In this document: in pieces, positions 1-64,000 of the stretch
Layout: every line of letters starts with the position of its first letter
Position numbering within the stretch: position 1 is the stretch's first letter
IMG/VR virus record: IMGVR_UViG_3300021431_000086
Location: 32,001 to 96,000 of that record
DNA: 64,000 nucleotides
Source of the DNA: a virus
Lineage: Duplodnaviria > Caudoviricetes
Reading direction: 5' to 3' (one strand)
Program-made: the position numbers and the translations under genes
Notes under the pieces: model-generated
What the model saw: the letters and a program-made list of their open reading frames with translations, nothing else
Told to the model about the DNA's origin: nothing
The model's database searches: none

Positions 1-93
1 CCATTCTCGATTAGTGCCGTAAGTGTTCCGTCACTTTCTTTCAGGCGCACCAGATCGCCTGCCATAAACTTAAATACTCTTGCCATAATTATT

Positions 94-543
94 TTATTTT
101 TCGATTAATTGTTCCGGATTTTCGTGGATGTTTCCAATAACACGAACCAGCCCTGTGCTTGACCACTCGTTCAGGCAAGTCATGTGTGTATAGTCATTAA
201 AGTAGGGGTGAACGCCTTTTAGTAGATAACTGTAATCTTGACAAGTGGCTACATTGAAAGATTCCTCATAGAACACCACGAGTCTTATACCCAACTCAGG
301 TGAGCCATCGATACCAATAATATCTCCCTCGTACACCTCATCTCCCCATCCCGTTGTCAACCCAGTGTACTGCCCCAGCGTTTCGGGATCAATCTCATAG
401 TCTTCCCACGACCTTCCCGTGGCGAGCTCGTCGGGACAAACGAAATGGGCGCCACGGTTCTGCAGGTAGAAGCCGTAGATCCACTGGTTGTTTTTGCGGT
501 TGAATCCGCGAAATTTGATTGTTCTCTTGATGATGTCTGGCAT
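94..543 (-). CDS. YopX-family phage protein
   Basis: N-terminal IKFRG, then W.YG, TLGQYTGL...G.EVYEGDII, and C-terminal VIGNIHENPE, the characteristic YopX pattern. Confidence 0.85.
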   Translation of the reverse strand: MPDIIKRTIKFRGFNRKNNQWIYGFYLQNRGAHFVCPDELATGRSWEDYEIDPETLGQYTGLTTGWGDEVYEGDIIGIDGSPELGIRLVVFYEESFNVATCQDYSYLLKGVHPYFNDYTHMTCLNEWSSTGLVRVIGNIHENPEQLIEK

Positions 544-547
544 AATG

Positions 548-805
548 TTATTTCTCCTTTTGTTTTAGTAATTCCATTTCTAATTCGTTGGCACTTTCCG
601 CCACGCATAGATAACTTTTGCCACCTGTCATTTTCAGAACTCTATAAGGATAATCCTCATGTCCTTCACAGAATCCCCAATCGGTTATTGGACCAAGTGA
701 AGTTATCTGTTCAGTATTGATGAGAATTTCCGGCTTCTTGCTTTTCCTTATATCGTCGAAGCAGCATTCTTCCCGCCCGCTATAAATTTGCACTTTTGTA
801 AACAT
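548..805 (-). CDS. hypothetical phage protein
   Basis: 85-aa ORF tightly packed in the minus-strand array, ACTATG-like start context. Confidence 0.7.
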   Translation of the reverse strand: MFTKVQIYSGREECCFDDIRKSKKPEILINTEQITSLGPITDWGFCEGHEDYPYRVLKMTGGKSYLCVAESANELEMELLKQKEK

Positions 806-816
806 AGGGTTGTATT

Positions 817-1257
817 TTATGGTTTAACATACTTTATCGGCATCACGTTCCCGCCTGTGTACTCATAGAAGAAATGCTGTAATTCGCTGATGGCATCGTG
901 TGGGAAGAACGCAGTTTCTCCATAGCCGCGAGTAACGACTCTGTAACTCCTTTCGTCTTCTTCTCCATTCCATGACAGGGCGAATGGGCTTCCCTCTTCA
1001 TAGGTAAGCGTATCGGTGCTGAACTCCCACGCATTTTCGTAGTCCCAATCATCCCATTCTTCCTTCTTCTCAAACCCGAAAGCCCGCAGCGTCTCAGGCG
1101 TAATCTTGATATACTCCAGTTGGTCGAGACGTACCCACGTCAGTCTGTCGTGACGCTCGTGATAGCCCACCTTCTTCTGATGCACAGCTGCCACCTGTAT
1201 CACCTTCCCGTCAGCCAGCAGGTAGTCGCCAATCATTATGTCTTGTGGTTTCAGCAT
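817..1257 (-). CDS. hypothetical phage protein, 'IPLTPEIL...HELQH' family copy 1
   Basis: MIGDYL...IKITPETL..FGF...ISELQH; motifs shared with 1595-2050 and 50961-51404. Confidence 0.75.
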   Translation of the reverse strand: MLKPQDIMIGDYLLADGKVIQVAAVHQKKVGYHERHDRLTWVRLDQLEYIKITPETLRAFGFEKKEEWDDWDYENAWEFSTDTLTYEEGSPFALSWNGEEDERSYRVVTRGYGETAFFPHDAISELQHFFYEYTGGNVMPIKYVKP

Positions 1258-1271
1258 AGTCAGTTCTCCCG

Positions 1272-1580
1272 TTATAATTCGTAGATGATAAATTGATGAT
1301 ATTCCTCCATCGCCTTTCGTAGATGCGAAGCGTCGGTAGTCAGGAGCTGTGCTGCCGTGTACATCGCATCTGCCAACCTCTTCAGTTTTTGCAGTTTTGG
1401 TTCTGTTTCCTTCATCTGGAACGCAGCACCCACTTCCATGTATTCCTTCACAGCCTCCTTGGGGATGGGGTGGTCGCGGTCGTCATTGTGATGGGTGTAA
1501 TAGCCAAAGCCGCAAATACGTGTAGCCAAATCGTCAAGCGACTTTGCTTTCTGTAATGAGTACTTATTTGCATTGTTCAT
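1272..1580 (-). CDS. hypothetical phage protein
   Basis: 102-aa ORF in the array, AAGGAG upstream. Confidence 0.65.
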   Translation of the reverse strand: MNNANKYSLQKAKSLDDLATRICGFGYYTHHNDDRDHPIPKEAVKEYMEVGAAFQMKETEPKLQKLKRLADAMYTAAQLLTTDASHLRKAMEEYHQFIIYEL

Positions 1581-1594
1581 GGGGCGGTTCTCCT

Positions 1595-2050
1595 TTAATT
1601 TAACAGTTCTAACTCTTTATCAACTTTTAGCACTCTTAGTATATGCTGCAACTCGTGAACATACTCAATATGCGTTTCTATACTGGTAAACTGAAGTCTA
1701 TTGCGAGGGTCGAAATTGAACGCCCTCAATTTTTTCCAATATGTATTGTATTGGATTTCCACCTCACACTTCCTGGCATCAGTGAATTTCATCGTGGCAG
1801 TATATTCGTCATCCGTATAGGTGTCGTCGTATTTCGGCACTTCCTCAACCGTGAAGCAGCCCAATCTTGCAAGAATCTCCGGCGTGAGGGGGATAGGCTC
1901 TGCATTCGTAATATTACACCAATGCGAACCCTTCTCCGAATCGCCATACACGATTCCGTCCTTGAAGCCAGTCACGCGCACAACAATCTTGCTTCCGTCG
2001 AAGCAGTTGAAATACGCAAGGAATCCAGTCATCAATTCGTTTGCTTTCAT
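1595..2050 (-). CDS. hypothetical phage protein, 'IPLTPEIL...HELQH' family copy 2
   Basis: MKANELM...PIPLTPEIL...IEYVHELQHIL. Confidence 0.75.
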   Translation of the reverse strand: MKANELMTGFLAYFNCFDGSKIVVRVTGFKDGIVYGDSEKGSHWCNITNAEPIPLTPEILARLGCFTVEEVPKYDDTYTDDEYTATMKFTDARKCEVEIQYNTYWKKLRAFNFDPRNRLQFTSIETHIEYVHELQHILRVLKVDKELELLN

Positions 2051-2053
2051 TGC

Positions 2054-2341
2054 TCAGTCCTCCTCCTCGTTCAATTCCCACATTCCGCCGGGCAGCTGAT
2101 GCCACTCCGCCTTGCTCTCAGGGAACAGTTCCCAGCAGATGTCGAAGGCAGCTGGTGTGCGGTGCTCCTCGGTGCCGTCGAATGCGCCGTCGCGGAACAC
2201 TCCCTTGATGGTCCGCGCCCCTTTGTCCTCGTCGGCGGCGGCATAGGCAAAGCCGACGTCGGGGAACAGGCGCGACAGGGCTTCCACCATAGTTGAGAAC
2301 CGGCACAGCAGTCCGTTAGGCTGTCTTGCAATATAACTCAT
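2054..2341 (-). CDS. hypothetical protein, possibly chimeric
   Basis: 95-aa ORF packed in the array; GC content rises after about codon 17. Confidence 0.6.
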   Translation of the reverse strand: MSYIARQPNGLLCRFSTMVEALSRLFPDVGFAYAAADEDKGARTIKGVFRDGAFDGTEEHRTPAAFDICWELFPESKAEWHQLPGGMWELNEEED

Positions 2342-2344
2342 AGG

Positions 2345-2500
2345 TCATTCCTCCTTTCGCAGTTCATTTCTTAATTCTTCAATAATCTTCTCTACAGCAT
2401 TATACTGGTCGAACATGTGGACTGGAGGTCTCTTTAGATTATCCGCTGCTTCTTGAAGGCAGCAGATAGCCTCCTGAATCATAAATGTGCGTAATGCCAT
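2345..2500 (-). CDS. small hypothetical protein (MALRTFMIQE...RKEE), not in ORF track
   Basis: Read by hand: 51 aa, fills the gap between neighbours, AACTATG start. Confidence 0.6.
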   Translation of the reverse strand: MALRTFMIQEAICCLQEAADNLKRPPVHMFDQYNAVEKIIEELRNELRKEE

Positions 2501-2503
2501 AGT

Positions 2504-2701
2504 TCACAATCCTTTTGTTATTGTCACACTTAACGCCTCACCATTTCCGAGGCGGTCCAGTTCATTCACCAGCATGGCGATGAACGTACCGAGAGCCTGT
2601 CCCTTGTTATCAGCCAATCTGTTAGCCGTCGTGCGGTCGTGGCGATGCAGTTCCACGCAGTTGTCGAAGTTGTCGAAATAGAATGTCTCAGTTCTTGCCA
2701 T
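2504..2701 (-). CDS. small hypothetical protein (MARTETFYFD...)
   Basis: Internal ATG of track ORF 2504-2797 preceded by AAGGAGGAATAACT. Confidence 0.6.
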   Translation of the reverse strand: MARTETFYFDNFDNCVELHRHDRTTANRLADNKGQALGTFIAMLVNELDRLGNGEALSVTITKGL

Positions 2702-2703
2702 AG

Positions 2704-2829
2704 TTATTCCTCCTTGCTCTTTTTCGATTTCCCTATCCATATCAATGGAACATTGAATATTACGGCGAGGTAAAACAAGCCACCAATCCAGTGCCAAAAA
2801 TTTCCGAAAAAAAATTCACAATACTCCAT
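2704..2829 (-). CDS. small membrane peptide (MEYCEFFFGNFWHWIGGLFYLAVIF...)
   Basis: Read by hand: 41 aa with a hydrophobic core, GGAGG upstream. Confidence 0.55.
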   Translation of the reverse strand: MEYCEFFFGNFWHWIGGLFYLAVIFNVPLIWIGKSKKSKEE

Positions 2830-2832
2830 ACA

Positions 2833-3066
2833 CTATTCCTCCAACTTTTTGATTTTATCAATAACTCTTGCCACCTCCAGCCAACTATGGTTGTACGCCA
2901 GTTGCTTATATCGGACGGCTTCGCGCTCAATCTCAAACTTATGTTCGTTCATAAATGCTATCTGCCTAATGCAGTCATTTTCATATTCCTGCAACGTCTT
3001 GACAAGGTTGTACAGGATGGTTTCTTCATTCTTGGTCATGCGTTTCCTCCTTCTGTTTTCCGACAT
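2833..3066 (-). CDS. hypothetical phage protein
   Basis: ORF in the array; true start may be the downstream MTKNEE. Confidence 0.6.
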   Translation of the reverse strand: MSENRRRKRMTKNEETILYNLVKTLQEYENDCIRQIAFMNEHKFEIEREAVRYKQLAYNHSWLEVARVIDKIKKLEE

Positions 3067-3373
3067 ATCTCACAATCGGGTTAATCCAATCGCCCTCATA
3101 CAACCAATCGCGGTTCCATGAATCGTTATCGAACCCGATAACCTCATACAAGTATCTTCGCCCTTTGTCGTTGTATATAACAGTGCCACCAATGCCGGGG
3201 CAGTTGATATAACGACCATCCGCATCAAAGATTTCAATGAAGGATTTTTCGGCAAGGGTGTCTTTTGGCAGCATGGCCCGGTAATTGTACCACATGCGCT
3301 TCTGATACGGAACGCCCTCGCATTTTGCCTCGCGCTTCCTTTTCAGCGACTTAAAGAAATTGATGATGTTCAT
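3026..3373 (-). CDS. hypothetical phage protein (MNIINFFK...)
   Basis: Internal ATG of track ORF 3026-3520 preceded by AAGGAGGAATAACT. Confidence 0.65.
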   Translation of the reverse strand: MNIINFFKSLKRKREAKCEGVPYQKRMWYNYRAMLPKDTLAEKSFIEIFDADGRYINCPGIGGTVIYNDKGRRYLYEVIGFDNDSWNRDWLYEGDWINPIVRYVGKQKEETHDQE

Positions 3374-3375
3374 AG

Positions 3376-3624
3376 TTATTCCTCCTTTTCTTTTATTCGT
3401 TTTGCCATCCTCCTCGCGTGTTCCCATTCGTCGTTTTCCTTCATGGCTTCCACAAGTTGATAGGTGTTGATACTTTGTGCGGGTGAGTACCGCTTGGACT
3501 TCTCCTGCCACACGTTGCACTTCGACTTGTCGTTCCAGTCCACCACTTCCAGCGTGTAGAGCCAGTCGCCCGTGCGTACCGTCTTCGTCTTGCCCAACGG
3601 CAACATTCTTTCATTCAAAGGCAT
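3376..3624 (-). CDS. hypothetical phage protein
   Basis: 82-aa ORF, GGAGGACTGACCAATG junction. Confidence 0.65.
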   Translation of the reverse strand: MPLNERMLPLGKTKTVRTGDWLYTLEVVDWNDKSKCNVWQEKSKRYSPAQSINTYQLVEAMKENDEWEHARRMAKRIKEKEE

Positions 3625-3627
3625 TGG

Positions 3628-3951
3628 TCAGTCCTCCATGTGCTTCTTGAAGTCCTCAATTAGGTATTCCGCTCCAAGTGCATTTGTCGCATAATACCTG
3701 ATGTTGTTTAACAGCCAACTGCAAGCCTTCTCAATCCATTGCTGCTTTTCGGTCGGCTCATTGAAATCCACCAACTCCATTTTGTCTTGTGCGCAAGAGC
3801 CGATGGATGATACAACAGGCTCATCGGGGAAGTTGTTCTTCAGACATTTGACATCGTAGATGAGATTTTGTTTATTCATCTTGAGTCCTACAATCTGGTA
3901 GATGTTCCCATTGTACTTGACAATATCATCAATTTTGAATTTCTGTTTCAT
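3628..3951 (-). CDS. hypothetical phage protein with 'IEKAC...FKK.M' C-terminal module
   Basis: KFKIDDIVK N-terminus; C-terminus WIEKAC..IEDFKKHM resembles 50718-50957. Confidence 0.65.
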   Translation of the reverse strand: MKQKFKIDDIVKYNGNIYQIVGLKMNKQNLIYDVKCLKNNFPDEPVVSSIGSCAQDKMELVDFNEPTEKQQWIEKACSWLLNNIRYYATNALGAEYLIEDFKKHMED

Positions 3952-4135
3952 ATCTTTTTTGGTTATAGTCTTTCCCCCATGATTCTTTTCTCATTTTTAC
4001 GTTCCTCTTGAAATGTTTGAATCTCCTACAAGCCTTTTCCCACACACGGACGGCTTCTTGAAGCCTTCCTATGTTGTTGATGGGATAGCCGTGCCCCATG
4101 TACTTGCATATCTTTCTTGCAGTTCTTAGTCTCAT
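3929..4135 (-). CDS. small basic hypothetical protein
   Basis: 68 aa, Lys/Arg rich, overlaps the next gene. Confidence 0.55.
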   Translation of the reverse strand: MRLRTARKICKYMGHGYPINNIGRLQEAVRVWEKACRRFKHFKRNVKMRKESWGKDYNQKRYETEIQN

Positions 4136-4138
4136 AAC

Positions 4139-4411
4139 TCAATATCTGCTTTCGTCACGTTCGCCATTTCCGAAGGGGTCGATGACAAACCTCTTCCGTG
4201 AGGCAACCGTCTTGCCGAACCCGTTGTTATCAACAAGGTTGCTCTGGTGAATGTAGAAGTTCGTGTTGTCGAATCCCATAAACCCGGAACCTCGGTTTAT
4301 CAGGCTGCCGTCAATATGCAAGTCCTGAAAGCGCACCACCTGCATGTCACCATGCTCGTGCAGGATTTGACCGATGCGACCATATAGTTCACTTAGCCAT
4401 AACATAAACAT
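4139..4411 (-). CDS. hypothetical protein, first gene behind the structured leader
   Basis: 90-aa ORF directly downstream of the 4421-4503 stem-loop. Confidence 0.6.
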   Translation of the reverse strand: MFMLWLSELYGRIGQILHEHGDMQVVRFQDLHIDGSLINRGSGFMGFDNTNFYIHQSNLVDNNGFGKTVASRKRFVIDPFGNGERDESRY

Positions 4412-4420
4412 ATATAAAAC

Positions 4421-4503
4421 AATTCGACCGCACGAAGCGTTGTCAAGTCCTCTGTGTGACTTTCGGGGTCCTTATCGTAGCCCGACGCTTTTGCGGTCGA
4501 ATT
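4421..4503 (-). ncRNA. C4/CI-like three-way-junction RNA in the operon leader
   Basis: Outer stem AATTCGACCGCA (4421-4432) / TGCGGTCGAATT (4492-4503), plus AAGCGT/ACGCTT, plus two inner hairpins; one loop is complementary to the upstream leader. Confidence 0.6.
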
Positions 4504-4551
4504 AGTTATGATTGTGTGGGGTGATTCTGTCCTCACAGAGGTTTGACGATG

Positions 4552-4559
4552 CAAAGATA
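4552..4559 (-). promoter_or_regulatory. Bacteroidota housekeeping -7 promoter element (TATCTTTG)
   Basis: Exact TAnnTTTG match followed by CA, in intergenic DNA upstream of the 1-4411 gene array. Confidence 0.7.
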
Positions 4560-4753
4560 AGTATAATTTGTGATAATCCGTGTAAATCGGTGCATATTTT
4601 TTATGTAAGAAGTGCAAATTTGTTGTTAATGTCTCACAGAAAGCACAGAAACAATAAAATGCGGAACGCTTCACAGCGGCCCGCATCCAAAAACATTATA
4701 CATATAAGTGCATTACATTATGTTTCCTTTCATCTCTTAACTCTTAACTATCA

Positions 4754-6571
4754 TCACGCTCCTTCTCCGGCCACGGTTTCCTTCGTCCCTGTCTTCGAGG
4801 CATCCAGCGTCGTGAACGTCTGTTGCATCACCACGGGGCGGCAATGGCGGTCGTAGCGGTTGAAGGTGCAGACATCGCGGAGGAAACGGAGGTAGGCACG
4901 TTGGCGCACGTTGAGCAGTTGCTGCTTCATCAGGCGTATCTCTCGGAGTGCCGTGCCGCCGTTGGAGGCACTGACCATCGGCACTCCGATGTCGCGTGGG
5001 TCAACGCCGAAGGCAAGGAAGATGGGTGAGGTGGAGAGTTCCAGCTCCTCCTTGCCGGCCTTGGTCACGTCGCTCTTTGTCTGTGCCACATCCACAATCT
5101 CGATGTTGTGGTGTTCCTTCTCATCCTGTCCCAGCCACATGAACTGGCGCATCATCTTACCGTTGTTCTCGCGCTGCTGCAGGAACTGCTCTACATTCTG
5201 GTCCAGTTCGTCGATGAACTTCTCCTGCTCTTCCTTGTCGCCCTCAATGCCTTTATCGGCAAAAATCATATTGAGGTAGTCAAGCGAGATATAGATGATT
5301 TTTCCCCACGAGGTTGAGTTCTCACGCTGCTTGGCCTTGTCAAAGAGGATGGTTGAAGAGAAGTCATAAGCCTTGGAGAGGATGATGCTCCACCAGTCGG
5401 GCTGCTGGTAGTAGTTTTGTGTGCCGTAGTAGATAGGGCATGTCACCCATACGGGGCGGTTTTTAATGTGTGTGCGCTGGTTCGACTCCACCTGGTAGCG
5501 CCACTCCTCCAGTCTGCGCGTCGCTTCCGCCACGGGGTACATCACCACGTCCTCATCCCTTCCGCTCACGGTGTGTCCCTCCGTCAGGGTGTTGCCTCGG
5601 AACTTCTCCCCGAAGTAGATGTTCTGAATGTGCCGGTACTCGTTCATCACTTCATACCGTATGCCGCCATGCACGATGCTGAGGAAACCGATGCGCACGA
5701 TTCGTGGGTCCCACTGTCCGCGCCGTCCGCGCTCGAAGCCCACCGTGGGGAAGTAGAGGTCAAACATCTGGTCCTCCTTCATGCACTGCAGGAAGTTCAG
5801 GTCGAGGTCGTTGTTCTCCAGAAACTCGCGCAGTCCGGGTATGTGTCGCGGCGTGCTGTCGGCGTAGGTGGTGTCCTCGCCCTCCCATGTGCGCTGCCAT
5901 TCGCGGTAAGCATCGCGCCAGTAGTCGATGCCTATTCCACGTAGCAGCGGGTCGGGACGTTTCTCCTTGTCCAGTTCGCCGATGGGCACAATGCGCTGCG
6001 TGTCGGGTTCCTTGGCGAAGTCGCCGCCGTAGGTGTCCTGCGGCTCGTCCTTCTTCAGTGCTTCTATGCGTTGCAGGATGCGGTAGCCGGCATGTTCGTA
6101 GAGACACATCGTTTCATCCTCAAACTGATACATCATCCTCACGCCCAGTCCCGTGGCGAGGTCGGAGAGATAGCGGAGCGGAGCCGCAGTGTATGGCAGT
6201 GCCTTCGAGAGCGCGTAAATCTGTGAGGGCAGGTTGTCGCCCGCGCCCCATTTGATGTAGCCGCGTCCCAGCGGTTTGCCGTCCTTGCTGATGGTGGTGG
6301 GCGTCTTCTCGCTGCTATCGAAACTCCATGCTACCTTTGCCAGAGGGCCGTTGCTGATGGTGCCCCTGCCGCCCATACAGGTTGCCATGTCCTGTGCCTG
6401 TGTCTCCGACGTGTCGCGGTCGCCCAGCGTAATGCTGTGTAGCAGTCCCGGTCGCAGTGCGTCGATGGCGATGTATCGCCTTTGGTTGAGTTCCTGATTG
6501 AGATTCCTGAACTCATTCATGTCCTTCGGACGATGTACGGGTATGCCACCGCCATTCTTATTCTTCGCCAT
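4754..6571 (-). CDS. phage portal protein
   Basis: 605 aa; Y.KWG..DNLP near the N-terminus, YYQQPDW, and IFLAFGVDP..IG...SNGGTALRE at the C-terminus as in Bacteroidota phage portals; late motif upstream. Confidence 0.75.
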   Translation of the reverse strand: MAKNKNGGGIPVHRPKDMNEFRNLNQELNQRRYIAIDALRPGLLHSITLGDRDTSETQAQDMATCMGGRGTISNGPLAKVAWSFDSSEKTPTTISKDGKPLGRGYIKWGAGDNLPSQIYALSKALPYTAAPLRYLSDLATGLGVRMMYQFEDETMCLYEHAGYRILQRIEALKKDEPQDTYGGDFAKEPDTQRIVPIGELDKEKRPDPLLRGIGIDYWRDAYREWQRTWEGEDTTYADSTPRHIPGLREFLENNDLDLNFLQCMKEDQMFDLYFPTVGFERGRRGQWDPRIVRIGFLSIVHGGIRYEVMNEYRHIQNIYFGEKFRGNTLTEGHTVSGRDEDVVMYPVAEATRRLEEWRYQVESNQRTHIKNRPVWVTCPIYYGTQNYYQQPDWWSIILSKAYDFSSTILFDKAKQRENSTSWGKIIYISLDYLNMIFADKGIEGDKEEQEKFIDELDQNVEQFLQQRENNGKMMRQFMWLGQDEKEHHNIEIVDVAQTKSDVTKAGKEELELSTSPIFLAFGVDPRDIGVPMVSASNGGTALREIRLMKQQLLNVRQRAYLRFLRDVCTFNRYDRHCRPVVMQQTFTTLDASKTGTKETVAGEGA

Positions 6572-6596
6572 AGTCTTTCGTGTCTATGTTTTTGGT

Positions 6597-6634
6597 CACA
6601 AGATAGCCCATGAGAGCCGCGAGGTCAAGGGCAA
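6597..6634 (-). promoter_or_regulatory. late-promoter-like motif copy 1 (portal)
   Basis: TTGCCCTTGA-N19-TATCTTGTG, ends 25 nt before the portal ATG. Confidence 0.75.
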
Positions 6635-6671
6635 GCGCGGGAGCAAAGACTGAGTGCCTTTGGTTTTGCGC

Positions 6672-6709
6672 TTGCCCTTGATTTCGCGTGTCGGTCGGAG
6701 TATCTTGCA
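6672..6709 (+). promoter_or_regulatory. late-promoter-like motif copy 2
   Basis: TTGCCCTTGA-N19-TATCTTGCA, ends 20 nt before ATG 6730. Confidence 0.75.
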
Positions 6710-6729
6710 GACAAAAAGCACACACCGAT

Positions 6730-7293
6730 ATGTTCTCATTCTTCCGTCGCAAAACGTACGGCAACGAGCCGAAGGCCGATGCCGCACCGCAGCCCCTCCG
6801 CATCGAGGGCATTCCCGAAGCACCGTTCACACCAGAGCCGGACGATGCCGAACTGGCAGCACAGGCCGTGCTCGAGCTGATGACCCGGGGCGGTCAGAGT
6901 AATCGGAATACTCCGAGTAATCAGAGTACTCCGAATACTCAGAATAATCCGACTGCTCAGACCACCGCCTACTACCGCGCCCTCGCCTCCCGCATCCGCG
7001 AGGCACACGCGAAGGCAGCGCGGCAGGCAACACGGTTCATCTACAACTGCGAACTGGAACTCCAAAAGCCACGTCTGCCGCTCTACGGCAGCGGCTCGGT
7101 GCAGATGCTGGAGACGGAACTCTACAAACGCATCGACATCATCGAGCGCGAGGGCGGCGAGCTGAAACTGCGCTGGCAGCACTGCCTCGCAGAAGTGACG
7201 GTCAGGCTGATGAACTCGGAACCACCAACATCAGAGAATGAGGTCACACAGGAAGCACAGAAAACACGGAAGGGTTTTGCCAAACACGGATGA
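6730..7293 (+). CDS. hypothetical phage protein (MFSFFRRK...)
   Basis: ATG 6730 follows the motif and an A/C-rich leader; contains an in-frame 9-mer array. Confidence 0.7.
   Translation: MFSFFRRKTYGNEPKADAAPQPLRIEGIPEAPFTPEPDDAELAAQAVLELMTRGGQSNRNTPSNQSTPNTQNNPTAQTTAYYRALASRIREAHAKAARQATRFIYNCELELQKPRLPLYGSGSVQMLETELYKRIDIIEREGGELKLRWQHCLAEVTVRLMNSEPPTSENEVTQEAQKTRKGFAKHG
6895..6960. repeat. degenerate 9-bp tandem array (TCMGARTAM-like)
   Basis: cagagtaat cggaatact ccgagtaat cagagtact ccgaatact cagaataat; similar arrays at 19052-19103 and 56043-56079. Confidence 0.75.
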
Positions 7294-7324
7294 CTTATAA
7301 TCTTTCTGTTTAACAAGAGCACAC

Positions 7325-7894
7325 ATGGCTGTATCACTACTCAGAGATTGGCAGGGACCCGACCGCTACGGCGACGACTTGCTGCTTTTCCACTTCGACT
7401 GGCGCGATGAGCGCGTTATGCGGTGGATAGAGAAATTGCCCGAAATCGGACTGAAGAACTCGCGCGAGAACGTGAAGCGACAGGGCATCGAGAGCAAGGG
7501 GGCGCACAAGGGTACGCTGCTCCGCTCGCTGGCATGGAAGACGTGGGCAGTGAGCGGCGGCGATGCGCAGGTGTTCGAGGCTCGCTATCAGTATTACGCC
7601 AAATTCGTGGAACTGGCTGTGGGAAGGGGCGAACCGTTCAAGCAACTGCCTCCGAACATTCCTGGTCCGAAGTGGCAACCCATCACCATGCCCGACGGAC
7701 GACGGCGAAAGGCGCGTCCGCACGTCGTCACGGAGATGCGCACCCAAGCCCGCAAGTTCTCCACCATGCTGCGCCGTCACTTCTCCTTCGTGGGTCTGAC
7801 GTACATGGCCTATGCGATGGGCGACAACAAGGCTGCCGCCGACACTGTGAACCGTATGCTCCTGGAGCCGGAGACCGACCAGCGGCGATTCTAA
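7325..7894 (+). CDS. putative neck / tail-completion protein
   Basis: 189 aa, directly upstream of the tape measure; GTLLRSL...YYAKFVELAVGRG...RRRKARP recalls HK97 gp10-like proteins. Confidence 0.5.
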   Translation: MAVSLLRDWQGPDRYGDDLLLFHFDWRDERVMRWIEKLPEIGLKNSRENVKRQGIESKGAHKGTLLRSLAWKTWAVSGGDAQVFEARYQYYAKFVELAVGRGEPFKQLPPNIPGPKWQPITMPDGRRRKARPHVVTEMRTQARKFSTMLRRHFSFVGLTYMAYAMGDNKAAADTVNRMLLEPETDQRRF

Positions 7895-7921
7895 GACACA
7901 TAACATACACATATTCGATAT

Positions 7922-10900
7922 ATGGCGACACGACACGAAATCACCAGTATTCAGTTTAAGGCCGATGCGGGCAAAGCCAATGCAGCCATCGACAGCATAC
8001 GTCAGAAAGCCAAGGAAGCCAACGACCAGATGACGCAACTGCGGCAGAAGTTGGAGGAGGGCAGAAAAGCCAACCTCCCCACCGAGGACTTGGCAAAGAT
8101 GGAAGCCCAACTGAAATCCGCCACTAAGGAGGCGAAGCAGTGGGGCGATGCCCAGCGCAACCTCATGCGAGGCGTGAAGGCGCTGGACGAAGCCATCATC
8201 CAGTTCAACCGTGGGCAGGGCTCGGTCGAGAAGATGTCGGCTGCACTCAGCAAGGCGGCACGCAATGCGGCGCAGTTACAGCAGAGCCGCATGGAGCGCG
8301 GGTCGCAGGGCTGGCAGGAGATGGAAGCACTCATCACGGCCTTGGATAAGAACCTGGTGAAGGCGCGGCAGGACTTCGACGGGCTGGTGCAGACCATCGA
8401 GCAGGGCGGACGTGTCAGTGTGTCGGAACTCTCGTCGGCCAAGCAGTCGCTGAAGGAACTCAGCGACCTCACGGCGTATGGCTCCGACGAGTGGAAGCAG
8501 TATCAGGCACAACTCAATACCGTCACAAAACGCTTCGACTCTCTCTCCCAGACCGAGAAGCGGCTGGCAGGGGAGATTGTCACCGTGGAGGATGCACGGA
8601 AGAGGGCGGCGGCGGCTGATGCAGACGAAGCACGATGGCGTGAGATATTGGCTGAGCGTTCCAAGCAACAGGCTACTGCCGACCGTGAACGCGCTGAGGG
8701 CGCACTGCAAATTGCTAAGACAAACACGGCATGGATCGAGCAGGATATTGCCAAGACGAAGGAGCAGTTGGCGGCACAGCAGCAGTTGGTCGGCTCTATC
8801 GAGGCGTTGGAGGATGCCGAGTCGCAAGCCATGAGCAAGACTATGGCGGCTGAGACGGCCCTGCAAAAGCAACGCGAGGAAACCAACAAGTTCTCCGATG
8901 CCACATGGGAGGCAGCTAAAAAGGTGGGAGAACTGGAGGCGAAGCTGAAAGAGTTGGAGGCGCAGCAACAATCCGTCTCTACCGACCAGCAGAAAGCCGA
9001 GGTTCAGCAGCAGCTCGCCGAGGCGCAGACAAAGCTCAACGAGGCAAAGATCGCCGCCGAAGGTCCTACCAAGGCACTGAAAGAGGCAGAAGAAGCATAC
9101 ACCGAAGCGCAGAAGAAGGAACAGGAAGCCACCGATGCATTGAACAAGGCGCGTGGGAACATGAATCTGGGCGAAGAGGAACAGAAACTCGAAGCCCTGG
9201 AGCGACAGCACGACGACCTGACGGAATCGCTACAAAAGCAGAAGCAGGCCGAGCAAGAACTGGCTGAGAACGCCGCCGACACACGACTGAAGGAACAGGA
9301 GGCTGTCATCGAACTGGCTCAGGCGCAGAACCAGAGCGAGGAGAGCCTGAAGAAGTCCGTAGAGGTGCTGGAGCAGCAGAACAAGACCTTGAAGGCCGGC
9401 TCAGCCGAATGGATGGAGAACGAACAAGCCATCGGCAAACTGAACAAGCGTATCGAGGAACTGAAACAGCAGTCGCAGGAGTTACGCGGTGAAGTGATGT
9501 CCCTCGCCGAAGCCGAGGAGTTGGCAGACAAGGCGATGGAGGAACAGGCGCTGACCACCAAGACGGGGTGGGCGGCGAGCACCGAGGAACTGAAACGTGC
9601 GGAGCAGACGCTGGCCGACAAGGTGGCGAAGGCAAAGCGCGGCACAGCAGAGGAGGAAGCGGCGTATCAGAAGTTGGTGCGCCAACTGCAAGCCGTGCGC
9701 ACGGAACTGGGTGCCGGCAGCATGAGTGGCAAGCAGATGATGGACGTGCTCAGCAACCCCAAGAACGTGACGAGCGTCGATACACTGAAGGCCGCCATCG
9801 GTCGTGCCCGTCAGGAACTCGATGCCCTCGGACGACGTATCGACCAGGCACGGATGGATGGACACACCAAGAAGGCGGAAGAACTCGCAGAGGCTTATGA
9901 TGACATTGCAGAGGGCGCGAAAAACGCCGACCAGCGCATGAAGGAACTGCAAGCCCAAAGTAAGGGCACTGCCTCTGCCTTCGACAAGGCGTGGAGCCGA
10001 CTGAAGACCTACGTGGGTCTGTACGTCGGTGCTGCCGTGGCGATGCAGAAACTTTCTCAGGCGATGGGCGACCTGATGACACTCTCGGACAAGATGGGTG
10101 AGGTGCGTAAGACCACGGGCTTCACCGCTGACGAGGTGGGACGGCTGAGTGGAAACCTGGCGAAGTTGGACACCAGAACTACGCTCACGCAACTCATGGA
10201 GCTGTCATCGCTGGCCGGTTCTGTCGGTCTGAAGACGCAGGAGCAGGTGCAGGGCTTCACCGAGGCTGCGGACCAACTGATTGTTGCTTTGCCCGAACTG
10301 GGTAACGAGAGCGCCCGCACGATTATCAAGATAGCAAATGCCACGGGCGACTTGGAGAAAAACGGTGGCGATGTGCGTGAGACGCTGGAGAAGGTGGGTT
10401 CTACCATCATCGCCCTGCGTGCCAACTCGGCTTCTGCTGCCGGACCTATCACCGACTTCGTGAGTCGCGTCGGTGCCGTGGGTGCCCAGGCGGGTATCAG
10501 CATTGACCAGATTGCTGCCCTCGGCAGTACGATTGATGCGCTGGGCGGTCGCGTGGAGATGTCGGCAACAGCACTCTCGCGTATGATTCCTGCCATCAAG
10601 AACAACTCCTTCGCCATCGCCAACAGCATCGGCGTGACGGAGAAGTACCTGAAGAGCCTGGCACCGATGGAGCAGATGGTGCTCATCTTCCAAAAGATGC
10701 GCGACAACATCCAGCACATCGACACCTCGACAGAGGAGGGCATGAACGCTATGGCCGACAACGTGGAAGCCATGCTGGGCAAGAACGCCACCATGCGCGA
10801 GGTGATGAAAGACCTCGAACAGCAGGGAGCCCGCGCCGGCATCGTCTTCGGTCTGCTCTCGCAGAACGTGGACGAACTGGAGAAGCAACTCGGCATCGCC

Positions 10901-13900
10901 TCGGAAGCCTACCGTGAGAACACGGCACTGGCGAATGAGTTCAACAACATGAACGAAACGACGGCTGCGAAGTGGGAGAGGTTGAAGAACCAGGTGGAGG
11001 AAATGTTTGTAGGGGACCAAGCACAGAGGTTTTTAGGGACTATCATAGATGGATTGCGTACCATCATCGACCTGCTGACGGGACCCATGAAGTCCACCAT
11101 CATTTGGTTTACTCTTACTTTCGGTACGCTAAAGATAGGTTTGGGTCAGGCACTGGCTTCAATCCCCGTTGCGCTGAACAAGGCACGCGCATCGGCAACG
11201 GGTTTCTTCACGCCCGTGCTGACAGGACTGAAAGCGCTGCTCTTCCATCTCGGTCTGACCAACAGAGCCCTCGCCGCAGGTGCCTTGGAGTGGCGCAAGA
11301 TGGATGCCGCCATGAAGCAGAATGTGATGGGGTTGGCAGCCACAGCTATCGCCGTCATCGTATATAAGCTGGTGGAATGGAAGAAAGCCATCATAGACGT
11401 GCAAAAGGAACTGGGCAAATGGGCTGCGGAAATCGTGCGGTCGGAGAAAGCGGTGAACGACCAGTTCAAAGCCGTGGATCAGGCATCGGCCTCCATCGAC
11501 GAAGCCAAGAAGAAAGTGGAGGCAGCACGCGCCGCACTGGAGAAGGCCCGCAAGGAAATGAACGGCTCGAAGGAGAGCGCCGAACGGCTGAAGAAGGCCG
11601 AGGACGACTTGAAGATGGCCGAAGACGAGCTGCGCAGCGCCAACGACAAGCACACCAACAGCATACGCGCCATCAACAAGATGTATGGCGAGTATCTGGG
11701 ATTCATGCTCAGCGAGATTTCATCGGCCCAGGAACTGGCCAATGCGCGAGAACTCATCAATGCCAAGATACGTGAGACTATCACACTGAAACGCAGGGAA
11801 GCCGCCATCAGTCGTGTGGAGGAGGAAGGGGGTGCCGGTCGCGACGAAGCCTACGGCGCACTCAGTCAAGCCCTACGCGGTGCCAAGCGCACGAAGAGCA
11901 CCATCAACGGCAGAGAGGTGTGGACGAACGACGAAACGGCGGGCGCCGAACTACTGAAACAAATCACTGAGCTGGCACAGGCCGAGAAGATGACTGCCGA
12001 CCAGGTGGAGAAAGCACTGGCTAATGCCGGTCTGAATATCTTGGAAAAAGGTTACAACGGCAAGCAGCGCATCAACGCCTACGGAGCCAACCTGCTCAAA
12101 CTTGTGATGAACTACCGCAAGGAGTACATGAACGTGGAGCAACAGGTGAAGGACGTGGAATCGCAGTTCAATGCACAGCTGTCCGTTGACCGCAAGGAAT
12201 CGCAGAAGGAGTTGGGAGAGCAGTACGACGAAAGCGTCAAAACCTACCGCAAGCTGGAGAGTGGCTACGTCAAGGCAACAGGCGAAGCGCGAAAGAAGGC
12301 CGCTGCCGACCTGCTGAAACAAGCCGACACGCTGGAAGGCATGATTGCCGCCGCACCCACCTACTACGACCTGCGGAACGAGGACGAAAAGAAGGCTTAC
12401 GAGCAGTTTGTCAAAGACTCACGACGGCGCATCAACGGCATCAACAAACAGCGTGACGCCTTGCTCAAAGAGGCTGGCAATCTCTACACACCACAGGCAG
12501 GAGGCAACGGCTCCGGCGGAAACGGCGGTGGCGGTGGCACCAACCCCTACGGCTCCTACAACCGCGTGACCTCTCCCTATCAGGACTGGGATGCCGATGC
12601 CCTCGTCTCGCGCCGCAAGGAGATGCTGGAGCGTGTGCGGGCGTTGGCGAATGGTGCCGACGTGCAGGCGGTACTCTCCGAGGATGCCAAATTCATCACC
12701 GAAGCCACACGCAACAACATCAAGACGACGCGGGATGCGATTGAGTGGTACAACACCGAGCGTCTGAAAATACAGGATGCGCTGCATGAGAAACACCTCA
12801 CGAACACCGGCGACTGGATGGACCCGACGGGTCGCAAGAAGCGCGAGAAGACCATCAAGGACGAGTGGAGTGCGTACCTGAACGAACTGGATGCCTACTA
12901 CACGGAGCGCAAGACGCGCATTCAGGAGGCAGCCACGGAGGAGGGTATCACGGAGGCCGAGATGAAGAACCGCACGCTGGCCAACGAAATGGAATGGCAC
13001 CAGCGCAGGGCGGAGTTGCAGAAACTCTATGCACGGAAGAGCGGCGAGGTGACGGAAGAGGAACAGCAAGCCATCTTCGACATTCTCAGCGAACGCACGG
13101 GCGACACCGCCGACTTCATACAGAAGACCATCGGCAAGACGGTGAAGTTCATCTACGACATCGGCAAGCACAGCGAGGCAGAGATGCGCAGCATCTTCGG
13201 CAAACTGGACAAAGGCATCGAGCGCGACTACCTGAAGCAGCAGCAGGCCGTGACCACGCAGATGAAGGCTATCCGCGACATCATCGAGAAGGAACGGCCC
13301 TACGACGGTATCACGCGCAACCTGCGCGAGAACCTGGTGACGATGGGCATACTGACGGCCGACATGACCGCCGAACGCAACCGCCTGATGCGCGAGAACG
13401 CCGACATGAGCGACTTCAACAGCCGACAGGCTGCCGAGGAACTGAAGCGCACGGCCTTCATGCTGGGCGAGGCAGAGCACGCCTACTCAACGACCATCGA
13501 GGAGGTGATGCGCCACATGGGCGAGCAAGGCATGCAGGCCTGGGCCGACGCCATCCGTGGGGACACCCAGATGCAGCAGGCACTCATGGCGCAACTGCGC
13601 ACGGCCTACGACGAGATACAGAACGCCATCAAGAAGGAGGCGTCGCTCATCAAGAAGCAGACCGACATCTGGTGGGCCGACATCGCAGAGGGACAGACGC
13701 AGAGCCGACGCGACGGCTTCGAGAAGGCACTGAGCCGACTGGGACTGGCCGAGGACCAGGTTAAGCGGGCCAACAGTCTGATAGGTGCTGGACAGGCCAG
13801 CGAGCGCGTGGCCGATCGGCTTGCCATCAAGCAGATGCAGGTGCGGCTGGCCATGCAGATGACCTACTACAACCGTATGCGCCAGATTGGCGAGGAGCGC

Positions 13901-15649
13901 ATAGCGCAACTGAAAGCCGAAGGCCGGTTGGAGGATGCCGAGCACCTGCGCCGCTCGCTGAACCTGGCCAAGACGGAGGAACTGAAGAAGCTGGAAGAGC
14001 AGCGCGTGGCCATCGCCAACCAGATGGAGGAGTCGCAGAACCGCCTCTACACAGCGCTGCGCGAATGGGCTGGTCTGCTTACCTCTTCCCTGCAAAGCGT
14101 CTTCGAGGCGAGCCATGCGGGGGATGCGGAGTACTATAATGAACTGGCAAAACTGAACTTAACGGGCAAAGGCGGACCAGGTGCCGGCACGTATGTAATC
14201 ATAGACAATGCCGGAACCAGCAAGGCTACGGCTCATTATGAGTATCTTGATGAATTTGAGGCCCTGGAACGACAGCGTGAGATAGAACGCCATAATGCAC
14301 AGGCAGAAGCCTGGAAAAAGGTGATGGACGACATCAACATGAGGATGAGCGAAACCATCACGGATCAGTTGAATGCCATGCTGCAGAACGCGAGCGTGGA
14401 TGCGAATACGGATGCCACGCTGGCAAACACGCGGGCGATACTGGGCCTCACAGAAAAGATTGGAGGTCAAGCCAAAGGCGGCGAAGGTATAGACACCTCG
14501 TCAGGAACCGGCATGGGGCTGGAATCTGGAGGCGTAACAGGCAGTGGAGGTGAGCGCACGGGCGACATTGGACTTCCTCCCTCTGTATCTGATGCCGACC
14601 CCGCATCCTTCGAGCGTTACGTGCAGTGGGTGCAAACCTATAACGGAGGGCAGGAAAAGATGCGCCAGAAGACCGAGGATACGAATCAGAAAATCACCGC
14701 CAGCACACAGTCTGCATTCGCCAAGATGACACAGGCCGCCAACCTCTACGGCATTGCTTACCAAGCCATGAGTAACGACAATCTGAGTGCTGCACAGAAG
14801 TTCGGTATGATTGCCGTGCAGACCGCAGGACAGGCCGCAATTACATCGCTGACGGTTAGTTTGTCGCAGCAACAAGGTCAAGCGGCGGCAGACCTGCCTG
14901 GCGTATTGGGCAAAATTTATAAGGAGTTGGGACCCATTGGCGGCTCGATAGTATTCGCAGCCTTTACCGGTTTGCTTGGAGGGCTGATGGGCCTGGCTGC
15001 ATCCAAGATAGCCAAGTCGAAAAGTCAGATTGCGCAGGCCACCGGTGCAAGTGGGGCTAACGCTGGCAGACTCACTACCGGCATGCTTACCTACGCCGAG
15101 GGCAACGTCAACGAATTTACGGACCCGGCTTCCTTACAGGTTGGCCGGCAGTACAACGTGGATGCTGCCGACGGAAAGACCTACCGCGCCCGCTACATGG
15201 GGCGCAACCCACGGACCCACCTCACCAACGGTCCTGAGTTTCACCTTGCAGGGGAGGCAGGCCGTGAGATGATTATCGACGCCGGCACCACCCGCCAAAT
15301 CACGATGAACGAGGCCGAGATATGGCACGTCATACAGACCCTGAGCGGCGGCGGACGCATCGCCGCCACACGTCGCAGGGGTAGGGGAGTGAGAGCCTTT
15401 GCAGATGGCAACCTCGATGAAATCATGGAGGACTATGGGGCTAATGGGGCTAATGAGACCTATGGGTCGGGCATGAGTGCCGAGCAGATGGCAGCCTTGC
15501 AGACAAGTATCGACCGACAGAGCGACCTCCTGCAACGCGCCCTCGACGAGGGCATCCGTGGCGTCTTCAACGTCTATGGCAAGGACGGACTGGTGGACAG
15601 CTATGACAGAGGAAAGAAAACCCTGAACAGGTATGGGGAAAGATACTAA
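7922..15649 (+). CDS. tail tape measure protein
   Basis: 2575 aa, Ala/Glu/Lys helical; core 'LSDKMGEVRKTTG...LAKLDTRT...FVSRVGAVGAQAGISIDQIAALGSTID'; C-terminal YAEG...LAGEAGREMII. Confidence 0.92.
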   Translation: MATRHEITSIQFKADAGKANAAIDSIRQKAKEANDQMTQLRQKLEEGRKANLPTEDLAKMEAQLKSATKEAKQWGDAQRNLMRGVKALDEAIIQFNRGQGSVEKMSAALSKAARNAAQLQQSRMERGSQGWQEMEALITALDKNLVKARQDFDGLVQTIEQGGRVSVSELSSAKQSLKELSDLTAYGSDEWKQYQAQLNTVTKRFDSLSQTEKRLAGEIVTVEDARKRAAAADADEARWREILAERSKQQATADRERAEGALQIAKTNTAWIEQDIAKTKEQLAAQQQLVGSIEALEDAESQAMSKTMAAETALQKQREETNKFSDATWEAAKKVGELEAKLKELEAQQQSVSTDQQKAEVQQQLAEAQTKLNEAKIAAEGPTKALKEAEEAYTEAQKKEQEATDALNKARGNMNLGEEEQKLEALERQHDDLTESLQKQKQAEQELAENAADTRLKEQEAVIELAQAQNQSEESLKKSVEVLEQQNKTLKAGSAEWMENEQAIGKLNKRIEELKQQSQELRGEVMSLAEAEELADKAMEEQALTTKTGWAASTEELKRAEQTLADKVAKAKRGTAEEEAAYQKLVRQLQAVRTELGAGSMSGKQMMDVLSNPKNVTSVDTLKAAIGRARQELDALGRRIDQARMDGHTKKAEELAEAYDDIAEGAKNADQRMKELQAQSKGTASAFDKAWSRLKTYVGLYVGAAVAMQKLSQAMGDLMTLSDKMGEVRKTTGFTADEVGRLSGNLAKLDTRTTLTQLMELSSLAGSVGLKTQEQVQGFTEAADQLIVALPELGNESARTIIKIANATGDLEKNGGDVRETLEKVGSTIIALRANSASAAGPITDFVSRVGAVGAQAGISIDQIAALGSTIDALGGRVEMSATALSRMIPAIKNNSFAIANSIGVTEKYLKSLAPMEQMVLIFQKMRDNIQHIDTSTEEGMNAMADNVEAMLGKNATMREVMKDLEQQGARAGIVFGLLSQNVDELEKQLGIASEAYRENTALANEFNNMNETTAAKWERLKNQVEEMFVGDQAQRFLGTIIDGLRTIIDLLTGPMKSTIIWFTLTFGTLKIGLGQALASIPVALNKARASATGFFTPVLTGLKALLFHLGLTNRALAAGALEWRKMDAAMKQNVMGLAATAIAVIVYKLVEWKKAIIDVQKELGKWAAEIVRSEKAVNDQFKAVDQASASIDEAKKKVEAARAALEKARKEMNGSKESAERLKKAEDDLKMAEDELRSANDKHTNSIRAINKMYGEYLGFMLSEISSAQELANARELINAKIRETITLKRREAAISRVEEEGGAGRDEAYGALSQALRGAKRTKSTINGREVWTNDETAGAELLKQITELAQAEKMTADQVEKALANAGLNILEKGYNGKQRINAYGANLLKLVMNYRKEYMNVEQQVKDVESQFNAQLSVDRKESQKELGEQYDESVKTYRKLESGYVKATGEARKKAAADLLKQADTLEGMIAAAPTYYDLRNEDEKKAYEQFVKDSRRRINGINKQRDALLKEAGNLYTPQAGGNGSGGNGGGGGTNPYGSYNRVTSPYQDWDADALVSRRKEMLERVRALANGADVQAVLSEDAKFITEATRNNIKTTRDAIEWYNTERLKIQDALHEKHLTNTGDWMDPTGRKKREKTIKDEWSAYLNELDAYYTERKTRIQEAATEEGITEAEMKNRTLANEMEWHQRRAELQKLYARKSGEVTEEEQQAIFDILSERTGDTADFIQKTIGKTVKFIYDIGKHSEAEMRSIFGKLDKGIERDYLKQQQAVTTQMKAIRDIIEKERPYDGITRNLRENLVTMGILTADMTAERNRLMRENADMSDFNSRQAAEELKRTAFMLGEAEHAYSTTIEEVMRHMGEQGMQAWADAIRGDTQMQQALMAQLRTAYDEIQNAIKKEASLIKKQTDIWWADIAEGQTQSRRDGFEKALSRLGLAEDQVKRANSLIGAGQASERVADRLAIKQMQVRLAMQMTYYNRMRQIGEERIAQLKAEGRLEDAEHLRRSLNLAKTEELKKLEEQRVAIANQMEESQNRLYTALREWAGLLTSSLQSVFEASHAGDAEYYNELAKLNLTGKGGPGAGTYVIIDNAGTSKATAHYEYLDEFEALERQREIERHNAQAEAWKKVMDDINMRMSETITDQLNAMLQNASVDANTDATLANTRAILGLTEKIGGQAKGGEGIDTSSGTGMGLESGGVTGSGGERTGDIGLPPSVSDADPASFERYVQWVQTYNGGQEKMRQKTEDTNQKITASTQSAFAKMTQAANLYGIAYQAMSNDNLSAAQKFGMIAVQTAGQAAITSLTVSLSQQQGQAAADLPGVLGKIYKELGPIGGSIVFAAFTGLLGGLMGLAASKIAKSKSQIAQATGASGANAGRLTTGMLTYAEGNVNEFTDPASLQVGRQYNVDAADGKTYRARYMGRNPRTHLTNGPEFHLAGEAGREMIIDAGTTRQITMNEAEIWHVIQTLSGGGRIAATRRRGRGVRAFADGNLDEIMEDYGANGANETYGSGMSAEQMAALQTSIDRQSDLLQRALDEGIRGVFNVYGKDGLVDSYDRGKKTLNRYGERY

Positions 15650-15690
15650 CCCATTTACGATTTGACGATTTACAATTTACATTTTTTGAG

Positions 15691-15720
15691 AAGGGCTGCG
15701 CATTGCGTGGCCTTTTTCTT
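15691..15720 (+). terminator. intrinsic terminator after the tape measure gene
   Basis: GGCTGCG..CGTGGCC hairpin followed by TTTTTCTTT. Confidence 0.6.
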
Positions 15721-15757
15721 TGCCCTTGACCGCGAGGCCCGGAATACCGATATTGCA
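15720..15757 (+). promoter_or_regulatory. late-promoter-like motif copy 3
   Basis: TTGCCCTTGA-N19-GATATTGCA, ends 17 nt before ATG 15775. Confidence 0.75.
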
Positions 15758-15774
15758 GACAAAACATAACGACT

Positions 15775-17040
15775 ATGCTGATTACCACACAAAACGAGAT
15801 TATCAGTCTGATGCCAACGGCACGGTGGGACAGGCCGCAACAACTCTTCGGGTATATCGAGGAGGAAGAGGCGGTGGCGTTGGTGCCGCTGTTAGGCGAC
15901 GGGTTGTACCAGCACTTGCTCACGGAGTACGACAGGCTTCGCAGTAAATATACGGACATTACGGCCACGACCGTGCGGCCCACGGGCAAAGCGAGACAAG
16001 ACCCTCAGTTGGCTCATGCCGATGTGACGGAACGCTTAGAGCAAATTCAGCAGGGCCGCTACCGAGAGACGTATGAGGGTGCTGCCGAGGGCGAACAGAA
16101 GGTGTCCGACGAGGATATGCTGACAATACGGCTTATCCGCATCTGCCAGCAGATTGAGTTTTACAAGATGCTCTCGCACAAGGCAGGAATGCTGACAGTG
16201 AACTTCAACGAGGGCGGCGGCATGAACATGGTTTCCGCCGACGGCTACGAGTCTGCCGACGAGAAGAGGATGGAGAGAGTGGTAAAGGATGCCTACATGA
16301 GTGCCGGACGGGCGGTCGATTCGCTGCTGCTGTTTCTGGAAGCGGACGCGAAGGGGACAAAGCAGTTCACGGAACTGTGGAGCGAGGCGGATGCTTTCTA
16401 CCTGCACAAGGGCTTGCTCTTCCAGACGGCACGGGTGCTGAACGAATACTTAGACATTAAAGGGGAGCGGATGGCGTATGTGCAGTTGGTGAGGGATATT
16501 CGCTTCTGTCAGGACACGTACTTGAAGCCGAGGGTGGGAGCAAAACTGCTGAAGGCGGTGGTGGAGTGGGCGAATCTCGGCGGCGAAACCGCCGAGCAAA
16601 GTGGCAGCGGCGATGGTTCGGTGCTCAGCGATTCCGTCGCTGAGGAGTTGCTGAGTCTCTTGCGCACAGCCCTGGCTTTCTATGTGGAGAGCCGACGGAC
16701 GACTATTACGCAGACAGCCCTGCTTACAGGTTCCGGGACATACGCTACCGCCAGTTCGCAGAAGGATATGAAACTGGCCCGGCGCGACAGCATGACGGAC
16801 GCGCAGCAGGCGATGGCGATGGCGTGTCAGTTCATCGAGGAGAACCTGGACGCGCTGGGCGAGGCAGCCGTGGGTACACCTATATATAATAACGTGCGTG
16901 CGCGTGAAGAACAGGAGGCGAAGGACAAGGCTTGTGCCTGTGCAGCAGAAGCACGGAGACGGAAAGAGGCGTGCAGGCAACGGAATAGGAAACTGTTCAC
17001 GGCTTTTCCGATGACGCACCGAACCACGGAGCACAATTAG
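15775..17040 (+). CDS. DUF6712-like virion morphogenesis protein (head-tail adaptor-like)
   Basis: MLITT..EI...EEEE...LVPLLGD.LY, 'AVDSLLLFLE', and a second repeat 'QDTYLKPRVG..L'; pattern recalled for DUF6712. Confidence 0.6.
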   Translation: MLITTQNEIISLMPTARWDRPQQLFGYIEEEEAVALVPLLGDGLYQHLLTEYDRLRSKYTDITATTVRPTGKARQDPQLAHADVTERLEQIQQGRYRETYEGAAEGEQKVSDEDMLTIRLIRICQQIEFYKMLSHKAGMLTVNFNEGGGMNMVSADGYESADEKRMERVVKDAYMSAGRAVDSLLLFLEADAKGTKQFTELWSEADAFYLHKGLLFQTARVLNEYLDIKGERMAYVQLVRDIRFCQDTYLKPRVGAKLLKAVVEWANLGGETAEQSGSGDGSVLSDSVAEELLSLLRTALAFYVESRRTTITQTALLTGSGTYATASSQKDMKLARRDSMTDAQQAMAMACQFIEENLDALGEAAVGTPIYNNVRAREEQEAKDKACACAAEARRRKEACRQRNRKLFTAFPMTHRTTEHN

Positions 17041-17105
17041 TTTTAACCACGAATTGCACGAATATAAGAAACTCAGATTTTTCACTCTTCACTTGCGAAG
17101 CACGT

Positions 17106-17143
17106 TTGCCCTTGACCCACGGCGCAACGGATTATAAATTGCG
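17106..17143 (+). promoter_or_regulatory. late-promoter-like motif copy 4
   Basis: TTGCCCTTGA-N19-TAAATTGCG, ends 28 nt before ATG 17172. Confidence 0.75.
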
Positions 17144-17171
17144 GAAAAACAACACAAACACTGACAAGAAT

Positions 17172-18956
17172 ATGATTTCAAGAACGTATTTCACCGAAAC
17201 CTTCTACGACCTGGAGGTAGGCATCGCGCAGCGATTTGCCGAAGCCATCCGTGCCGCGTGGCTGACGGGCAAGGACTTCGAGGGAGAGAAGAAGCAAGGT
17301 TTCTTCCTCTCGCTGAAGGGGAGCAAGTCGGCTAAGGGAGGGTTTCAGGATAAACTCTATGTGGGCAATATCCACAGGATTGAGAATCATCTGTACTGGC
17401 GCGACGAGGAACTGGCTGACGACGACGAAATTGTGAACGTGGTGGCCATCGACGGACCGGTGACGCGCGACGGCGACGGATGCTCGTATGGCTCGAAAGA
17501 CCATCGCGACCAGATTATGTATGCCAACACCATTCCGCAGGTGAAGGGACACATCTTCATCATCAACACGCCGGGCGGTGCTGCTTCGGCCCGCATCGAC
17601 TACGAACAGGCAATTGCCGACTGCCGCGAGAAGGGGAAACCGACTGTGGCGTGGGTGGATGGCATATGTTGTTCGGCGGGTCAGTTGGTGGCTGCGCTGT
17701 GCGACCGAACTATCGTGATGAACGGGCGCAACACGATGGGATGTATTGGCACAATGTGCGCCTTCTGGGGCGTGCCGCACAACACAGTGGATCAGGACGG
17801 CTACCGCTACATCGAACTGGTGAGCGTGACCTCGCCCGACAAGAATGCAGAATACCGCGAGGCGGTAGATGGCAAGACGGAGAAACTGCAAGCCGAACTG
17901 GACAGGCTGGGCGAGGAGTTCCGCGAAACGGTGCGCCAGAACCGGCCGCTTGTGAAGGAGGAACACCTGACGGGCAAGACCTTCGATGCCGACGAGGTGA
18001 TGGGTGCGCTGGTGGATGAAGTGGGCGACTACAACCGCGCCATCCAAGCCGTGTTCGACCTGGCGGGCGGAAGCCTGAAGACAGCCAGAGAAGCAACCGT
18101 CATTGACGAACCTACAGAAGGCGGAGAGCCCGAAGAGCAGCAAGACATGGCGACGCTGAGTGAACAGCAGAAAGGAGCCGTCGCTGCCAATGCCGGAGCC
18201 ACGGTCATTGTCGATAAAGGACACGTGAAGAAAAGCGTGGACTCCATATTTGGTCCGGAAACAGTTGAAATCGGAAACACCACCCCAAACAATACCGCTA
18301 TGACAGAACAAGAGAAGAAGGCCGCTGAGGTTGCCGAGCAGCCAGCAGCCCAGCAGGAGGAACAGGCTCCTGCAACGGAACAGCCTGCCGAGGAAGCACC
18401 CGTGACTGAAGCACCCGCTGTCGAAGAGAAACCCGCTGAGGAGGAAACTCCGGTGCAGGGGGAAGCCCCCGCACAGGAGGAATCCGCAGGACAGGCGGAA
18501 GCACTGGCCGCTGCCGAAGCACTCATTGCCGAGCGCGACAAGGAGATTGCCACGCTGAAGGAAAACCTCGCCACACTGGAAGGCATCAAGGACGAGCGCG
18601 ACCAGGCCAACGCCACCATCGCTGAGCGTGAGGCCACCATCGAGACCGTCAACGCTGCCATCGAGGAAGGCAAGGCCACCATCGCGGAGCGCGACAAGAC
18701 GATTGCCGAGCACGTCGCCACCATCGCCGCCAAGGACGCAGCCCTCGCCGAGAAGGATTCGCTCATCGAGAAACTGACAAAGCAGGCAGCCGAACTGAAG
18801 GCCGAGGTGAAGGAACTCAGTGAGAAACCCGCTCCGATGGTCAATGCACAGGCCGGCGTTCCTGCAGACAACGGCACGGGCGAAGCTCCGAAGCAGAAGC
18901 AGCGCATCAAGAGCGGCATGACCTACAAGGAAATCCGCGCTATGCAGAAGAAATAG
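17172..18956 (+). CDS. S49-family prohead protease with C-terminal coiled-coil scaffold-like region
   Basis: IDGPVTR, INTPGG, KPTVAWVDG.CCSAG..VAALCD, GCIG are S49/SppA motifs; acidic linker and heptad repeats follow; lies upstream of the capsid gene. Confidence 0.85.
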   Translation: MISRTYFTETFYDLEVGIAQRFAEAIRAAWLTGKDFEGEKKQGFFLSLKGSKSAKGGFQDKLYVGNIHRIENHLYWRDEELADDDEIVNVVAIDGPVTRDGDGCSYGSKDHRDQIMYANTIPQVKGHIFIINTPGGAASARIDYEQAIADCREKGKPTVAWVDGICCSAGQLVAALCDRTIVMNGRNTMGCIGTMCAFWGVPHNTVDQDGYRYIELVSVTSPDKNAEYREAVDGKTEKLQAELDRLGEEFRETVRQNRPLVKEEHLTGKTFDADEVMGALVDEVGDYNRAIQAVFDLAGGSLKTAREATVIDEPTEGGEPEEQQDMATLSEQQKGAVAANAGATVIVDKGHVKKSVDSIFGPETVEIGNTTPNNTAMTEQEKKAAEVAEQPAAQQEEQAPATEQPAEEAPVTEAPAVEEKPAEEETPVQGEAPAQEESAGQAEALAAAEALIAERDKEIATLKENLATLEGIKDERDQANATIAEREATIETVNAAIEEGKATIAERDKTIAEHVATIAAKDAALAEKDSLIEKLTKQAAELKAEVKELSEKPAPMVNAQAGVPADNGTGEAPKQKQRIKSGMTYKEIRAMQKK

Positions 18957-18960
18957 CAGG

Positions 18961-18995
18961 CTCTCCCCCGGCCCCTCCCGTAAAGGGCGGGGGAG
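18961..18995. repeat. REP-like GC palindrome
   Basis: CTCTCCCCCGGCCCCTCCCGTAAAGGGCGGGGGAG hairpin just after the protease stop. Confidence 0.45.
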
Positions 18996-19011
18996 TAGTT
19001 GCCTCTGCTAC

Positions 19012-19049
19012 TTGCCCTTGACCCAAGAAGGCACTATCAGTATCTTCGC
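19012..19049 (+). promoter_or_regulatory. late-promoter-like motif copy 5 (capsid)
   Basis: TTGCCCTTGA-N19-TATCTTCGC. Confidence 0.75.
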
Positions 19050-19157
19050 AGTATCAGAGTTTTCGGAGTATTCCGAGTAATCAGAGGACTCCGAATAATC
19101 AGAAAGAAACACACGACACAAACACAAGTATTCACCCCTTAACACACAAACACAATT

Positions 19158-20585
19158 ATGGCTTACGCACTTTCTGTAGCACAGATCACTTCCGTCAAGG
19201 AACAGATCCACCCCGAGCTGGTAGCCAAGGCCTACCTGCTCACCGACTCCATGTTTGAGGACCTGGGCGTGAAGGTGACAACCGATGTGGAGAACATCGA
19301 CACCTGTTACCTCTTCAACCGCAAGGGTCTTCAGGCCCGCCCCTACGTCGTCGGCAACGTGAAGGACAGCGAACTGGGCAAGTTCGTTGACAACCCCGCC
19401 AAGGTGGAGAAGATTTATCTCCACACTGCCGACTCCATCGAGCGTTATACTGAGAAGGGACCCTTCGATGTGACTAACGTAGCCGAGAGCGCAGAGCACA
19501 CCACCTTCCTGCTGAACGAACTTTCGGGTCGCCTCGCCGAGGACACCCGTGCCAACTTCTTCTTCGGCAGCCTCGCCAACCGCAAGTTGGAGGAGAGTCA
19601 GGAGAACGCTGTAAGGAACGGCCTCGCCCTTTTCGATGGTGTCTATACCATCATCGCCAAGCGCCGTACCGACGGCACCATCAGCAAGCAGAACGGCAAC
19701 CTCATTGAGACTGGCGACATCGCCGGACTGGAGGCTGACCAGGTTTACGAACTGCTCACAACCTTCTACGGCGGCCTTTCCGCTGCGCTGAAGAAACCTG
19801 AGCGGACAATCTTCATCTACGCCTCTGACGAGTTCTGCCGCAAGGCCGTGAAGGGCTACATGCTCACCTATCCACAGATTGCTCCCACCGTGCTGCAGGC
19901 CGGCTGGAAGTTCGCCGAAATGCCTAACGTGGTGCTGAAGACCAACTCCGCTATGGGTAAGGGCGGACAGCTCATCGCAACCCTGGAGGGGAACATCGAG
20001 TTCCTGTGTGACAACCGCGAGAATGCCGCACTCATCAGCATCGGCCAGGTGAACAAGGACCTCCGCGTCTTCGACTACCAGGCCAACGGTCGTGCCACTG
20101 TCCGCATCCGCGACTTCAGTCCGGAGGTGTTCGCAACCAACGATGCCGTGAACACCTACACCGATCTGCCTGTAGGCGACTACATCGCCAACATCTTCAC
20201 CGCAACAAGCGCGAACGAGAAGATGGGCACGGTGGCTATCACCAGCGGACAGAAGGACCTCTACGACGAGGGCGATGTCATCACCGTGAAGGCCACTCCG
20301 AAGACGGGCTACGTCTTCATCGGCTGGAGCGACGGTGGCAAGACAGAAACCTACAACTACACCTTCACGGGTGGCGTTGTTGACCTGCAGGCCCGCTTCA
20401 CCGAGGAAGTGCCTGAGAACGGCAACGAAGGTGGCGGCAGCGCCGAGACTCCCACCTACACAGCCGTAGAGAACCCCTCTGGCAACCCCGCTGAGCAGGG
20501 CTGGTATGAGAAGAGCGGCGACGTGTATTCTCTGACTGAGGACACCGAGGTAGAGTCTGGCAAGACCTACTACGAGAAGGACTAA
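19158..20585 (+). CDS. major capsid protein with C-terminal InlB-B/Ig-like extension
   Basis: Follows the protease; strong codon bias; LFDG..TII motif; tail 'MGTV...EGDVITVKATPKTGYVFIGWSDG'. Confidence 0.75.
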   Translation: MAYALSVAQITSVKEQIHPELVAKAYLLTDSMFEDLGVKVTTDVENIDTCYLFNRKGLQARPYVVGNVKDSELGKFVDNPAKVEKIYLHTADSIERYTEKGPFDVTNVAESAEHTTFLLNELSGRLAEDTRANFFFGSLANRKLEESQENAVRNGLALFDGVYTIIAKRRTDGTISKQNGNLIETGDIAGLEADQVYELLTTFYGGLSAALKKPERTIFIYASDEFCRKAVKGYMLTYPQIAPTVLQAGWKFAEMPNVVLKTNSAMGKGGQLIATLEGNIEFLCDNRENAALISIGQVNKDLRVFDYQANGRATVRIRDFSPEVFATNDAVNTYTDLPVGDYIANIFTATSANEKMGTVAITSGQKDLYDEGDVITVKATPKTGYVFIGWSDGGKTETYNYTFTGGVVDLQARFTEEVPENGNEGGGSAETPTYTAVENPSGNPAEQGWYEKSGDVYSLTEDTEVESGKTYYEKD

Positions 20586-20717
20586 GCGCTATCGGAGGTG
20601 CGCGGCGGCTGGGTCCATATCGCCGCCTGGCCGCCGCCCTCTGATTTGAGGTTGCGACCGAATCGCAACAAACGAAAAAACAGTCACAACACTAACACAA
20701 ATAACACACAAACAGAT

Positions 20718-21335
20718 ATGGCTTGCATTCTTAAAAACGTAATCTCCTCGGCAGCAGGCTGCAAGGAGAACCCAGCAGGTCTTTCCAACTACTGCATGGT
20801 AGTGCCACTGGATAGCGACCACATCACCACCATCGGTGTGAACGATGCCAAGAACCAGTACGTCATCACACCTGCTGGCGGAACTACAGGAACACCTGCA
20901 ACCGCTCTGAAAGGATTCCGCATCGAGTTCAAGGGCCAGACTGGTCAAGTAACTTCTGAGGACAACGGCGGCGGCAAGGGCTGGACAGTCACCGGCACTG
21001 GCCGCGTGGAGAAGAACACCGACGACATGGCCTACGTCGGCCGCATTCTGAGCAACATGGACGGTAAGTACCTCGTATTCTTCCCGACCGGCAACATCGC
21101 CGAGGATGGTGCTGAATGGCTCGTCGTCGGTAACCCCTTCGGCGACTCCGAGTTCACCGTCACGAGTGACACAGGTGCGGCACGCGGTGACGACCACGGA
21201 CAGACCTTCCAAGTAGTGAACAGTTACCAGCTCTATCCAGAGGTGAAATGGTACGGAACCATCACCAAGGAGGCCGATCCAGAATCTGCTGCGCTTGTTG
21301 ACGACACCAGCGACAACATTACCATCACGGACTAA
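20718..21335 (+). CDS. putative major tail (tube) protein
   Basis: 205 aa, MAC...C..NPAG N-terminus, beta-rich, DTG..RGDD; strong codon bias and A/C leader. Confidence 0.6.
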   Translation: MACILKNVISSAAGCKENPAGLSNYCMVVPLDSDHITTIGVNDAKNQYVITPAGGTTGTPATALKGFRIEFKGQTGQVTSEDNGGGKGWTVTGTGRVEKNTDDMAYVGRILSNMDGKYLVFFPTGNIAEDGAEWLVVGNPFGDSEFTVTSDTGAARGDDHGQTFQVVNSYQLYPEVKWYGTITKEADPESAALVDDTSDNITITD

Positions 21336-21358
21336 GCGATTGGTCTGTACACATAGCG

Positions 21359-21393
21359 AAGCCCAGGCACACACAGCGGCCTGGGCTTTGTTG
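21359..21393 (+). terminator. intrinsic terminator after the tail tube gene
   Basis: AAGCCCAGGC-N10-GCCTGGGCTT followed by TGTTG. Confidence 0.65.
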
Positions 21394-21436
21394 ATTTATA
21401 ATTTTTAATTCACAATTCATAATTCACGATTGAACA

Positions 21437-21952
21437 ATGCACTTGATTGAACCTTGCTGCACACCGAAACACCTGCTGGCTTTGCGCCATATCCTCGGTG
21501 AGAGCGGCACGACGCTATGGCACGGCTATGGCGACCTCTCTCTTGCCGAACTGCTGCCGCCGCTGCTGACGCGCTACAGCGAAGTGGAGATGCTGATGGT
21601 GACACCCTCGCTTCCCGATGCCGCCGCTGCGGTGGTGCGCAGGATGATGGAACAACAATACCCTACGCGTGACGGGAAGGGCATACTGAACACCATCCGT
21701 CACCTCATGCTCGTCTGCGACTGCTCGGAGAAGCGATCGCCTCTGGCATCAACATGGTTGAAGAAGAACCCTTTTCCCGACCGCCTGACACTGAAAAACG
21801 TCCAGCAAAACGACACGGCCATTATTCTGCCCGACATTGCGCTATGTGGGCCCATCAACCTGACCTATGGCGGTCATTTCACGGCAATGGCCACAAAAAA
21901 TACGAGGACAATAACTTCCTTGCGCTCGACATTCAGCAGACTTCCAAAATGA
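21437..21952 (+). CDS. hypothetical protein, possibly a degenerate PLD-like fold
   Basis: 171 aa; C-terminal 'IALCGPINLT' resembles the GSxNLT of PLD-like domains but there is no HxK. Confidence 0.55.
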   Translation: MHLIEPCCTPKHLLALRHILGESGTTLWHGYGDLSLAELLPPLLTRYSEVEMLMVTPSLPDAAAAVVRRMMEQQYPTRDGKGILNTIRHLMLVCDCSEKRSPLASTWLKKNPFPDRLTLKNVQQNDTAIILPDIALCGPINLTYGGHFTAMATKNTRTITSLRSTFSRLPK

Positions 21953-22092
21953 ATCCAGTGCCATCACACGGTAGTTATTGCCCTCTTTGCGTTCATTACA
22001 TACTTGCCTTGCATGAGCAGCACAGCAGGGCAATGATAATTACGCACAACACTGTAAACAGCAGTCCTTTCTTGTCTCCTTTTTTCATCTTC

Positions 22093-22527
22093 CTACTTGT
22101 ATAAGTATAGAACCTGATTCTTCTTCGTGGCCATCGGAAGACTGACATGAATCCATGAAGGCTCATCCACATTACCGTATTCCCAAATAAGTTGGCCCAC
22201 GACAATTTTCTTCTCACGAATAAGGCGGAGAATAAGGCGGAATAGATATGCCTTGCTTGTATGCGTACACTTGATGTCTGCGGCGCAGCCTGTAAGGTGC
22301 TGGCTTGTCTTTGACCCGTTAACGGCCTTATTCAATGCAGCGCAACGATAGCCCGATGTTACCTTGATGGGATGCCCATAGGCATTGCGTATGGGTTGCA
22401 ACACCTTCTTCGCGAGCATCTGTAGGTTCTGCTGTACAATAGGCGAGGGATAGTTGTCAATGCCCTTCCTCGCTGCCGTGCTGGAGGCGTACAATTCCTC
22501 CAATGTAAAATTTTCAGAAAGTTTCAT
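22093..22527 (-). CDS. peptidase M15 endolysin
   Basis: LSENFTLEE, PIKVTSGYRC..LNKAVNGS.TSQH..G.AADI, WIHVS are M15 zinc-peptidase motifs. Confidence 0.9.
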   Translation of the reverse strand: MKLSENFTLEELYASSTAARKGIDNYPSPIVQQNLQMLAKKVLQPIRNAYGHPIKVTSGYRCAALNKAVNGSKTSQHLTGCAADIKCTHTSKAYLFRLILRLIREKKIVVGQLIWEYGNVDEPSWIHVSLPMATKKNQVLYLYK

Positions 22528-22530
22528 TGC

Positions 22531-22626
22531 CTATTTCTTTTTTTTATTGAATTTCCACTCCGAACATACAAACCGCCCGAATATGACGGCGGCGTATATT
22601 ATTAACAATAGTAAAACAGCTTTCAT
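22531..22626 (-). CDS. small single-TM peptide (MKAVLLLLIIYAAVIFG...), lysis-cassette candidate
   Basis: Read by hand: 31 aa, hydrophobic core with a basic tail, directly upstream of the endolysin. Confidence 0.4.
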   Translation of the reverse strand: MKAVLLLLIIYAAVIFGRFVCSEWKFNKKKK

Positions 22627-22660
22627 AATTCTTTCTATGCTTGACTTACCGTTTCACTAT

Positions 22661-22885
22661 TCACTTCATAATAAGATACAGAACCAGCGCATTGACCACT
22701 GCCCCGGCACCAGAGCATAGGGAGTACCTGTAGAGGTCGTCAGCCTCTATCTGAAACCCACCTTTCTTGCTCTGCCACTGCTCCCTCAGGGCCATGACCA
22801 TCATACCAAGGCCACTGAACAACACTCCCAACACAAAGGCAAGCACCATACCCACCTTGTTCCTTAAATCACGATTGTACTTCAT
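22661..22885 (-). CDS. putative holin / small membrane protein
   Basis: 74 aa from MKYNRD, two hydrophobic segments, near the endolysin. Confidence 0.5.
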   Translation of the reverse strand: MKYNRDLRNKVGMVLAFVLGVLFSGLGMMVMALREQWQSKKGGFQIEADDLYRYSLCSGAGAVVNALVLYLIMK

Positions 22886-23147
22886 TGTCTTCAATATTTT
22901 CAAATTCGACATATTCTTCATTATCTTCACTTTCTTCCTCTGGGCAGTACCCCTCTGGAATGTCAATCTCTTCAAAGTCCTCTGGAACGTCCTTGTGAGG
23001 CTCATCGAGTTTAACACCATCAATGTAGTAGGAGTAGCCAAGTGCTATCTCCTCCCCAAAGATTTCTTCCGTTCCCTTTCTCCTGAACACCTTGCCTTCA
23101 TCTGCCTTGATTAAGGTGTAGTCATAAGTTATTGTGTCTATTGTCAT
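22869..23147 (-). CDS. small tail-associated protein
   Basis: IKADEGKVF...IALG...EDFEEI; follows the LRR protein. Confidence 0.65.
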   Translation of the reverse strand: MTIDTITYDYTLIKADEGKVFRRKGTEEIFGEEIALGYSYYIDGVKLDEPHKDVPEDFEEIDIPEGYCPEEESEDNEEYVEFENIEDNEVQS

Positions 23148-23158
23148 AGTTATATGAA

Positions 23159-26100
23159 TTAAGCCGTTAAGTATTCTCCGTCACCTATATTAACTTTATT
23201 CCCGTTTACTTTCACATAAATAGTACCATTCTCTTCTTCAAATGTTGCTCCCACCATTTGGTTCTTCTTTGCCGCCCAGTTTGAAGCACCTTGGTAAGCT
23301 GATAAACTTGCCTCTGGGACATATATAGTACAATCCGAACGTACATATGATATGCTGGTTGAGCCACAAGAGGGAGGCGTTACTGCCTTAATAATAAAAT
23401 AGTTAAGAGAGGGGCAATCACGACCTATGGAATATTGATTGTTAATAGAGGTAATGCCTGTTCCGAGTACAATTTTCTCGCAAGCAGTTAAGTATCTAAG
23501 ACTATATGACCCAGTTGTCTGTAAACTATCAGGGAATTTAACTGATGTAAGGGATTCATAGTGTTGAAGAAGATAACTATAGCAAGATGTCATTCCTTCA
23601 GGAATCACCAAATCAAAAATTTCCTCTCCGTTCAAGTATAAGTGTTTAGATGTCGCTGTATTGCCAAATACACTTGAATTGCCACCATAGGATATTCTGC
23701 TCCACGCTCCTATATCACTAATATAAATATGTCTTATTGAAGTGCAGGATACAAAAGCCCTATCTCGTATGTGAGTAAGGCCCGTTCCCAGTGAAATGGA
23801 ATGAATATTTGAGCATCCACTAAAAGCTCCAACATTAATTTCTGTAACATTGTCGTGAAGCACGACATTTGTCAGCCCCAGACAGTTAACAAAACTTGCC
23901 TGATTAATACCGTTTTTTGTAGAAGGACATATAAACTCTGTTAGTTCTTCTCCTCCGACATATAAATGCTTTGCATATTGTAGAGGATTAGACCCGTTGG
24001 CTTCTCCACCCCAACTTATTTTTACCCAATCCTCAATGCTGGGAACATCAACTCTTTCCAACGACGTACACTGATAGAAAGCATACATAGTGACAAAGGT
24101 TAGTCCTGTGCCAAATTTAACACTTTTAAGTGAAGTACAAGATTGAAATGCGCCTTGCCCAATAGAACCAAGGCTATCGGGAATCTCTATCGCCTCTAAA
24201 GAAGAGCAACCCATGAAGGAATACCCCATCACTGTCAGACTTGGGGGTAGTTTTACAGATTTAAGATTTGTACATCCTCTAAATGTTGCTTCAGATGCAG
24301 TGGAACCCAGACTGGTAATATTTGTAAAATACTGTAACTCGTCAAAAGAGGTTACAAGGGTCTGGTAAGTTGTATCTTGTAGGGTTGCGAATCTGCCTGT
24401 TGGAGTCAATGCAGATTCTGCCAAAAATGCTCCAAGGAAGGTAGTAGATACCCAACTGTCATTCTCATCGTACTCATCGTAGCGAGAATACAGCTTCCCC
24501 TGTGCAATAAGTGTTTCTTCCTGAGCATCGGAATCCGCCAGTGAAGACGTGACAGTAATGTTCGTATCATCCGACTGGTACCTCTCCATGCAAATCTTGT
24601 GCATCACGGGGTCCTTAAATTTGATGTAATACAGTGAGACATTAAGGTTGAACCGGGCAAACATGTCTTGATTTTGGATATATCCCCAGTCAAGCCTTCC
24701 GCTCAGAGAGGGCAACCCTGAGAACAGGTTATACACATCTCCCTCTTCCGTATAGCCCACATATCCGTACAGGGCCGGAGTTTCTTCCAGAGAGGCGAAG
24801 AATGATGCCAGGACATCCATCTGCTGTACCGTAGCAGTAATGTCAAGTCCCAAGGCTGTGATGTAATAGACCAGTGTGCTGCCATTCTCCCTTGCTGCCA
24901 TGATATTGCCAAGCAGGTCCCAGAAGAGGTCAGTCACATTGACATTGGGACAGTCTGCAAGGTAGAATCTCTGAATATTGGTTGTACCCTCTGTGGTCAG
25001 GGTGGAAAGTCTGGGAAGTGTGTTCAGGTACAGGGACTGCAATGTGGCAGGCAGGGTCAGAGTCTCAATCCTTGAACCCTTGGCAAGATTGAGGGATGGA
25101 ATGGATGTGCCCGAAAGATATACCTCACGGATTCTGGGGCAAGTGCGTAAGTCAATATTCCGGTTAAGGCTGACTACATTCCTTGCGTCCACAGTAAGGA
25201 GGGAATAGCAGTTGGACAAGGTTATCTCCACAGCGTTGAAGGTAACTGTGCCTGATTCCTTGCCCACAGTAAGTGTCTGTAACCTATCTGACGACACGCT
25301 GAAAGTAATGCCCACAGAGGCATCCCCACCACGGTTGCCAAGAAGCATACCAGACAAGTCTCCGAGGTCCCTGAGATAATTCATCCCATGCAGATAGTTC
25401 GTGGTATCTCCACCCGTGGGGACAGTGACACTGACTGTCTCACCTGCCATGATTTTGGTGGCAGTGGCGGGGTAGTTAGCACTGGCCAGAGACACTACGG
25501 GGTAGTAATTGATGGCAGGAGTAAGGTTGAAGGTAAAGCTCTGTGCAAGTGTGAACTCTGCATTGCCAAACCCTCTGGTATCACCCGACATGCCAGTGAG
25601 GCGATACTTGGCATAGATATAGGCCAGTCGCTTTGTCACCCATTCCCTCTCACATTCGTACTGGTCTCCAAGAGCCTGTGTCAGGGGAGCCACATTATTA
25701 TAGGTAGCAGCAGCATCCTCAACCCAAGGTACTATATACTTAAACTCTCGGTCAAAGTTATATCCGTTTATTCCAAAGTATTGGGCAGACTGCTTCCAGA
25801 AATAGTAGTCTATAAGGTTGAACTCATGCTGCCAGGTGTTGCCTATGGCAATACCCAATGAAGCAGCCATGGCACTTATGGCCGCAGTCATCCTTGACAT
25901 CATGCTCTGAATCTCGGTCTGAAGGAACTCACGCACCAAAACCCACAGGGCACTGTTGCCTCCCTGGAATATCTCCACACCTGCTACCGTGTCCCCATGT
26001 TCTATGTCATAGGGCTTAGTCTGGTTGCCATTGTTATCCGTCTTAAAAAGGGTGTCCATGTCATCTTCTCTCCATGCCCAGAGACCCCCATTATCTGTTA

Positions 26101-29100
26101 GTTTATACTTGACAGGATAACTGTTCTTTGCAAAGTTATCTGAGACACCATACCTCACACAATAGCACCAGTGATACACCAGCCAGTCTTTGCTAAAGTG
26201 CCCATCACTCTCCACATTAGCGGCAAAGTTTGCTCCTCTCGCGGCAATGATTTCTGCCTGCGTGGGAGAACCTGTAAGACTAAGGTAGGTCTTTATGTTA
26301 TGGCTACAGCTGACATAGATGCCATTGGCGAAGCCGTATAGATTATAGGAGGAGTCATATACCTGTACAAGCTGGTTACTGATGGTGACAGTCCTTCCAT
26401 TTAGGACTATGGTGGAAGTTCCCTTACGGAAGTTCTCAATATCACTGTTCAAGGCCCCTATACTTGCATAGCCCGTACTGCCCAGAGGAACTACATAGGG
26501 AGAGTTGTAGAACACAAAGTCATAAGAGGGCTTCCACTCACTTGTTGCCAAGGCAAGGATAGCACTCTCATCTGAAGTCTCATCTGTGCCATAGTCACCT
26601 GCCACAGATACTTCCCAGCCCTGTTCTCCATTGAAGAGAATCTTCTCCTTGACAGCCTTCTCCCCGCTTGCACTGTATGTAACATTGCTACTCAGCCAAG
26701 GAGTGAGGAACCGCGTGCCCAAGGGAGCATGGTTAGGACCTTCAAGGCTAAGAAGGGAAGAATAGGCATCAGTGTCAAAGTCGAAGGTTCCCTTATCCCC
26801 CTTATCAGGGCCCACCGTGAACAGTCCGATGAAAGTGTAACTGCCGTCATTGCTGTTGTACTGGAAACCAAAGAAGGGATGCTGATAAATGGCAGCTCTT
26901 GCACTTGATGGGATAGTATTCTCGCTGAACAGTCCCAACTGTGCTGCCAAGTCATTGTAGAGGCCGCAGGCACCCATCTTATGTCCCTGCATGGAAGAAG
27001 CATAGTTGGTCTTGGCCACAATTTTCTGAACCTTCGGATGGTTGTTCTCTCCATCAAACCAACCAGTCCTTGTGGTGTCTGCCAGACCGCTTGCCTCTGA
27101 ATAGTGCCAGATACTCGCAGGAGTACCCTTTGAAGCATCTGCCTTGGCAAGTTTCCATCTGAGGTTCCAACGGTAGTACATCATAGAAGTTGTGCCCTGA
27201 CCGTCAATAGGAGCATCTGTAATATAGACATTCCACTCAGGATGCTTGGCATACTCAAAGCGAAGGTTTGACATGCCCGCACCTTGGTTAAGCACACTGG
27301 GCAGATTGCCGCTTGTCATTTCCACAACCATGGTATTGAATCCTGCCCTCTTAACAAGGTCATAGGAAACAGCCGTACCATCTACAATATCATTCTTGGC
27401 AGCAACCTCACTCCTTATAAACTCTGCCCCGTCTATCATGGCATTGAGATAGTTGTTCTTAACCTGGTCTCCTTCAAGTGCCTTGTTATAGGCTCTTGCC
27501 ATATAGAGATAGGTATCTGTAAAGTTCTGCCCAATTTCCAGTTCGCCATGTCCCCATGTTGCCCCACCGTCATAGGCGAATGTAATATTGTTTACACCAT
27601 TGATATATACAGTACACAGGTGGTGGGCGCCATCATTCTTACCTGCATAGTTGCGCTGCCACACAACAGTAAGATGGGTGATGGTATTCTCTTTATACTG
27701 AACCGTCTTTGACTGGTTGGCAGAGTTGGTTATCTCTATGGATGTCGGGTACACCTTCAGGCCCTCAGTCCCATTGGAAATGGAAAGTATGGGAGAGTCA
27801 TAGTCCGATGGGTAGCCACTCTGAAGCATCATCTCAAGTGTGTAGCCAGTCCATACTGAGTCTTCAAGGTTAGGTATGAGATATATGGGCACACTGACAT
27901 GGGTGCCAGCTGGAACTACAAGGGAATAGAACCCGCGAAGGTCTCTGTACCAGGCATCGCGCGTAAAGGTAAACCCTGTCCATGTCGCCTCATACTCATC
28001 TCCATTCACAATGTTGACGAAGTTTTCCCTGTTCTCTTCACTGTTGTCCCGAAGTCCCGGCCGCATATAGAACCATGCGTCTGGAGTAGCTATGTAGGCA
28101 TGAGAGTTGTCAACGGGAATTGTGGTCTCTTCTGTGTTGTCTGTTGCTTCTGCTGAGACATTTAGGCTCAGGCCACTTGAGGCTTCGCTATCATAGTCAA
28201 GTGAAAGGGTATAGGTATATTGTGTCTCTGCATTGGCCACGGTAAGCAACTGGTCAGTAATGATGCTTGTAGTCTTGCCTGCGTTTGCATCTGTAAGGGT
28301 AATATTAACAAGCACCGAGGTTGTGTTGTAGGTGGCATAGGAGAAGACAGGAGAAGTGGTGAAGTTCACAGCTGCCTCTGCCACATTGTTGATACATACA
28401 AGGGCCACACTGCCGACATCACTGGTCTCTATACACATGATATTGTAAGTATATCCAGAGAGAACCACATCATCACTACTCAACCATATATGGATAGCAT
28501 GAATCCCCGTGGTAAGGGGGAAGTCACTGCTGTCTATGGTCAGGGTAGTAGCAGTAGTGGTATAGGAAGTGTTGGAAGAATAGCTCTCAGTCACCACCTC
28601 CGTGCCATCGACGGCAATATGAACTGTTTTGGGAACATTGCCTGCAAAACGGATGTTGTTGATAACATAATCGCTACCCTGAATCCACGGAGTATTCCAT
28701 GTATGGGTAACTGTGAGGGAAAGGGAGGTGACAATGGCAGTATAGACATTAGTTTTCGTGGTGTTTGAAGTCTGACCAGTAACAGTTACCCTCACACGGT
28801 TGCTGCCTGTTGAAATAAAGGGACGGATGTCAAAAGTTGCCGTACCTCCATGTGCAAGTTCTCCCTCATATCTCTGGACATATCCATTGCCCGAATCTAT
28901 GGCAACAATATAATTGTAGTCTTCATTGACATCGGTATAGGTTTCCGAGCCTATCCTGCCTTCCTGTGTGGTGGCTGAAATGGTCATCAACCTTTCAGTT
29001 TCACTGGTAAGGACATAAAAACTGTTGCCGAGGTCATTGGTTATAGTGATTACATAAAGAGTGGAACTCAGGCTGATATTGAACAAGGGTGTAGTATCTC

Positions 29101-29308
29101 CCTCCTGCGCATAGAAGTTAAGCATCGTACCAGTAAACTCACCATAGCTGGGTTTAGTGGCAAGTCCTGACTGTAGGCTTGCAAGCCTTTCCTTAATATA
29201 TCTCTGTACACTCTCTCCACTGCAAGGCAGGTTATTGGTACTGGCGTCCCCTACAGCCCAATCCGTTTCCGCACTGGTTATTTCTCCATGAAAATAGTTC
29301 TTAGCCAT
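23159..29308 (-). CDS. giant virion protein: Ig/LamG-like N-terminus, CotH-kinase-like core, BspA-type LRR C-terminus
   Basis: About 2049 aa from MAKNYF; GQGTTS, DNFAKNSY, DDMDT; C-terminal F.GCT.LKSV.LP / IG..AF..CTSL repeats and PP...TIYVP..SL.AY...NW cap. Confidence 0.75.
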   Translation of the reverse strand: MAKNYFHGEITSAETDWAVGDASTNNLPCSGESVQRYIKERLASLQSGLATKPSYGEFTGTMLNFYAQEGDTTPLFNISLSSTLYVITITNDLGNSFYVLTSETERLMTISATTQEGRIGSETYTDVNEDYNYIVAIDSGNGYVQRYEGELAHGGTATFDIRPFISTGSNRVRVTVTGQTSNTTKTNVYTAIVTSLSLTVTHTWNTPWIQGSDYVINNIRFAGNVPKTVHIAVDGTEVVTESYSSNTSYTTTATTLTIDSSDFPLTTGIHAIHIWLSSDDVVLSGYTYNIMCIETSDVGSVALVCINNVAEAAVNFTTSPVFSYATYNTTSVLVNITLTDANAGKTTSIITDQLLTVANAETQYTYTLSLDYDSEASSGLSLNVSAEATDNTEETTIPVDNSHAYIATPDAWFYMRPGLRDNSEENRENFVNIVNGDEYEATWTGFTFTRDAWYRDLRGFYSLVVPAGTHVSVPIYLIPNLEDSVWTGYTLEMMLQSGYPSDYDSPILSISNGTEGLKVYPTSIEITNSANQSKTVQYKENTITHLTVVWQRNYAGKNDGAHHLCTVYINGVNNITFAYDGGATWGHGELEIGQNFTDTYLYMARAYNKALEGDQVKNNYLNAMIDGAEFIRSEVAAKNDIVDGTAVSYDLVKRAGFNTMVVEMTSGNLPSVLNQGAGMSNLRFEYAKHPEWNVYITDAPIDGQGTTSMMYYRWNLRWKLAKADASKGTPASIWHYSEASGLADTTRTGWFDGENNHPKVQKIVAKTNYASSMQGHKMGACGLYNDLAAQLGLFSENTIPSSARAAIYQHPFFGFQYNSNDGSYTFIGLFTVGPDKGDKGTFDFDTDAYSSLLSLEGPNHAPLGTRFLTPWLSSNVTYSASGEKAVKEKILFNGEQGWEVSVAGDYGTDETSDESAILALATSEWKPSYDFVFYNSPYVVPLGSTGYASIGALNSDIENFRKGTSTIVLNGRTVTISNQLVQVYDSSYNLYGFANGIYVSCSHNIKTYLSLTGSPTQAEIIAARGANFAANVESDGHFSKDWLVYHWCYCVRYGVSDNFAKNSYPVKYKLTDNGGLWAWREDDMDTLFKTDNNGNQTKPYDIEHGDTVAGVEIFQGGNSALWVLVREFLQTEIQSMMSRMTAAISAMAASLGIAIGNTWQHEFNLIDYYFWKQSAQYFGINGYNFDREFKYIVPWVEDAAATYNNVAPLTQALGDQYECEREWVTKRLAYIYAKYRLTGMSGDTRGFGNAEFTLAQSFTFNLTPAINYYPVVSLASANYPATATKIMAGETVSVTVPTGGDTTNYLHGMNYLRDLGDLSGMLLGNRGGDASVGITFSVSSDRLQTLTVGKESGTVTFNAVEITLSNCYSLLTVDARNVVSLNRNIDLRTCPRIREVYLSGTSIPSLNLAKGSRIETLTLPATLQSLYLNTLPRLSTLTTEGTTNIQRFYLADCPNVNVTDLFWDLLGNIMAARENGSTLVYYITALGLDITATVQQMDVLASFFASLEETPALYGYVGYTEEGDVYNLFSGLPSLSGRLDWGYIQNQDMFARFNLNVSLYYIKFKDPVMHKICMERYQSDDTNITVTSSLADSDAQEETLIAQGKLYSRYDEYDENDSWVSTTFLGAFLAESALTPTGRFATLQDTTYQTLVTSFDELQYFTNITSLGSTASEATFRGCTNLKSVKLPPSLTVMGYSFMGCSSLEAIEIPDSLGSIGQGAFQSCTSLKSVKFGTGLTFVTMYAFYQCTSLERVDVPSIEDWVKISWGGEANGSNPLQYAKHLYVGGEELTEFICPSTKNGINQASFVNCLGLTNVVLHDNVTEINVGAFSGCSNIHSISLGTGLTHIRDRAFVSCTSIRHIYISDIGAWSRISYGGNSSVFGNTATSKHLYLNGEEIFDLVIPEGMTSCYSYLLQHYESLTSVKFPDSLQTTGSYSLRYLTACEKIVLGTGITSINNQYSIGRDCPSLNYFIIKAVTPPSCGSTSISYVRSDCTIYVPEASLSAYQGASNWAAKKNQMVGATFEEENGTIYVKVNGNKVNIGDGEYLTA

Positions 29309-29319
29309 AGCCTTTAGTT

Positions 29320-29493
29320 TTATCCGTTGTTCCAACAATCATCGTTTGTCCAGGGAAAGTCATTACGCCACACCCCAGAAGCGTAGCAGCTGCGAATTTT
29401 CGACCATACAAGTTTGCCCAGGTGATAGACAAATGCCATCCCTTGTTTAAGGTGCTCAATCGCGCCTATTGCCTTATCTCCAATGTATATCAT
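29320..29493 (-). CDS. small Trp-rich tail-associated protein (MIYIGDK...KLVWSKIRSCYASGVW...W), not in ORF track
   Basis: Read by hand: 57 aa; ATG overlaps the tail fibre stop (TAATG). Confidence 0.65.
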   Translation of the reverse strand: MIYIGDKAIGAIEHLKQGMAFVYHLGKLVWSKIRSCYASGVWRNDFPWTNDDCWNNG

Positions 29494-32400
29494 TACTCTT
29501 CCTCAATAAAATACCATGTTCCATTATTCTTCTCCGTGTCAGACAGGGCATCATACTGCGCCTCGGTAAGTTGCACAAATATGCTTCCCTCAAACTCTGC
29601 CAGCTTCACAAACTGGGTCCCGTCCCAAGCATAGTCAGCATAAGAGTTAGTGCCAGGAACCCTGTAAATCTTATTGGCAACACCCGTGGATGGGAGAGCA
29701 CCTATAATCACATCATTATGGATGGTGCTCACAAGGTTGTTGACCTCAGTCTTCGTGTATGTGCTGGTCTTGTCTGCCTTCTGTTCAAGGGCCTCATACA
29801 CACCTCCAGAAGTGACAGGGCGGGTGCTGTTGATTGTGGGGGCAGGGTCAAAAGTCAAGGCATCCTGCTTCCCACTGAACGTAGCGAAGTCCTCCTTAGT
29901 CAGCACACCTGTCTTGTTTGCCGAAGCATTAGGGATAGGCACTTCTGCCGTCTGCTCCGAAGCATCGACTGTCACTTTGTAGATGTTCGGTTCTACATCA
30001 ACGCTGACACTCTTTATGCCTCCCACCTCACTTGTGGATGCTGTCTTCAGGCTTATCGTAGAACCACTAATGCTTATACCATCACCTGCTGTAGGTGCAG
30101 GGGAATTAGTTTGTACATACTCCTTGACTCCTTGCCATGTGGGTATCTCCTTGGCAGCGGCACTTGATGTTGCGGAAGGAGCACCTTTGACACTCCCCAA
30201 TTGAACCACATCTACATCTGAGGTTCCTCCATTTGTTGCAATAGTGACCTTCTTGCCTTCTACAATGTTGTAAGTCTCGTTGTTGGAAACAGATGTGACA
30301 GACTGGGCACTCTTATCTGCCTTGCCACTTATGTCCTGAGCCGTCAGGTAAGTGTTATTGTCAACACTTCCATCTGCCTTTAGGAACTGGGAAGATGTGC
30401 CACCTGTTTTCTTGAATGAAGTGGCTTGAACTTGTGCAGGAAATGTGGCATTTTGAGAGGCATCAAAAGCATATATATGACCAGTCTTTGCCATAGTGGA
30501 AGGAGTTGCCCAACCTACTCCTCCGTATCCAAATATTTTATAGATATATAGTCCTGATGAACTACCAGAATAGCCTGTGCATCCGAATATAAATTGCCAC
30601 TCACCATATTGTGAGCCTTTAGTATTACCATAGGTAGCAGTCCCGACAATATTAATGACATTATATCCAGTCCAACCTGTGATAGGAACTTGGTCTGCTC
30701 GTGTAACCCATGTATCTACATTATTCTCATAGTTCTGCTGGGTTCTGCAACGAATAGTACAATAACAGCCAGTAGAACCATTTGTTCCGACAAAGATGAT
30801 AAACTTATTTAAGACGGTATATATTCCAGCGGCACTTGTGTGAAGTGTCACACGGAGCATATAATCGGTAGAGCTACCTCCTGCTGTTGAACTCTTCCCG
30901 ATGTAAAAGTTTCTACCAGAGGAGAACAATCCGACCTTCGCATCATCTGTGGCCTCATAGTCAAGCCAAGTTTCCCCACCATCAGTAGAATATGCGACAA
31001 CAATGCCTGCAGCTTTGGCGAACATAGTTCGGGGTGCCCCAAGCTCAGCAACTAAAGCAGCATCAATTGGGCCATAGTTCCCAGCAAAGTTTTTGCCTCC
31101 CCACGCAAGATACGCTTCATATTGTGTAAGCTCTGAAGCATTAGCTAAGTTACCATTACCAAGTACTACTTGGTTAGCATTCCCTCCACTCGTTATAAAC
31201 TTGGCAGCACTTACATGGTTACTATCATTAATAGTCACACCACTATTCTGTAAATTTCCAGATGTGCCATCATATCTCGCGATAGCATTGTCAGTAGATG
31301 TTGTTGGCTTGGTTGGAGCCTTTCCCTCTATGTATGCAGCAATAGCGGCACTATCTGCTATCTCTCCATTGCCACCTGGGTCTAACTCATCCCTAATGTC
31401 CGTTGGCTGTATGGCAGTAGAACCCTTGCTTGCACCACTGCGGATTTCATTCAAGTCGGATATGGTGTCTTGTTTGCCCGAAAGTTTAGTATTCAGGGCA
31501 TACCATGAGGGAGCCACATAGGGCCGTTGCGCTGTACCTGGTGCATAGGAGGTGACGACTGTGCCAATGGAAACATTGTCAACCTTGACATCAGTCTGTC
31601 CATTAGCAGGAGTGCCTTCGCTTGACTCTGTTGCATCTGAGTTGTACTTTTCAAGTTCTACCTTCCCTACCGCCTGTGCCTGGTTGACCCACACCCTTAT
31701 GGCACCTCCCTTGTAGTAAAACACAGGATGCTCCATGCGAAGCTCCACGGCAGTAGCACTATAGGCTATACCAAAATAGATGTATATCTTACCATCCTCA
31801 GTTGAGGGCAATGTCTGCACATAGGGAGTATCAGCATCTATGATTGCACTACCATCACTCTGTGGGGTACACTTGATATAGACAGGCGCCTTTGTTGTGA
31901 GGGCAAGGGCAGCACCAGTTCTGTTGAAAGAGTAGCCAAGAGTGATGGCATACTGTTGCCATATAGCAGTGGCAGTCACATCGGCATTGGCGGCAAATGC
32001 AGAGGTGGAATGGCAGTACACAATAGGGCCGAATGGGTTGATTGGCCTCTGGTTCACAGCCTTTGCAGATGTGGCATTGTTGGTAGAATCCACACTTGAA
32101 GGAACCCAATGAGTGTTGTCCGCAGAGGTAAAGAGCACCTTGTAATACCTGAAGGCATCAGTGGTCTTAAGAATACCATTGTTAGTCCTAAGTTGGTAGC
32201 CGATGGTATTGGTGTTGCTGTCATATCCCCTGTAACAGTCCCAGCACCCACCACTCACTCTTGTGCTGTTATAGACAAAGAGCATGGTATATGCCTTGTT
32301 GAAGATGGTGGTGTCCCTTGTAGCATCAGCAAGGTTGGTATATACAGGCTTTGCCCCAAGTCCGTTGATGTTCAGTGTAAACCCACTTGCACTTGTCACC

Positions 32401-33050
32401 ACATCATTGGTAAGGTAACAGCACACACCATCTTCAAGTTTAGTTATCCCTGCCACCGTAGCGGTGAATACAGTAGCCGTAGATGTAGAATCCACCTTCC
32501 CAAAGGGAATACTTGCCGTTCTCTTGGCCGTGAAGTTCGTAATGTCGATGTTATTCTGCACAACCGAGAAATCATTCTCATTGTACAGGAGGGAATAGTC
32601 CGAGATACAGAACACAAAATCTCCCGCCTCACAGACCTTGCCAGCATAAGTTCCTGCTGTCCCAACTGCCCAGTACCATCCTGCCTTATATGAAGTGAGG
32701 TTGCTTAACTGTGAAGGTGATGTCAGTGTCCCGTGGAATGTGGTAGCACCTACCTGTGCCGTCTGTATGGCACCTGCTACATAGTTGACTACATTGGAAC
32801 ATGTCGGGATAGCAGAATCCTCATTTGCCGCGCCAAATGCGTTGTCAACCGCTGTGTCCATGATAAACGTAGCACTCGACGGGCCAGATGGCGTGTCTAT
32901 CTGTATTGTCTTCGTCGGCAAGGTGGAAGAACCATTCGCTATAAACTGATTCTTCTTGTCCGACTTATCTTCAAGCAGGGTAGTTATCCTGCTCCACAGC
33001 CATCCGAGACTGATTTTTCCAAGAAAACGATGTCCACTTGTATCTCCCAT
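29493..33050 (-). CDS. tail fibre / receptor-binding protein
   Basis: Thr/Ser/Gly rich with fibre modules SGKQD, STDNAIARYDG, GGTSSQFLKADGSVD, AGDGISIS, PVTSGGVY, KADK..TYTKTEV. Confidence 0.8.
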   Translation of the reverse strand: MGDTSGHRFLGKISLGWLWSRITTLLEDKSDKKNQFIANGSSTLPTKTIQIDTPSGPSSATFIMDTAVDNAFGAANEDSAIPTCSNVVNYVAGAIQTAQVGATTFHGTLTSPSQLSNLTSYKAGWYWAVGTAGTYAGKVCEAGDFVFCISDYSLLYNENDFSVVQNNIDITNFTAKRTASIPFGKVDSTSTATVFTATVAGITKLEDGVCCYLTNDVVTSASGFTLNINGLGAKPVYTNLADATRDTTIFNKAYTMLFVYNSTRVSGGCWDCYRGYDSNTNTIGYQLRTNNGILKTTDAFRYYKVLFTSADNTHWVPSSVDSTNNATSAKAVNQRPINPFGPIVYCHSTSAFAANADVTATAIWQQYAITLGYSFNRTGAALALTTKAPVYIKCTPQSDGSAIIDADTPYVQTLPSTEDGKIYIYFGIAYSATAVELRMEHPVFYYKGGAIRVWVNQAQAVGKVELEKYNSDATESSEGTPANGQTDVKVDNVSIGTVVTSYAPGTAQRPYVAPSWYALNTKLSGKQDTISDLNEIRSGASKGSTAIQPTDIRDELDPGGNGEIADSAAIAAYIEGKAPTKPTTSTDNAIARYDGTSGNLQNSGVTINDSNHVSAAKFITSGGNANQVVLGNGNLANASELTQYEAYLAWGGKNFAGNYGPIDAALVAELGAPRTMFAKAAGIVVAYSTDGGETWLDYEATDDAKVGLFSSGRNFYIGKSSTAGGSSTDYMLRVTLHTSAAGIYTVLNKFIIFVGTNGSTGCYCTIRCRTQQNYENNVDTWVTRADQVPITGWTGYNVINIVGTATYGNTKGSQYGEWQFIFGCTGYSGSSSGLYIYKIFGYGGVGWATPSTMAKTGHIYAFDASQNATFPAQVQATSFKKTGGTSSQFLKADGSVDNNTYLTAQDISGKADKSAQSVTSVSNNETYNIVEGKKVTIATNGGTSDVDVVQLGSVKGAPSATSSAAAKEIPTWQGVKEYVQTNSPAPTAGDGISISGSTISLKTASTSEVGGIKSVSVDVEPNIYKVTVDASEQTAEVPIPNASANKTGVLTKEDFATFSGKQDALTFDPAPTINSTRPVTSGGVYEALEQKADKTSTYTKTEVNNLVSTIHNDVIIGALPSTGVANKIYRVPGTNSYADYAWDGTQFVKLAEFEGSIFVQLTEAQYDALSDTEKNNGTWYFIEEE

Positions 33051-33054
33051 GACC

Positions 33055-33636
33055 TCACACCTCAACAAAATCCATTAATAGAATATCCATATCCGTCCCT
33101 CTCTCGCGAATCTTCTTGTTGTTAAATCTCGCGTATAGAAGGGGGCACCAGTCATCAAGAATCCTTGGAGAGCATACGGAGGCATATCTCTCTTCGCAGG
33201 ACGGCTTGTAGGCGAAGTCGTAGTCAACCTCCCAGTTGTAGAGGTTGCGGCCAAACCAGAATGTGATGTTCGGATAAGACTCTTCAAGCGCCTTGCACCA
33301 TTGCGCAAAGAGCTTCCTCGACTCCGCCGTGCAATCCTTCCGGCTGCGTACATCATGCACAACGCGGACAACGGTGTCCCCCTTGTAGTCAAGCCATTGG
33401 AGACTCCCCTGTATGTCATACAGTGTGCCATAGTCAAAAGCATTATGCACGACATGCGGCTCACCGCCTATGGACTTCAGACGGAGGTCGAAGCAACGGA
33501 CACCATGTGCATACTGCGCTCCAATAGCCAGGTTCTGACACCGGGCCGTGAAAGCAATCATCCTCTGCCACCGTTTTTGGGGTGGCAGGTAACTCCATGA
33601 GTTGTGACTTCCTAATATGTATAACTTCTTCTCCAT
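33055..33636 (-). CDS. PI-PLC X-domain-like phosphodiesterase
   Basis: GSHNS...ARCQ..I..QY.HGVRCFDLR...VVH matches the PI-PLC catalytic His motifs. Confidence 0.7.
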   Translation of the reverse strand: MEKKLYILGSHNSWSYLPPQKRWQRMIAFTARCQNLAIGAQYAHGVRCFDLRLKSIGGEPHVVHNAFDYGTLYDIQGSLQWLDYKGDTVVRVVHDVRSRKDCTAESRKLFAQWCKALEESYPNITFWFGRNLYNWEVDYDFAYKPSCEERYASVCSPRILDDWCPLLYARFNNKKIRERGTDMDILLMDFVEV

Positions 33637-33637
33637 G

Positions 33638-33835
33638 TTAAAACCCGCAAACGTCTATAATGTCCTGATACGTCAGCTCTGATACATCCTGTAGGTCTCC
33701 CATTGTGTCAAGCATGTCCTTGTGTTCGGACACCTCTGTGCCAAGCGCATTCCACTCTTCAGCGGCAATCTGGTAGGTTGTGTCCGTTACTGGCCGCCTA
33801 TTAATCTTGTGAAAGTTAATCTCATTGTAGTCCAT
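33638..33835 (-). CDS. small hypothetical tail-region protein
   Basis: 65 aa containing AAEEWNAL, packed in the operon. Confidence 0.6.
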   Translation of the reverse strand: MDYNEINFHKINRRPVTDTTYQIAAEEWNALGTEVSEHKDMLDTMGDLQDVSELTYQDIIDVCGF

Positions 33836-33839
33836 AGTG

Positions 33840-36800
33840 TCATGTAGTTATGTCGTCAAGCCCAAGAGTATATCTATCATAGTAGCCACGAGTAGTTGAA
33901 GAAATAGACCATGCAATAATTTTAGTGCCATTATCGTCAAACTCCTTACATTCAAGAGTTATATAATCCGTCGTCGGAATTGGGTCGCCGACAAAGTATG
34001 CTTCTTCTGGATTTACATTGTTTATGGTGTTCGCATTTTCAACTTCCTCATAAATTCCACGAATATATAATGCTGGGCCGCCCTTTACGGTTGAACTTCC
34101 TGTATATGCAGATGCACCATAAAAAGACAATGTTATTTTAGTTCCGAGCAATTCCCGTGCATCATTAGCCATTTCCCCAATAAATTTGTTTAGGTAATGA
34201 ATCCAATCGGGATTATTAAGTACATTCTCTCCATCGGCCGTATGATAAGTTTCGTCATATAACATTGTTCCTACATTAGATGACCCACCGTATGAAGCAG
34301 TTATGTCCGATTTGAAATTTCTATATAATCCAAGTCCATTGTAGGACACATTATTCTCTTTCGATGGAAACCAAGACATATATTGAGAACGCCCATAAAT
34401 ATCATTTGATAGGGGTATAAAGAATGGAAGGTTTATATAGAAGTCTCCTGAAACTTGACCATTAAAGTCTGCATAATCTTCTACTGGTAAACCATCGTCT
34501 AAATACCCGTACCCCGTTGGGAATACATATACATCGCCTTTATATAATGTTCCAGAACCGCTATAATAATATTGATTCCCATCTGGTGTCGCATAAAAGG
34601 CAAAACTTTGTCCAAGATTTTTATATTGTATAGTATTCTCATATTCCCCCGTCCATGCACTAACTTCCCTCTTCGTAAAGTCTTTTATATTAAACTCATG
34701 AAGAATAGTAGTCTTATGGGTAACAAAACCGCTAAAATTTCCTTTCATTGCATCCACCGTGCCATCGGCAAACACCTTGAAGGTGGCGCTGTCGGCATCC
34801 TGCCCACCGCTCCACAGATAATACTGTTTGCCATCGCCGTCCACACGGTTGCCCATTCCGGCGAGGACAGTTCCGAGGTTGTCCGTAATCACAAAGTTAG
34901 AGCCTGTGAGCATCCGTATGTAGGCATTCTGGGCAATGAGGTAGGTGAAGAATGCGCTGAGCGCATTGACAGAGATGGGCTGGAACGGAGCGCGTGTCAG
35001 ATTCAGGTCTCCGGCAAGCGTCCCACTGCCCGTTGTTGTGAGATATTGAGTCAATTCCCCAGGTGTCAGGAAAGTAGCCGCCAAGTCCAAGTCGCTGTCG
35101 CTCTGATAATGGAACCCGTAGATGCACTCATACGCCATGTAGCCGCTCTGTACCAAACTCTGCGGATAGCCAACAACGATGTAGTCTTTATATCTCACGG
35201 CGACGGCAGTCTCAGTCCCGTCAAAGAAGTTCATGCCATTAGGAATGACATTCTGATGCACGCGGACAACGGGGCCAGCAAGCCCCTTGTCTCCCTTGTC
35301 ACCCTTGTCTCCCTTTGCCGCCTTGATAAGTGGAATCTCCTTCTTGATGAGGTAGGTGTCCACCATCTCGTCAGGATTGGAGGCGTTGATACTTGATGCT
35401 GCGAACAGCTCCACTACATCAACCGAACTCTCAATCTCCCTGTAGGGCATGGAGAAGATAGCAAGGTTTGCACCGTTGAAGAGCAGTGTTCGCGTGTCAC
35501 CCGTCCGCTTATACACCCGGCAATAGCATGGGAAGGCAGCGCGGACACCGCCGTTGTCGGTATAGAATCTGATGGAGCCGCCAAACTCTCCCTTGTCAGT
35601 CGCCGTGTCTATGGCGATGTAGTCCTTCTCCGTCTGGCAGATGTAGTTCACGCCCGTCTCACCATACACACCGATGACGTGTGGAGCTTCTGTCTCTTTG
35701 ACTCCATCTGGCAAGATGGCATCCTCGTAATGATCCCCGATATCGTCTATCGTCCCGTCGATTAGAATGGGATATTGTAGCGTCTTGCGCCACATGTAAG
35801 GGCGGAACTCGTTAAAGAAGTATGCGCTTTCTTCGTTGGAAAAGAAAGACTGGTCCGGGTTCCAGTACACAAGCTCCGCGCCCATTCCAACACCGCCTTC
35901 ATTCAGATCCTTTGTTTCGCTTGTCGTATAATAATGTATGTCTCGTGTTGCCGGAATGAAATTGACGGTCACAATTGCAAGTTCCACATTTGTATTATTG
36001 ACAACCAGATGTACATTAAGACTCTTCCGAGATGCAAATGCGGTGATAGGAAGAACTGCTTTTCCGGTGGTTGCGCCGGAGAAAACAAGCGGAGTGTCAT
36101 CGCTACTATCCTCGCTGTCAACGGGATCATAGAAAAGTGCAAGGCCGGCCGTCCTGAACCATGCCTCATTAATATAGAATACACTTCCGTCCTGGGCAAT
36201 AGAGCGGATAAAGATGTTGATATTGTTTTCCGGGATATATCTTCCAGAGGTGTCGTCGTAGCTTACGGTCCCCGAGGATAGTTCAATCTCGAATTTTTCC
36301 TTTGTCTCGGCAATTATAGTAATGGTGCCTGTGGCAATTGTGGAAAAACCGGTAATCTCCGACTCGTCGGCAACGCATGCTGATATATAGAATGTTGCAG
36401 AAACAGAGGCCGAGAAGTCGTCGGTTCCGGAACTGCCAGCCTCATGCTTCAGCTCTATGCTATCTGTAAATCCATTAGCCTTACTTGCGTTCCACTGGTT
36501 GTCCGTGTTTGTATTGCCGGTATTCCTTGTAATCATCCAGCGGTCAACACTCGTAGTTGCTGCCTCGTCAAATCCTTTTATCAGAACCGGACTAAGAATG
36601 ATACTCCCCCCCCATCTCAGGTATGGAACGCCTGCATCCATGCCCTCACTTCGTATTTCCACGCGCAGCGGCAGAGAGTCGGGGTCAAGGCTCCATTCCT
36701 TGTTGTACTCGTCTGTGCCAAGTATTCCCGTGTCAAGGTTCACGGTACGCAGGTTGTTTTCTGGAAGACTGACCTCCCCCATGCGGACATACCAGTTGTC

Positions 36801-37169
36801 AGGGTCTATTGTGCCGTAATAATCCCTGCTCTCGCCGTCGGTGGTTACGCATGGGTATTTGTCCGTCCACTTCGACCCTCTCATCTCCATCGGCGCAAAT
36901 ACCAGGTAGGCATTGCTATTGTCGGACTTTGAGAGGCGGGCATAGATAGTGTAGGGCTTCCCACTTTCCGCCAATCTTCTGTTGCGTCCTTTCAGTGTCC
37001 ACTCCTGATATGTGCTATCCACCATACCAATACCCGCGCGTCCAGACCACACCTTGATTTTGGCGCCATTCGCTATGTACACAGACAAATCGTTGTAAGA
37101 GTTGTTGGAGTTGGGCGTGATACTGATTGCGGATGGGGCTATATAGTGAACTGGTGATGTGCGTGGCAT
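33840..37169 (-). CDS. large tail / baseplate-associated protein with short collagen-like repeat
   Basis: About 1109 aa from MPRTSP; KGDKGDKGDKG; 'WSGG...ATFKVFADG...KGNFSG' tail module; late motif upstream. Confidence 0.7.
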   Translation of the reverse strand: MPRTSPVHYIAPSAISITPNSNNSYNDLSVYIANGAKIKVWSGRAGIGMVDSTYQEWTLKGRNRRLAESGKPYTIYARLSKSDNSNAYLVFAPMEMRGSKWTDKYPCVTTDGESRDYYGTIDPDNWYVRMGEVSLPENNLRTVNLDTGILGTDEYNKEWSLDPDSLPLRVEIRSEGMDAGVPYLRWGGSIILSPVLIKGFDEAATTSVDRWMITRNTGNTNTDNQWNASKANGFTDSIELKHEAGSSGTDDFSASVSATFYISACVADESEITGFSTIATGTITIIAETKEKFEIELSSGTVSYDDTSGRYIPENNINIFIRSIAQDGSVFYINEAWFRTAGLALFYDPVDSEDSSDDTPLVFSGATTGKAVLPITAFASRKSLNVHLVVNNTNVELAIVTVNFIPATRDIHYYTTSETKDLNEGGVGMGAELVYWNPDQSFFSNEESAYFFNEFRPYMWRKTLQYPILIDGTIDDIGDHYEDAILPDGVKETEAPHVIGVYGETGVNYICQTEKDYIAIDTATDKGEFGGSIRFYTDNGGVRAAFPCYCRVYKRTGDTRTLLFNGANLAIFSMPYREIESSVDVVELFAASSINASNPDEMVDTYLIKKEIPLIKAAKGDKGDKGDKGLAGPVVRVHQNVIPNGMNFFDGTETAVAVRYKDYIVVGYPQSLVQSGYMAYECIYGFHYQSDSDLDLAATFLTPGELTQYLTTTGSGTLAGDLNLTRAPFQPISVNALSAFFTYLIAQNAYIRMLTGSNFVITDNLGTVLAGMGNRVDGDGKQYYLWSGGQDADSATFKVFADGTVDAMKGNFSGFVTHKTTILHEFNIKDFTKREVSAWTGEYENTIQYKNLGQSFAFYATPDGNQYYYSGSGTLYKGDVYVFPTGYGYLDDGLPVEDYADFNGQVSGDFYINLPFFIPLSNDIYGRSQYMSWFPSKENNVSYNGLGLYRNFKSDITASYGGSSNVGTMLYDETYHTADGENVLNNPDWIHYLNKFIGEMANDARELLGTKITLSFYGASAYTGSSTVKGGPALYIRGIYEEVENANTINNVNPEEAYFVGDPIPTTDYITLECKEFDDNGTKIIAWSISSTTRGYYDRYTLGLDDITT

Positions 37170-37181
37170 TCTTTTTTTAAA

Positions 37182-37220
37182 TGCAAAATAAGCGACGAAG
37201 TGGGTGCCGGTCAAGGGCAA
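37182..37220 (-). promoter_or_regulatory. late-promoter-like motif copy 6
   Basis: TTGCCCTTGA-N20-TATTTTGCA, ends 12 nt before ATG 37169. Confidence 0.75.
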
Positions 37221-37224
37221 GCCT

Positions 37225-37262
37225 CTGCCCTTGACCGGCGAACATTGGTGAGATAAATTTGT
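37225..37262 (+). promoter_or_regulatory. late-promoter-like motif copy 7
   Basis: CTGCCCTTGA-N19-TAAATTTGT, followed by hairpin TGCCGATA..TATCGGCA and ATG 37313. Confidence 0.72.
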
Positions 37263-37312
37263 TCTGTGCCGATAATGTATATCGGCATGAAAGAATAACG
37301 ACTAATTCGTAT

Positions 37313-40300
37313 ATGGAACATCTTTCTCTCGAGATATTCGACCGCGAAGGAACGGGAAGTAAGTACGCCTGGCTGCCTGAGGATGCCAGCATCACCATCA
37401 CCGACACCAGTGAGATATTCGCCAGCGGAGATGTATGGTCGCATAGCTTTTCTCTGAATATTCCTGCCAATGTCCACATCTTCGGTACCAGCGGTGATCT
37501 GCATGGATCCCGTCTGCACGATCAAATCAACAAACGAAAGGCACGGCTGTGGGTGGAAGGCTTACCGCTTTATATGGGTTATCTCATGCTGGACGATGAA
37601 GTTGACGTGGATGAGAACGGTAATGTTGACGTAAGGTTTGAGAGCGGCAATAAGACTTTCGATGAAATGATTAAGGGTACAAAAGCCAGGGAGGTGAGCG
37701 TCGGCGACGTGGTAATTGGCGTGGCACTGAACCGTAAAAGAGTCGTAGGAATCAAAAGACCATGCGGAGTATTTAGGCTTGATGGCCTTGCTGCGTATGT
37801 GGCAAAGAATCATCACCATGAAGGGCTGGACGGATATTTTTGTTATTTTAGTGTAGGGAAGTATGACGAATGGGTAAGAACCCCTTACGCTCAACGCTGG
37901 CCGAAACTTGTGAAAAGCCATGGAAATATATATGACAGCAATGGTATCGCTGAAAATAAGGATTATACTAATGTCCAGATGCCCTACGATGCAGGGCATC
38001 CGTTCTGTAATATCAACATCTGCTATCCATTAAAGGCAACGAAAATTACGGATGGACAGTCGGAGGAAGTTGCCGGTCGTGGCTATACCATTCGTCTTGC
38101 ACATGGAACCGCAACCACTGATGGCGGAGATCGCCAGACACGTTTCAACAACTCGCCCAATTTCTATCTGCTGCATTTTGTTGACAGACTTTTCAAAGAC
38201 CTTGGAATACACGTCGCAGAAAATCAGGCCCTGAACGTGGAAGACCTGCGACGTGTATTTATGCTTAACTACGGTTGCCACTACGAAGAGATTGAGGATG
38301 AGTATGAAGATGACGAGATGGACAGCCATGCCACTCCGAGAAAGAAGGTTGGACGATATGGTCAGTTTTATTTGCCACTTATTCAAACCGGGTCAGGCCG
38401 TGCCGGTGGTTATCTGCCTGTAGCTGGATGGGAAAATGCAGGGAAGCAGGTTCTTGCGGACGAAGAAATAATAGGCAAGGCACTGTTGCGAGATTTGGTT
38501 TTAAAAGAGAGGGGCAGTGTCATTCAAAATTTTGGATCTGTTGAGTGCCGGATTGCAACAGCACAATCCAATATTCCATCCTTCCCGTTTGAAGGTGGGT
38601 TGCAGTTTGAACTTATAAAAGATGAGCATGAGGAGGAAACAGGCGGATACTCTGCCTACCTCGCTTATGCTACGGGGGAAAACTACCCAAATGTGGAGAT
38701 AAGCGAGATTGTCAACGCCATGAAGTCAATGTTCGGCATACGCCTTATTTTCGATAGTGATTATTCAACAGTTCGCATAGTTCTGCTTCGCAACATACTC
38801 CGAAATAGCGATGTACAGCACATTAACTGCGATGTCCTCCCTGCGATTAAACAAGAGAATAACATACGCGGTTTCCGCATGACATACGGGAAGGGAAGCG
38901 ACAGCACGAGCTTCTATTATAAGGGGTTTGCCGACTTGTTCGTCCGAAGTGCAAAGATATGGAAGGACACAACCGACAAGCACGATTACTCAAAATGGAA
39001 CCTTGATGCGGACTATGATATTATCAATTCGCAGGTTTCTGCCTTTAACAAGACATGCTATGTCACTCCGGTGAACGGAAATGCCTATGGTGTACAGGTC
39101 GATGAGGATGAAGATGTACTTTTCCCATCTCTGTTCGAGTGGGCAGGGTTTATGGATGCCGAGGACGGCGACTGTTCCGGAGCGGATGAAACCGTCGAGG
39201 AAATACAGTGTGTGGCTGCACCAGTTATAATGAACGAAATTAATGGGACATACGCTTCGCTGTTCGACAGCGATCTGAAAGCACCGTCAGGCGCTGCGCA
39301 AAAGATAGGAACTTTTGCCAGGGCAACCTACCAGCCTCAGGAACTTACGAACGAAACCGTGTATGCAGGAATGGACATTGCAAGTAACTATACGATATCT
39401 GGCAAGCTCGAAATATTCCTTAGCGAAGGATTCCAGATCCGTATGCTTGACAACTACGCTATAAGCAACGGCGGCACTCCATTCGACGAGGCGGACCCCG
39501 GCCTGTGCTTTGGCATCATGCGCGGAAGCGGAAGCGATGCCCATGTGAGATATTATGAAGATCAGGATGACGGCGAAGAGAATGATGCGTGGGAAATCGT
39601 TCCCGGGAACGGGGCAATTGTACACCCGGACACCTGTGACAGCTACGGGAACGAGTGGGACTATGACGGGGCGACTGGCTATAAGCGTGTCTGTACCAGT
39701 CCTGCTGACGCGGTGGAGGCAATGTCTGCCATGTTCCCTGATACACACTTTAGTCTTACCACCCGCTCATCCAGCACTTATATGACAGGATTTTTCCTTC
39801 CGGCCGTTACCGACAATACGGGAAAATCCCACACTTTGCTCATGGCTGGAGCTACTAAGGACCAATCTCCATTGATGCCAGGCATCATGCGTCAACAATA
39901 CATCAACGACCTACAGGGAAAGAGCATCGAGCAAATTCTTGAATGGGACACTAATCATTATAACCTACTCATAGAAACTGACAGTTCCAGAGAGAGGGCG
40001 CAGACGCTACTTAATCTGCAGAAACTGGCATACTCCAATGGAGGGCCAGTTACCGTGAGTGGTGGAACGGATGTGTCACAGGGACGTTTCTCCCTTAAGC
40101 TCCGGGCAGAAAAACTCAACCCGAACTTCGATCCGAACAGACCTGAATACAGGACCGTTGAGACCAAGGCCGAAGCGGCAGAGACAATGACTGAAATGTT
40201 TGAAGGCTCCAACGCGGATTTACTGAATCGCCCAAAGATATCAGGGACGGTCATGCGTGCAAAAGGCTGGGACGTAAACGAAGATGGTTACTTTACACTG

Positions 40301-40849
40301 TATGGCATTATATACTCTCTACTCGACAACAAAGGCAAAGCCCACGACGTGTTGTTCACTCCAATCAAAAATAACGGGGACGTCTTGACCCCAAGTGAAA
40401 TGGAAAACTATGCAACATATTTCAATGGTTTTTCCATGGGTTTTGCATCTTCGTATGACCATGAGGCTTACGCCTTGATGATAGATATTGACACATCGGA
40501 GAGCAGGTCTTCGCTCCTGCAGGAACTACAGGTAATGTACTATGCCGATAGCACGGAGAATATACAGCCAATAAGTGTAAAAGACAATCCGCGCTATCTT
40601 GACATCACAACGCCGAATCTGCGCGGCCGGGGCTTGTGTGACAAATTCTACAAGGAATACAGCTATTGGATGAGGAATGCACGCATCGCCAGGAGGAAAG
40701 TTCCCATAGGGATGGCGCAGCTGCTCTCCATTGATAAAACGGTACGTGTCAACGTGGGTGACATTACAGGTTTTATTCTGAAAATGCAATACACCGTAAG
40801 CAACAAGACGGGACTGGGAATGGTTGAAATGGATATTATGTACATCTAA
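37313..40849 (+). CDS. putative tail tip / baseplate hub protein
   Basis: About 1178 aa; N-terminal 'SITITDTSEIF..G..WSHSFSLNIPAN..IFG' and C-terminal 'GL..KFYKEY..W' as in Bacteroidota phage tail proteins. Confidence 0.6.
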   Translation: MEHLSLEIFDREGTGSKYAWLPEDASITITDTSEIFASGDVWSHSFSLNIPANVHIFGTSGDLHGSRLHDQINKRKARLWVEGLPLYMGYLMLDDEVDVDENGNVDVRFESGNKTFDEMIKGTKAREVSVGDVVIGVALNRKRVVGIKRPCGVFRLDGLAAYVAKNHHHEGLDGYFCYFSVGKYDEWVRTPYAQRWPKLVKSHGNIYDSNGIAENKDYTNVQMPYDAGHPFCNINICYPLKATKITDGQSEEVAGRGYTIRLAHGTATTDGGDRQTRFNNSPNFYLLHFVDRLFKDLGIHVAENQALNVEDLRRVFMLNYGCHYEEIEDEYEDDEMDSHATPRKKVGRYGQFYLPLIQTGSGRAGGYLPVAGWENAGKQVLADEEIIGKALLRDLVLKERGSVIQNFGSVECRIATAQSNIPSFPFEGGLQFELIKDEHEEETGGYSAYLAYATGENYPNVEISEIVNAMKSMFGIRLIFDSDYSTVRIVLLRNILRNSDVQHINCDVLPAIKQENNIRGFRMTYGKGSDSTSFYYKGFADLFVRSAKIWKDTTDKHDYSKWNLDADYDIINSQVSAFNKTCYVTPVNGNAYGVQVDEDEDVLFPSLFEWAGFMDAEDGDCSGADETVEEIQCVAAPVIMNEINGTYASLFDSDLKAPSGAAQKIGTFARATYQPQELTNETVYAGMDIASNYTISGKLEIFLSEGFQIRMLDNYAISNGGTPFDEADPGLCFGIMRGSGSDAHVRYYEDQDDGEENDAWEIVPGNGAIVHPDTCDSYGNEWDYDGATGYKRVCTSPADAVEAMSAMFPDTHFSLTTRSSSTYMTGFFLPAVTDNTGKSHTLLMAGATKDQSPLMPGIMRQQYINDLQGKSIEQILEWDTNHYNLLIETDSSRERAQTLLNLQKLAYSNGGPVTVSGGTDVSQGRFSLKLRAEKLNPNFDPNRPEYRTVETKAEAAETMTEMFEGSNADLLNRPKISGTVMRAKGWDVNEDGYFTLYGIIYSLLDNKGKAHDVLFTPIKNNGDVLTPSEMENYATYFNGFSMGFASSYDHEAYALMIDIDTSESRSSLLQELQVMYYADSTENIQPISVKDNPRYLDITTPNLRGRGLCDKFYKEYSYWMRNARIARRKVPIGMAQLLSIDKTVRVNVGDITGFILKMQYTVSNKTGLGMVEMDIMYI

Positions 40850-40879
40850 AAAGCGATTACATCGCAGTATAGACACTGT

Positions 40880-42016
40880 ATGGCACAAAACATAGTAACG
40901 ATTTCAGGGATGTTCGGCGACGACAAGACATATTTTGCCGGCTCACCCGTAGTGATAGGCATTCATGGGCTGGAATGGCCTGAAAGCAGTCCGTTCACAA
41001 TCGTACATATCGAGGTTTTATATGACAACAATATAGTGGGCAGCTTCCGGGCCGATGCTGGAGGACAGACTGAAGTCAGCATTGATATTGGCTCTGCCCT
41101 CCGGGCAATATGGAGCGACTATACATTTGCCAAGGAGGTTGAAGCGGCGAACAATGCTGCAGAATCCGCTGCATCTGGAGTATTCACCCCAAGCGGAGGG
41201 AGCGACTTCGATGCAAATGGGATTAGAAAATACCGCACATATTACCTGCGGATTAGCACTGAGTATTTGTCCAGCGATGACGGCGGCGTGTTCACTGTCA
41301 CGCAGTGTGTTGACCAGAACGGGAACACGAACATACCAGGGGGGAGGTGCATGATTGGGTGGCTCACGGAATGGGAACGCAGCAACATCGTGGACGAAGC
41401 GGATGCCGACGCCTCTCATCTGGAAAATACGAACCAGCGCGACGGAGACGCCAGCACAAAGCCGACAAGCACACCTGAACGGGTTGGCAGCCAGAGCATC
41501 ACATCCTGGGTGGATGTGAGCAACAACGGGACGCAATGTGTGTTCTATGCTCACGAAAACGGCTCACCCGACAGCCCCGCCTCCCATGCACCGATTGTAC
41601 TACGCGATAGCATTCCATACACAGACTTTCTCTTCATCAACCGTCGCGGAGCCATCGAAACATGCAGCGGCATGACGAAGGAGACTATGGAAATAGACGT
41701 GAACGTCACACAATATGCTCGCGTGGAACAACCTACGTTCCGCCCCAGCCGAAGTCTGATGGCCTTCGGCACCGACGGCAGACGGTCGTGGCAGATGTCC
41801 AGCGGCTACGTTACCCGCGAGTGGGCCGACTGGTGGACAATGGAGTTCCTGAGCGGTAAGCGCAAGCAGTGGTGGATGCGCTACCGGCGCGACGGCAGAG
41901 ACATGTTTGTTCCCGTCATCGTAAAGCCCGCCAAGAACAGCGTCAGCATCTACGACAAGACAAAACAGCAGATGCCGCATGTGGACTTCACAGTGACACT
42001 GGCGCTGGAGGGGTAG
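40880..42016 (+). CDS. putative distal tail-like structural protein
   Basis: 378 aa; C-terminal FLFINRRGAIET...SSGYV...W..EFLS. Confidence 0.55.
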   Translation: MAQNIVTISGMFGDDKTYFAGSPVVIGIHGLEWPESSPFTIVHIEVLYDNNIVGSFRADAGGQTEVSIDIGSALRAIWSDYTFAKEVEAANNAAESAASGVFTPSGGSDFDANGIRKYRTYYLRISTEYLSSDDGGVFTVTQCVDQNGNTNIPGGRCMIGWLTEWERSNIVDEADADASHLENTNQRDGDASTKPTSTPERVGSQSITSWVDVSNNGTQCVFYAHENGSPDSPASHAPIVLRDSIPYTDFLFINRRGAIETCSGMTKETMEIDVNVTQYARVEQPTFRPSRSLMAFGTDGRRSWQMSSGYVTREWADWWTMEFLSGKRKQWWMRYRRDGRDMFVPVIVKPAKNSVSIYDKTKQQMPHVDFTVTLALEG

Positions 42017-42017
42017 G

Positions 42018-42055
42018 CTGCCCTTGATTTTTGTGGGCGATATTTCGATATTGCG
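42018..42055 (+). promoter_or_regulatory. late-promoter-like motif copy 8
   Basis: CTGCCCTTGA-N19-GATATTGCG, ends 24 nt before ATG 42080. Confidence 0.72.
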
Positions 42056-42079
42056 ATATAACGTAATAACGCAAAGACT

Positions 42080-42529
42080 ATGACCGAAATCATTATCACG
42101 GCGCTTCTGAGTGCCATTACCAGCGGAGGACTGGCCAGCATTTTCACCCTACGCGCAGCAAGGCGAAAGGCCGACGCCGACGCCATGCAGTCGGTACAGG
42201 ATGTCTATCAACAGGCCCTGGCCGACCAGCAGAATTACATCGGCAAGTTGAAAGAAACGCGCGACCACCTGGTAACCGACCGTGAGGAGATGCGCCGCGA
42301 GAACAACGAGTTGCGGGAACGCCTAAACAACATGGATGAGAAAGTACGACAACTGGAATACGACGTGGCCCGCAATGGTAGAATGATGACCGCCCTGCGC
42401 CCTTTCCTTTGTGGTCGGTTGGATTGCCCCAACCGGACGATGGTGGACCTGGGCAAAGCCACAGAGGTTGACGATGTGGAGCCTGCCGTGACATCGCACC
42501 CCAACCGCGCCCGCAAGGTCAAGAAATAG
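42080..42529 (+). CDS. membrane-anchored coiled-coil protein (holin/spanin-like lysis candidate)
   Basis: N-terminal TM segment (IIITALLSAITSGGLASIFTL), coiled coil, C-terminal C...DC..R. Confidence 0.6.
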   Translation: MTEIIITALLSAITSGGLASIFTLRAARRKADADAMQSVQDVYQQALADQQNYIGKLKETRDHLVTDREEMRRENNELRERLNNMDEKVRQLEYDVARNGRMMTALRPFLCGRLDCPNRTMVDLGKATEVDDVEPAVTSHPNRARKVKK

Positions 42530-42572
42530 TATCGTAGCACTTTACGTTCTTCATGGGTTTTTAAGTTAGTTA

Positions 42573-42619
42573 ATGCAAAAGGCCGCCGTCCGTAAGGATA
42601 GCGGCTTTTTGCATTTTTC
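42573..42619. terminator. bidirectional intrinsic terminator between convergent late and early regions
   Basis: ATGCAAAAGGCCGC-CGTCC-GTAA-GGATA-GCGGCTTTTTGCAT. Confidence 0.75.
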
Positions 42620-42650
42620 TCGCGGAGTAGCGCGAGGCTCGGTGGCAAGG

Positions 42651-42989
42651 TCAGTCGAAACCGAAGGCGTGGTCCAATTCCTCCGTAGCTGGGTCGGCTG
42701 GACTGGGGCGAAGGTGGGCTGGCATGACCGTGGGTTCAAGAAGAAAACGTGGCAGCCATGCTTCGTCTGGACGAACGCCGGGAGTGTCGCAGAAGCGAAT
42801 GCGGAGGTGACCGTGCCGTTCATCGACCGCCTCTCCCACGCGGTCGCGCCAATGGCGGACAAGGGCGAGCAGGGCACGGCGGTAGTCGTGTATGGACTCG
42901 TAGCCATGCAGCAGGTGATCGTCGAGCGGCGCGTTCCGAAGGTCGGGTAGCACGCGGTAGAATGTGGGGATAGTCTCTGTTTTCGTCAT
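42651..42989 (-). CDS. hypothetical protein (MTKTETIPTF...)
   Basis: Last gene of the minus-strand operon before the terminator. Confidence 0.6.
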   Translation of the reverse strand: MTKTETIPTFYRVLPDLRNAPLDDHLLHGYESIHDYRRALLALVRHWRDRVGEAVDERHGHLRIRFCDTPGVRPDEAWLPRFLLEPTVMPAHLRPSPADPATEELDHAFGFD

Positions 42990-43021
42990 GTCGTTATTTG
43001 TTATGCCAAGATTTCGTCGGT

Positions 43022-43333
43022 TTACCATGTTTCCATCTGGTCGAACGCATCGGCTGCCTGCAGGGGCGGCTGTGGCGTTCCGGCTGTTTTTGCAGATATA
43101 TCCTCCTCTGGCTCGTCCTCCCAACGCCTGTGGTTAAGATACCCTTGAGCATACATGCGGCTGATGCCGCGTTTCTTGCAGTCCTCACAATAGCGGTCAA
43201 TGCCGTTGATTGCGGCTTGCTTGTCTTTAGCGGGGAGACGGTTCCATGCCCGCTCGGCGGCTATCTTGTCGCGCTTCAGAGCATAGAGATTCCAGAACTC
43301 GGCAAAGGTGGGAGCGTTCTTTTCTTTCGTCAT
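43022..43333 (-). CDS. small protein resembling the C-terminal domain of phage replication initiators
   Basis: F.EFW.LY..KRDK..AERAW.RL...YLN.RRWEDE. Confidence 0.55.
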   Translation of the reverse strand: MTKEKNAPTFAEFWNLYALKRDKIAAERAWNRLPAKDKQAAINGIDRYCEDCKKRGISRMYAQGYLNHRRWEDEPEEDISAKTAGTPQPPLQAADAFDQMETW

Positions 43334-43337
43334 TACG

Positions 43338-43736
43338 TTATTTCGTTGTTTTGTCATTGTAGCTGATTACTTCGATGCAGTCGCTCTTCTTCCAGGGGGA
43401 GAACCAGCGGCGTCTGCGGGTGAGCAGGAGGGTGTAGAGCAGGTCGTGGGGTGGTTCTTCCTGCACGACATGGAGGGCGAAAGGGGCGTTGTTGTAGTCC
43501 CATCCTGACCGAGGTGGCAGGTAGGCGGCATAGGCGCGGAGGCGGCGCACCGTTTCAGGTATATCGATCTCGATTTGTTGCACTGGGTTGTCGCCGGGGG
43601 TCATGGCGTGCAGGGCAGCACGGGTCACGTATGCCTCATGCTTGTCCTGCTTCATTTCGAGAAAACCCTGCTGCTCGTACTGATGCAGCATCTCGAAGTA
43701 GTCGAGCCAGGGGTGAAGGTCTTTATGCTTGCTCAT
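43338..43736 (-). CDS. hypothetical protein (MSKHKDLHPW...)
   Basis: Start overlaps the end of the DUF4494-like gene. Confidence 0.6.
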   Translation of the reverse strand: MSKHKDLHPWLDYFEMLHQYEQQGFLEMKQDKHEAYVTRAALHAMTPGDNPVQQIEIDIPETVRRLRAYAAYLPPRSGWDYNNAPFALHVVQEEPPHDLLYTLLLTRRRRWFSPWKKSDCIEVISYNDKTTK

Positions 43737-44301
43737 TGTCGGAGGAGGGTGCTTTGTGGAGATACACGTCGAGGATTTTTGTCTCGCTGATGTTCGACTT
43801 CTCATAGTCAATCATCGTGCCTTGCATGGCGACGTTGATGTTCTGCACGGCATTGTCGAGCGAGGTTGCCTGCACGAGGTAGGTCACGCTGGTGCGCTTC
43901 TCCTTGGCAGTCTTATCGTCGAGCGTAATGAAGGCGAGCTTGGCCTTGAACCAGCGGGAGTCGGAGTTGTTCTGCTGCTCCAAGGGGCGGTGAAATACTT
44001 TCTTTGCCACCAGGAAATCTCCTTTCTGGAATGCACGAGTCATTTCCTCCACTTCGTTTTGGAATTTCTTGGCAACGTCAGACATGAGGATAATTTCCTT
44101 GTAGGCGGCCTTCTTTACGTCGGTTACTTCAAACTCGCCACTGAAGTATTGTTTCATTTCCTCAATGAAACGTGTCTCTGCTTCGCTGAACGAGAGGGCT
44201 TCGACGACGTACTGTTCTGTCACTTTCTTCTGCAGGCCGTTCTCCTGCGTTTGGTCGTAGCGCACCTTGCACTCGAACCAGGTTGATGTAATTGTTTTCA
44301 T
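43723..44301 (-). CDS. DUF4494-family protein
   Basis: WFECKVRY...ENG.QKKVTEQYVVEALSFSEAE.R...RWFKAKL.FITLD.KT.KEK...ETKILDV. Confidence 0.8.
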   Translation of the reverse strand: MKTITSTWFECKVRYDQTQENGLQKKVTEQYVVEALSFSEAETRFIEEMKQYFSGEFEVTDVKKAAYKEIILMSDVAKKFQNEVEEMTRAFQKGDFLVAKKVFHRPLEQQNNSDSRWFKAKLAFITLDDKTAKEKRTSVTYLVQATSLDNAVQNINVAMQGTMIDYEKSNISETKILDVYLHKAPSSDNEQA

Positions 44302-44313
44302 TGTTTGTTGTTT

Positions 44314-46011
44314 TTATTTGTTTATATTCTTCAGTTTCTTGCTCAGTGCCTCGCAGAGCACACGGCTCATGTTCACTTCCACGGCATTGCCGATGTACTT
44401 CTTCTGCTCGGCCTGGGTGCCTACCAGCACATAGTCGGTGGGGAAGCCCATGATGCGTTTCAGTTCGCCGATGTTGAGCATACGCATACAGATGTCGATG
44501 ATGCCATAGGCGGCCATGAACTCCTTCACCTTTCGTGTCCAGGGACTGTCGCTCTCGTAGATGGCGATGCCCACCGCGCCTTCCTTGGTGGTAATGAGGT
44601 AGGGCGGCATCTTATCCATACGCGCAATGAGCGTAAAACAAGGTTTTTCGACAGAGCCGCCTGCTGATGCAAACTGAGGATTCATCAAGTAATGATACTT
44701 GTGACATGCTGTTATGACTGGTGCCGGCCCATCGATAGATCTTCCGACATTATTGAAGTCGGTGCTCATCACCCACGGCTTGCAGGTAACAATTTTCTGT
44801 TTTGGCGTAGTGAGCACGGCGGGGTTCGGCTGTTCAATGCTGGAGAGCTGACCGCCGCCGCTATATTCGTTGGCGATGAACTTCGTGCTCACCAGAGAAA
44901 TCCTGTCCTTCGTGGTCACGGTGGGTGCAGGTGCGTCAACCGATGAGTTGTAGCCGTTCCCGTAGTAAGCCGTCACGAAGGCGTGGTGGTCGATGGTGGT
45001 CACGGTGCCGGCCGGCTGCTCGATGTCGATGTTCTTGCTCTCCGGGTCGCCGCTGAACTGCTTCGAGAGGAACTGGCACTTCACCAGTCCGAGGCGGTTC
45101 TGGCAGGCCACCGTGGGACACGGCTCGTCAATAGAGGGTGCGTTGTGGTGGTTCTGCCGATTCATGGAGTTGTACTTCAATATCCATGCCTCGTGCTGCT
45201 TCTTGCCTCCGGCTACGAACTTCACCAGCCCTGCATAGATGCGCTCCAGCGTCTTCTCGCAGAGGGGCTTCTTGCGGGTGAAGATGCTCTCGCCGTCGTC
45301 GTCGAGGTCGAGCACGTCGCGCACAGCCTTCCACTTGTGGTACATGCGGAACATGCCGCCCTCGTCACCGTTCTTGGCGTAGGTCTGTTCGGGGAAGGCT
45401 ATCGGAAGTCCCTTCTTGGCGAACTGCCCGAAGAACCGCTTGCGCGAGGTGTAGGCCCCAAAGTCGGCGGCGTTCAGGATGCGCCAGTCGAAGTTGTAGC
45501 CGTATTCGCATACGTTCTTCACCCACCTCAGGTAGTCGCTGCCTTGGTCCTTGCTCACGGGCTTGCCGTTCTCGTCGAGTGCGCCCCAGCACATGAACTC
45601 CTCCACATTCTCAATCTGGATATAGTCTGTGTCAAGTACTTCAATGTAGCGAAACAGATGCTCGGCCAGCGTGCGGCTGTCGGCGTCGCGTGGCTGTCCG
45701 CCCTTGGCTTTTGAGAAATTGGTACATTCCAGTGATGCCCACAGCACCACCTTCGCTTCGGGGTATTTTTCTTTCATCTTCCGTAGGTGATTCAACATCG
45801 GGGTCAGCTCCAGCGTGCGGATGTCCTCAGTGAAGTGGAGCGTGTGCGGATGGTTGGCCTGGTGTGAGAGTATTGCGTTCTTGTCGTGGTTGACGCATGC
45901 TATCACCTCGGCGCACTTCCTGCCATCCACACGGGCATACTCCACGCCGCTTGACGTGCCGCCCGCCCCGCAGAAGAGGTCGATGTATAGTAGAGTTATA
46001 TTATTTTTCAT
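44314..46011 (-). CDS. dcm: C5-cytosine DNA methyltransferase
   Basis: Motif I IDLFCGAGG, motif IV ASLECTNFSKAKG, motif VI IENVEEF, motif VIII TSRKRFF, motifs IX-X RML...MGFP..Y...QKKYIGNAV. Confidence 0.9.
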   Translation of the reverse strand: MKNNITLLYIDLFCGAGGTSSGVEYARVDGRKCAEVIACVNHDKNAILSHQANHPHTLHFTEDIRTLELTPMLNHLRKMKEKYPEAKVVLWASLECTNFSKAKGGQPRDADSRTLAEHLFRYIEVLDTDYIQIENVEEFMCWGALDENGKPVSKDQGSDYLRWVKNVCEYGYNFDWRILNAADFGAYTSRKRFFGQFAKKGLPIAFPEQTYAKNGDEGGMFRMYHKWKAVRDVLDLDDDGESIFTRKKPLCEKTLERIYAGLVKFVAGGKKQHEAWILKYNSMNRQNHHNAPSIDEPCPTVACQNRLGLVKCQFLSKQFSGDPESKNIDIEQPAGTVTTIDHHAFVTAYYGNGYNSSVDAPAPTVTTKDRISLVSTKFIANEYSGGGQLSSIEQPNPAVLTTPKQKIVTCKPWVMSTDFNNVGRSIDGPAPVITACHKYHYLMNPQFASAGGSVEKPCFTLIARMDKMPPYLITTKEGAVGIAIYESDSPWTRKVKEFMAAYGIIDICMRMLNIGELKRIMGFPTDYVLVGTQAEQKKYIGNAVEVNMSRVLCEALSKKLKNINK

Positions 46012-46067
46012 GTTAAAAATTTAGACTTAATTGTACTGGCGTTTTTGGCTGTTTTGCTTTTGTTTTC

Positions 46068-46760
46068 TCAGTCCTCCTTATACTTCTTTATCACTTCATC
46101 GCAGATGCGGAGCACGCGCTCCACCTTGTCGAGGTCCAGCCAGTCGTCGGTGCGCACGCCGCTCTCCATGTCAATCCAGAACTCACCGTGGCGGACGTTC
46201 TCAAAGAGGTAGCGCAGTTTGTCGGCCACGTTCTCCGCGTTGATGCCGCCGGCATAACCAACCTTACCGTCACATTTGAGGATTTCAATGGGAGTATTTA
46301 TACCCTGTCCGCCAGAGGCATCAAGCAGGATAGATGTATTCACCCACTTGCTTCGCTCATAAAATTCGATGTCATGAATGCCTCTCTGCTGGATAATAAC
46401 CTCGGTATGATTATAGGGCGTGCTTGCAAGCCTATACGGGATATCAGCCCGGTTGGCTATGTTCAGTTGAACGCGTTTGAACAGTCCAAGGCAATAATTT
46501 AAATGCTTACAGAGTCTATACCAATACCCGTCCGCTGCGTCAGAAGCTGCACGGCCGCATACGTGCAAAGCAAGGTTCAGCCTCTGTCCCCACAGATTGC
46601 AAAGGAACTGCGGATTGATATATCGGTTGCCGTTCTCATACCAGTGGTAGCTCGTCAGCACGCCGAACTCTGCCAACGGCCAACACTCTTGAATCTTCTT
46701 CAGTCGCTCGATGTCGGTACGGGCATCTACGCCAGTGAATGTAATGTGTTTTAGTCTCAT
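46068..46760 (-). CDS. phosphoribosylanthranilate-isomerase (TrpF)-like TIM-barrel protein
   Basis: LLDASGGQG...GYAGGINAENV...WIDMESGVRT...DLDKV resembles the TrpF C-terminal phosphate-binding motifs. Confidence 0.65.
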   Translation of the reverse strand: MRLKHITFTGVDARTDIERLKKIQECWPLAEFGVLTSYHWYENGNRYINPQFLCNLWGQRLNLALHVCGRAASDAADGYWYRLCKHLNYCLGLFKRVQLNIANRADIPYRLASTPYNHTEVIIQQRGIHDIEFYERSKWVNTSILLDASGGQGINTPIEILKCDGKVGYAGGINAENVADKLRYLFENVRHGEFWIDMESGVRTDDWLDLDKVERVLRICDEVIKKYKED

Positions 46761-46773
46761 ATCGCCTTATTAT

Positions 46774-46971
46774 TTATTGTTTTTTATTATTCCATGCGTC
46801 GAAGATGTCTCTGCCTTCTTTGACGCCGAAGATGGTAGTAATGGCTTTCAGTTTCTCCCTGTCTAAGCATTTGCGGCAGTAGGGGTGGCTGGGGATGTCG
46901 GGGTCGATGACGGGCCAAAAGGCCACTGCCTGTGCGCCACATTTGCAGCATTTGCATTCCGAGGCTTTCAT
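46774..46971 (-). CDS. small Cys-rich (zinc-binding) protein
   Basis: CCKCG...YCRKC. Confidence 0.6.
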   Translation of the reverse strand: MKASECKCCKCGAQAVAFWPVIDPDIPSHPYCRKCLDREKLKAITTIFGVKEGRDIFDAWNNKKQ

Positions 46972-46974
46972 ACG

Positions 46975-47229
46975 TCAGTCCTCCTTGCCTTTATCTATCA
47001 GCACCATCTTGAAGATGGGCTTGTCGCCGTCGGTGATTACCACGGTGTCGGTGTTGTGTTCGTCACAATAGTTGCGCAGATAAAACTCAGAGAGTCCAAT
47101 CATTTCGCCCTCGGTGATAGGTCGGCGGTCTTGGCTCATGGTCTGATGGCCGTGCTTGGTGGGTTTCTTTTTCTTGGCGAGATAGGCATTGGCGAATCCC
47201 GTCACGATGATGTAATCTGTTGCTGCCAT
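46975..47229 (-). CDS. hypothetical phage protein
   Basis: 84-aa ORF packed in the array, AACTATG start. Confidence 0.65.
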   Translation of the reverse strand: MAATDYIIVTGFANAYLAKKKKPTKHGHQTMSQDRRPITEGEMIGLSEFYLRNYCDEHNTDTVVITDGDKPIFKMVLIDKGKED

Positions 47230-47240
47230 AGTTACTTTAA

Positions 47241-47531
47241 TTATTTATTCTCATTAATTTTTGCCTCCTTTATCGTTTTTAATTTCAGTCCAACCCTCGC
47301 CATAGCGAGTGTATAACTATGTTCTTCCGTCCATTTTATAGCGCGTCCGAAAATGCGTTTTAGAAGATTGTCGATGTATTCCTCCCCATCTTCGCGCACA
47401 TGCACATGGAAAGATAGGCATCGTGCAAGTATTTCCACGCCTACGTCTTCTGCCTCCTCCCAAGACATTCCTTTCATGCGCTGGTCAACGCGCTCGATGG
47501 GGGTCATATCGGATAGTTTCTTTCTGCTCAT
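47241..47531 (-). CDS. hypothetical phage protein
   Basis: 96-aa ORF, overlaps the stop of the upstream gene. Confidence 0.6.
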   Translation of the reverse strand: MSRKKLSDMTPIERVDQRMKGMSWEEAEDVGVEILARCLSFHVHVREDGEEYIDNLLKRIFGRAIKWTEEHSYTLAMARVGLKLKTIKEAKINENK

Positions 47532-47722
47532 AATGCCATATCCGTCTTTAACCCAGCCTTAATCATTTCGTCCATTTGTTCCTTCGACACTTCGATTATC
47601 ACCTTCACGTTTGCGGGCTTCTTTGTCACCTTGTGCTCAACCTTGAAGGGAACATCTTTAAGCCATCCGTTGATGTAACTAATTGCCAACTCTCTCAACA
47701 TTTGTGTTTGTAGTTCATTCAT
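47528..47722 (-). CDS. hypothetical phage protein
   Basis: 64-aa ORF in the array. Confidence 0.55.
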   Translation of the reverse strand: MNELQTQMLRELAISYINGWLKDVPFKVEHKVTKKPANVKVIIEVSKEQMDEMIKAGLKTDMAL

Positions 47723-47767
47723 AACTTACAATTTTTATGGTGCATTTATTCACCATATTTTTTACGT

Positions 47768-48106
47768 TTATTTTGTTTTTATCGCCTGCTCATAGATAAC
47801 TTTAAGCTCTTTATCATCTGCGTGAGGGTGACTATACAGCACCGCCAGGAATTTGTCACGTCCCAGCTTACGGTAATACTTTACAAAGTCCTCACGGCAA
47901 AGGTCGCAGGGTTCTCCAGGTTCAATGGCTTTGTCGCGCCCTGCCTTCTCAGCCTCAATGGAGCATTGGAATATGTCCTTGCCTTCTTTGTTCACGATTA
48001 CATAACGGTGGCCGCCCACCTTGATTTGCCCATAATAACGGGCAATGGAGAATTGGCTGTTAGCCCAGAACTCCTCTGTCATACATATTGGTTTGAAGTC
48101 GTTCAT
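47768..48106 (-). CDS. hypothetical phage protein
   Basis: 112-aa ORF, AACTATG start. Confidence 0.65.
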   Translation of the reverse strand: MNDFKPICMTEEFWANSQFSIARYYGQIKVGGHRYVIVNKEGKDIFQCSIEAEKAGRDKAIEPGEPCDLCREDFVKYYRKLGRDKFLAVLYSHPHADDKELKVIYEQAIKTK

Positions 48107-48125
48107 AGTTTAGTGGTTGTTATTG

Positions 48126-48422
48126 TTATTTCTCCTTCTTATATCTCAACTTGAATGTGATGTGAAACCGATTCCATTTCACGCTGACATACCAATCGTC
48201 AGCCTTCAGCAACCTCTTCCACTCGGTCAGCAATTCCTCATCGTAGTCATATCGGGTACTTAGTTGCAATTTAACCCCGAAGCCTATATCTTCGCCCGTG
48301 TTCATGTTCACAAGTGGCAGTACCTCGTAGTCCCTGATGACTTCAGCATCAAATTGTGCCTTGATTACGCCAATGGCGGCTACTGCGTCTTTCAGCAGAT
48401 TGTCTTTTTCTTTCTCGCTCAT
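48126..48422 (-). CDS. hypothetical phage protein (MSEKEKD...)
   Basis: AAGGAACTATG start context. Confidence 0.6.
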   Translation of the reverse strand: MSEKEKDNLLKDAVAAIGVIKAQFDAEVIRDYEVLPLVNMNTGEDIGFGVKLQLSTRYDYDEELLTEWKRLLKADDWYVSVKWNRFHITFKLRYKKEK

Positions 48423-48499
48423 AGTTCCTTGATTTTTTGTTTTAACACGAATCGCCACGAATGGGCACGAATTAAAAGAGTGAAGAGTGAAGAATTTGG

Positions 48500-48949
48500 C
48501 TACCGCTCGATGACGATTTTCTGATATTCCTCCAGCATACGGTGGTAGCCGTTATCCATGCCCCACCAACGGCCTTCGGTGTCTTGAATGAGCCAGCCGT
48601 TATCTTCGACGATGGTGTGGTTGTCTGACATCTTCACGCTGAGTGTAGGAGTCCGCGACATATCAAACGACCATTCAGCGATGACACCTTCTTTCGCCAA
48701 TTCCTGAAGTTGGTTGAAATTATTGATATGAACTTCAATCTCTCGCTTGACGTGTATCACGGGCAGGTTCTTGAATCGTGCCAGCCGTTGCTCGCGTTGC
48801 CAATGTTCCTTGATAGTCTGAAATGCGCTGAGTGCATAGGTCTGACTCTTGGTGTCGGCTTCGTTGAAGTTCACCATCTTGCCCGGCTCTTCCATCGGTT
48901 CAATTCGGCACACGGCAAAGGCTCCGTTGTAGTCAATTTCGATTTTCAT
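48500..48949 (-). CDS. hypothetical phage protein (MKIEID...)
   Basis: ATGA overlap with the upstream gene. Confidence 0.6.
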   Translation of the reverse strand: MKIEIDYNGAFAVCRIEPMEEPGKMVNFNEADTKSQTYALSAFQTIKEHWQREQRLARFKNLPVIHVKREIEVHINNFNQLQELAKEGVIAEWSFDMSRTPTLSVKMSDNHTIVEDNGWLIQDTEGRWWGMDNGYHRMLEEYQKIVIER

Positions 48950-49344
48950 TTCTTTGGTTTCTTTAATGGGTTGACATAGATATTCCACGTTCCGACCTTT
49001 TCTTCAGCATTGGCACCATAGATGCGATGTACCACCTCATAGTGATGGTGTGCGCCATCTTTCCATATCACAATGCGCTCGTCAACATCGGGCACGCTGC
49101 ACGTCCAAAGGTCGGCAATGATTTCGTCGTTGCTGTTGTTGAAAACATAGACGTGCATCTTCCCGTCCTTCGTCTCTTGCCAATATTTATAATCTTGTCT
49201 AACCTTGCATAAGAAGTAGGACACATCTGCGCAAAGGTCGCTCACTCTGATGGCTCCCGTGTCCGTCTGCTTGTTCTCGTTCTCTTTCACGCACTGGTTT
49301 AGTGCTGCGATGGCTTGATGAATGTTTTCGTAATTAATTGTCAT
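48946..49344 (-). CDS. hypothetical phage protein
   Basis: 132 aa, AAGGAACTATG start. Confidence 0.65.
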   Translation of the reverse strand: MTINYENIHQAIAALNQCVKENENKQTDTGAIRVSDLCADVSYFLCKVRQDYKYWQETKDGKMHVYVFNNSNDEIIADLWTCSVPDVDERIVIWKDGAHHHYEVVHRIYGANAEEKVGTWNIYVNPLKKPKK

Positions 49345-49365
49345 AGTTCCTTGATGTTTTAATTG

Positions 49366-49530
49366 TTATAGTCCATACCGGCGGCGTTGTGCTGCCAGTC
49401 TTTCTTCGTAGGTCATGTCGGTGGCGATGGCTGTGCGCCTCACTATCTCGCACCGCTGCTCAAACGAGCGGTTGGGATCGAAGGCAAAGCGGCCCACCCT
49501 GCATTCCTGCTCAAAGGTCTTGGCAGTCAT
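49366..49530 (-). CDS. small hypothetical protein (MTAKTFEQ...), not in ORF track
   Basis: Read by hand: 54 aa, AGGAGG upstream, ATGA overlap. Confidence 0.5.
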   Translation of the reverse strand: MTAKTFEQECRVGRFAFDPNRSFEQRCEIVRRTAIATDMTYEERLAAQRRRYGL

Positions 49531-49985
49531 TGCTTGCCCTCCTTATCTATGATTTCCTTGACTTCATCCTGTGTGAAGATAAAATCCTTGCCGTATGCTT
49601 GCAAACAGCAGCAGACCACCTCTTCGCCAACAGCCTTATAATATTCTGCGACATGATAGAGGTTTGGAATGGTGAGAGGGTCGAACTCTTCCTTGTGCGC
49701 CTTGATGCGGTGTATCGCATTGTATCGGTGCAATCCAATCTCGCTCATCATTAGTCCGTAGTCGAGCCAGCCTTTCCTCTGACTTTCCTCTTCGATGCCC
49801 GGAGGTGTCGGTTCTTCCTGCTTCATCTCTTCGATGGCACTCTTTACAAGCTCCAGTGCCTCAATCTCGGCAGCAACCAGGCATTCTTCTGTCGTGCCCA
49901 TTGGGTCGGGGGTGCAGTTACGTTTTAGCCCGTCGATGATTCCATCAATCTTGGCTGTTATTTTCTCTGAATCAATATACTTCAT
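49527..49985 (-). CDS. hypothetical phage protein (MKYIDSEK...QEEP type)
   Basis: 152 aa, AACTATG start. Confidence 0.65.
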   Translation of the reverse strand: MKYIDSEKITAKIDGIIDGLKRNCTPDPMGTTEECLVAAEIEALELVKSAIEEMKQEEPTPPGIEEESQRKGWLDYGLMMSEIGLHRYNAIHRIKAHKEEFDPLTIPNLYHVAEYYKAVGEEVVCCCLQAYGKDFIFTQDEVKEIIDKEGKQ

Positions 49986-49994
49986 AGTTCCATT

Positions 49995-50276
49995 TTATTT
50001 TAAGTTTACTCCTCGTTTTAATTCCTTCCACGCAAATGAGGCAGTATATCTTCTTATACCATACTCATTTCTCACACTGCCATTCCTTACCTCGTCGGAT
50101 TGTTTTAGCAAGCTATTGCCTATCCACCAGGCAAATATTGCTATTTTATCTACCACAAATTCAAAGGGACGCGAGATTAGACGACATAGATGGCATACAA
50201 GGGCGAATGGTAATGCAATCACCACGAGGATACAACGAACGGCTATCTCTATCCGGGATAAATGTTGTAACTTCAT
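49995..50276 (-). CDS. hypothetical membrane protein
   Basis: Hydrophobic stretch CILVVIALPFALVC. Confidence 0.55.
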   Translation of the reverse strand: MKLQHLSRIEIAVRCILVVIALPFALVCHLCRLISRPFEFVVDKIAIFAWWIGNSLLKQSDEVRNGSVRNEYGIRRYTASFAWKELKRGVNLK

Positions 50277-50713
50277 TTTTCCTCCTCCTTGATTCTCGCT
50301 TCAATGTTTACTAATACGTTGTCTAACGTCTTACCCGTGTACTTGGGCAGTAGTTCATTGAGTACTTCCCTCTGACGCTTAAGGATGTCCAGCTCCGTGA
50401 GAGTCGGTTGGTGTTCTTCAATACCTGGCCCGAAACCCCAATGAAACTTATCACCTAATTCAAATATTTTAGCGGCAAGCTGATTCCCAATTTCGTCCAT
50501 TTGCGCTTCTACTGCCTTCCGCTTGCCTTTCTGGTAGGCGTCAAGCAAATCAGTTAGGTGCTGTTTCCGCTCCTCTTCTATCTTTTTAAGTTCAAAAGCT
50601 CTACCGGCAGAGAAGAAGTAATAAGCGGATTTTGTTCTTCCATCATTAAATGGAAGCTCTTCTCCATAGTACTCCATCATTACTTGGGTGACATCTTTAA
50701 CTTCTTTTTCCAT
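50273..50713 (-). CDS. hypothetical phage protein
   Basis: 146-aa ORF in the array. Confidence 0.6.
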   Translation of the reverse strand: MEKEVKDVTQVMMEYYGEELPFNDGRTKSAYYFFSAGRAFELKKIEEERKQHLTDLLDAYQKGKRKAVEAQMDEIGNQLAAKIFELGDKFHWGFGPGIEEHQPTLTELDILKRQREVLNELLPKYTGKTLDNVLVNIEARIKEEEK

Positions 50714-50717
50714 ACTC

Positions 50718-50957
50718 TTATTTTCCTTTCATTGCCTTTTTGAAGTTACTAAAATAGTCGCAATCATGCCTACAGATGTGAATGGGTACTGTATGAGGAT
50801 AGTGTCCACAAACTTTACAATACGCATCACAAACCTTCTCAATAAAAGCATCGGTACGGGTATATTCAATATATTCTCGTTCAAATGGTATTTCTTCTGT
50901 ATAATAATGTAAACCATCTTCAACTGAAGTAAAATAAATCTTCTCTGGTGCATCCAT
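50718..50957 (-). CDS. hypothetical phage protein ('APEKIY...EYTRTDAFIEK' type)
   Basis: Shares the IEK.C...FKK.M module with 3628-3951. Confidence 0.65.
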   Translation of the reverse strand: MDAPEKIYFTSVEDGLHYYTEEIPFEREYIEYTRTDAFIEKVCDAYCKVCGHYPHTVPIHICRHDCDYFSNFKKAMKGK

Positions 50958-50960
50958 AAA

Positions 50961-51404
50961 TTATAAAACTATTTCTTTTTTAATTCTACGCAACCTCAAT
51001 GCGTGTTGTAATTCGTGGACGTAGAGGATAATAAACGGAGTGTTATTGGTATCTTCATCGTCATAGTCAGAAGTGACAACAATGCGATAGCCACAATCGT
51101 CTGTACCCTGAAGCATCAATCCACCACCAACCCACGTTTGCGGAAAGAACTTTTCATCTTCGTTGTTGTAAACCCAACCGTTCTTTTCAAGAATCTCTGG
51201 AGTGAGGGGAATAAAGCTAAGAATATCTAAGGCAAAATCTTCATATCTTTGTTTCTCACTAAGCCTATCATTAGGGTCACGATGACATCTTATATAATCC
51301 AACTCACCATCTGATGTACGATTGATTCCTTCTACCTTTGTGCAGTAGTTGTTAGGCCTGCTATAACACACCCAATCCCCAATCATTAAATCTTTTGCTT
51401 CCAT
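50961..51404 (-). CDS. hypothetical phage protein, 'IPLTPEIL...HELQH' family copy 3
   Basis: MEAKDLMIGDWV...IPLTPEILEKNG...YVHELQHALRL. Confidence 0.75.
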   Translation of the reverse strand: MEAKDLMIGDWVCYSRPNNYCTKVEGINRTSDGELDYIRCHRDPNDRLSEKQRYEDFALDILSFIPLTPEILEKNGWVYNNEDEKFFPQTWVGGGLMLQGTDDCGYRIVVTSDYDDEDTNNTPFIILYVHELQHALRLRRIKKEIVL

Positions 51405-51408
51405 AACT

Positions 51409-51648
51409 TTATGCTTTAGGTATTAAGTAAAAATCGTTAAACAATTCTTCTATATGCTTATCAGTCCAGATTGGCTCTTTGGTTTCGTCAACTGAAGCCT
51501 GATACCAACTTTGAAGATAAGCCATACTCACAGCGTTTGGGTGTTTATCCGCCCATCTTGCGCCACACATAAAAGACGTTCTGCCGTCACAATTACTGCT
51601 ATGCTTTCTTGCGGCAGCATAAATACTGTTATCCCTTTTTGTCATCAT
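51409..51648 (-). CDS. hypothetical phage protein
   Basis: F..GARWADKHP motif; start taken at MMTKRD. Confidence 0.55.
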   Translation of the reverse strand: MMTKRDNSIYAAARKHSSNCDGRTSFMCGARWADKHPNAVSMAYLQSWYQASVDETKEPIWTDKHIEELFNDFYLIPKA

Positions 51649-51655
51649 AATTCTT

Positions 51656-51796
51656 TTATTTTGAACATTTTGGGCAATAATGAACGTGAAGGCCATTGCC
51701 ATACGTCCATCCTTTTGGTAATGGCTGGTCTGGGTCTAACACTTCCGTCAGTGCGCCACAGTTGTCACATGCGTATTGTACTAAAGTGTAATCCAT
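51656..51796 (-). CDS. small zinc-ribbon protein (CDNCG...HYCPKC), not in ORF track
   Basis: Read by hand: 46 aa with two CxxC, AGGAGG upstream. Confidence 0.55.
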   Translation of the reverse strand: MDYTLVQYACDNCGALTEVLDPDQPLPKGWTYGNGLHVHYCPKCSK

Positions 51797-51800
51797 AATT

Positions 51801-53084
51801 CTATCCTCCTATTCTTTGTTTAAGTGTTCTTAGCCAATCGACAATCTTTCCCATCTTACCGGAGTCGGTCGGGATGCCGTCTTCAAGTACGGCCAATAGA
51901 TAGCCCAGTGTCCTATCGTCCTCTTCACTCCAACTTGTTTCCTCTTTACAGTCACTTACAGCACTTTTAACCTTCTCGAACTCTTTCTTTACAAGTAGTG
52001 CTGCATCATCTGCGGGATTTTCTACAAACACATAATCAGTATCGAGTATATAGGTTGAAACCCAACCTCCTGCAATACCACTCTCTCGTATTTCGGAAAT
52101 AAACCATTCTTCATAATTTTCAGGGTCAGCTGCTTTTGCTATCTGCCATCTCTTTCCATTGTCATCTTTGAGTCTAACAATGTCACCAGGTTTCCAAGAA
52201 TGTTTTTCTACAATTTTCTTCGACTCCTTTGCATCCCATTCATATCCTGATTCCTTCATCTTTGAGAATAGAAGTTCACGCTGTTCTTTAGTGGCTGGAT
52301 GAATATCCATTTTATCTTGTTCTGTTAGGGAATAAAGACTATCCGTTATAAATCTTTTACCATCATAGCAACAATAATAAACAAAACCGCCAAAGGTTGT
52401 TTCTTGTTTAGTGCAATTCTTTATATCGTGCTTATATAGTGAAATTTCATCTTCATAAACAAGCACATCGCCAACCTTTGCGTCTTCGATAGACCAAAGT
52501 CTATAGGATTCCTCAAACACATTGAAGTGATTATAGCCTTTATATCCATATATAGACTCGATTGTATAATAGCCATTCTTAATATCAGTAATTTTACAAA
52601 CACGATAATCTTCGTGAGCTTTGTTCGATATAATCCAATCACCTACATGGAACTTTGGCTCGACCTTATCAGCAGGATTACCTTGCTTTTCAAACCTATG
52701 CAAATCTTCTATCAAGGTCTCCAAAACACCTTCATAATAGTTACCTTTTTCAGTATCGGAGCAACTATTATAGGCATAATCTAAGGCTTCGTATTGTTCC
52801 TTAGTTGGTTTCCAGTAGGATTTCGGTTCACCTTGCTTTTCAAGCCAAGTGAGAAGTTCTTCTTGCGAAGTGTGGTGTGTATAATAAAAGTCTGCAAGTT
52901 CTTCTTCCACACTCATAAGAGCAATCTTGATGTTTTTCCTTATCCTTTCATCATAGTCCTCGGCAAGCTGGGGAAATACCTCCTCAAGTACACCTATTGT
53001 GACGGCACTTTCGGTATTCTGCTTTGCCTCCCTGGCCCTTTCAAGAGCTTCATCATAGGCTCTTGCTTTTTCTTCTGTATTCAT
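51801..53084 (-). CDS. modular hypothetical phage protein ('EEKARAYDEALERA' type)
   Basis: 427 aa built from short modules separated by EKQG, PKF.VGDW, WKP and WSEED linkers. Confidence 0.75.
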   Translation of the reverse strand: MNTEEKARAYDEALERAREAKQNTESAVTIGVLEEVFPQLAEDYDERIRKNIKIALMSVEEELADFYYTHHTSQEELLTWLEKQGEPKSYWKPTKEQYEALDYAYNSCSDTEKGNYYEGVLETLIEDLHRFEKQGNPADKVEPKFHVGDWIISNKAHEDYRVCKITDIKNGYYTIESIYGYKGYNHFNVFEESYRLWSIEDAKVGDVLVYEDEISLYKHDIKNCTKQETTFGGFVYYCCYDGKRFITDSLYSLTEQDKMDIHPATKEQRELLFSKMKESGYEWDAKESKKIVEKHSWKPGDIVRLKDDNGKRWQIAKAADPENYEEWFISEIRESGIAGGWVSTYILDTDYVFVENPADDAALLVKKEFEKVKSAVSDCKEETSWSEEDDRTLGYLLAVLEDGIPTDSGKMGKIVDWLRTLKQRIGG

Positions 53085-53135
53085 AGTTACAATAAGATTT
53101 TAGTTATTTTACTTTTGCGCCTCAAAGTACAATAG

Positions 53136-53396
53136 TCATAGTTTATTATCCTTTCGTTCAAATTTATCACATGCTTTATTAGAAAGGTTCACACAATAGT
53201 GCCGAGGGTATTTCTTGCCCCATGTCCTTACCATACACTGGTACTGGATGGGCCACTTGGGATTAGGAGCACAATGCCTGCAATTCCTACACCGCAACGC
53301 AGTCTTCATTTCTTCCGCTTTCTGCGCCTTGGCGATTTCAGTTCTTCTTTTGAGTTCGGCTTTTAACTCTTCGGCTGTATAATCTTTAAGTTCCAT
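53136..53396 (-). CDS. small Cys-rich protein
   Basis: LKDYT.EELKAELKRR followed by CRNCRHC...ACDKF. Confidence 0.65.
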   Translation of the reverse strand: MELKDYTAEELKAELKRRTEIAKAQKAEEMKTALRCRNCRHCAPNPKWPIQYQCMVRTWGKKYPRHYCVNLSNKACDKFERKDNKL

Positions 53397-53397
53397 A

Positions 53398-53814
53398 TTA
53401 CAATAAGTTTAGTTCATGCAACTTTAATATTATTTCGTAGCAAGCATCAACTGCTTCTTTATTATACACATCATATATATCGGTTGAAAGTCTATAAACA
53501 TCTTCCAACAGATTCGCCCTACCATCAGAGGTTCGTTTGAGATAAACAAATTCAAAATATCCACATTTATCTTTAATTAAACTAAACAATGTCACAAGAC
53601 TCCAACAAGGAATAAGTTCCCAATATTTATCCCATCCGTGGAGTGCTTCGTTAAATACGTCTTGCATTTCTTTTACGGTGTAAAGATTAGCGGAGAATTT
53701 ATCTGTATAATTAACCCCTTTTATAGAGTTATTGCACCAAGCCATATCTGCACTCTCAAGTGGCAGTATCTCTGCAAGTTTCTTGCTTTGTTCTATGTCT
53801 GTGTATGATTTCAT
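53398..53814 (-). CDS. hypothetical phage protein ('YTDIEQSKKL...PCWSL' type)
   Basis: 138-aa ORF in the AT-rich block. Confidence 0.7.
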   Translation of the reverse strand: MKSYTDIEQSKKLAEILPLESADMAWCNNSIKGVNYTDKFSANLYTVKEMQDVFNEALHGWDKYWELIPCWSLVTLFSLIKDKCGYFEFVYLKRTSDGRANLLEDVYRLSTDIYDVYNKEAVDACYEIILKLHELNLL

Positions 53815-53849
53815 CAGTTCTTGATTTTATCCATTAATAATTGACTTTA

Positions 53850-54344
53850 TTAAAAATGTTTTTTACCTCTCCAAAACAATTTGTGATACCAACGAGTCTT
53901 ATATCCGCATTGTTCCTCAAGATACTTTCTAACACAAGGAACTGGACAAATCCATAAGAGTTTCTTATCTACTTCAAATGGAGTGTTCAATACTGGGCAA
54001 GTATATGAATCCTCCCAATCTCTTGCCGTCTTATGGTAGGCATCTATAATTGAAAATGCTTCCTCCTCAGCTTGTTCTCTTGGACAATCATAGCCAACAG
54101 ATTCCTTATAGTGTTTAATAAGGTTTTCCACCGCACGACTTTCTATTCCTATCTTCTCATAGTCCCTCTTGGCAATAGCAATGTGTATTTTTGCGTAAGC
54201 ATTACTGTTGATTTTCCATTGCTGATAAGTCATTATAATATCATAGAAGTAGAACAACAGCTCAGGATAATAAGCAATCGCCCATCTCCTTAAGTCATCA
54301 TACTCATAGTATGAATGAACATACAGTTTGTCTATTGCTGCCAT
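53850..54344 (-). CDS. hypothetical phage protein
   Basis: 164 aa, AACTATG start. Confidence 0.65.
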   Translation of the reverse strand: MAAIDKLYVHSYYEYDDLRRWAIAYYPELLFYFYDIIMTYQQWKINSNAYAKIHIAIAKRDYEKIGIESRAVENLIKHYKESVGYDCPREQAEEEAFSIIDAYHKTARDWEDSYTCPVLNTPFEVDKKLLWICPVPCVRKYLEEQCGYKTRWYHKLFWRGKKHF

Positions 54345-54392
54345 AGTTATTTTATAGTTAATGTGTAATCAAAAGCAATAGATAAGTATAAG

Positions 54393-54437
54393 AATGATGC
54401 CGCGCACCTTCCAGTCAAGTTCTTTCCATTTCATAGT
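54393..54437. repeat. 45-bp perfect direct repeat, copy A
   Basis: AATGATGCCGCGCACCTTCCAGTCAAGTTCTTTCCATTTCATAGT, identical to 55554-55598. Confidence 0.9.
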
Positions 54438-54471
54438 GATGTGAATTAATTGTATTACTTCCCTTACGGGT

Positions 54472-54717
54472 TTATTCTTCCTCGTTGGCATGGTTGAGAT
54501 TCTCACTGTGCAACTTTTTAAGCACCTCATCCTCTATTTCACGGAAGTGTTTGGCAATCCTTTGCACCTTTTCCAACTCCTCAAAATAGTTGTCAGTGAG
54601 CCCTTCAAGCATATCAACAGCCTTAGATGCACGAAGAAGGTTCTTCGTTTCAATCGTAATGATGATGACCAAACCGATAAGCAAAACGGATTGGATGATG
54701 TTTAAAAATATTGTCAT
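54472..54717 (-). CDS. hypothetical membrane protein
   Basis: N-terminal TM segment followed by coiled coil. Confidence 0.6.
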   Translation of the reverse strand: MTIFLNIIQSVLLIGLVIIITIETKNLLRASKAVDMLEGLTDNYFEELEKVQRIAKHFREIEDEVLKKLHSENLNHANEEE

Positions 54718-54737
54718 AGCTTACTTGATTTATAAAG

Positions 54738-54959
54738 TTAATACTTGTCGTTCATGTGCAATTCCCTAACCCTTGTAAGAGTTGCTATCGGGTCTTCCTT
54801 CAGCATGGATGAGGGGAGGATGGGGCACCCGGCAAAGGTAAGCCATATCTCGCCGTCTCGCTCCGTTATCTGGAAATCCTCCTTCACACGTTCGCTACTC
54901 CTGCGCCTTTCACGCAGCTTCACTCTCTCGATGATGTTTGTAATCAGTTTCATAAGCAT
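54738..54959 (-). CDS. hypothetical phage protein
   Basis: 73-aa ORF in the array. Confidence 0.55.
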   Translation of the reverse strand: MLMKLITNIIERVKLRERRRSSERVKEDFQITERDGEIWLTFAGCPILPSSMLKEDPIATLTRVRELHMNDKY

Positions 54960-54971
54960 TATGGATTTTTT

Positions 54972-55193
54972 CTATTCCTCAAAATTAAGTCCTAAGATAG
55001 CCACCCACTTCTCCGGGTTGCGCAACTTGCCTTCCTCAATCATCTTCTTTATCTGCTCCTTGGTGGCACGGGTGCGTTCCCATTCGGCATAGTCCCGCTC
55101 CCGCTTCTTTGACTGCATCTCCATACGGTACCTGCCACGCTCTTGCTGAAGGTCGCGCCAGAAGGGCTGCAAGGCTCCAAGAAACTCCTGCAT
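54972..55193 (-). CDS. hypothetical protein
   Basis: 73-aa ORF, start uncertain. Confidence 0.45.
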   Translation of the reverse strand: MQEFLGALQPFWRDLQQERGRYRMEMQSKKRERDYAEWERTRATKEQIKKMIEEGKLRNPEKWVAILGLNFEE

Positions 55194-55221
55194 GTTGGGA
55201 CGGTTGGTGGAGTATATCTTG

Positions 55222-55443
55222 CTACACCTGCTTATTTATATACGCTTTTACAGCTTTCATATTTGCCATATCTGCCTCAATATTACCCATGTGGGGGATT
55301 ACATCATCATAAGCAATATATGAAATAAGATTCTGAAGTAATTGCTGACTCTCGGACTCAGACAATTCCATGTCATACGCCTCTTTGTACATCTTCCTTG
55401 CCGCTTTCAAACATTCAGCAGCCCTTTTTTCAATTTCTTTCAT
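55222..55443 (-). CDS. hypothetical protein (MKEIEK...)
   Basis: Internal ATG of track ORF 55222-55488. Confidence 0.5.
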   Translation of the reverse strand: MKEIEKRAAECLKAARKMYKEAYDMELSESESQQLLQNLISYIAYDDVIPHMGNIEADMANMKAVKAYINKQV

Positions 55444-55493
55444 CCTAATTTGAGGGTTAAGGAGAGAGGAGCGAGCCCCTCTCTCCATTCGTT

Positions 55494-55595
55494 TTACGTC
55501 AGCGAGGACAGCATGGCCAAGCCGAACAACACAGCTGCGACGGCGACAATACCAATGATGCCGCGCACCTTCCAGTCAAGTTCTTTCCATTTCAT
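55494..55595 (-). CDS. small TM peptide MKWKELDWKVRGIIGIVAVAAVLFGLAMLSSLT
   Basis: Read by hand: 33 aa, AACTATG start; its 5' end is duplicated at 54393-54437. Confidence 0.5.
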   Translation of the reverse strand: MKWKELDWKVRGIIGIVAVAAVLFGLAMLSSLT

Positions 55596-55598
55596 AGT
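55554..55598. repeat. 45-bp perfect direct repeat, copy B
   Basis: Identical to 54393-54437. Confidence 0.9.
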
Positions 55599-55763
55599 TG
55601 TAATAATTAAGTTAATAATATCCCATGCGGGAATCTATTTATGCAATAAATATTCATTAATTCTTATGGTCAGTGTTTCGCATCCTGCATACAGTGCGGA
55701 CACCCCATGTGGCAGCGTGATGTGAACATGATTAACATAATGTTGAGCTTTTTATTGAGGCTA

Positions 55764-56888
55764 TTATTTCTTCTTAATCTTACTATTCATTTTCTCTATC
55801 TCCTTGGCCTCCTTGGTCATCGTGTTCAGGATGTCGAGGACGAAAGGGAGGTTCGAGTCATACACCTGCTGCTGCTCGGCATATCCGGCGTACTTCATCA
55901 CGATGTTGATGGTGCCCACCTCGCCGGTGAGGGCGTCGCGCAGGGGGTCGCTCTTGCCGCTGTCCTGGAAGAGGAGGGGATAGACGTGGGAGTAATACTG
56001 GATGGCAGTCTGGTAGCACTGGAAGCAGATGTGGAAGAGGGTAGAAATCTGAGTATCCCGATTACTCTGATTACTCTGAGAGAGCCGCCTTTCCCACCAC
56101 CGGGCCAGCCCATCGGCTTGTTCGGCATTGTAGCGAAACTCCCAGTGGGGACGGAGGCGGATGCTGCCGCCGCTGGTGTCGAGCAGGGCGAAGGAGCGTG
56201 GCACGAGGCAGTGGGCGAGGAACTGGGCTTGCAGGTGGAGCACCTGTCCGTCGGTGTTGCCCTCCTGAAAGAGCTGGGGGGCGATGGCTTGCAGGGAGCG
56301 GTATTGCTGCCAGGTGAGGTTGTTCATTGCCACCTGTGGGAGGGAGAACACCTTAGTTGAGAGTTGAGAGTTGAGAGTTGAAAGTCTCTGCCACCACTTG
56401 CGCTTCTCGCCGGGAATTATGAACCCTGCATTGTAAATTGTGCATTTGTCGATGGGCAGCTCCATCGCGTCGCGGAAGCCGCTGACGTACCCGCTGACTG
56501 CCTCGCGCCGTTCCTTCGTGACCTTGCCCTGCTCGTCGCGCTCCTCCTTCTCGCCCGGATCGCCGTAGGGGAAGTCGAACCAGGTGAGGGCATGGCGGGC
56601 GAGGTGGGCCAGTTCTCTTGCCGTCACCGTGAAGAACCGCCCATCCTTGCCCTTCAGGGAGTAGGTGGCTTCGCCAGTCTGCCGGCTGAACGACGCGCCG
56701 GAATCGTGCCGCACCGTCAGTCCGCAGAGGGTGAGCAGTGCCGCCGCCCGCGCCACGTCGGAGTTGCCGCCAAAGCGCATCTTCACCGTCCAGCAGTCGG
56801 TGAGCTGCTGCCAGGTGAGCTCGCTCCAGCTCTTGGGGAGAGCAGGAAGTGGGGTAGTGCTATGTGTCGGGTTGCTCATTGCTGCCAT
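55764..56888 (-). CDS. conserved Bacteroidota-phage protein ('LP.SW.ELT..QL' type, possibly morphogenesis)
   Basis: 374 aa, GC-rich like the virion genes; carries in-frame 7-mer and 9-mer arrays. Confidence 0.65.
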   Translation of the reverse strand: MAAMSNPTHSTTPLPALPKSWSELTWQQLTDCWTVKMRFGGNSDVARAAALLTLCGLTVRHDSGASFSRQTGEATYSLKGKDGRFFTVTARELAHLARHALTWFDFPYGDPGEKEERDEQGKVTKERREAVSGYVSGFRDAMELPIDKCTIYNAGFIIPGEKRKWWQRLSTLNSQLSTKVFSLPQVAMNNLTWQQYRSLQAIAPQLFQEGNTDGQVLHLQAQFLAHCLVPRSFALLDTSGGSIRLRPHWEFRYNAEQADGLARWWERRLSQSNQSNRDTQISTLFHICFQCYQTAIQYYSHVYPLLFQDSGKSDPLRDALTGEVGTINIVMKYAGYAEQQQVYDSNLPFVLDILNTMTKEAKEIEKMNSKIKKK

Positions 56889-56931
56889 ATCAATTCGTGC
56901 AATTCTTTCAATTCGTGGCCTGAAAAAAATC

Positions 56932-57363
56932 TCAGGGCATCATCCCCATCCGTTGCAGCAATCGCCGTATCTCAGCACTCACCTTATACTTCTGCGTGAC
57001 GGCAATCACCTTCACCCCGTCGGCCAGGCCATACTGCGTGCAGCACCACTCCCGCTTCTGCATCGTGGGGCGGTTGCCGCTAAAGATGGGTCCCTTCATC
57101 AGGTCGTCCTTCTTCGGGTCGCGGTAGGTGGCGGTGGCAGGGCGGAGCAGTGTGTCGGGCACCTCCATCGTCACGCACCAGTCGGGGTAGCAGCAGCCCG
57201 AGAGCCAATGTATCGCCTCTTCGGGCGGCTCCGTAAAGAAGCAGAAGCCCACGGCATCCGTCCGCTGTCCCCGCTCCCGTGCATGGTCGGTGGCGTTCAT
57301 CAGCTTGCCGCCGCTAATGAGGCATTCATACTCTGCCTCTGACATGAATCGGTGTACGGTCAT
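56932..57363 (-). CDS. hypothetical phage protein
   Basis: VHRFMS..EY...GFCFF...EWCCTQY. Confidence 0.65.
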   Translation of the reverse strand: MTVHRFMSEAEYECLISGGKLMNATDHARERGQRTDAVGFCFFTEPPEEAIHWLSGCCYPDWCVTMEVPDTLLRPATATYRDPKKDDLMKGPIFSGNRPTMQKREWCCTQYGLADGVKVIAVTQKYKVSAEIRRLLQRMGMMP

Positions 57364-57413
57364 ATATCACGTTTTTTAGCTGTACCAGATTTCGGGATAA
57401 TTCTCTTCGTATA

Positions 57414-57734
57414 TCATGACTCTCTGTTGTTTGTTTCAAACCATACAGGGATGCCGCAACTGCTGGCTACGTCCAACTCCAGCTTCGCCCCTTTGGAGTG
57501 CTCCCATCCGCTGAGCATATAGATGATGTCGCAGTCCACAAGTGCGCGAATATCGACCCTCATGTGCTCATGCCAGTCCGCCTCCTGAGACAGCCCATTC
57601 TCGAAAGGGTTGAACACGTCGTAGCCTTTCAGTTGCCAGTAGTCGGCTGCCATCTTGAACCTCCGGCGGCGCTCGTCGAGGTCCATGTGGGCAATCTTGC
57701 CCGAGATGTAGATTTTCAGTTTCTTCTGTCCCAT
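57414..57734 (-). CDS. DUF4406-family protein (nucleoside deoxyribosyltransferase-like fold)
   Basis: KIYISGKI...F.....G..VFNP...W.EHMR.DI..L..CD.IYML.GWE.SKGAKLE..VA. Confidence 0.85.
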   Translation of the reverse strand: MGQKKLKIYISGKIAHMDLDERRRRFKMAADYWQLKGYDVFNPFENGLSQEADWHEHMRVDIRALVDCDIIYMLSGWEHSKGAKLELDVASSCGIPVWFETNNRES

Positions 57735-57736
57735 AG

Positions 57737-58105
57737 TTATAATGAGATTTTGGTTACATTGATTCCCGCGTTGTCGCCAAAGGTCTCATTGAGCCATTTC
57801 AGGGCCTTCATAGCTGCTTCCTCCTGTTGCTCGATGAGCTCCTTCACCTTGGCTGCTTCGGCGAATTTTTCTCGTTTTACCAGGTGGGGGAGGAGTTTCC
57901 TCAATTTCTCCACCTCTGCGAATTGCTCTTTCACCTTTGTGGCGGAAAGCATAGAGTACACCTTGAAGAGTTCCACCTTCAGCACCAGAAGGTCGTTGGA
58001 CTGATTTCGTAGCCGGACAAATGCGAACGCAGCCATAAAGGTCATCGCTGCGTAGGTGACAATGCCCATGACGAGGGCAATGGATTGAAGTACTTCGTTG
58101 TTCAT
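57737..58105 (-). CDS. hypothetical membrane protein with UVR-like helical motif
   Basis: N-terminal TM; LV..EKF.EAAKVKELI. Confidence 0.6.
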   Translation of the reverse strand: MNNEVLQSIALVMGIVTYAAMTFMAAFAFVRLRNQSNDLLVLKVELFKVYSMLSATKVKEQFAEVEKLRKLLPHLVKREKFAEAAKVKELIEQQEEAAMKALKWLNETFGDNAGINVTKISL

Positions 58106-58154
58106 CGTTTTATTATGATTTCGTTGGTAAATACATATTTCTTCATCATGTCGG

Positions 58155-58382
58155 TTATCTGTTGACGTTATACCGATAACTGATGCGTCCCTTTGTGAGA
58201 TCGTAGAGGGACAACTCTACATTCACTCGGTCGCCTGGCATGATGCGGATGTGCCGCTGCCGCATTTTGCCGCTGAGCATTCCAAGGATGCTCACACCGT
58301 TGTCCAACTCCACACGGAAACGGTCACCGCCCAATGCCTCAGTAACCTCACCCTCAGCAATAATAAAATTCTGCTTACTCAT
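58155..58382 (-). CDS. infA: translation initiation factor IF-1
   Basis: MSKQ..I..EG.VTEAL....[16 protein letters not shown]...[23 protein letters not shown], a full-length IF-1 signature. Confidence 0.93.
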
Positions 58383-58444
58383 GGCTGTATTTTTCCCTTA
58401 TATTGTTATAAACCCGATTAAACATAATATCCATTCGCATAATT

Positions 58445-58834
58445 TCATTTCTTCATCCTCTGTCGTATTTTTCTGTCCTCATCGCGACGGCGGTTCATCT
58501 CCATGATGTGGTCGTAAAACTCACGATCACACTCCGTCTGTTCTTGAGCCTGCCGTTGTAGCTCCTTGGCAGCCCCCTGTTGCTCGGGCGACAGCGTTGC
58601 ATCTATAGGCAACTCAGCCAACATGTCGGCCAGCAGCTTGGCATAGTGGGCCTGTCGGCGGCGAACCTCCTCTTCCCACTTCCGCACACGTTCCACTTCT
58701 TTCCGGCAGGCCCGCCAGTAGGCTTTGCGTGCTGCCTCATGCGACGTACCCTGGTACACCCATACCACACGCCCCGTGAGGCACGAACGGCGGATGACTA
58801 TGACCTTTCTCTTCTTCACCTTGCAATATTTCAT
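58445..58834 (-). CDS. hypothetical basic protein
   Basis: 129 aa, TAATG-coupled to the primase stop. Confidence 0.6.
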   Translation of the reverse strand: MKYCKVKKRKVIVIRRSCLTGRVVWVYQGTSHEAARKAYWRACRKEVERVRKWEEEVRRRQAHYAKLLADMLAELPIDATLSPEQQGAAKELQRQAQEQTECDREFYDHIMEMNRRRDEDRKIRQRMKK

Positions 58835-61800
58835 TATTCCAAGACCTCATTGGCCCTGGCCTCCGGGTCCTTCTCCGGAGCTGCCTGCACATATCCCTCT
58901 TCATATTCCTTTCCCTGCGTGTAAGGCTTTGTCGGCACTTCACCCGGCCTGTTGCGGTAGAAGTAATGCACAAAAACGTGGTTGCTCAGTTCCCTCGGCA
59001 GACGCTCGCCGGTGCTGACCTCGCGGCGATATTGGTTCTTCACCATCTTCTCCAGCGGGCGACCGAGGCCGTCGAGTTGGGTCATCCATGCCCGCATCTG
59101 TCGGCCACCATGACGGCGGTACGATGCCGTAGTCAGTACCACGTCGGGGTCCATGACGATGCCCATGCGGTTCAGGCAGGGCTTCAGGTACTTTGCGATG
59201 CGCTTCTTGGTCTTCTCGATTGTCTCGTAAGTGACCGCCTCTCCCTCGCTGTCCAAGAGGCTGATGGCCATCTCCTGCGGCGGGATGGGCTGACCAATAC
59301 GCGGATTGTCGGGCACATCCTCGAAGTATTGCAGCATCCAGTCGGTCAGGCCGCCGTCCTTGGTCATGGCGTAGAGTTCGCGGCGCAGGCTGCGCGCCTC
59401 GGTGGGCGGCAGGATGACCTCGTTGGGGTGCTGCAGATAGAACTGTGCAAAGGCCAGCAGCAGGTTCTGCACCTCGTTGAGCAACGCGGGTGGCAGGTTG
59501 CGGGCCACCTCGGCCACACCGTACTTCTCCTGGAAGTCGTCCTTCGGAGCGTGGTCGAGCCAACGTCCATCGTCTGTGGCGGCATGGTAGTAGTCAGAGG
59601 TGTAGCAGGGATAGATACGTCCCTTGGTAGAGCCTGACGAGCGGTCGAAAGGTTTGTTTGACGTGAGGAACACCTTCGGCACCTCGTCGCCCGTCAGTGT
59701 GATGGGCTGCTTGTAGAGTGTCTTGCAAACTATCTTCGTGCCGATGTTGTAGATGTCCTCCACGTTGAAGTTGTTGGGAAGTTCATCGACACAGACGAGG
59801 GTGTGCAGGCCGGCCACTACAGAGCCGAACAGAACCTCCATCGAGATATTCTTCATGCTCTTGCCGGCGACGTTGGCCGACGACGGGCGCACAAGTGCCA
59901 TCAGGTCAATGAAGGCAGTCTTGCCGTTGCGTCCACTGGCTTTGTTCTCGTCCGTCACGCTATAGTCGGTCATGTGAACAGTCTGTTGGCTGGCAAGGCT
60001 CCTGTGCCGCGTGATGGCATAGCCCACAGCGTGTGCCTTGTTAATGAAGTGCATGTCCTGCATCTGCCGCTCCACGGCTGTCAGCGTCTCGCCAAACGAT
60101 TCTTTCTCCCAGAAGATGCGACAGGTGTTATACACGAACTGGAAGTGCATCGGCATCTCATCAAAGGGTTTGTCCATGATGAGCCTGTACTTCCACAGGT
60201 TCTCGTAGTTTTTCCAGCGCAGGTTCTCGGCGGCTCGCATGGCGGGCGTGGTGCATTGCTTGCTTATCTCTTCGTGCCGCTTCCGCTCAGTTTCATATTT
60301 AGGATTGATGACGATACGCCACGATTGTTTCATTTCTTGGAACTCGCCCGGCATGATGGCTTCCTCGTTCGTCACCCACGCCAACTGTTCGTATGCCACA
60401 GCCTTGATGCCGTCCTTATCGACGCGCACCGCTGTGTTCTCGAAGAAGAAATGGTCGAACGTCTCGCCCCACGAATGTTCGTTGATGGATGTCGGGGGCA
60501 TCGTGCTCATCGTCCTTAGGTCGAGCCCCTTGCCCGTGAAGATGGTGTTGACGAGGTTGGCCTTGAAGGGCGCATCCTCCTCGCTGATGTGTGCATCTAT
60601 CCAGTCGAGCATCGCCGTGCGGCTCACGGCCTCCAGTTGGCTGCCCGTCCGCGAGGTGTCAAGGTAGCGGTATGTGTTGTGGAAAGAGAGTTGGTAGAAC
60701 GCACGTTGTCCGCGCTCGTCGCCGTGACAGCGTATGCCCTTCGCGTCGAGGAACTGCAGGAGGTTCGCCACGCTCAATACATAGCGCACGTTCTTTTCCT
60801 TCTCGTCGCCCTCGCGTGTCTTCTTCGTCGTCGCCTTGTCAATCCAAAACTGCATCGTCAACGCATTCTTCAGCAGTCGCATCAGTGCTTCCGATGGGTT
60901 TGCCTTGCGCAAGTCCGGCGCAAACCGCTTCTGTATCTGCGGGAAATGCGTCACGAAGTCCGTCACATCCTTCAGGGGTTTGCCACTGTGCCCGTCGGTT
61001 TTGCCGACAGGTTCTGCCATCTCCCTTGGCAACCTCACCCAATGCACGTTAGCGTTTTCAAGCGCAATGCTTCCGCTGCAAGCCACACCCGTCTGGTCCA
61101 GGTCATAGCACACATACACATCCACCGCCACCTGTGTCATTCTCACCAGCAACGCCCTAAGCCATTCGTCAAGCACGCCGTCGTGTATGCCGGCCAACTC
61201 ATTGTGTAGCCATAGGACGTGTGCGTCCGTCGCTGCCCACATCTGCATCGCATCCCTCGGCCCAGAGCACAGGCACAGACGCTTCATCTTATAATATGTG
61301 CGTGCATCGCCCTTCTCATCCTTCCCTATTATCTTCACCAGCGGATGCCGCAAGTCCTTCTGCACGTCAGCCCACCAAGGGCTTCCACCTTGCTCTCCCG
61401 TGTGCTCGGCGATTCTGCCGCCGAAGGCTTCCAGCGCAGCCATCGCCGTCCGGCTGCCATATACCTTCGTCCCCACATCTTCCTTGCTGTGCCAGTACCA
61501 TTTGTTGCCAGTCTTGCTCCTCGGCTCGTACTTCTTCACACCCCATTCGTATGGCATGACAAAGATGGGGTATGACGGACGGCTCTTGATGCAGAGGGAA
61601 ATCTTGCCACCCTGCTTCGGCTCCGTGGCTGCCGTGACGAACGTATCTACGGGATAGGTCCTGAACTCACGTTCCACCACCTCGCCCCACTCTGCAGCAG
61701 TGCGTGCCTCTCCCCTGCCCCGCCAGTATTCGCGATCCAGCGAGCAACGGTATAGCGGTTCGGGGTTGCCGTCGGGCGAGTGCCATAGGCCGTCGGCATC

Positions 61801-62316
61801 GGGCTGCGAGAAACGTGTCACCTGCTCGCCGTCCTCGCCCTGCACGGTAGCCAACTTCACCGTGAAGCCCAGCGCCCGCAGATGCTCCGCCGTCCACGGT
61901 GTCAGGTCATAGTCGCAGTCGGACTGTGCCTTCACCACCGTCGTGCGTTGTTCCGGTGTCGTCGGTGCCGTCCCCTCAATCTCTACATTGTGATCGTCCA
62001 CTAAGCGCTGGCATACCTTCTGCATCTGTTCGCCCGTCAGCGACGTGTGGTCCAGTCCCATCAGCGCCGCCTGCAGCGCAATGGCACCATATCCCGCCTT
62101 GTTGCAACCGCCACAAATCCAACCAGGCGCATCATGGCCGCCATCGGCCTGCTGCTCCACACTGAACGACGGATTTGTATCGGGATGATGGAACGGACAA
62201 TGGTACAGCACCCTCGCACCTGCCTTCTTAGGCATGTGGGCCGGTTCGTAACCGTTCATCCGCATCACATCCACCAGGGAGATATTCTTCGGTATATGTT
62301 TGTCTTGTTTGTTCAT
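58834..62316 (-). CDS. primase-helicase (CHC2 zinc finger + Toprim-like + P-loop NTPase)
   Basis: CPFH..D..PSF...CGGC; CSGPRDA...YDLDQTG...KDVTDF; Walker A SGRNGKT and Walker B VCVDE. Confidence 0.85.
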   Translation of the reverse strand: MNKQDKHIPKNISLVDVMRMNGYEPAHMPKKAGARVLYHCPFHHPDTNPSFSVEQQADGGHDAPGWICGGCNKAGYGAIALQAALMGLDHTSLTGEQMQKVCQRLVDDHNVEIEGTAPTTPEQRTTVVKAQSDCDYDLTPWTAEHLRALGFTVKLATVQGEDGEQVTRFSQPDADGLWHSPDGNPEPLYRCSLDREYWRGRGEARTAAEWGEVVEREFRTYPVDTFVTAATEPKQGGKISLCIKSRPSYPIFVMPYEWGVKKYEPRSKTGNKWYWHSKEDVGTKVYGSRTAMAALEAFGGRIAEHTGEQGGSPWWADVQKDLRHPLVKIIGKDEKGDARTYYKMKRLCLCSGPRDAMQMWAATDAHVLWLHNELAGIHDGVLDEWLRALLVRMTQVAVDVYVCYDLDQTGVACSGSIALENANVHWVRLPREMAEPVGKTDGHSGKPLKDVTDFVTHFPQIQKRFAPDLRKANPSEALMRLLKNALTMQFWIDKATTKKTREGDEKEKNVRYVLSVANLLQFLDAKGIRCHGDERGQRAFYQLSFHNTYRYLDTSRTGSQLEAVSRTAMLDWIDAHISEEDAPFKANLVNTIFTGKGLDLRTMSTMPPTSINEHSWGETFDHFFFENTAVRVDKDGIKAVAYEQLAWVTNEEAIMPGEFQEMKQSWRIVINPKYETERKRHEEISKQCTTPAMRAAENLRWKNYENLWKYRLIMDKPFDEMPMHFQFVYNTCRIFWEKESFGETLTAVERQMQDMHFINKAHAVGYAITRHRSLASQQTVHMTDYSVTDENKASGRNGKTAFIDLMALVRPSSANVAGKSMKNISMEVLFGSVVAGLHTLVCVDELPNNFNVEDIYNIGTKIVCKTLYKQPITLTGDEVPKVFLTSNKPFDRSSGSTKGRIYPCYTSDYYHAATDDGRWLDHAPKDDFQEKYGVAEVARNLPPALLNEVQNLLLAFAQFYLQHPNEVILPPTEARSLRRELYAMTKDGGLTDWMLQYFEDVPDNPRIGQPIPPQEMAISLLDSEGEAVTYETIEKTKKRIAKYLKPCLNRMGIVMDPDVVLTTASYRRHGGRQMRAWMTQLDGLGRPLEKMVKNQYRREVSTGERLPRELSNHVFVHYFYRNRPGEVPTKPYTQGKEYEEGYVQAAPEKDPEARANEVLE

Positions 62317-62320
62317 CGTC

Positions 62321-63099
62321 CTAAAACAGCGTCAACTGTTGTCGTTCCCGTTCTATGCGCTCCTGCGCCTTGTCGTAATATTCCTTGTTCAGCTCGAAGC
62401 CGACGTAGTGCCTCTTTTCCTTCAGACAGGCGATGGCAGTCGTGCCACTGCCCATGCAGTTGTCCAATACTACCCCCCCCCCGAATTGGTATAGGTGCGA
62501 ATGAGATAGCGGAGCAGGTCAACGGGCTTCTGGGTGGGGTGAAACTGCTCCTCGTTACAATGCACAGCCTTCACAGTGATAATGGAGCGCGGATGTTTCT
62601 TGTCTTCGTATGTCGGATTGATGCGTCCCACCTTCCCATAGCATGAGTTCTTTTCCACATGGTCGCCGTGACCTTGCGGATGATTAGGCTCACGTCCGTT
62701 CAAATCTTCCATCTGAGGATTGTAGGTTGGTAACTTCTGATAGAACACACAGATGTCTTCGTGATAACGCAGCGGCATTCGGTTGGCATTGAGAAAACCC
62801 GTAGCACGCCCTTTGTCCCACACCAGATTATACCTCCACATCTTCGGATTGCTCATCATCAGCTGTGCCGTGAACATCCCTTGGGCGAAGAGCACGATGG
62901 CAGCATTGGGCTTCGTAATCCGCTTGTACTGCTCCCACAGCGGCTCCATCGGAATCATCCTGTCCCATTGCGCATTCGGGTTGTTCCGATGCAACACCCC
63001 GTATGGCAGATCGCAGATTACCGCGTCCGCCATCCCGTCAGGAATCATCTTCATCCCCTCCAAGCAATCCATATTATATATAGTATCAAGTTCTATCAT
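62321..63099 (-). pseudogene. beta-class N6A/N4C DNA methyltransferase, frameshifted at a G10 tract (possible phase-OFF state)
   Basis: N-terminal part IYNMDCLEGM..DLPYG...HPTQKPV.L..YLI.TYTN stops right after G10; the shifted frame continues VVLDNCMGSGTTAIAC...YVGFELNKEYY to TAG at 62321. Confidence 0.88.
62473..62482 (-). repeat. G10 homopolymer inside the MTase gene
   Basis: C10 on the + strand at the frameshift point. Confidence 0.9.
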
Positions 63100-63116
63100 A
63101 TCCTTTCTTTCTTTTG

Positions 63117-63193
63117 TGGGAGTGTGTGGAATCGAACCACCGCTCAGCGCCAATCTTACTTGCCCGTTGCCCATTTACGGGTCTTTCACTCCC
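63117..63193 (-). ncRNA. tRNA-like element (acceptor stem and T arm, non-canonical middle)
   Basis: GGGAGTG...GTGGTTCGATTCCAC-A-CACTCCC-A, 77 nt; no canonical D or anticodon arm. Confidence 0.55.
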
Positions 63194-63290
63194 ATGTGGC
63201 TGCGCGTCCGGCGCTTTTACTCCTTTCCGCACAGCCTGCCGTCTTTCCGGCTGTCATCCGAGAACCTCCACACGGATAAGCGCGTGGACA

Positions 63291-64000
63291 CTATTTCTTA
63301 TTCATCCGCTCCACCACCTGCAGCATCATGTTCAGGCCGACGGCATCCATCGCGCTGCCACTGCCAGCACCGTTGCCCATGATTATTTCAGGCACCCAGC
63401 GAACTTGGCTCTGCGCCAGTTCGTGTGCGATGCCGATGGCTGTCTCCTTCTCGATGGTGGCGCGTTCCAGTGGCGTGAGTCCGGCACTGACGAGGGCGCG
63501 GTTGGCAGCGGCCTTGGCTTCGCCCTCTGCCTTGACACGCTTGGCTACTTCCTCGGCACGGGCGGCTTCCAGCCGGGCCACCTCAAACTCCTGTTCTGCC
63601 TTGGTCACGGCCTTGGCCTTCTCCTTCTCCTGCTCCCACTTGGCAGTCTCGGCGGCCTGCTTGCCCTGTTCCGTCACGAGGATGGTCTTCTGGATGGCTT
63701 CAAGACTCTTGGTCTTCGATGTCACCTGTGCCAGGTTAGCGGCTTTCTGTGCGTCAATCTGGTCCTGCGTCATCTTGTCGTACTTGATGTCGGTGATGCT
63801 GACGAGGTTGCAGACAATGCCGTACTGTGAGAAGGGACTGACCTCCTGCCGCTTGTAGCCGCCGGGGGCGTTGCTGTCCATAATCAGTTCGGCCTTTGCC
63901 ACGATGTCGCTGTCGCCCGTCAGTTCGTTGATGACCGTCATCTTGTGCATCTTGGTTTTATACACGCCGTCGTTGAGCTGGTCGGTGATGTACTGGATAA
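63291..64000 (-). CDS. SPFH/band-7 (flotillin-like) protein, 5' end outside the window
   Basis: Frame is open to the window edge; DQL..GVY...YGI....SITDIKYD, AE/KA-rich coiled coil, VPEIIMG tail. Confidence 0.75.
   Translation of the reverse strand, partial: IQYITDQLNDGVYKTKMHKMTVINELTGDSDIVAKAELIMDSNAPGGYKRQEVSPFSQYGIVCNLVSITDIKYDKMTQDQIDAQKAANLAQVTSKTKSLEAIQKTILVTEQGKQAAETAKWEQEKEKAKAVTKAEQEFEVARLEAARAEEVAKRVKAEGEAKAAANRALVSAGLTPLERATIEKETAIGIAHELAQSQVRWVPEIIMGNGAGSGSAMDAVGLNMMLQVVERMNKK

Follow-up and report, generated by a model that had tools for sequence, protein, structure and literature searches.

A conserved two-box signal before the virion and lysis operons of a family of rumen Bacteroidales phages: a very probable class of phage-specific promoters

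Two-box units and the genes they face

The window analysed here was a stretch of 64,000 nt of the phage contig G000:C50 (125,820 bp). As shown in Table 1, eight units, each consisting of a YTGCCCTTGA box followed by a second, TAnnTT-type box, were located in it, together with one intrinsic terminator. An earlier sequence-only reading had described these eight copies, and YTGCCCTTGA was indeed matched exactly eight times, at the same positions; shuffled windows averaged 0.41 matches with never more than 2, and eight were reached in none of 100 shuffles. The second boxes that it had quoted were correct, as was their spacing of 19 nt (20 nt once, in the 37220 unit on the minus strand). Each copy lay in a gap between long ORFs and pointed into a gene starting 48–145 nt downstream, the longest leader (145 nt) being that of the 19012 unit. 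Window positions 1–4686 and 43022–64000 contained no copy, in line with the claim that the motif is missing from both early regions.

Table 1. Predicted promoter units and terminator in the 64-kb window (positions are those of the window)
Feature	Position	Box match	Strand	Composition	Genes faced or closed
Predicted promoter unit	6597–6634	6625–6634	−	TTGCCCTTGA-N19-TATCTTGTG	605-aa presumed portal gene (4754–6571)
Predicted promoter unit	6672–6709	6672	+	TTGCCCTTGA-N19-TATCTTGCA	187-aa gene and 2575-aa tape measure gene
Intrinsic terminator	15688–15718		+	14-bp stem, then U run	Closes the tape measure unit
Predicted promoter unit	15720–15757	15720	+	TTGCCCTTGA-N19-GATATTGCA	421-aa gene (15775–17040)
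Predicted promoter unit	17106–17143	17106	+	TTGCCCTTGA-N19-TAAATTGCG	S49 prohead protease gene (17172–18956)
Predicted promoter unit	19012–19049	19012	+	TTGCCCTTGA-N19-TATCTTCGC	475-aa presumed capsid gene (19158–20585)
Predicted promoter unit	37182–37220	37211–37220	−	TTGCCCTTGA-N20-TATTTTGCA	Minus-strand block 33840–37169 (1109 aa)
Predicted promoter unit	37225–37262	37225	+	CTGCCCTTGA-N19-TAAATTTGT	1178-aa and 378-aa genes
Predicted promoter unit	42018–42055	42018	+	CTGCCCTTGA-N19-GATATTGCG	149-aa coiled-coil membrane protein gene and 125-aa gene

The genes behind the boxes had been taken for virion or lysis genes throughout. Database matches agreed with this for the 2575-aa tape measure protein (PHROG 167), the S49 prohead protease (Peptidase_S49 and PHROG 53), the BspA-LRR giant protein and the 149-aa coiled-coil membrane protein (holin/spanin-like PHROG matches), but the 475-aa protein is presumed to be the capsid by its position alone. 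The portal was assigned through a weak tblastn match (24% identity) to the portal of Polaribacter phage Leef_1. The minus-strand block headed by the 37220 unit runs on to 1185-aa and 2049-aa BspA-LRR proteins.

The terminator folded with −20.5 kcal/mol (z = −4.2; equalled by 0 of 200 shuffles) and directly adjoined the 15720 box, thus forming a transcription-unit boundary. No significant hairpin was detected before the remaining boxes by the fold test against shuffles.

The box is asymmetric. Back-to-back copies, such as the 6672 unit and its divergent partner before the portal gene (boxes 38 nt apart), were separated by 3–38 nt, as would be expected of divergent, mutually independent promoters. 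Asymmetry and varying pair gaps indicated that there is no dyad and that the box would be read in a monomer-type fashion; a dyad operator was accordingly dropped, the paired-box gaps being variable. Two other candidates were also rejected, a sigma-54 promoter (gap and boxes unlike TGGCAC-N5-TTGC) and an IHF site (box unlike WATCAANNNNTTR).

The spacers had been described as unrelated, and this held: only the two short boxes were common to the copies, the DNA between and around them being dissimilar. This argues against the view that the sites are not promoters but repeats lying between gene modules, serving as junctions or in recombination or packaging, a reading that we find scarcely credible, as every copy points into a gene at 47–145 nt, and the second box and start region mirror those of host promoters (see below).

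Copies on the rest of the contig and in related phages

A motif search beyond the window had been proposed in the sequence-only reading, and when extended to the whole contig and to relatives it found further copies. The contig carried 11 canonical copies and one variant, all gene-facing; outside the window, canonical copies were at window-equivalent positions −21404, 66832 and 70934, and the variant (GCCCTTGC, gap 21) at −28676. Eight is thus the count of the window and not of the phage. Two of the copies outside the window stood before a small accessory cassette and an operon of the maintenance region and thus not before classical virion blocks. In all, three copies preceded genes that are not clearly late, namely an accessory cassette, p160 and the p99-HU operon, a point against the late reading. 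All 11 of the TGCCCTTGA 9-mers on the contig were bipartite and gene-facing, while ~105 copies elsewhere in the genome were not. Over all copies, the downstream gene was at 47–145 nt.

Five complete relatives contained 8–12 sites each, against 0–1 for a reversed-pattern control, at portal identities as low as 49%. In six genomes the motif stood at orthologous places, before operons for virion, packaging and lysis functions. In these genomes the gap was 20 nt at 61 sites, and each other gap from 14 to 26 nt was found only 0–4 times. The GCCCTTG core was unchanged across the relatives, in keeping with the extended invariant −33 box that had been proposed.

Orthologous sites were present in relatives for the 6672 unit, in G001, G003 and G004 for the 15720 unit, and in G001, G004 and G005 for the 17106 unit. 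The back-to-back pair between the orthologues of the 1109-aa and 1178-aa genes was seen in G000, G001, G004 and G005; G002 kept the pair but lacked a 1178-aa orthologue downstream of the plus-strand box, and a search of G003 gave no pair of this kind. Among 24 portal-upstream regions, picked through portal homology alone, both boxes were kept in all 24, and spacer and flanks diverged.

A scan of IMG/VR for the pattern (chance expectation estimated at ~110 matches) gave mostly single matches, and what it added was contigs of the same phage family only. A megablast search of 16 kb against deposited phages gave no match. The motif class was seen in a single family of uncultured rumen Bacteroidales phages of ~100–145 kb. 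These are probably phage-plasmids; plasmid-type Rep3 and ParA genes are carried by the element.

Comparison with host promoters

The canonical promoter of the Bacteroidota primary sigma factor consists of a −33 TTTG, a gap of 19–21 nt and a −7 TAnnTTTG. A promoter geometry of this kind had been claimed for the phage units, and the positions agreed with it: the TTG of the box falls where the host has its −33 TTTG, with the G 21 nt upstream of the TA in the second box, the same distance as in the promoter matrix of the host. Both have the TA..TT core, the TAtC preference and the A-rich start region. The TTGACC-17-TAnnTT half of the phage motif scores like a sigma-70-type promoter.

At 56 of the 61 phage sites the −7 box stops short of the host's terminal TG (5 TAnnTTTG, 34 TAnnTTG and 22 TAnnTT[ACT]); in the window only the 37225 unit has the host octamer, in agreement with the weakened −7 box that had been proposed. 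The phage gap is rigid whereas that of the host varies, and phage sites invariably have a C in place of the first T of the host TTTG. The phage box is extended by an invariant TGCCC and by a trailing A, and the DNA before it is GC-rich where that of the host is A/T-rich.

Upstream of host genes the short −7 form occurred 13 times in sense and 10 times in antisense orientation (canonical form, 243 versus 84), showing no sign of use before the host's own genes. A relaxed motif gave only 14 matches in 3.0 Mb of host contigs outside the phage contig (12 of them within open frames), against 5 control matches, indicating that there is no host regulon for the motif and agreeing with its supposed phage specificity. 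Canonical TAnnTTTG promoters serve other phage genes, e.g. p224 in nearly all relatives. From this pattern the two-box signal (TGCCCTTGA plus TAnnTT) is very probably a phage-specific promoter class, and probably a late-acting one.

These comparisons bear on whether the unmodified host sigma-A holoenzyme might read the sites, the box being the family's preferred strong −33 region and timing being set by a repressor elsewhere, by RNA regulators or by replication. TTG and TAnnTT occupy host positions, TTGACC-17-TAnnTT is sigma-70-like in score, promoters of Bacteroides phage B124-14 are reportedly active constitutively in uninfected Bacteroides, and middle promoters of phage phi14:2 were active with sigma-70 holoenzyme alone in vitro. 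On the other hand, the host gives no sign of using the short −7 form, 3.0 Mb of its sequence contain no promoter of this type, and for other genes the phage relies on canonical promoters. If sigma-A requires only TTG and a gap of 19–21 nt, five extra invariant bases (TGCCC) with a rigid 20-nt gap are hard to explain among relatives with 49% portal identity. We therefore regard this explanation as rather unlikely.

In our estimate it is very improbable that a phage repressor uses the box as an operator overlapping −33 and so silences the virion genes in the plasmid state, at promoters that otherwise need no help. The Rep3 and ParA genes make a silent carried state likely, and a P1-like repressor can have many scattered asymmetric operators. 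Good core elements, however, are the norm for repressed promoters, whereas 56 of 61 sites here had an off-consensus −7 box; an operator need not hold one exact gap to the −7 box beyond the TTG constraint, and no repressor was identified.

Search for a protein reading the box

The sequence-only reading had recognised no factor that might read the motif, and domain searches gave the same result, with no sigma-70-family, Mor or MotA domain matched on the contig. Six-frame searches with Sigma70_r2, r4_2 and r4 (PF04542, PF08281 and PF04545) matched 22–25 host loci and none on C50; a sigma as divergent as T4 gp55 could slip past such profile models. The Mor/C family (PF08765) had no match in the genome, and MotA_activ (PF09114) had none on the contig, control genomes likewise being without a match. 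No conserved DFDxD-type motif of a virion RNA polymerase was found in the giant proteins.

These results weigh on the proposal that a very divergent phage sigma supplants the host sigma, both boxes being its own −35 and −10 elements. Phage sigma factors are known (SPO1 gp28/gp34 and phiEco32 gp36), and an asymmetric motif of two boxes with locked spacing is the kind of target that a sigma factor recognises. Yet the six-frame Sigma70 searches matched host genes and nothing on the phage contig, and the second box, TAtcTT followed by an A-rich start, still shows the preferences of the host, in favour of the host sigma. The proposal thus seems quite improbable to us.

Pfam and PHROG searches of some 60 proteins gave no name to candidate readers, except an HU-like fold for p174. 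The conserved basic proteins p224, p99 and the HU-like p174 are candidates, and as such only leads. The p224 gene belongs to the early genes and has a promoter of the canonical host type; its product has a basic C-terminal three-helix domain. Its structure model (pLDDT 91.9) found no match with Foldseek in PDB and BFVD; the best VIA-align Z was 5.0, for the C-terminal three helices only and to winged-helix/HTH-like entries, a lead and not a fold assignment. On this model p224 appears to be an orphan fold, with nothing known above Z 5. In IMG/VR, p224 was found at 19 loci, all within the same phage family, and distant homologues gave no loci there; it formed only 44 representative clusters worldwide, and other genomes of the order gave one weak match among 400. 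p99 is highly conserved; its AlphaFold model was poor (pLDDT 62), and nothing matched it in a profile search of the PDB or in the ESM Atlas.

Discussion

The reading that we prefer, and hold to be slightly the better than even choice as a whole, is that these are phage-class promoters used by the host RNA polymerase together with a phage specificity factor. The core RNA polymerase of the host, most likely with the host primary sigma, would take TAnnTT as a truncated −7 element and start transcription in the A-rich stretch ~6–10 nt past it. Because the TAnnTT box lacks the terminal TG of the host, the promoter on its own would probably be too weak. To become active it would need a specificity factor of monomer type, encoded by the phage, that recognises the asymmetric yTGCCCTTGA, which would cover about −41 to −32 including the host-like −33 TTG. 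Such a factor might be class-II activator-like or a sigma 'appropriator' of the T4 MotA/AsiA type, and virion, packaging and lysis operons would be switched on together. For the motif sites we infer the transcription start, the late timing and the need for a phage factor from the sequence only.

A signal of this kind is expected. In T4 middle promoters a MotA box is used with AsiA in 'sigma appropriation', the monomeric phage factor acting with the host sigma. As there, the host-type downstream box is kept and the −35 region is an asymmetric phage box at a fixed distance; in contrast to T4, the host is a member of the Bacteroidota with −33/−7 architecture, the box still has a host-like TTG, and the motif heads virion and lysis genes, that of T4 heading middle genes. 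A more specific form of our preferred reading is that p224 or p99, perhaps with the HU-like protein, is a new Bacteroidota 'sigma appropriator' retargeting sigma-A/RNA polymerase from the −33 TTTG to TGCCCTTGA; we think it distinctly unlikely as it stands.

The late promoters of P1 (Lpa), Mu (Mor/C) and P2 (Ogr) combine a small activator, scattered late operons, a usable −10 and a poor −35. Several scattered, probably late operons are found here also, and P1 is likewise a phage-plasmid. Their activator sites, however, are dyad-symmetric or elsewhere placed, whereas the box here is asymmetric and its copies independent, and no Mor-family gene (PF08765) was found as in Mu. The yTGCCCTTGA box also differs in sequence from the candidate boxes TGTCCCA, TGTCTTTT, TGTCCTTT and GTTAAAYGGATGACA of other Bacteroidales phages, and the −7 box here is shortened as well.

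A precedent is the crAss-like Cellulophaga phage phi14:2, which has an extended multi-block middle/late motif, two blocks of it being −35-like and −10-like. That motif stands before virion genes, the portal gene among them, is read by the host RNA polymerase and is conserved among related phages, sigma-70 holoenzyme alone having sufficed at comparable promoters in vitro (Drobysheva et al., bioRxiv 10.1101/2020.03.07.982082). Compared by description, both are Bacteroidota phages with −35-like and −10-like blocks before virion genes that are kept in relatives. They differ in that the families are unrelated, no crAss-type virion RNA polymerase signature was found here, and the structural genes are different. 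Because the comparable phi14:2 promoters ran with sigma-70 holoenzyme alone in vitro, the factor may, in phi14:2-like fashion, not be needed.

To our knowledge, the timing of late genes in Bacteroidota phages is largely unknown, and we know of no late activator characterised for the phylum. The motif defines a clean regulon of ~10–12 operons per genome across a whole family of large rumen phages, and with only a few conserved proteins as candidate readers the question can be put to experiment. It also aids annotation of late modules in phages whose proteins mostly lack database matches. If silent in uninfected cells, a phage-only promoter would be an orthogonal expression switch for Prevotella/Bacteroides engineering. 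A sigma appropriator, if that reading is true, would be the first switch of late genes to be reported from phages of the phylum and would provide a portable orthogonal promoter/activator pair for Bacteroidales.

The phage contig and its motif copies

The window corresponded to the minus strand of G000:C50:29858-93857, C50 being a contig of 125,820 bp from a genome of 3.1 Mb in 99 contigs. This contig looks like one large phage, encoding a 2575-aa tape measure protein, an S49 prohead protease, a 2049-aa BspA-LRR protein, DNA methyltransferases and plasmid-type Rep3, ParA and AAA+ loader genes. The majority of its proteins had no match in Pfam or PHROG, the portal of the closest deposited phage was merely 24% identical, and many relatives of 100-145 kb were present in IMG/VR.

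All eight YTGCCCTTGA copies reported by the sequence-only reading were found in place (0.41 expected; at most 2 in 100 shuffles). Its second boxes were confirmed too, as was a gap of 19 nt in all copies but one, where it is 20 nt. On the whole contig, 11/11 copies of TGCCCTTGA were bipartite, gene-facing and in gaps between long ORFs; elsewhere in the genome ~105 copies of this 9-mer were detected, all without a second box. Most contig copies (10/11 by the ORF call) lay 48-145 nt from a called ORF start. For copies -21404 and 66832 (window-equivalent coordinates) the called ORF was 476 and 231 nt away, respectively, and an uncalled ATG was located ~50 nt downstream of the former. The Mom and endolysin genes were members of the operon under copy -21404; the mom gene of phage Mu is late and activator-dependent. 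A twelfth copy, the variant GCCCTTGC with a gap of 21, was upstream of a maintenance-region operon.

The box was asymmetric, and back-to-back copies formed putative divergent promoters with boxes 3-38 nt apart, indicating that each box acts alone, its orientation and -7 distance being fixed. An independent box of fixed geometry is expected if RNA polymerase or sigma is contacted, or for sigma itself, and not for a dimeric operator. That a repressor binds the box as its operator, across the -33 element, is quite improbable.

The tape measure unit was closed, 1 base ahead of the 15720 box, by a strong terminator with a 14-bp stem (z = -4.2). The half-box TTGACC, followed after 17 nt by TAnnTT, scored also as an E. 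coli-type promoter. Directly upstream of the 19012 box was a GC-rich hairpin, CCCCCGGCCCCUCCC...GGGCGGGGGAG, not significant against shuffles (z = -1.3), and a comparable one preceded the portal box of locus L020. The promoter of the conserved 160-aa acidic protein contained a perfect inverted repeat, TTTTGCGA-N5-TCGCAAAA, which overlapped the -7 box. This repeat, nearly unaltered in relatives G001, G002 and G003, may be an additional operator or a 5′ hairpin.

Positions of features on the contig (window scale; negative values and values above 64,000 lie outside the window)
Feature	Position	Strand (of L012 or L010 where given)	Remarks
Module p224, p218, p99 and 174-aa HU-like protein	-30205 to -27207 (L012:15245-18243)		p224 divergent from the others; syntenic in 19/19 related loci
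Mom-family protein and Amidase_2/PG_binding_1 endolysin	-17651 to -16388 (L012:4426-5689)	minus	Mom family, E 4e-34
GC-rich hairpin	18965-18996		
Small-gene arrays	43022-65929; 71747-93536	minus	very few canonical TAnnTTTG promoters in intergenic gaps
DUF4494 protein, 192 aa	43723-44301	minus	E 1.4e-50; in 6/6 family genomes; opens a minus-strand non-virion block
Promoter of the 160-aa acidic protein	70934-70981 (L010, upstream of 8395-8877)	minus	inverted repeat

Conservation in relatives and probable promoter classes

In five complete IMG/VR relatives, G001-G005, whose portal identity ranged from 96% down to 49%, ORFs were called and orthologues matched. Each carried 8-12 sites, versus 0-1 in a reversed control, and all listed sites had a 20-nt gap. 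The motif preceded orthologous units in several or all of the six genomes: the portal, the 187-aa/tape-measure block, a 421-aa gene, the protease (whose block also holds, further downstream, the presumed capsid gene), the block with Mom, endolysin and a 649-aa presumed terminase (content as in G000), and the 160-aa gene. A separate box immediately before the presumed capsid gene was found in G000 only. In 4/6 genomes (G000, G001, G004 and G005) the 1109-aa and 1178-aa genes flanked a back-to-back pair. G002 also had such a pair, with no 1178-aa orthologue following it, and in G003 none was found. The p218-p99-HU operon was headed by a variant box, with C or T after TTG, in 14/16 loci.

For an unbiased test, 23 loci were picked by portal homology alone and taken together with the window (24 regions, 21 distinct). 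GCCCTTG-N20-TAnnTT was located 55-139 nt before the portal start in 24/24 regions, with differing spacers and flanks: both boxes and their distance carry a clear phylogenetic footprint.

Canonical host-type promoters were found in the maintenance region, at the contig end and, in almost every relative, ahead of p224, and the motif at other genes, indicating that the phage has at least two promoter classes. The motif class accompanied virion, packaging and lysis genes; three less obvious units headed by it were an accessory cassette (66.8 kb), p160 and the p99-HU operon. The long arrays on the minus strand (43-66 kb and 71-93 kb) contained no motif copy.

Comparison with host promoters

As a reference, 471 TAnnTTTG boxes were aligned from 1130 upstream regions of ORFs of the inferred host, a ~88% complete Bacteroidales genome with which the phage contig was binned. 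The host consensus was TTTG (with G 21 or 20 nt upstream of TA), TAtCTTTGCa and an A-rich stretch 13-17 nt after TA. The proposed host-like geometry held: the TTG of the phage motif was at the exact host position, with the same TAtC preference and A-rich stretch, indicating a promoter-type architecture for the host enzyme. A non-promoter repeat is a very improbable reading of the motif.

The phage motif differed from the host sigma promoter in an invariant TGCCC before TTG, where the host is A/T-rich, in an A after TTG, and in a rigid gap of 20 nt from GCCCTTG to TA (61 sites in six genomes; 0-4 at each other gap from 14 to 26). Its -7 box was weakened, as had been suggested: the 61 sites comprised 5 canonical TAnnTTTG, 34 TAnnTTG and 22 TAnnTT[ACT]. 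Upstream of host genes, TTG-N19-21-TAnnTTTG was found in 243 sense versus 84 antisense regions and the truncated -7 form in 13 versus 10; the truncated box appears to be unused by the host. Outside the phage contig, GCCCTTG-N20-KAnnTT gave 14 matches in 3.0 Mb (reversed control, 5), and these being so few, with 12/14 inside open frames, no host regulon is indicated.

Reading of these probable promoters by the host holoenzyme alone is unlikely, and has a precedent in the Bacteroidota phage phi14:2, in which host polymerase was shown to read an extended middle-promoter motif (bioRxiv 10.1101/2020.03.07.982082). On balance we favour use of a deliberately weak -7 box by host RNA polymerase with host sigma, which a putative phage factor on TGCCCTTGA would assist.

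Candidate readers of the motif

The sequence-only reading had recognised no such factor, and domain searches of the contig likewise named none. Six-frame searches with Sigma70_r2, r4_2 and r4 matched 22-25 host loci and none on the contig; a highly diverged phage sigma is an improbable reader. A conserved DFDxD-type motif of virion RNA polymerase was not detected in the giant proteins. Mor had no match, and MotA_activ had none on the contig or in the control.

Nineteen proteins were common to all six genomes. The basic, non-structural ones were p174 (HU-like; Bac_DNA_binding, E 6e-9), p99 (mean identity 71%, versus 65% for the portal), p224, p129, p374 and p398. The module of p224, p99 and p174 was kept in 19/19 loci examined, with a canonical host-type promoter for p224 and the variant box GCCCTTG[C/T] for the p99-HU operon. 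Since p224 is divergent and has a canonical promoter, it is probably an early gene. Its AlphaFold model was confident (pLDDT 91.9) and showed an orphan fold, without a Foldseek match in PDB or BFVD; the best VIA-align result (Z 5.0, a score below standalone meaning) covered the last three helices, among winged-helix/HTH/sigma-region-4 rows. The p99 model was of poor quality. For the co-occurrence test, no independent lineages were found.

Late or middle promoter boxes specific to a phage are well known from classical systems: T4 (MotA), P1 (Lpa), Mu (C) and SPO1 (its sigmas). In full-text literature searches, neither this motif nor the transcription of this rumen phage family was found described. 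The motif is a robust and useful finding.

Follow-up and report, generated by a model that had tools for sequence, protein, structure and literature searches.

Phase-variable DNA methyltransferases are known from bacterial pathogens. In bacterial phasevarions, Type III mod or Type I hsd genes carry simple-sequence repeats, and poly-G-containing Type II and IIG enzymes occur in Helicobacter, Campylobacter and Neisseria. Hypermutable poly-G is also known from Campylobacter phages of the Fletchervirus group (Sorensen et al. 2021, Cell Rep 35:109214, cited in PMC12823448, bioRxiv 10.1101/2025.10.21.683753); as described there, runs of ~7-11 G inside phage ORFs vary between genomes, generate frameshift diversity among progeny, and lie in receptor-binding genes, where they alter host recognition. 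In addition, homopolymer repeats in the coliphages T2 and T4 have been proposed as contingency loci that act as reversible frameshift switches for bet-hedging (bioRxiv 10.1101/2025.10.21.683753), and a poly-G run was noted in the methylase gene of Bordetella phage BPP-1 (Liu et al. 2004, J Bacteriol 186:1503, per bioRxiv 10.1101/2025.10.21.683753), which according to that preprint has been unstudied since. Our search of the literature for a poly-G switch in a phage methyltransferase returned no dedicated study and no conserved, family-wide case in orphan phage enzymes.

The window analysed here (the whole stretch of DNA, 64,000 nucleotides) belongs to a 125.8-kb contig of a metagenome-assembled genome; this contig also carries a gene for a 2575-aa tape-measure protein. 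The window contains a methyltransferase gene that is like those of phasevarions in having a simple repeat within the ORF, where slippage would shift the frame, and in differing in run length between close relatives; phasevarions give ON and OFF subpopulations, and the same is proposed for this phage gene. Unlike them, it is phage-borne and encodes an orphan beta-class enzyme, a stand-alone PF01555 protein and not the mod or hsd gene of a Type III or Type I system. Searches of Pfam and PHROGs with the two flanking genes, one belonging to phrog_11908 (function unassigned) and the other primase-like, found no restriction or Res family match. Moreover, the run lies ~80% of the way along the gene, within the loop that precedes motif I, and not near the 5' end. 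The likeness to Fletchervirus, as far as the cited accounts describe that group, extends to the length of the runs, their position inside phage ORFs and their variation between genomes; the genes affected differ, being in this phage and its relatives methyltransferase, PAPS-reductase-like and radical-SAM genes, the hosts are Bacteroidales, and the switch is here predicted from sequence comparison. In T2 and T4 the repeats are shorter (6 or more) and their rates have been measured, but they form no conserved site in a methyltransferase family, unlike the run described here. BPP-1 shares with our phage a poly-G run in a phage methylase gene.

The features of the locus are listed in the table below. 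The minus strand reads ACC AAT TC-G10-TA GTA TTG GAC, and the frame that a G8 or G11 run restores reads VVLDNCMGSGTT...QLTLF, with its stop at 62321-62323 and 4 nt between that stop and the downstream ATG (ORF start 62316). All of this, including the premature TNSGGG-stop at G10, agrees with the original prediction. The N-terminal half of the product matches positions 2-182 of the PF01555 profile (46 bits) and the C-terminal half positions 184-221 (43 bits), against a cut-off of 26.7; on phrog_67 the two halves match 121-303 (E 2e-49) and 304-352 (E 2e-21). Because the halves are contiguous on both profiles, they represent one gene that is cut exactly at the run, and the earlier remark that both halves look intact holds. 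Apart from this break, the methyltransferase gene is undamaged.

Table. Features of the methyltransferase locus and the gene downstream (window coordinates)
Feature	Position	Strand	Basis
Entire gene for the beta-class DNA methyltransferase (N6_N4_Mtase), frame lost at G10	62321..63099	-	PF01555 and phrog_67 contiguous across halves
Frame-0 ORF, 209 aa, ending TNSGGG + TAG; motifs IV-VIII, TRD, motif X helix	62470..63099	-	
Motif IV, DLPY (DPPY-like catalytic motif), residues 30-33	63001..63012	-	read from sequence
G10 homopolymer; encodes Gly-Gly loop between motif X helix and motif I strand	62473..62482	-	
TAG stop immediately 3' of run in the G10 frame	62470..62472	-	
C-terminal 50 codons, ON frame, intact (motif I and remaining AdoMet-binding part)	62321..62473	-	PF01555 184-221, E 7e-11
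Motif I, MGSGTT (FxGxG-type AdoMet loop)	62438..62455	-	read from ON frame
C-terminal QLTLF, resembling a beta-clamp-binding pentapeptide	62324..62338	-	sequence pattern
Third frame (read at G9), open for 52 codons, TGA overlapping downstream ATG (ATGA)	62313..62471	-	
Downstream gene, 1160 aa, putative primase-helicase, N-terminal CHC2 zinc ribbon	58834..62316	-	weak PF01807

The permuted motif order that had been predicted, with motif IV first and motif I last, was borne out: DLPY lies N-terminal to the run and MGSGTT after it, and both are conserved in an alignment of 44 homologues, in which D30 and P32 are invariant, L31 and Y33 are nearly so, and G216, S217, G218 and T220 are invariant. 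The closest solved structure is M.RsrI (E 7e-8), and this relationship, together with the motif order, identifies the product as a beta-class amino-methyltransferase. M.RsrI and other PF01555 enzymes share with it the domain, the motif order (DPPY-like first, FxGxG last) and the elements of the fold; M.RsrI, however, is part of a restriction-modification pair and has no repeat, whereas the phage enzyme is an orphan with a run. An AlphaFold model of the in-frame homologue P0009, built on the 44-sequence alignment (pTM 0.78), places the motif X helix at 193-203, a loop at 204-208 and strand beta1, which leads into motif I, at 209-212. The two glycines of the run are residues 207-208, the last of the five-residue loop, with local pLDDT of ~95; in this model, the run thus maps to a confidently predicted surface loop between the helix and strand beta1. 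A product truncated at the run lacks both the AdoMet loop and the QLTLF tail. QLTLF fits the pattern of the bacterial beta-clamp-binding pentapeptide; of 100 full-length homologues, 34 have a C-terminus of the form Q-h-x-h-F (h = hydrophobic), and among the rest close variants such as QPTLF or QLKLF are common.

In the intergenic stretch upstream of the methyltransferase (63112-63290, minus strand), we observed a tRNA-like T-arm and acceptor end (GGTTCGATTCC...). ARAGORN reported no tRNA or tmRNA over the window, and Rfam gave sub-threshold matches only over 61500-64000 (Zeta-pan E 0.61, beta_tmRNA E 0.71).

A lone G10 in one window is only mildly surprising: the chance expectation is 0.08 per window, 6 of 100 shuffles had at least one such run, and chance alone is not negligible. 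Nevertheless, many diverged homologues have a run at these very codons, and chance is therefore no explanation for it. To read the codons at the site, we fetched loci encoding relatives (18 viral, 61 metagenomic and 3 genomic). Three of these relatives were located in metagenome-assembled genomes labelled Bacteroidia, Bacteroidales and Prevotella, the others being metagenome or viral contigs, and several of the contigs come from records that we take to be rumen surveys. Most homologues have N-E-G-D/E-T-V/I-L-D at the site, with glycine encoded by GGC, GGT or GGA. Scattered among the homologues from rumen phage contigs are some that have x-G-G-V/L encoded with GGG GGG, which gives a run of G7-G10 on the same codons. 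The conserved and length-variable run that the original prediction had proposed to look for in homologues was thus found, with ~40% of the copies out of frame.

There are 23 distinct tract-bearing loci, 13 in frame and 10 out. The gene is in frame with G8 at L004, L008, L012, L023, L032, L034, L049 and L054 and with G7 at L011, L046, L055, L056 and L058; it is out of frame with G7 at L030 and L053, with G8 at L010 and L047, with G9 at L025, L037, L038 and L087, and with G10 at L036 and in the window. The loci were broken at the site in 10 of 23 cases with a run and in 0 of ~45 without one (Fisher p 4e-6), and among the best 120 protein clusters of a collection of 5.8 billion proteins, 12 of the 30 with a run were truncated or read through after GG(G), against 1 frameshifted cluster of the 88 without (p 1e-7); metagenome contigs are kin by descent, and both counts overstate the independence of the cases. 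The share of tract-bearing copies in frame is 57-60%, where one third would be expected under free drift in length, and this excess argues for selection keeping the gene functional. Every in-frame tract homologue has exactly two glycines, encoded by G8 or, where the codon before ends in A or a Leu codon starting with C follows, by G7. Of the two ON lengths proposed earlier, G8 was accordingly seen, but the three glycines of a G11-type ON form were never found at the site among the in-frame homologues. In all of the out-of-frame DNA loci, the C-terminal part is still open for 49-53 codons and matches the C-half probe, and the OFF states therefore look young. When an in-frame homologue was used to search 400 genomes belonging to the same order, it matched distant copies only (<=52% identity), all of them intact and none adding tract data.

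Run length also differs between close relatives. L010 has G8 and is OFF, while L011, L055 and L058, ~98% identical to it over kilobases, have G7 and are ON; L030 and L032 (93% identity) have G7 and G8; L037 has G9 against G8 in L008 and L034 (~93%); and L053 and L054 (90.5%) have G7 and G8. In the lineage of the window itself, Logan assemblies of SRR5322709, SRR873597 and SRR873600 contain G10 within 3 kb that is 100% identical to the window, a contig of ERZ27274622 that is 98.8% identical has G9 and is OFF, and a sister strain (JGI 3300011005 and its cluster-mates, ~96% protein identity) has GGGGGCGG, a G8-length run with a G-to-C change that is in frame. An exact-pattern search of IMG/VR with the flank and run of this strain gave no match. 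These sequences show a series from G8-length through G9 to G10 within one lineage. The uninterrupted run of this lineage is OFF wherever it has been seen; G10 is two steps away from G8 (two Gly), the sole ON form observed, and gene loss may be ongoing there.

The poly-G run is real, conserved and length-unstable, and we consider it likely that it is a contingency switch, OFF in the window, that turns the gene ON and OFF by mutation. As in contingency loci, a repeat within the ORF moves the frame (full enzyme at G8-length, third frame at G9, stop at G10), the site is conserved in 23 loci, and its length differs between relatives that are 90-98.8% identical. The anatomy of the locus, the conservation of the run, its variation in length with changes of frame across relatives and the reproducibility of G10 are direct observations. 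From these we infer a mechanism. The enzyme is an orphan beta-class DNA amino-methyltransferase, probably N6-adenine specific, of a ~125-kb tailed phage of rumen Bacteroidales, and the two loop glycine codons before motif I form the poly-G run together with the neighbouring bases. Slipped-strand mispairing during replication of the phage DNA would alter the length of the run, presumably at an appreciable rate and reversibly within a population. A G8-length run would then yield the full, active enzyme (ON); at G9 the enzyme would be cut short and followed by 52 out-of-frame residues, a tail ending on the start codon of the primase; and G10, the state in the window, would bring an immediate TAG, with loss of motif I and the C-terminal tail (OFF). 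The phage population would thereby be a mix of genomes with and without the methylation mark. The most likely selective benefit would be a hedge between two kinds of host, those with restriction enzymes that the mark blocks and those with defences directed at marked DNA. The switch may serve bet-hedging against host restriction or, as also suggested originally, epigenetic regulation.

The explanation that competes best with such a switch is that the run is a mutational hot spot without adaptive value and that an accessory methyltransferase is being lost as a young pseudogene, its run drifting from G8 through G9 to G10. We regard this as unlikely, though it would fit the lineage of the window well: every assembly of the strain carries G10 and the 98.8% relative carries G9, both of them OFF, the sister strain is fixed for an interrupted, stable ON run, the protein collection contains no ON allele of the exact strain, and the phage has other intact methyltransferases, for example that at 44314-46011 (phrog_116). 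What it leaves unexplained is the signature of the run across the family. Both glycine codons are GGG in all tract-type loci, although GGG makes up 13% of the glycine codons in the long ORFs of this phage, and the codon before the run ends in G whatever the residue (Ser TCG, Thr ACG, Val GTG, Met ATG, Gln CAG, Arg CGG), the sole exception being L046 (Glu GAA, G7). GGG GGG and the G-ending codon are thus kept against codon usage across homologues that are 58-83% identical. In a tree of the N-terminal 200 residues, the tract-bearers occupy at least 5 separate places, which requires at least 9 gains or losses, and constraining them to one clade costs 393 log-likelihood units and is rejected (p-AU 0.0005). 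This scatter could come from repeated origin or from recombination of segments; under either cause, the run is gained, kept and lost dynamically. Loss of the gene by drift also fits poorly with the intact C-terminal part that OFF copies always keep, with the run at the same position in a paralogous methyltransferase, and with the clustering of runs in DNA-modification genes, both of which are described below. Interrupted runs occur at L007 (GGGTGGGG), L009 (GGGGATGG) and L089 (GGGGGCGG); they look like switches locked ON, and such locked-ON runs show that some lineages were selected to stop switching.

The sequence behind the run bears on another possibility, namely that the full enzyme is made from the G10 gene by ribosomal -1 slippage, with a tRNA-Gly and a slow TAG, or by slippage of RNA polymerase, in which case the OFF state would leak or would be no OFF state. 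Next to the run, most tract-type loci have GTA and A or G, CTA A, or GTG A, which puts a stop directly behind it in one frame; GTA follows the run in most tract loci, though it accounts for only 17% of Val codons. This stop-giving flank may have been selected for clean truncation or for slippage at the stop. A -1 shift on G GGG GGG TAG would re-pair perfectly, with GTA as the next codon, and a stop or TA flank right behind the run is common in homologues. Recoding nevertheless seems improbable to us, since most tract-bearing homologues are in frame, the shifts needed by the others differ in sign (+1 in L010, L025 and L036-L038, -1 in L030, L047 and L053), and the predicted downstream fold is unremarkable (z -0.68); furthermore, general decoding by slippage would permit runs in essential genes, whereas the runs are confined to accessory modification genes. 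For the same reasons, namely the mixed signs, the mostly in-frame homologues and the lack of a stimulatory structure, a programmed -1 ribosomal frameshift site was set aside as a candidate. Across different genes, TA usually stands 3' of the runs (GnTAATT, GnTAGTA and GnTATTT at many loci; 62468-62472 in the window), and outside this methyltransferase gene it is often part of TATTT, where no stop arises.

That the run is a sequencing or assembly artefact, with a true length of G8 or G11 and an intact gene, is very hard to believe: although indel errors classically arise at homopolymers and the window is part of a metagenome-assembled genome, the same G10 in three independently assembled sequencing runs contradicts the assembly error considered in the original prediction. 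In relatives, even runs as short as G7 can be out of frame; in the window, long ORFs totalling 37 kb stay intact through the homopolymers they contain; and G/C runs of at least 8 are rare (16 in a 3.1 Mb genome), with no general breakage of frame around them and a few ambiguous cases (e.g. C19:2867).

Length-variable poly-G is not restricted to this methyltransferase among the relatives. Around the related loci, sense-strand poly-G runs abound, and phages that are nearly identical differ in the lengths of these runs. A paralogous second phrog_67 methyltransferase (L025:55-735 and L049:877-1743) has G9 just before motif I, at the same position as the run in the window, and both copies are truncated at profile position 302-303. 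At L010:3600-6618, comparison with L011, L055, L056 and L058 (~98% identical) revealed four further length-variable sites: two in a PAPS-reductase-like gene (G9/G8/G7, and G8 plus T/G8/G10), one in a phrog_799 methyltransferase (G8/G7/G8/G10) and one before a small ORF (G9/G9/G7/G7). A radical-SAM gene (phrog_9298; L049:3894-4804 and L023:1206) is split at G7, the part ahead of the run matching profile positions 2-71 and the part behind it 100-304. The relative G401, complete at 106.6 kb, has 15 runs of at least G7, of which 12 fall in two DNA-modification modules that together span <7 kb, one being the module of this methyltransferase and the other centred on a phrog_116 methyltransferase. 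At the latter (L103; G401:C1:39300-43600), six runs of G7-G10 surround the phrog_116 (C5-type) methyltransferase, which lies next to an HNH endonuclease, and three of the runs are in a 600-nt stretch without a long ORF. We also observed five runs of G7-G9 within 1.1 kb at L032:5400-6594, where there are only short ORFs and which is possibly a heavily frameshifted gene.

The phage of the window is itself poor in poly-G, with 4 runs of G or C of at least 7 in 125.8 kb, so the methyltransferase run stands nearly alone there; a 129.7-kb relative, G402, is likewise poor in such runs. The only other run of at least G8 in the window (36606-36613, minus strand) is in frame within a 1126-aa ORF at 33840-37220, and the other long run of the phage contig, a C8 at C50:10764, lies inside an intact ORF. 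The second DNA methyltransferase of the phage, at 44314-46011 on the minus strand, is a 565-aa protein without a long G run.

The three frames behind the run end at different distances from the next gene. In the G10 frame the stop lies 150 nt upstream of the downstream gene, and at L087, a G9 relative, the called product of 244 aa ends inside the start of the next gene. As sequenced, the coupling between run length and the primase would be one of geometry only. The earlier naming of the downstream gene as a primase held in part: its CHC2 zinc-ribbon match is weak (E 0.0044, below the cut-off) and its neighbours in a protein language model (Atlas) are named primase-helicase or CHC2 proteins, but searches of PDB and PHROGs with the 1160-aa protein gave no match.

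Beyond the switch in this one gene, we tentatively put forward a broader scheme, which we hold to be possible but would not presume: that rumen and gut Bacteroidota phages have a dedicated system that keeps poly-G, typically as GnTA, specifically in DNA-modification genes, and that the run described here is a three-state switch. Within that scheme, the genes may comprise several methyltransferases together with PAPS-reductase-like and radical-SAM enzymes, and each burst would yield combinatorially different DNA marks that are heritable yet reversible; the ON form would make the full enzyme, and at both G9 and G10 the enzyme would be dead, but G9 would keep translation going to the ATGA at the primase start, with G10 terminating it 150 nt earlier, so that run length could also tune the translation of the replication gene.

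If the run is indeed a switch, uncultured rumen and gut phages would stochastically diversify their own epigenome, which would bear on how restriction-modification and methyl-dependent defences shape the host range of phages. Phage genes broken at homopolymers would then have to be annotated as switches and not as pseudogenes or errors, and the reading of phage methylomes from metagenomes would change.
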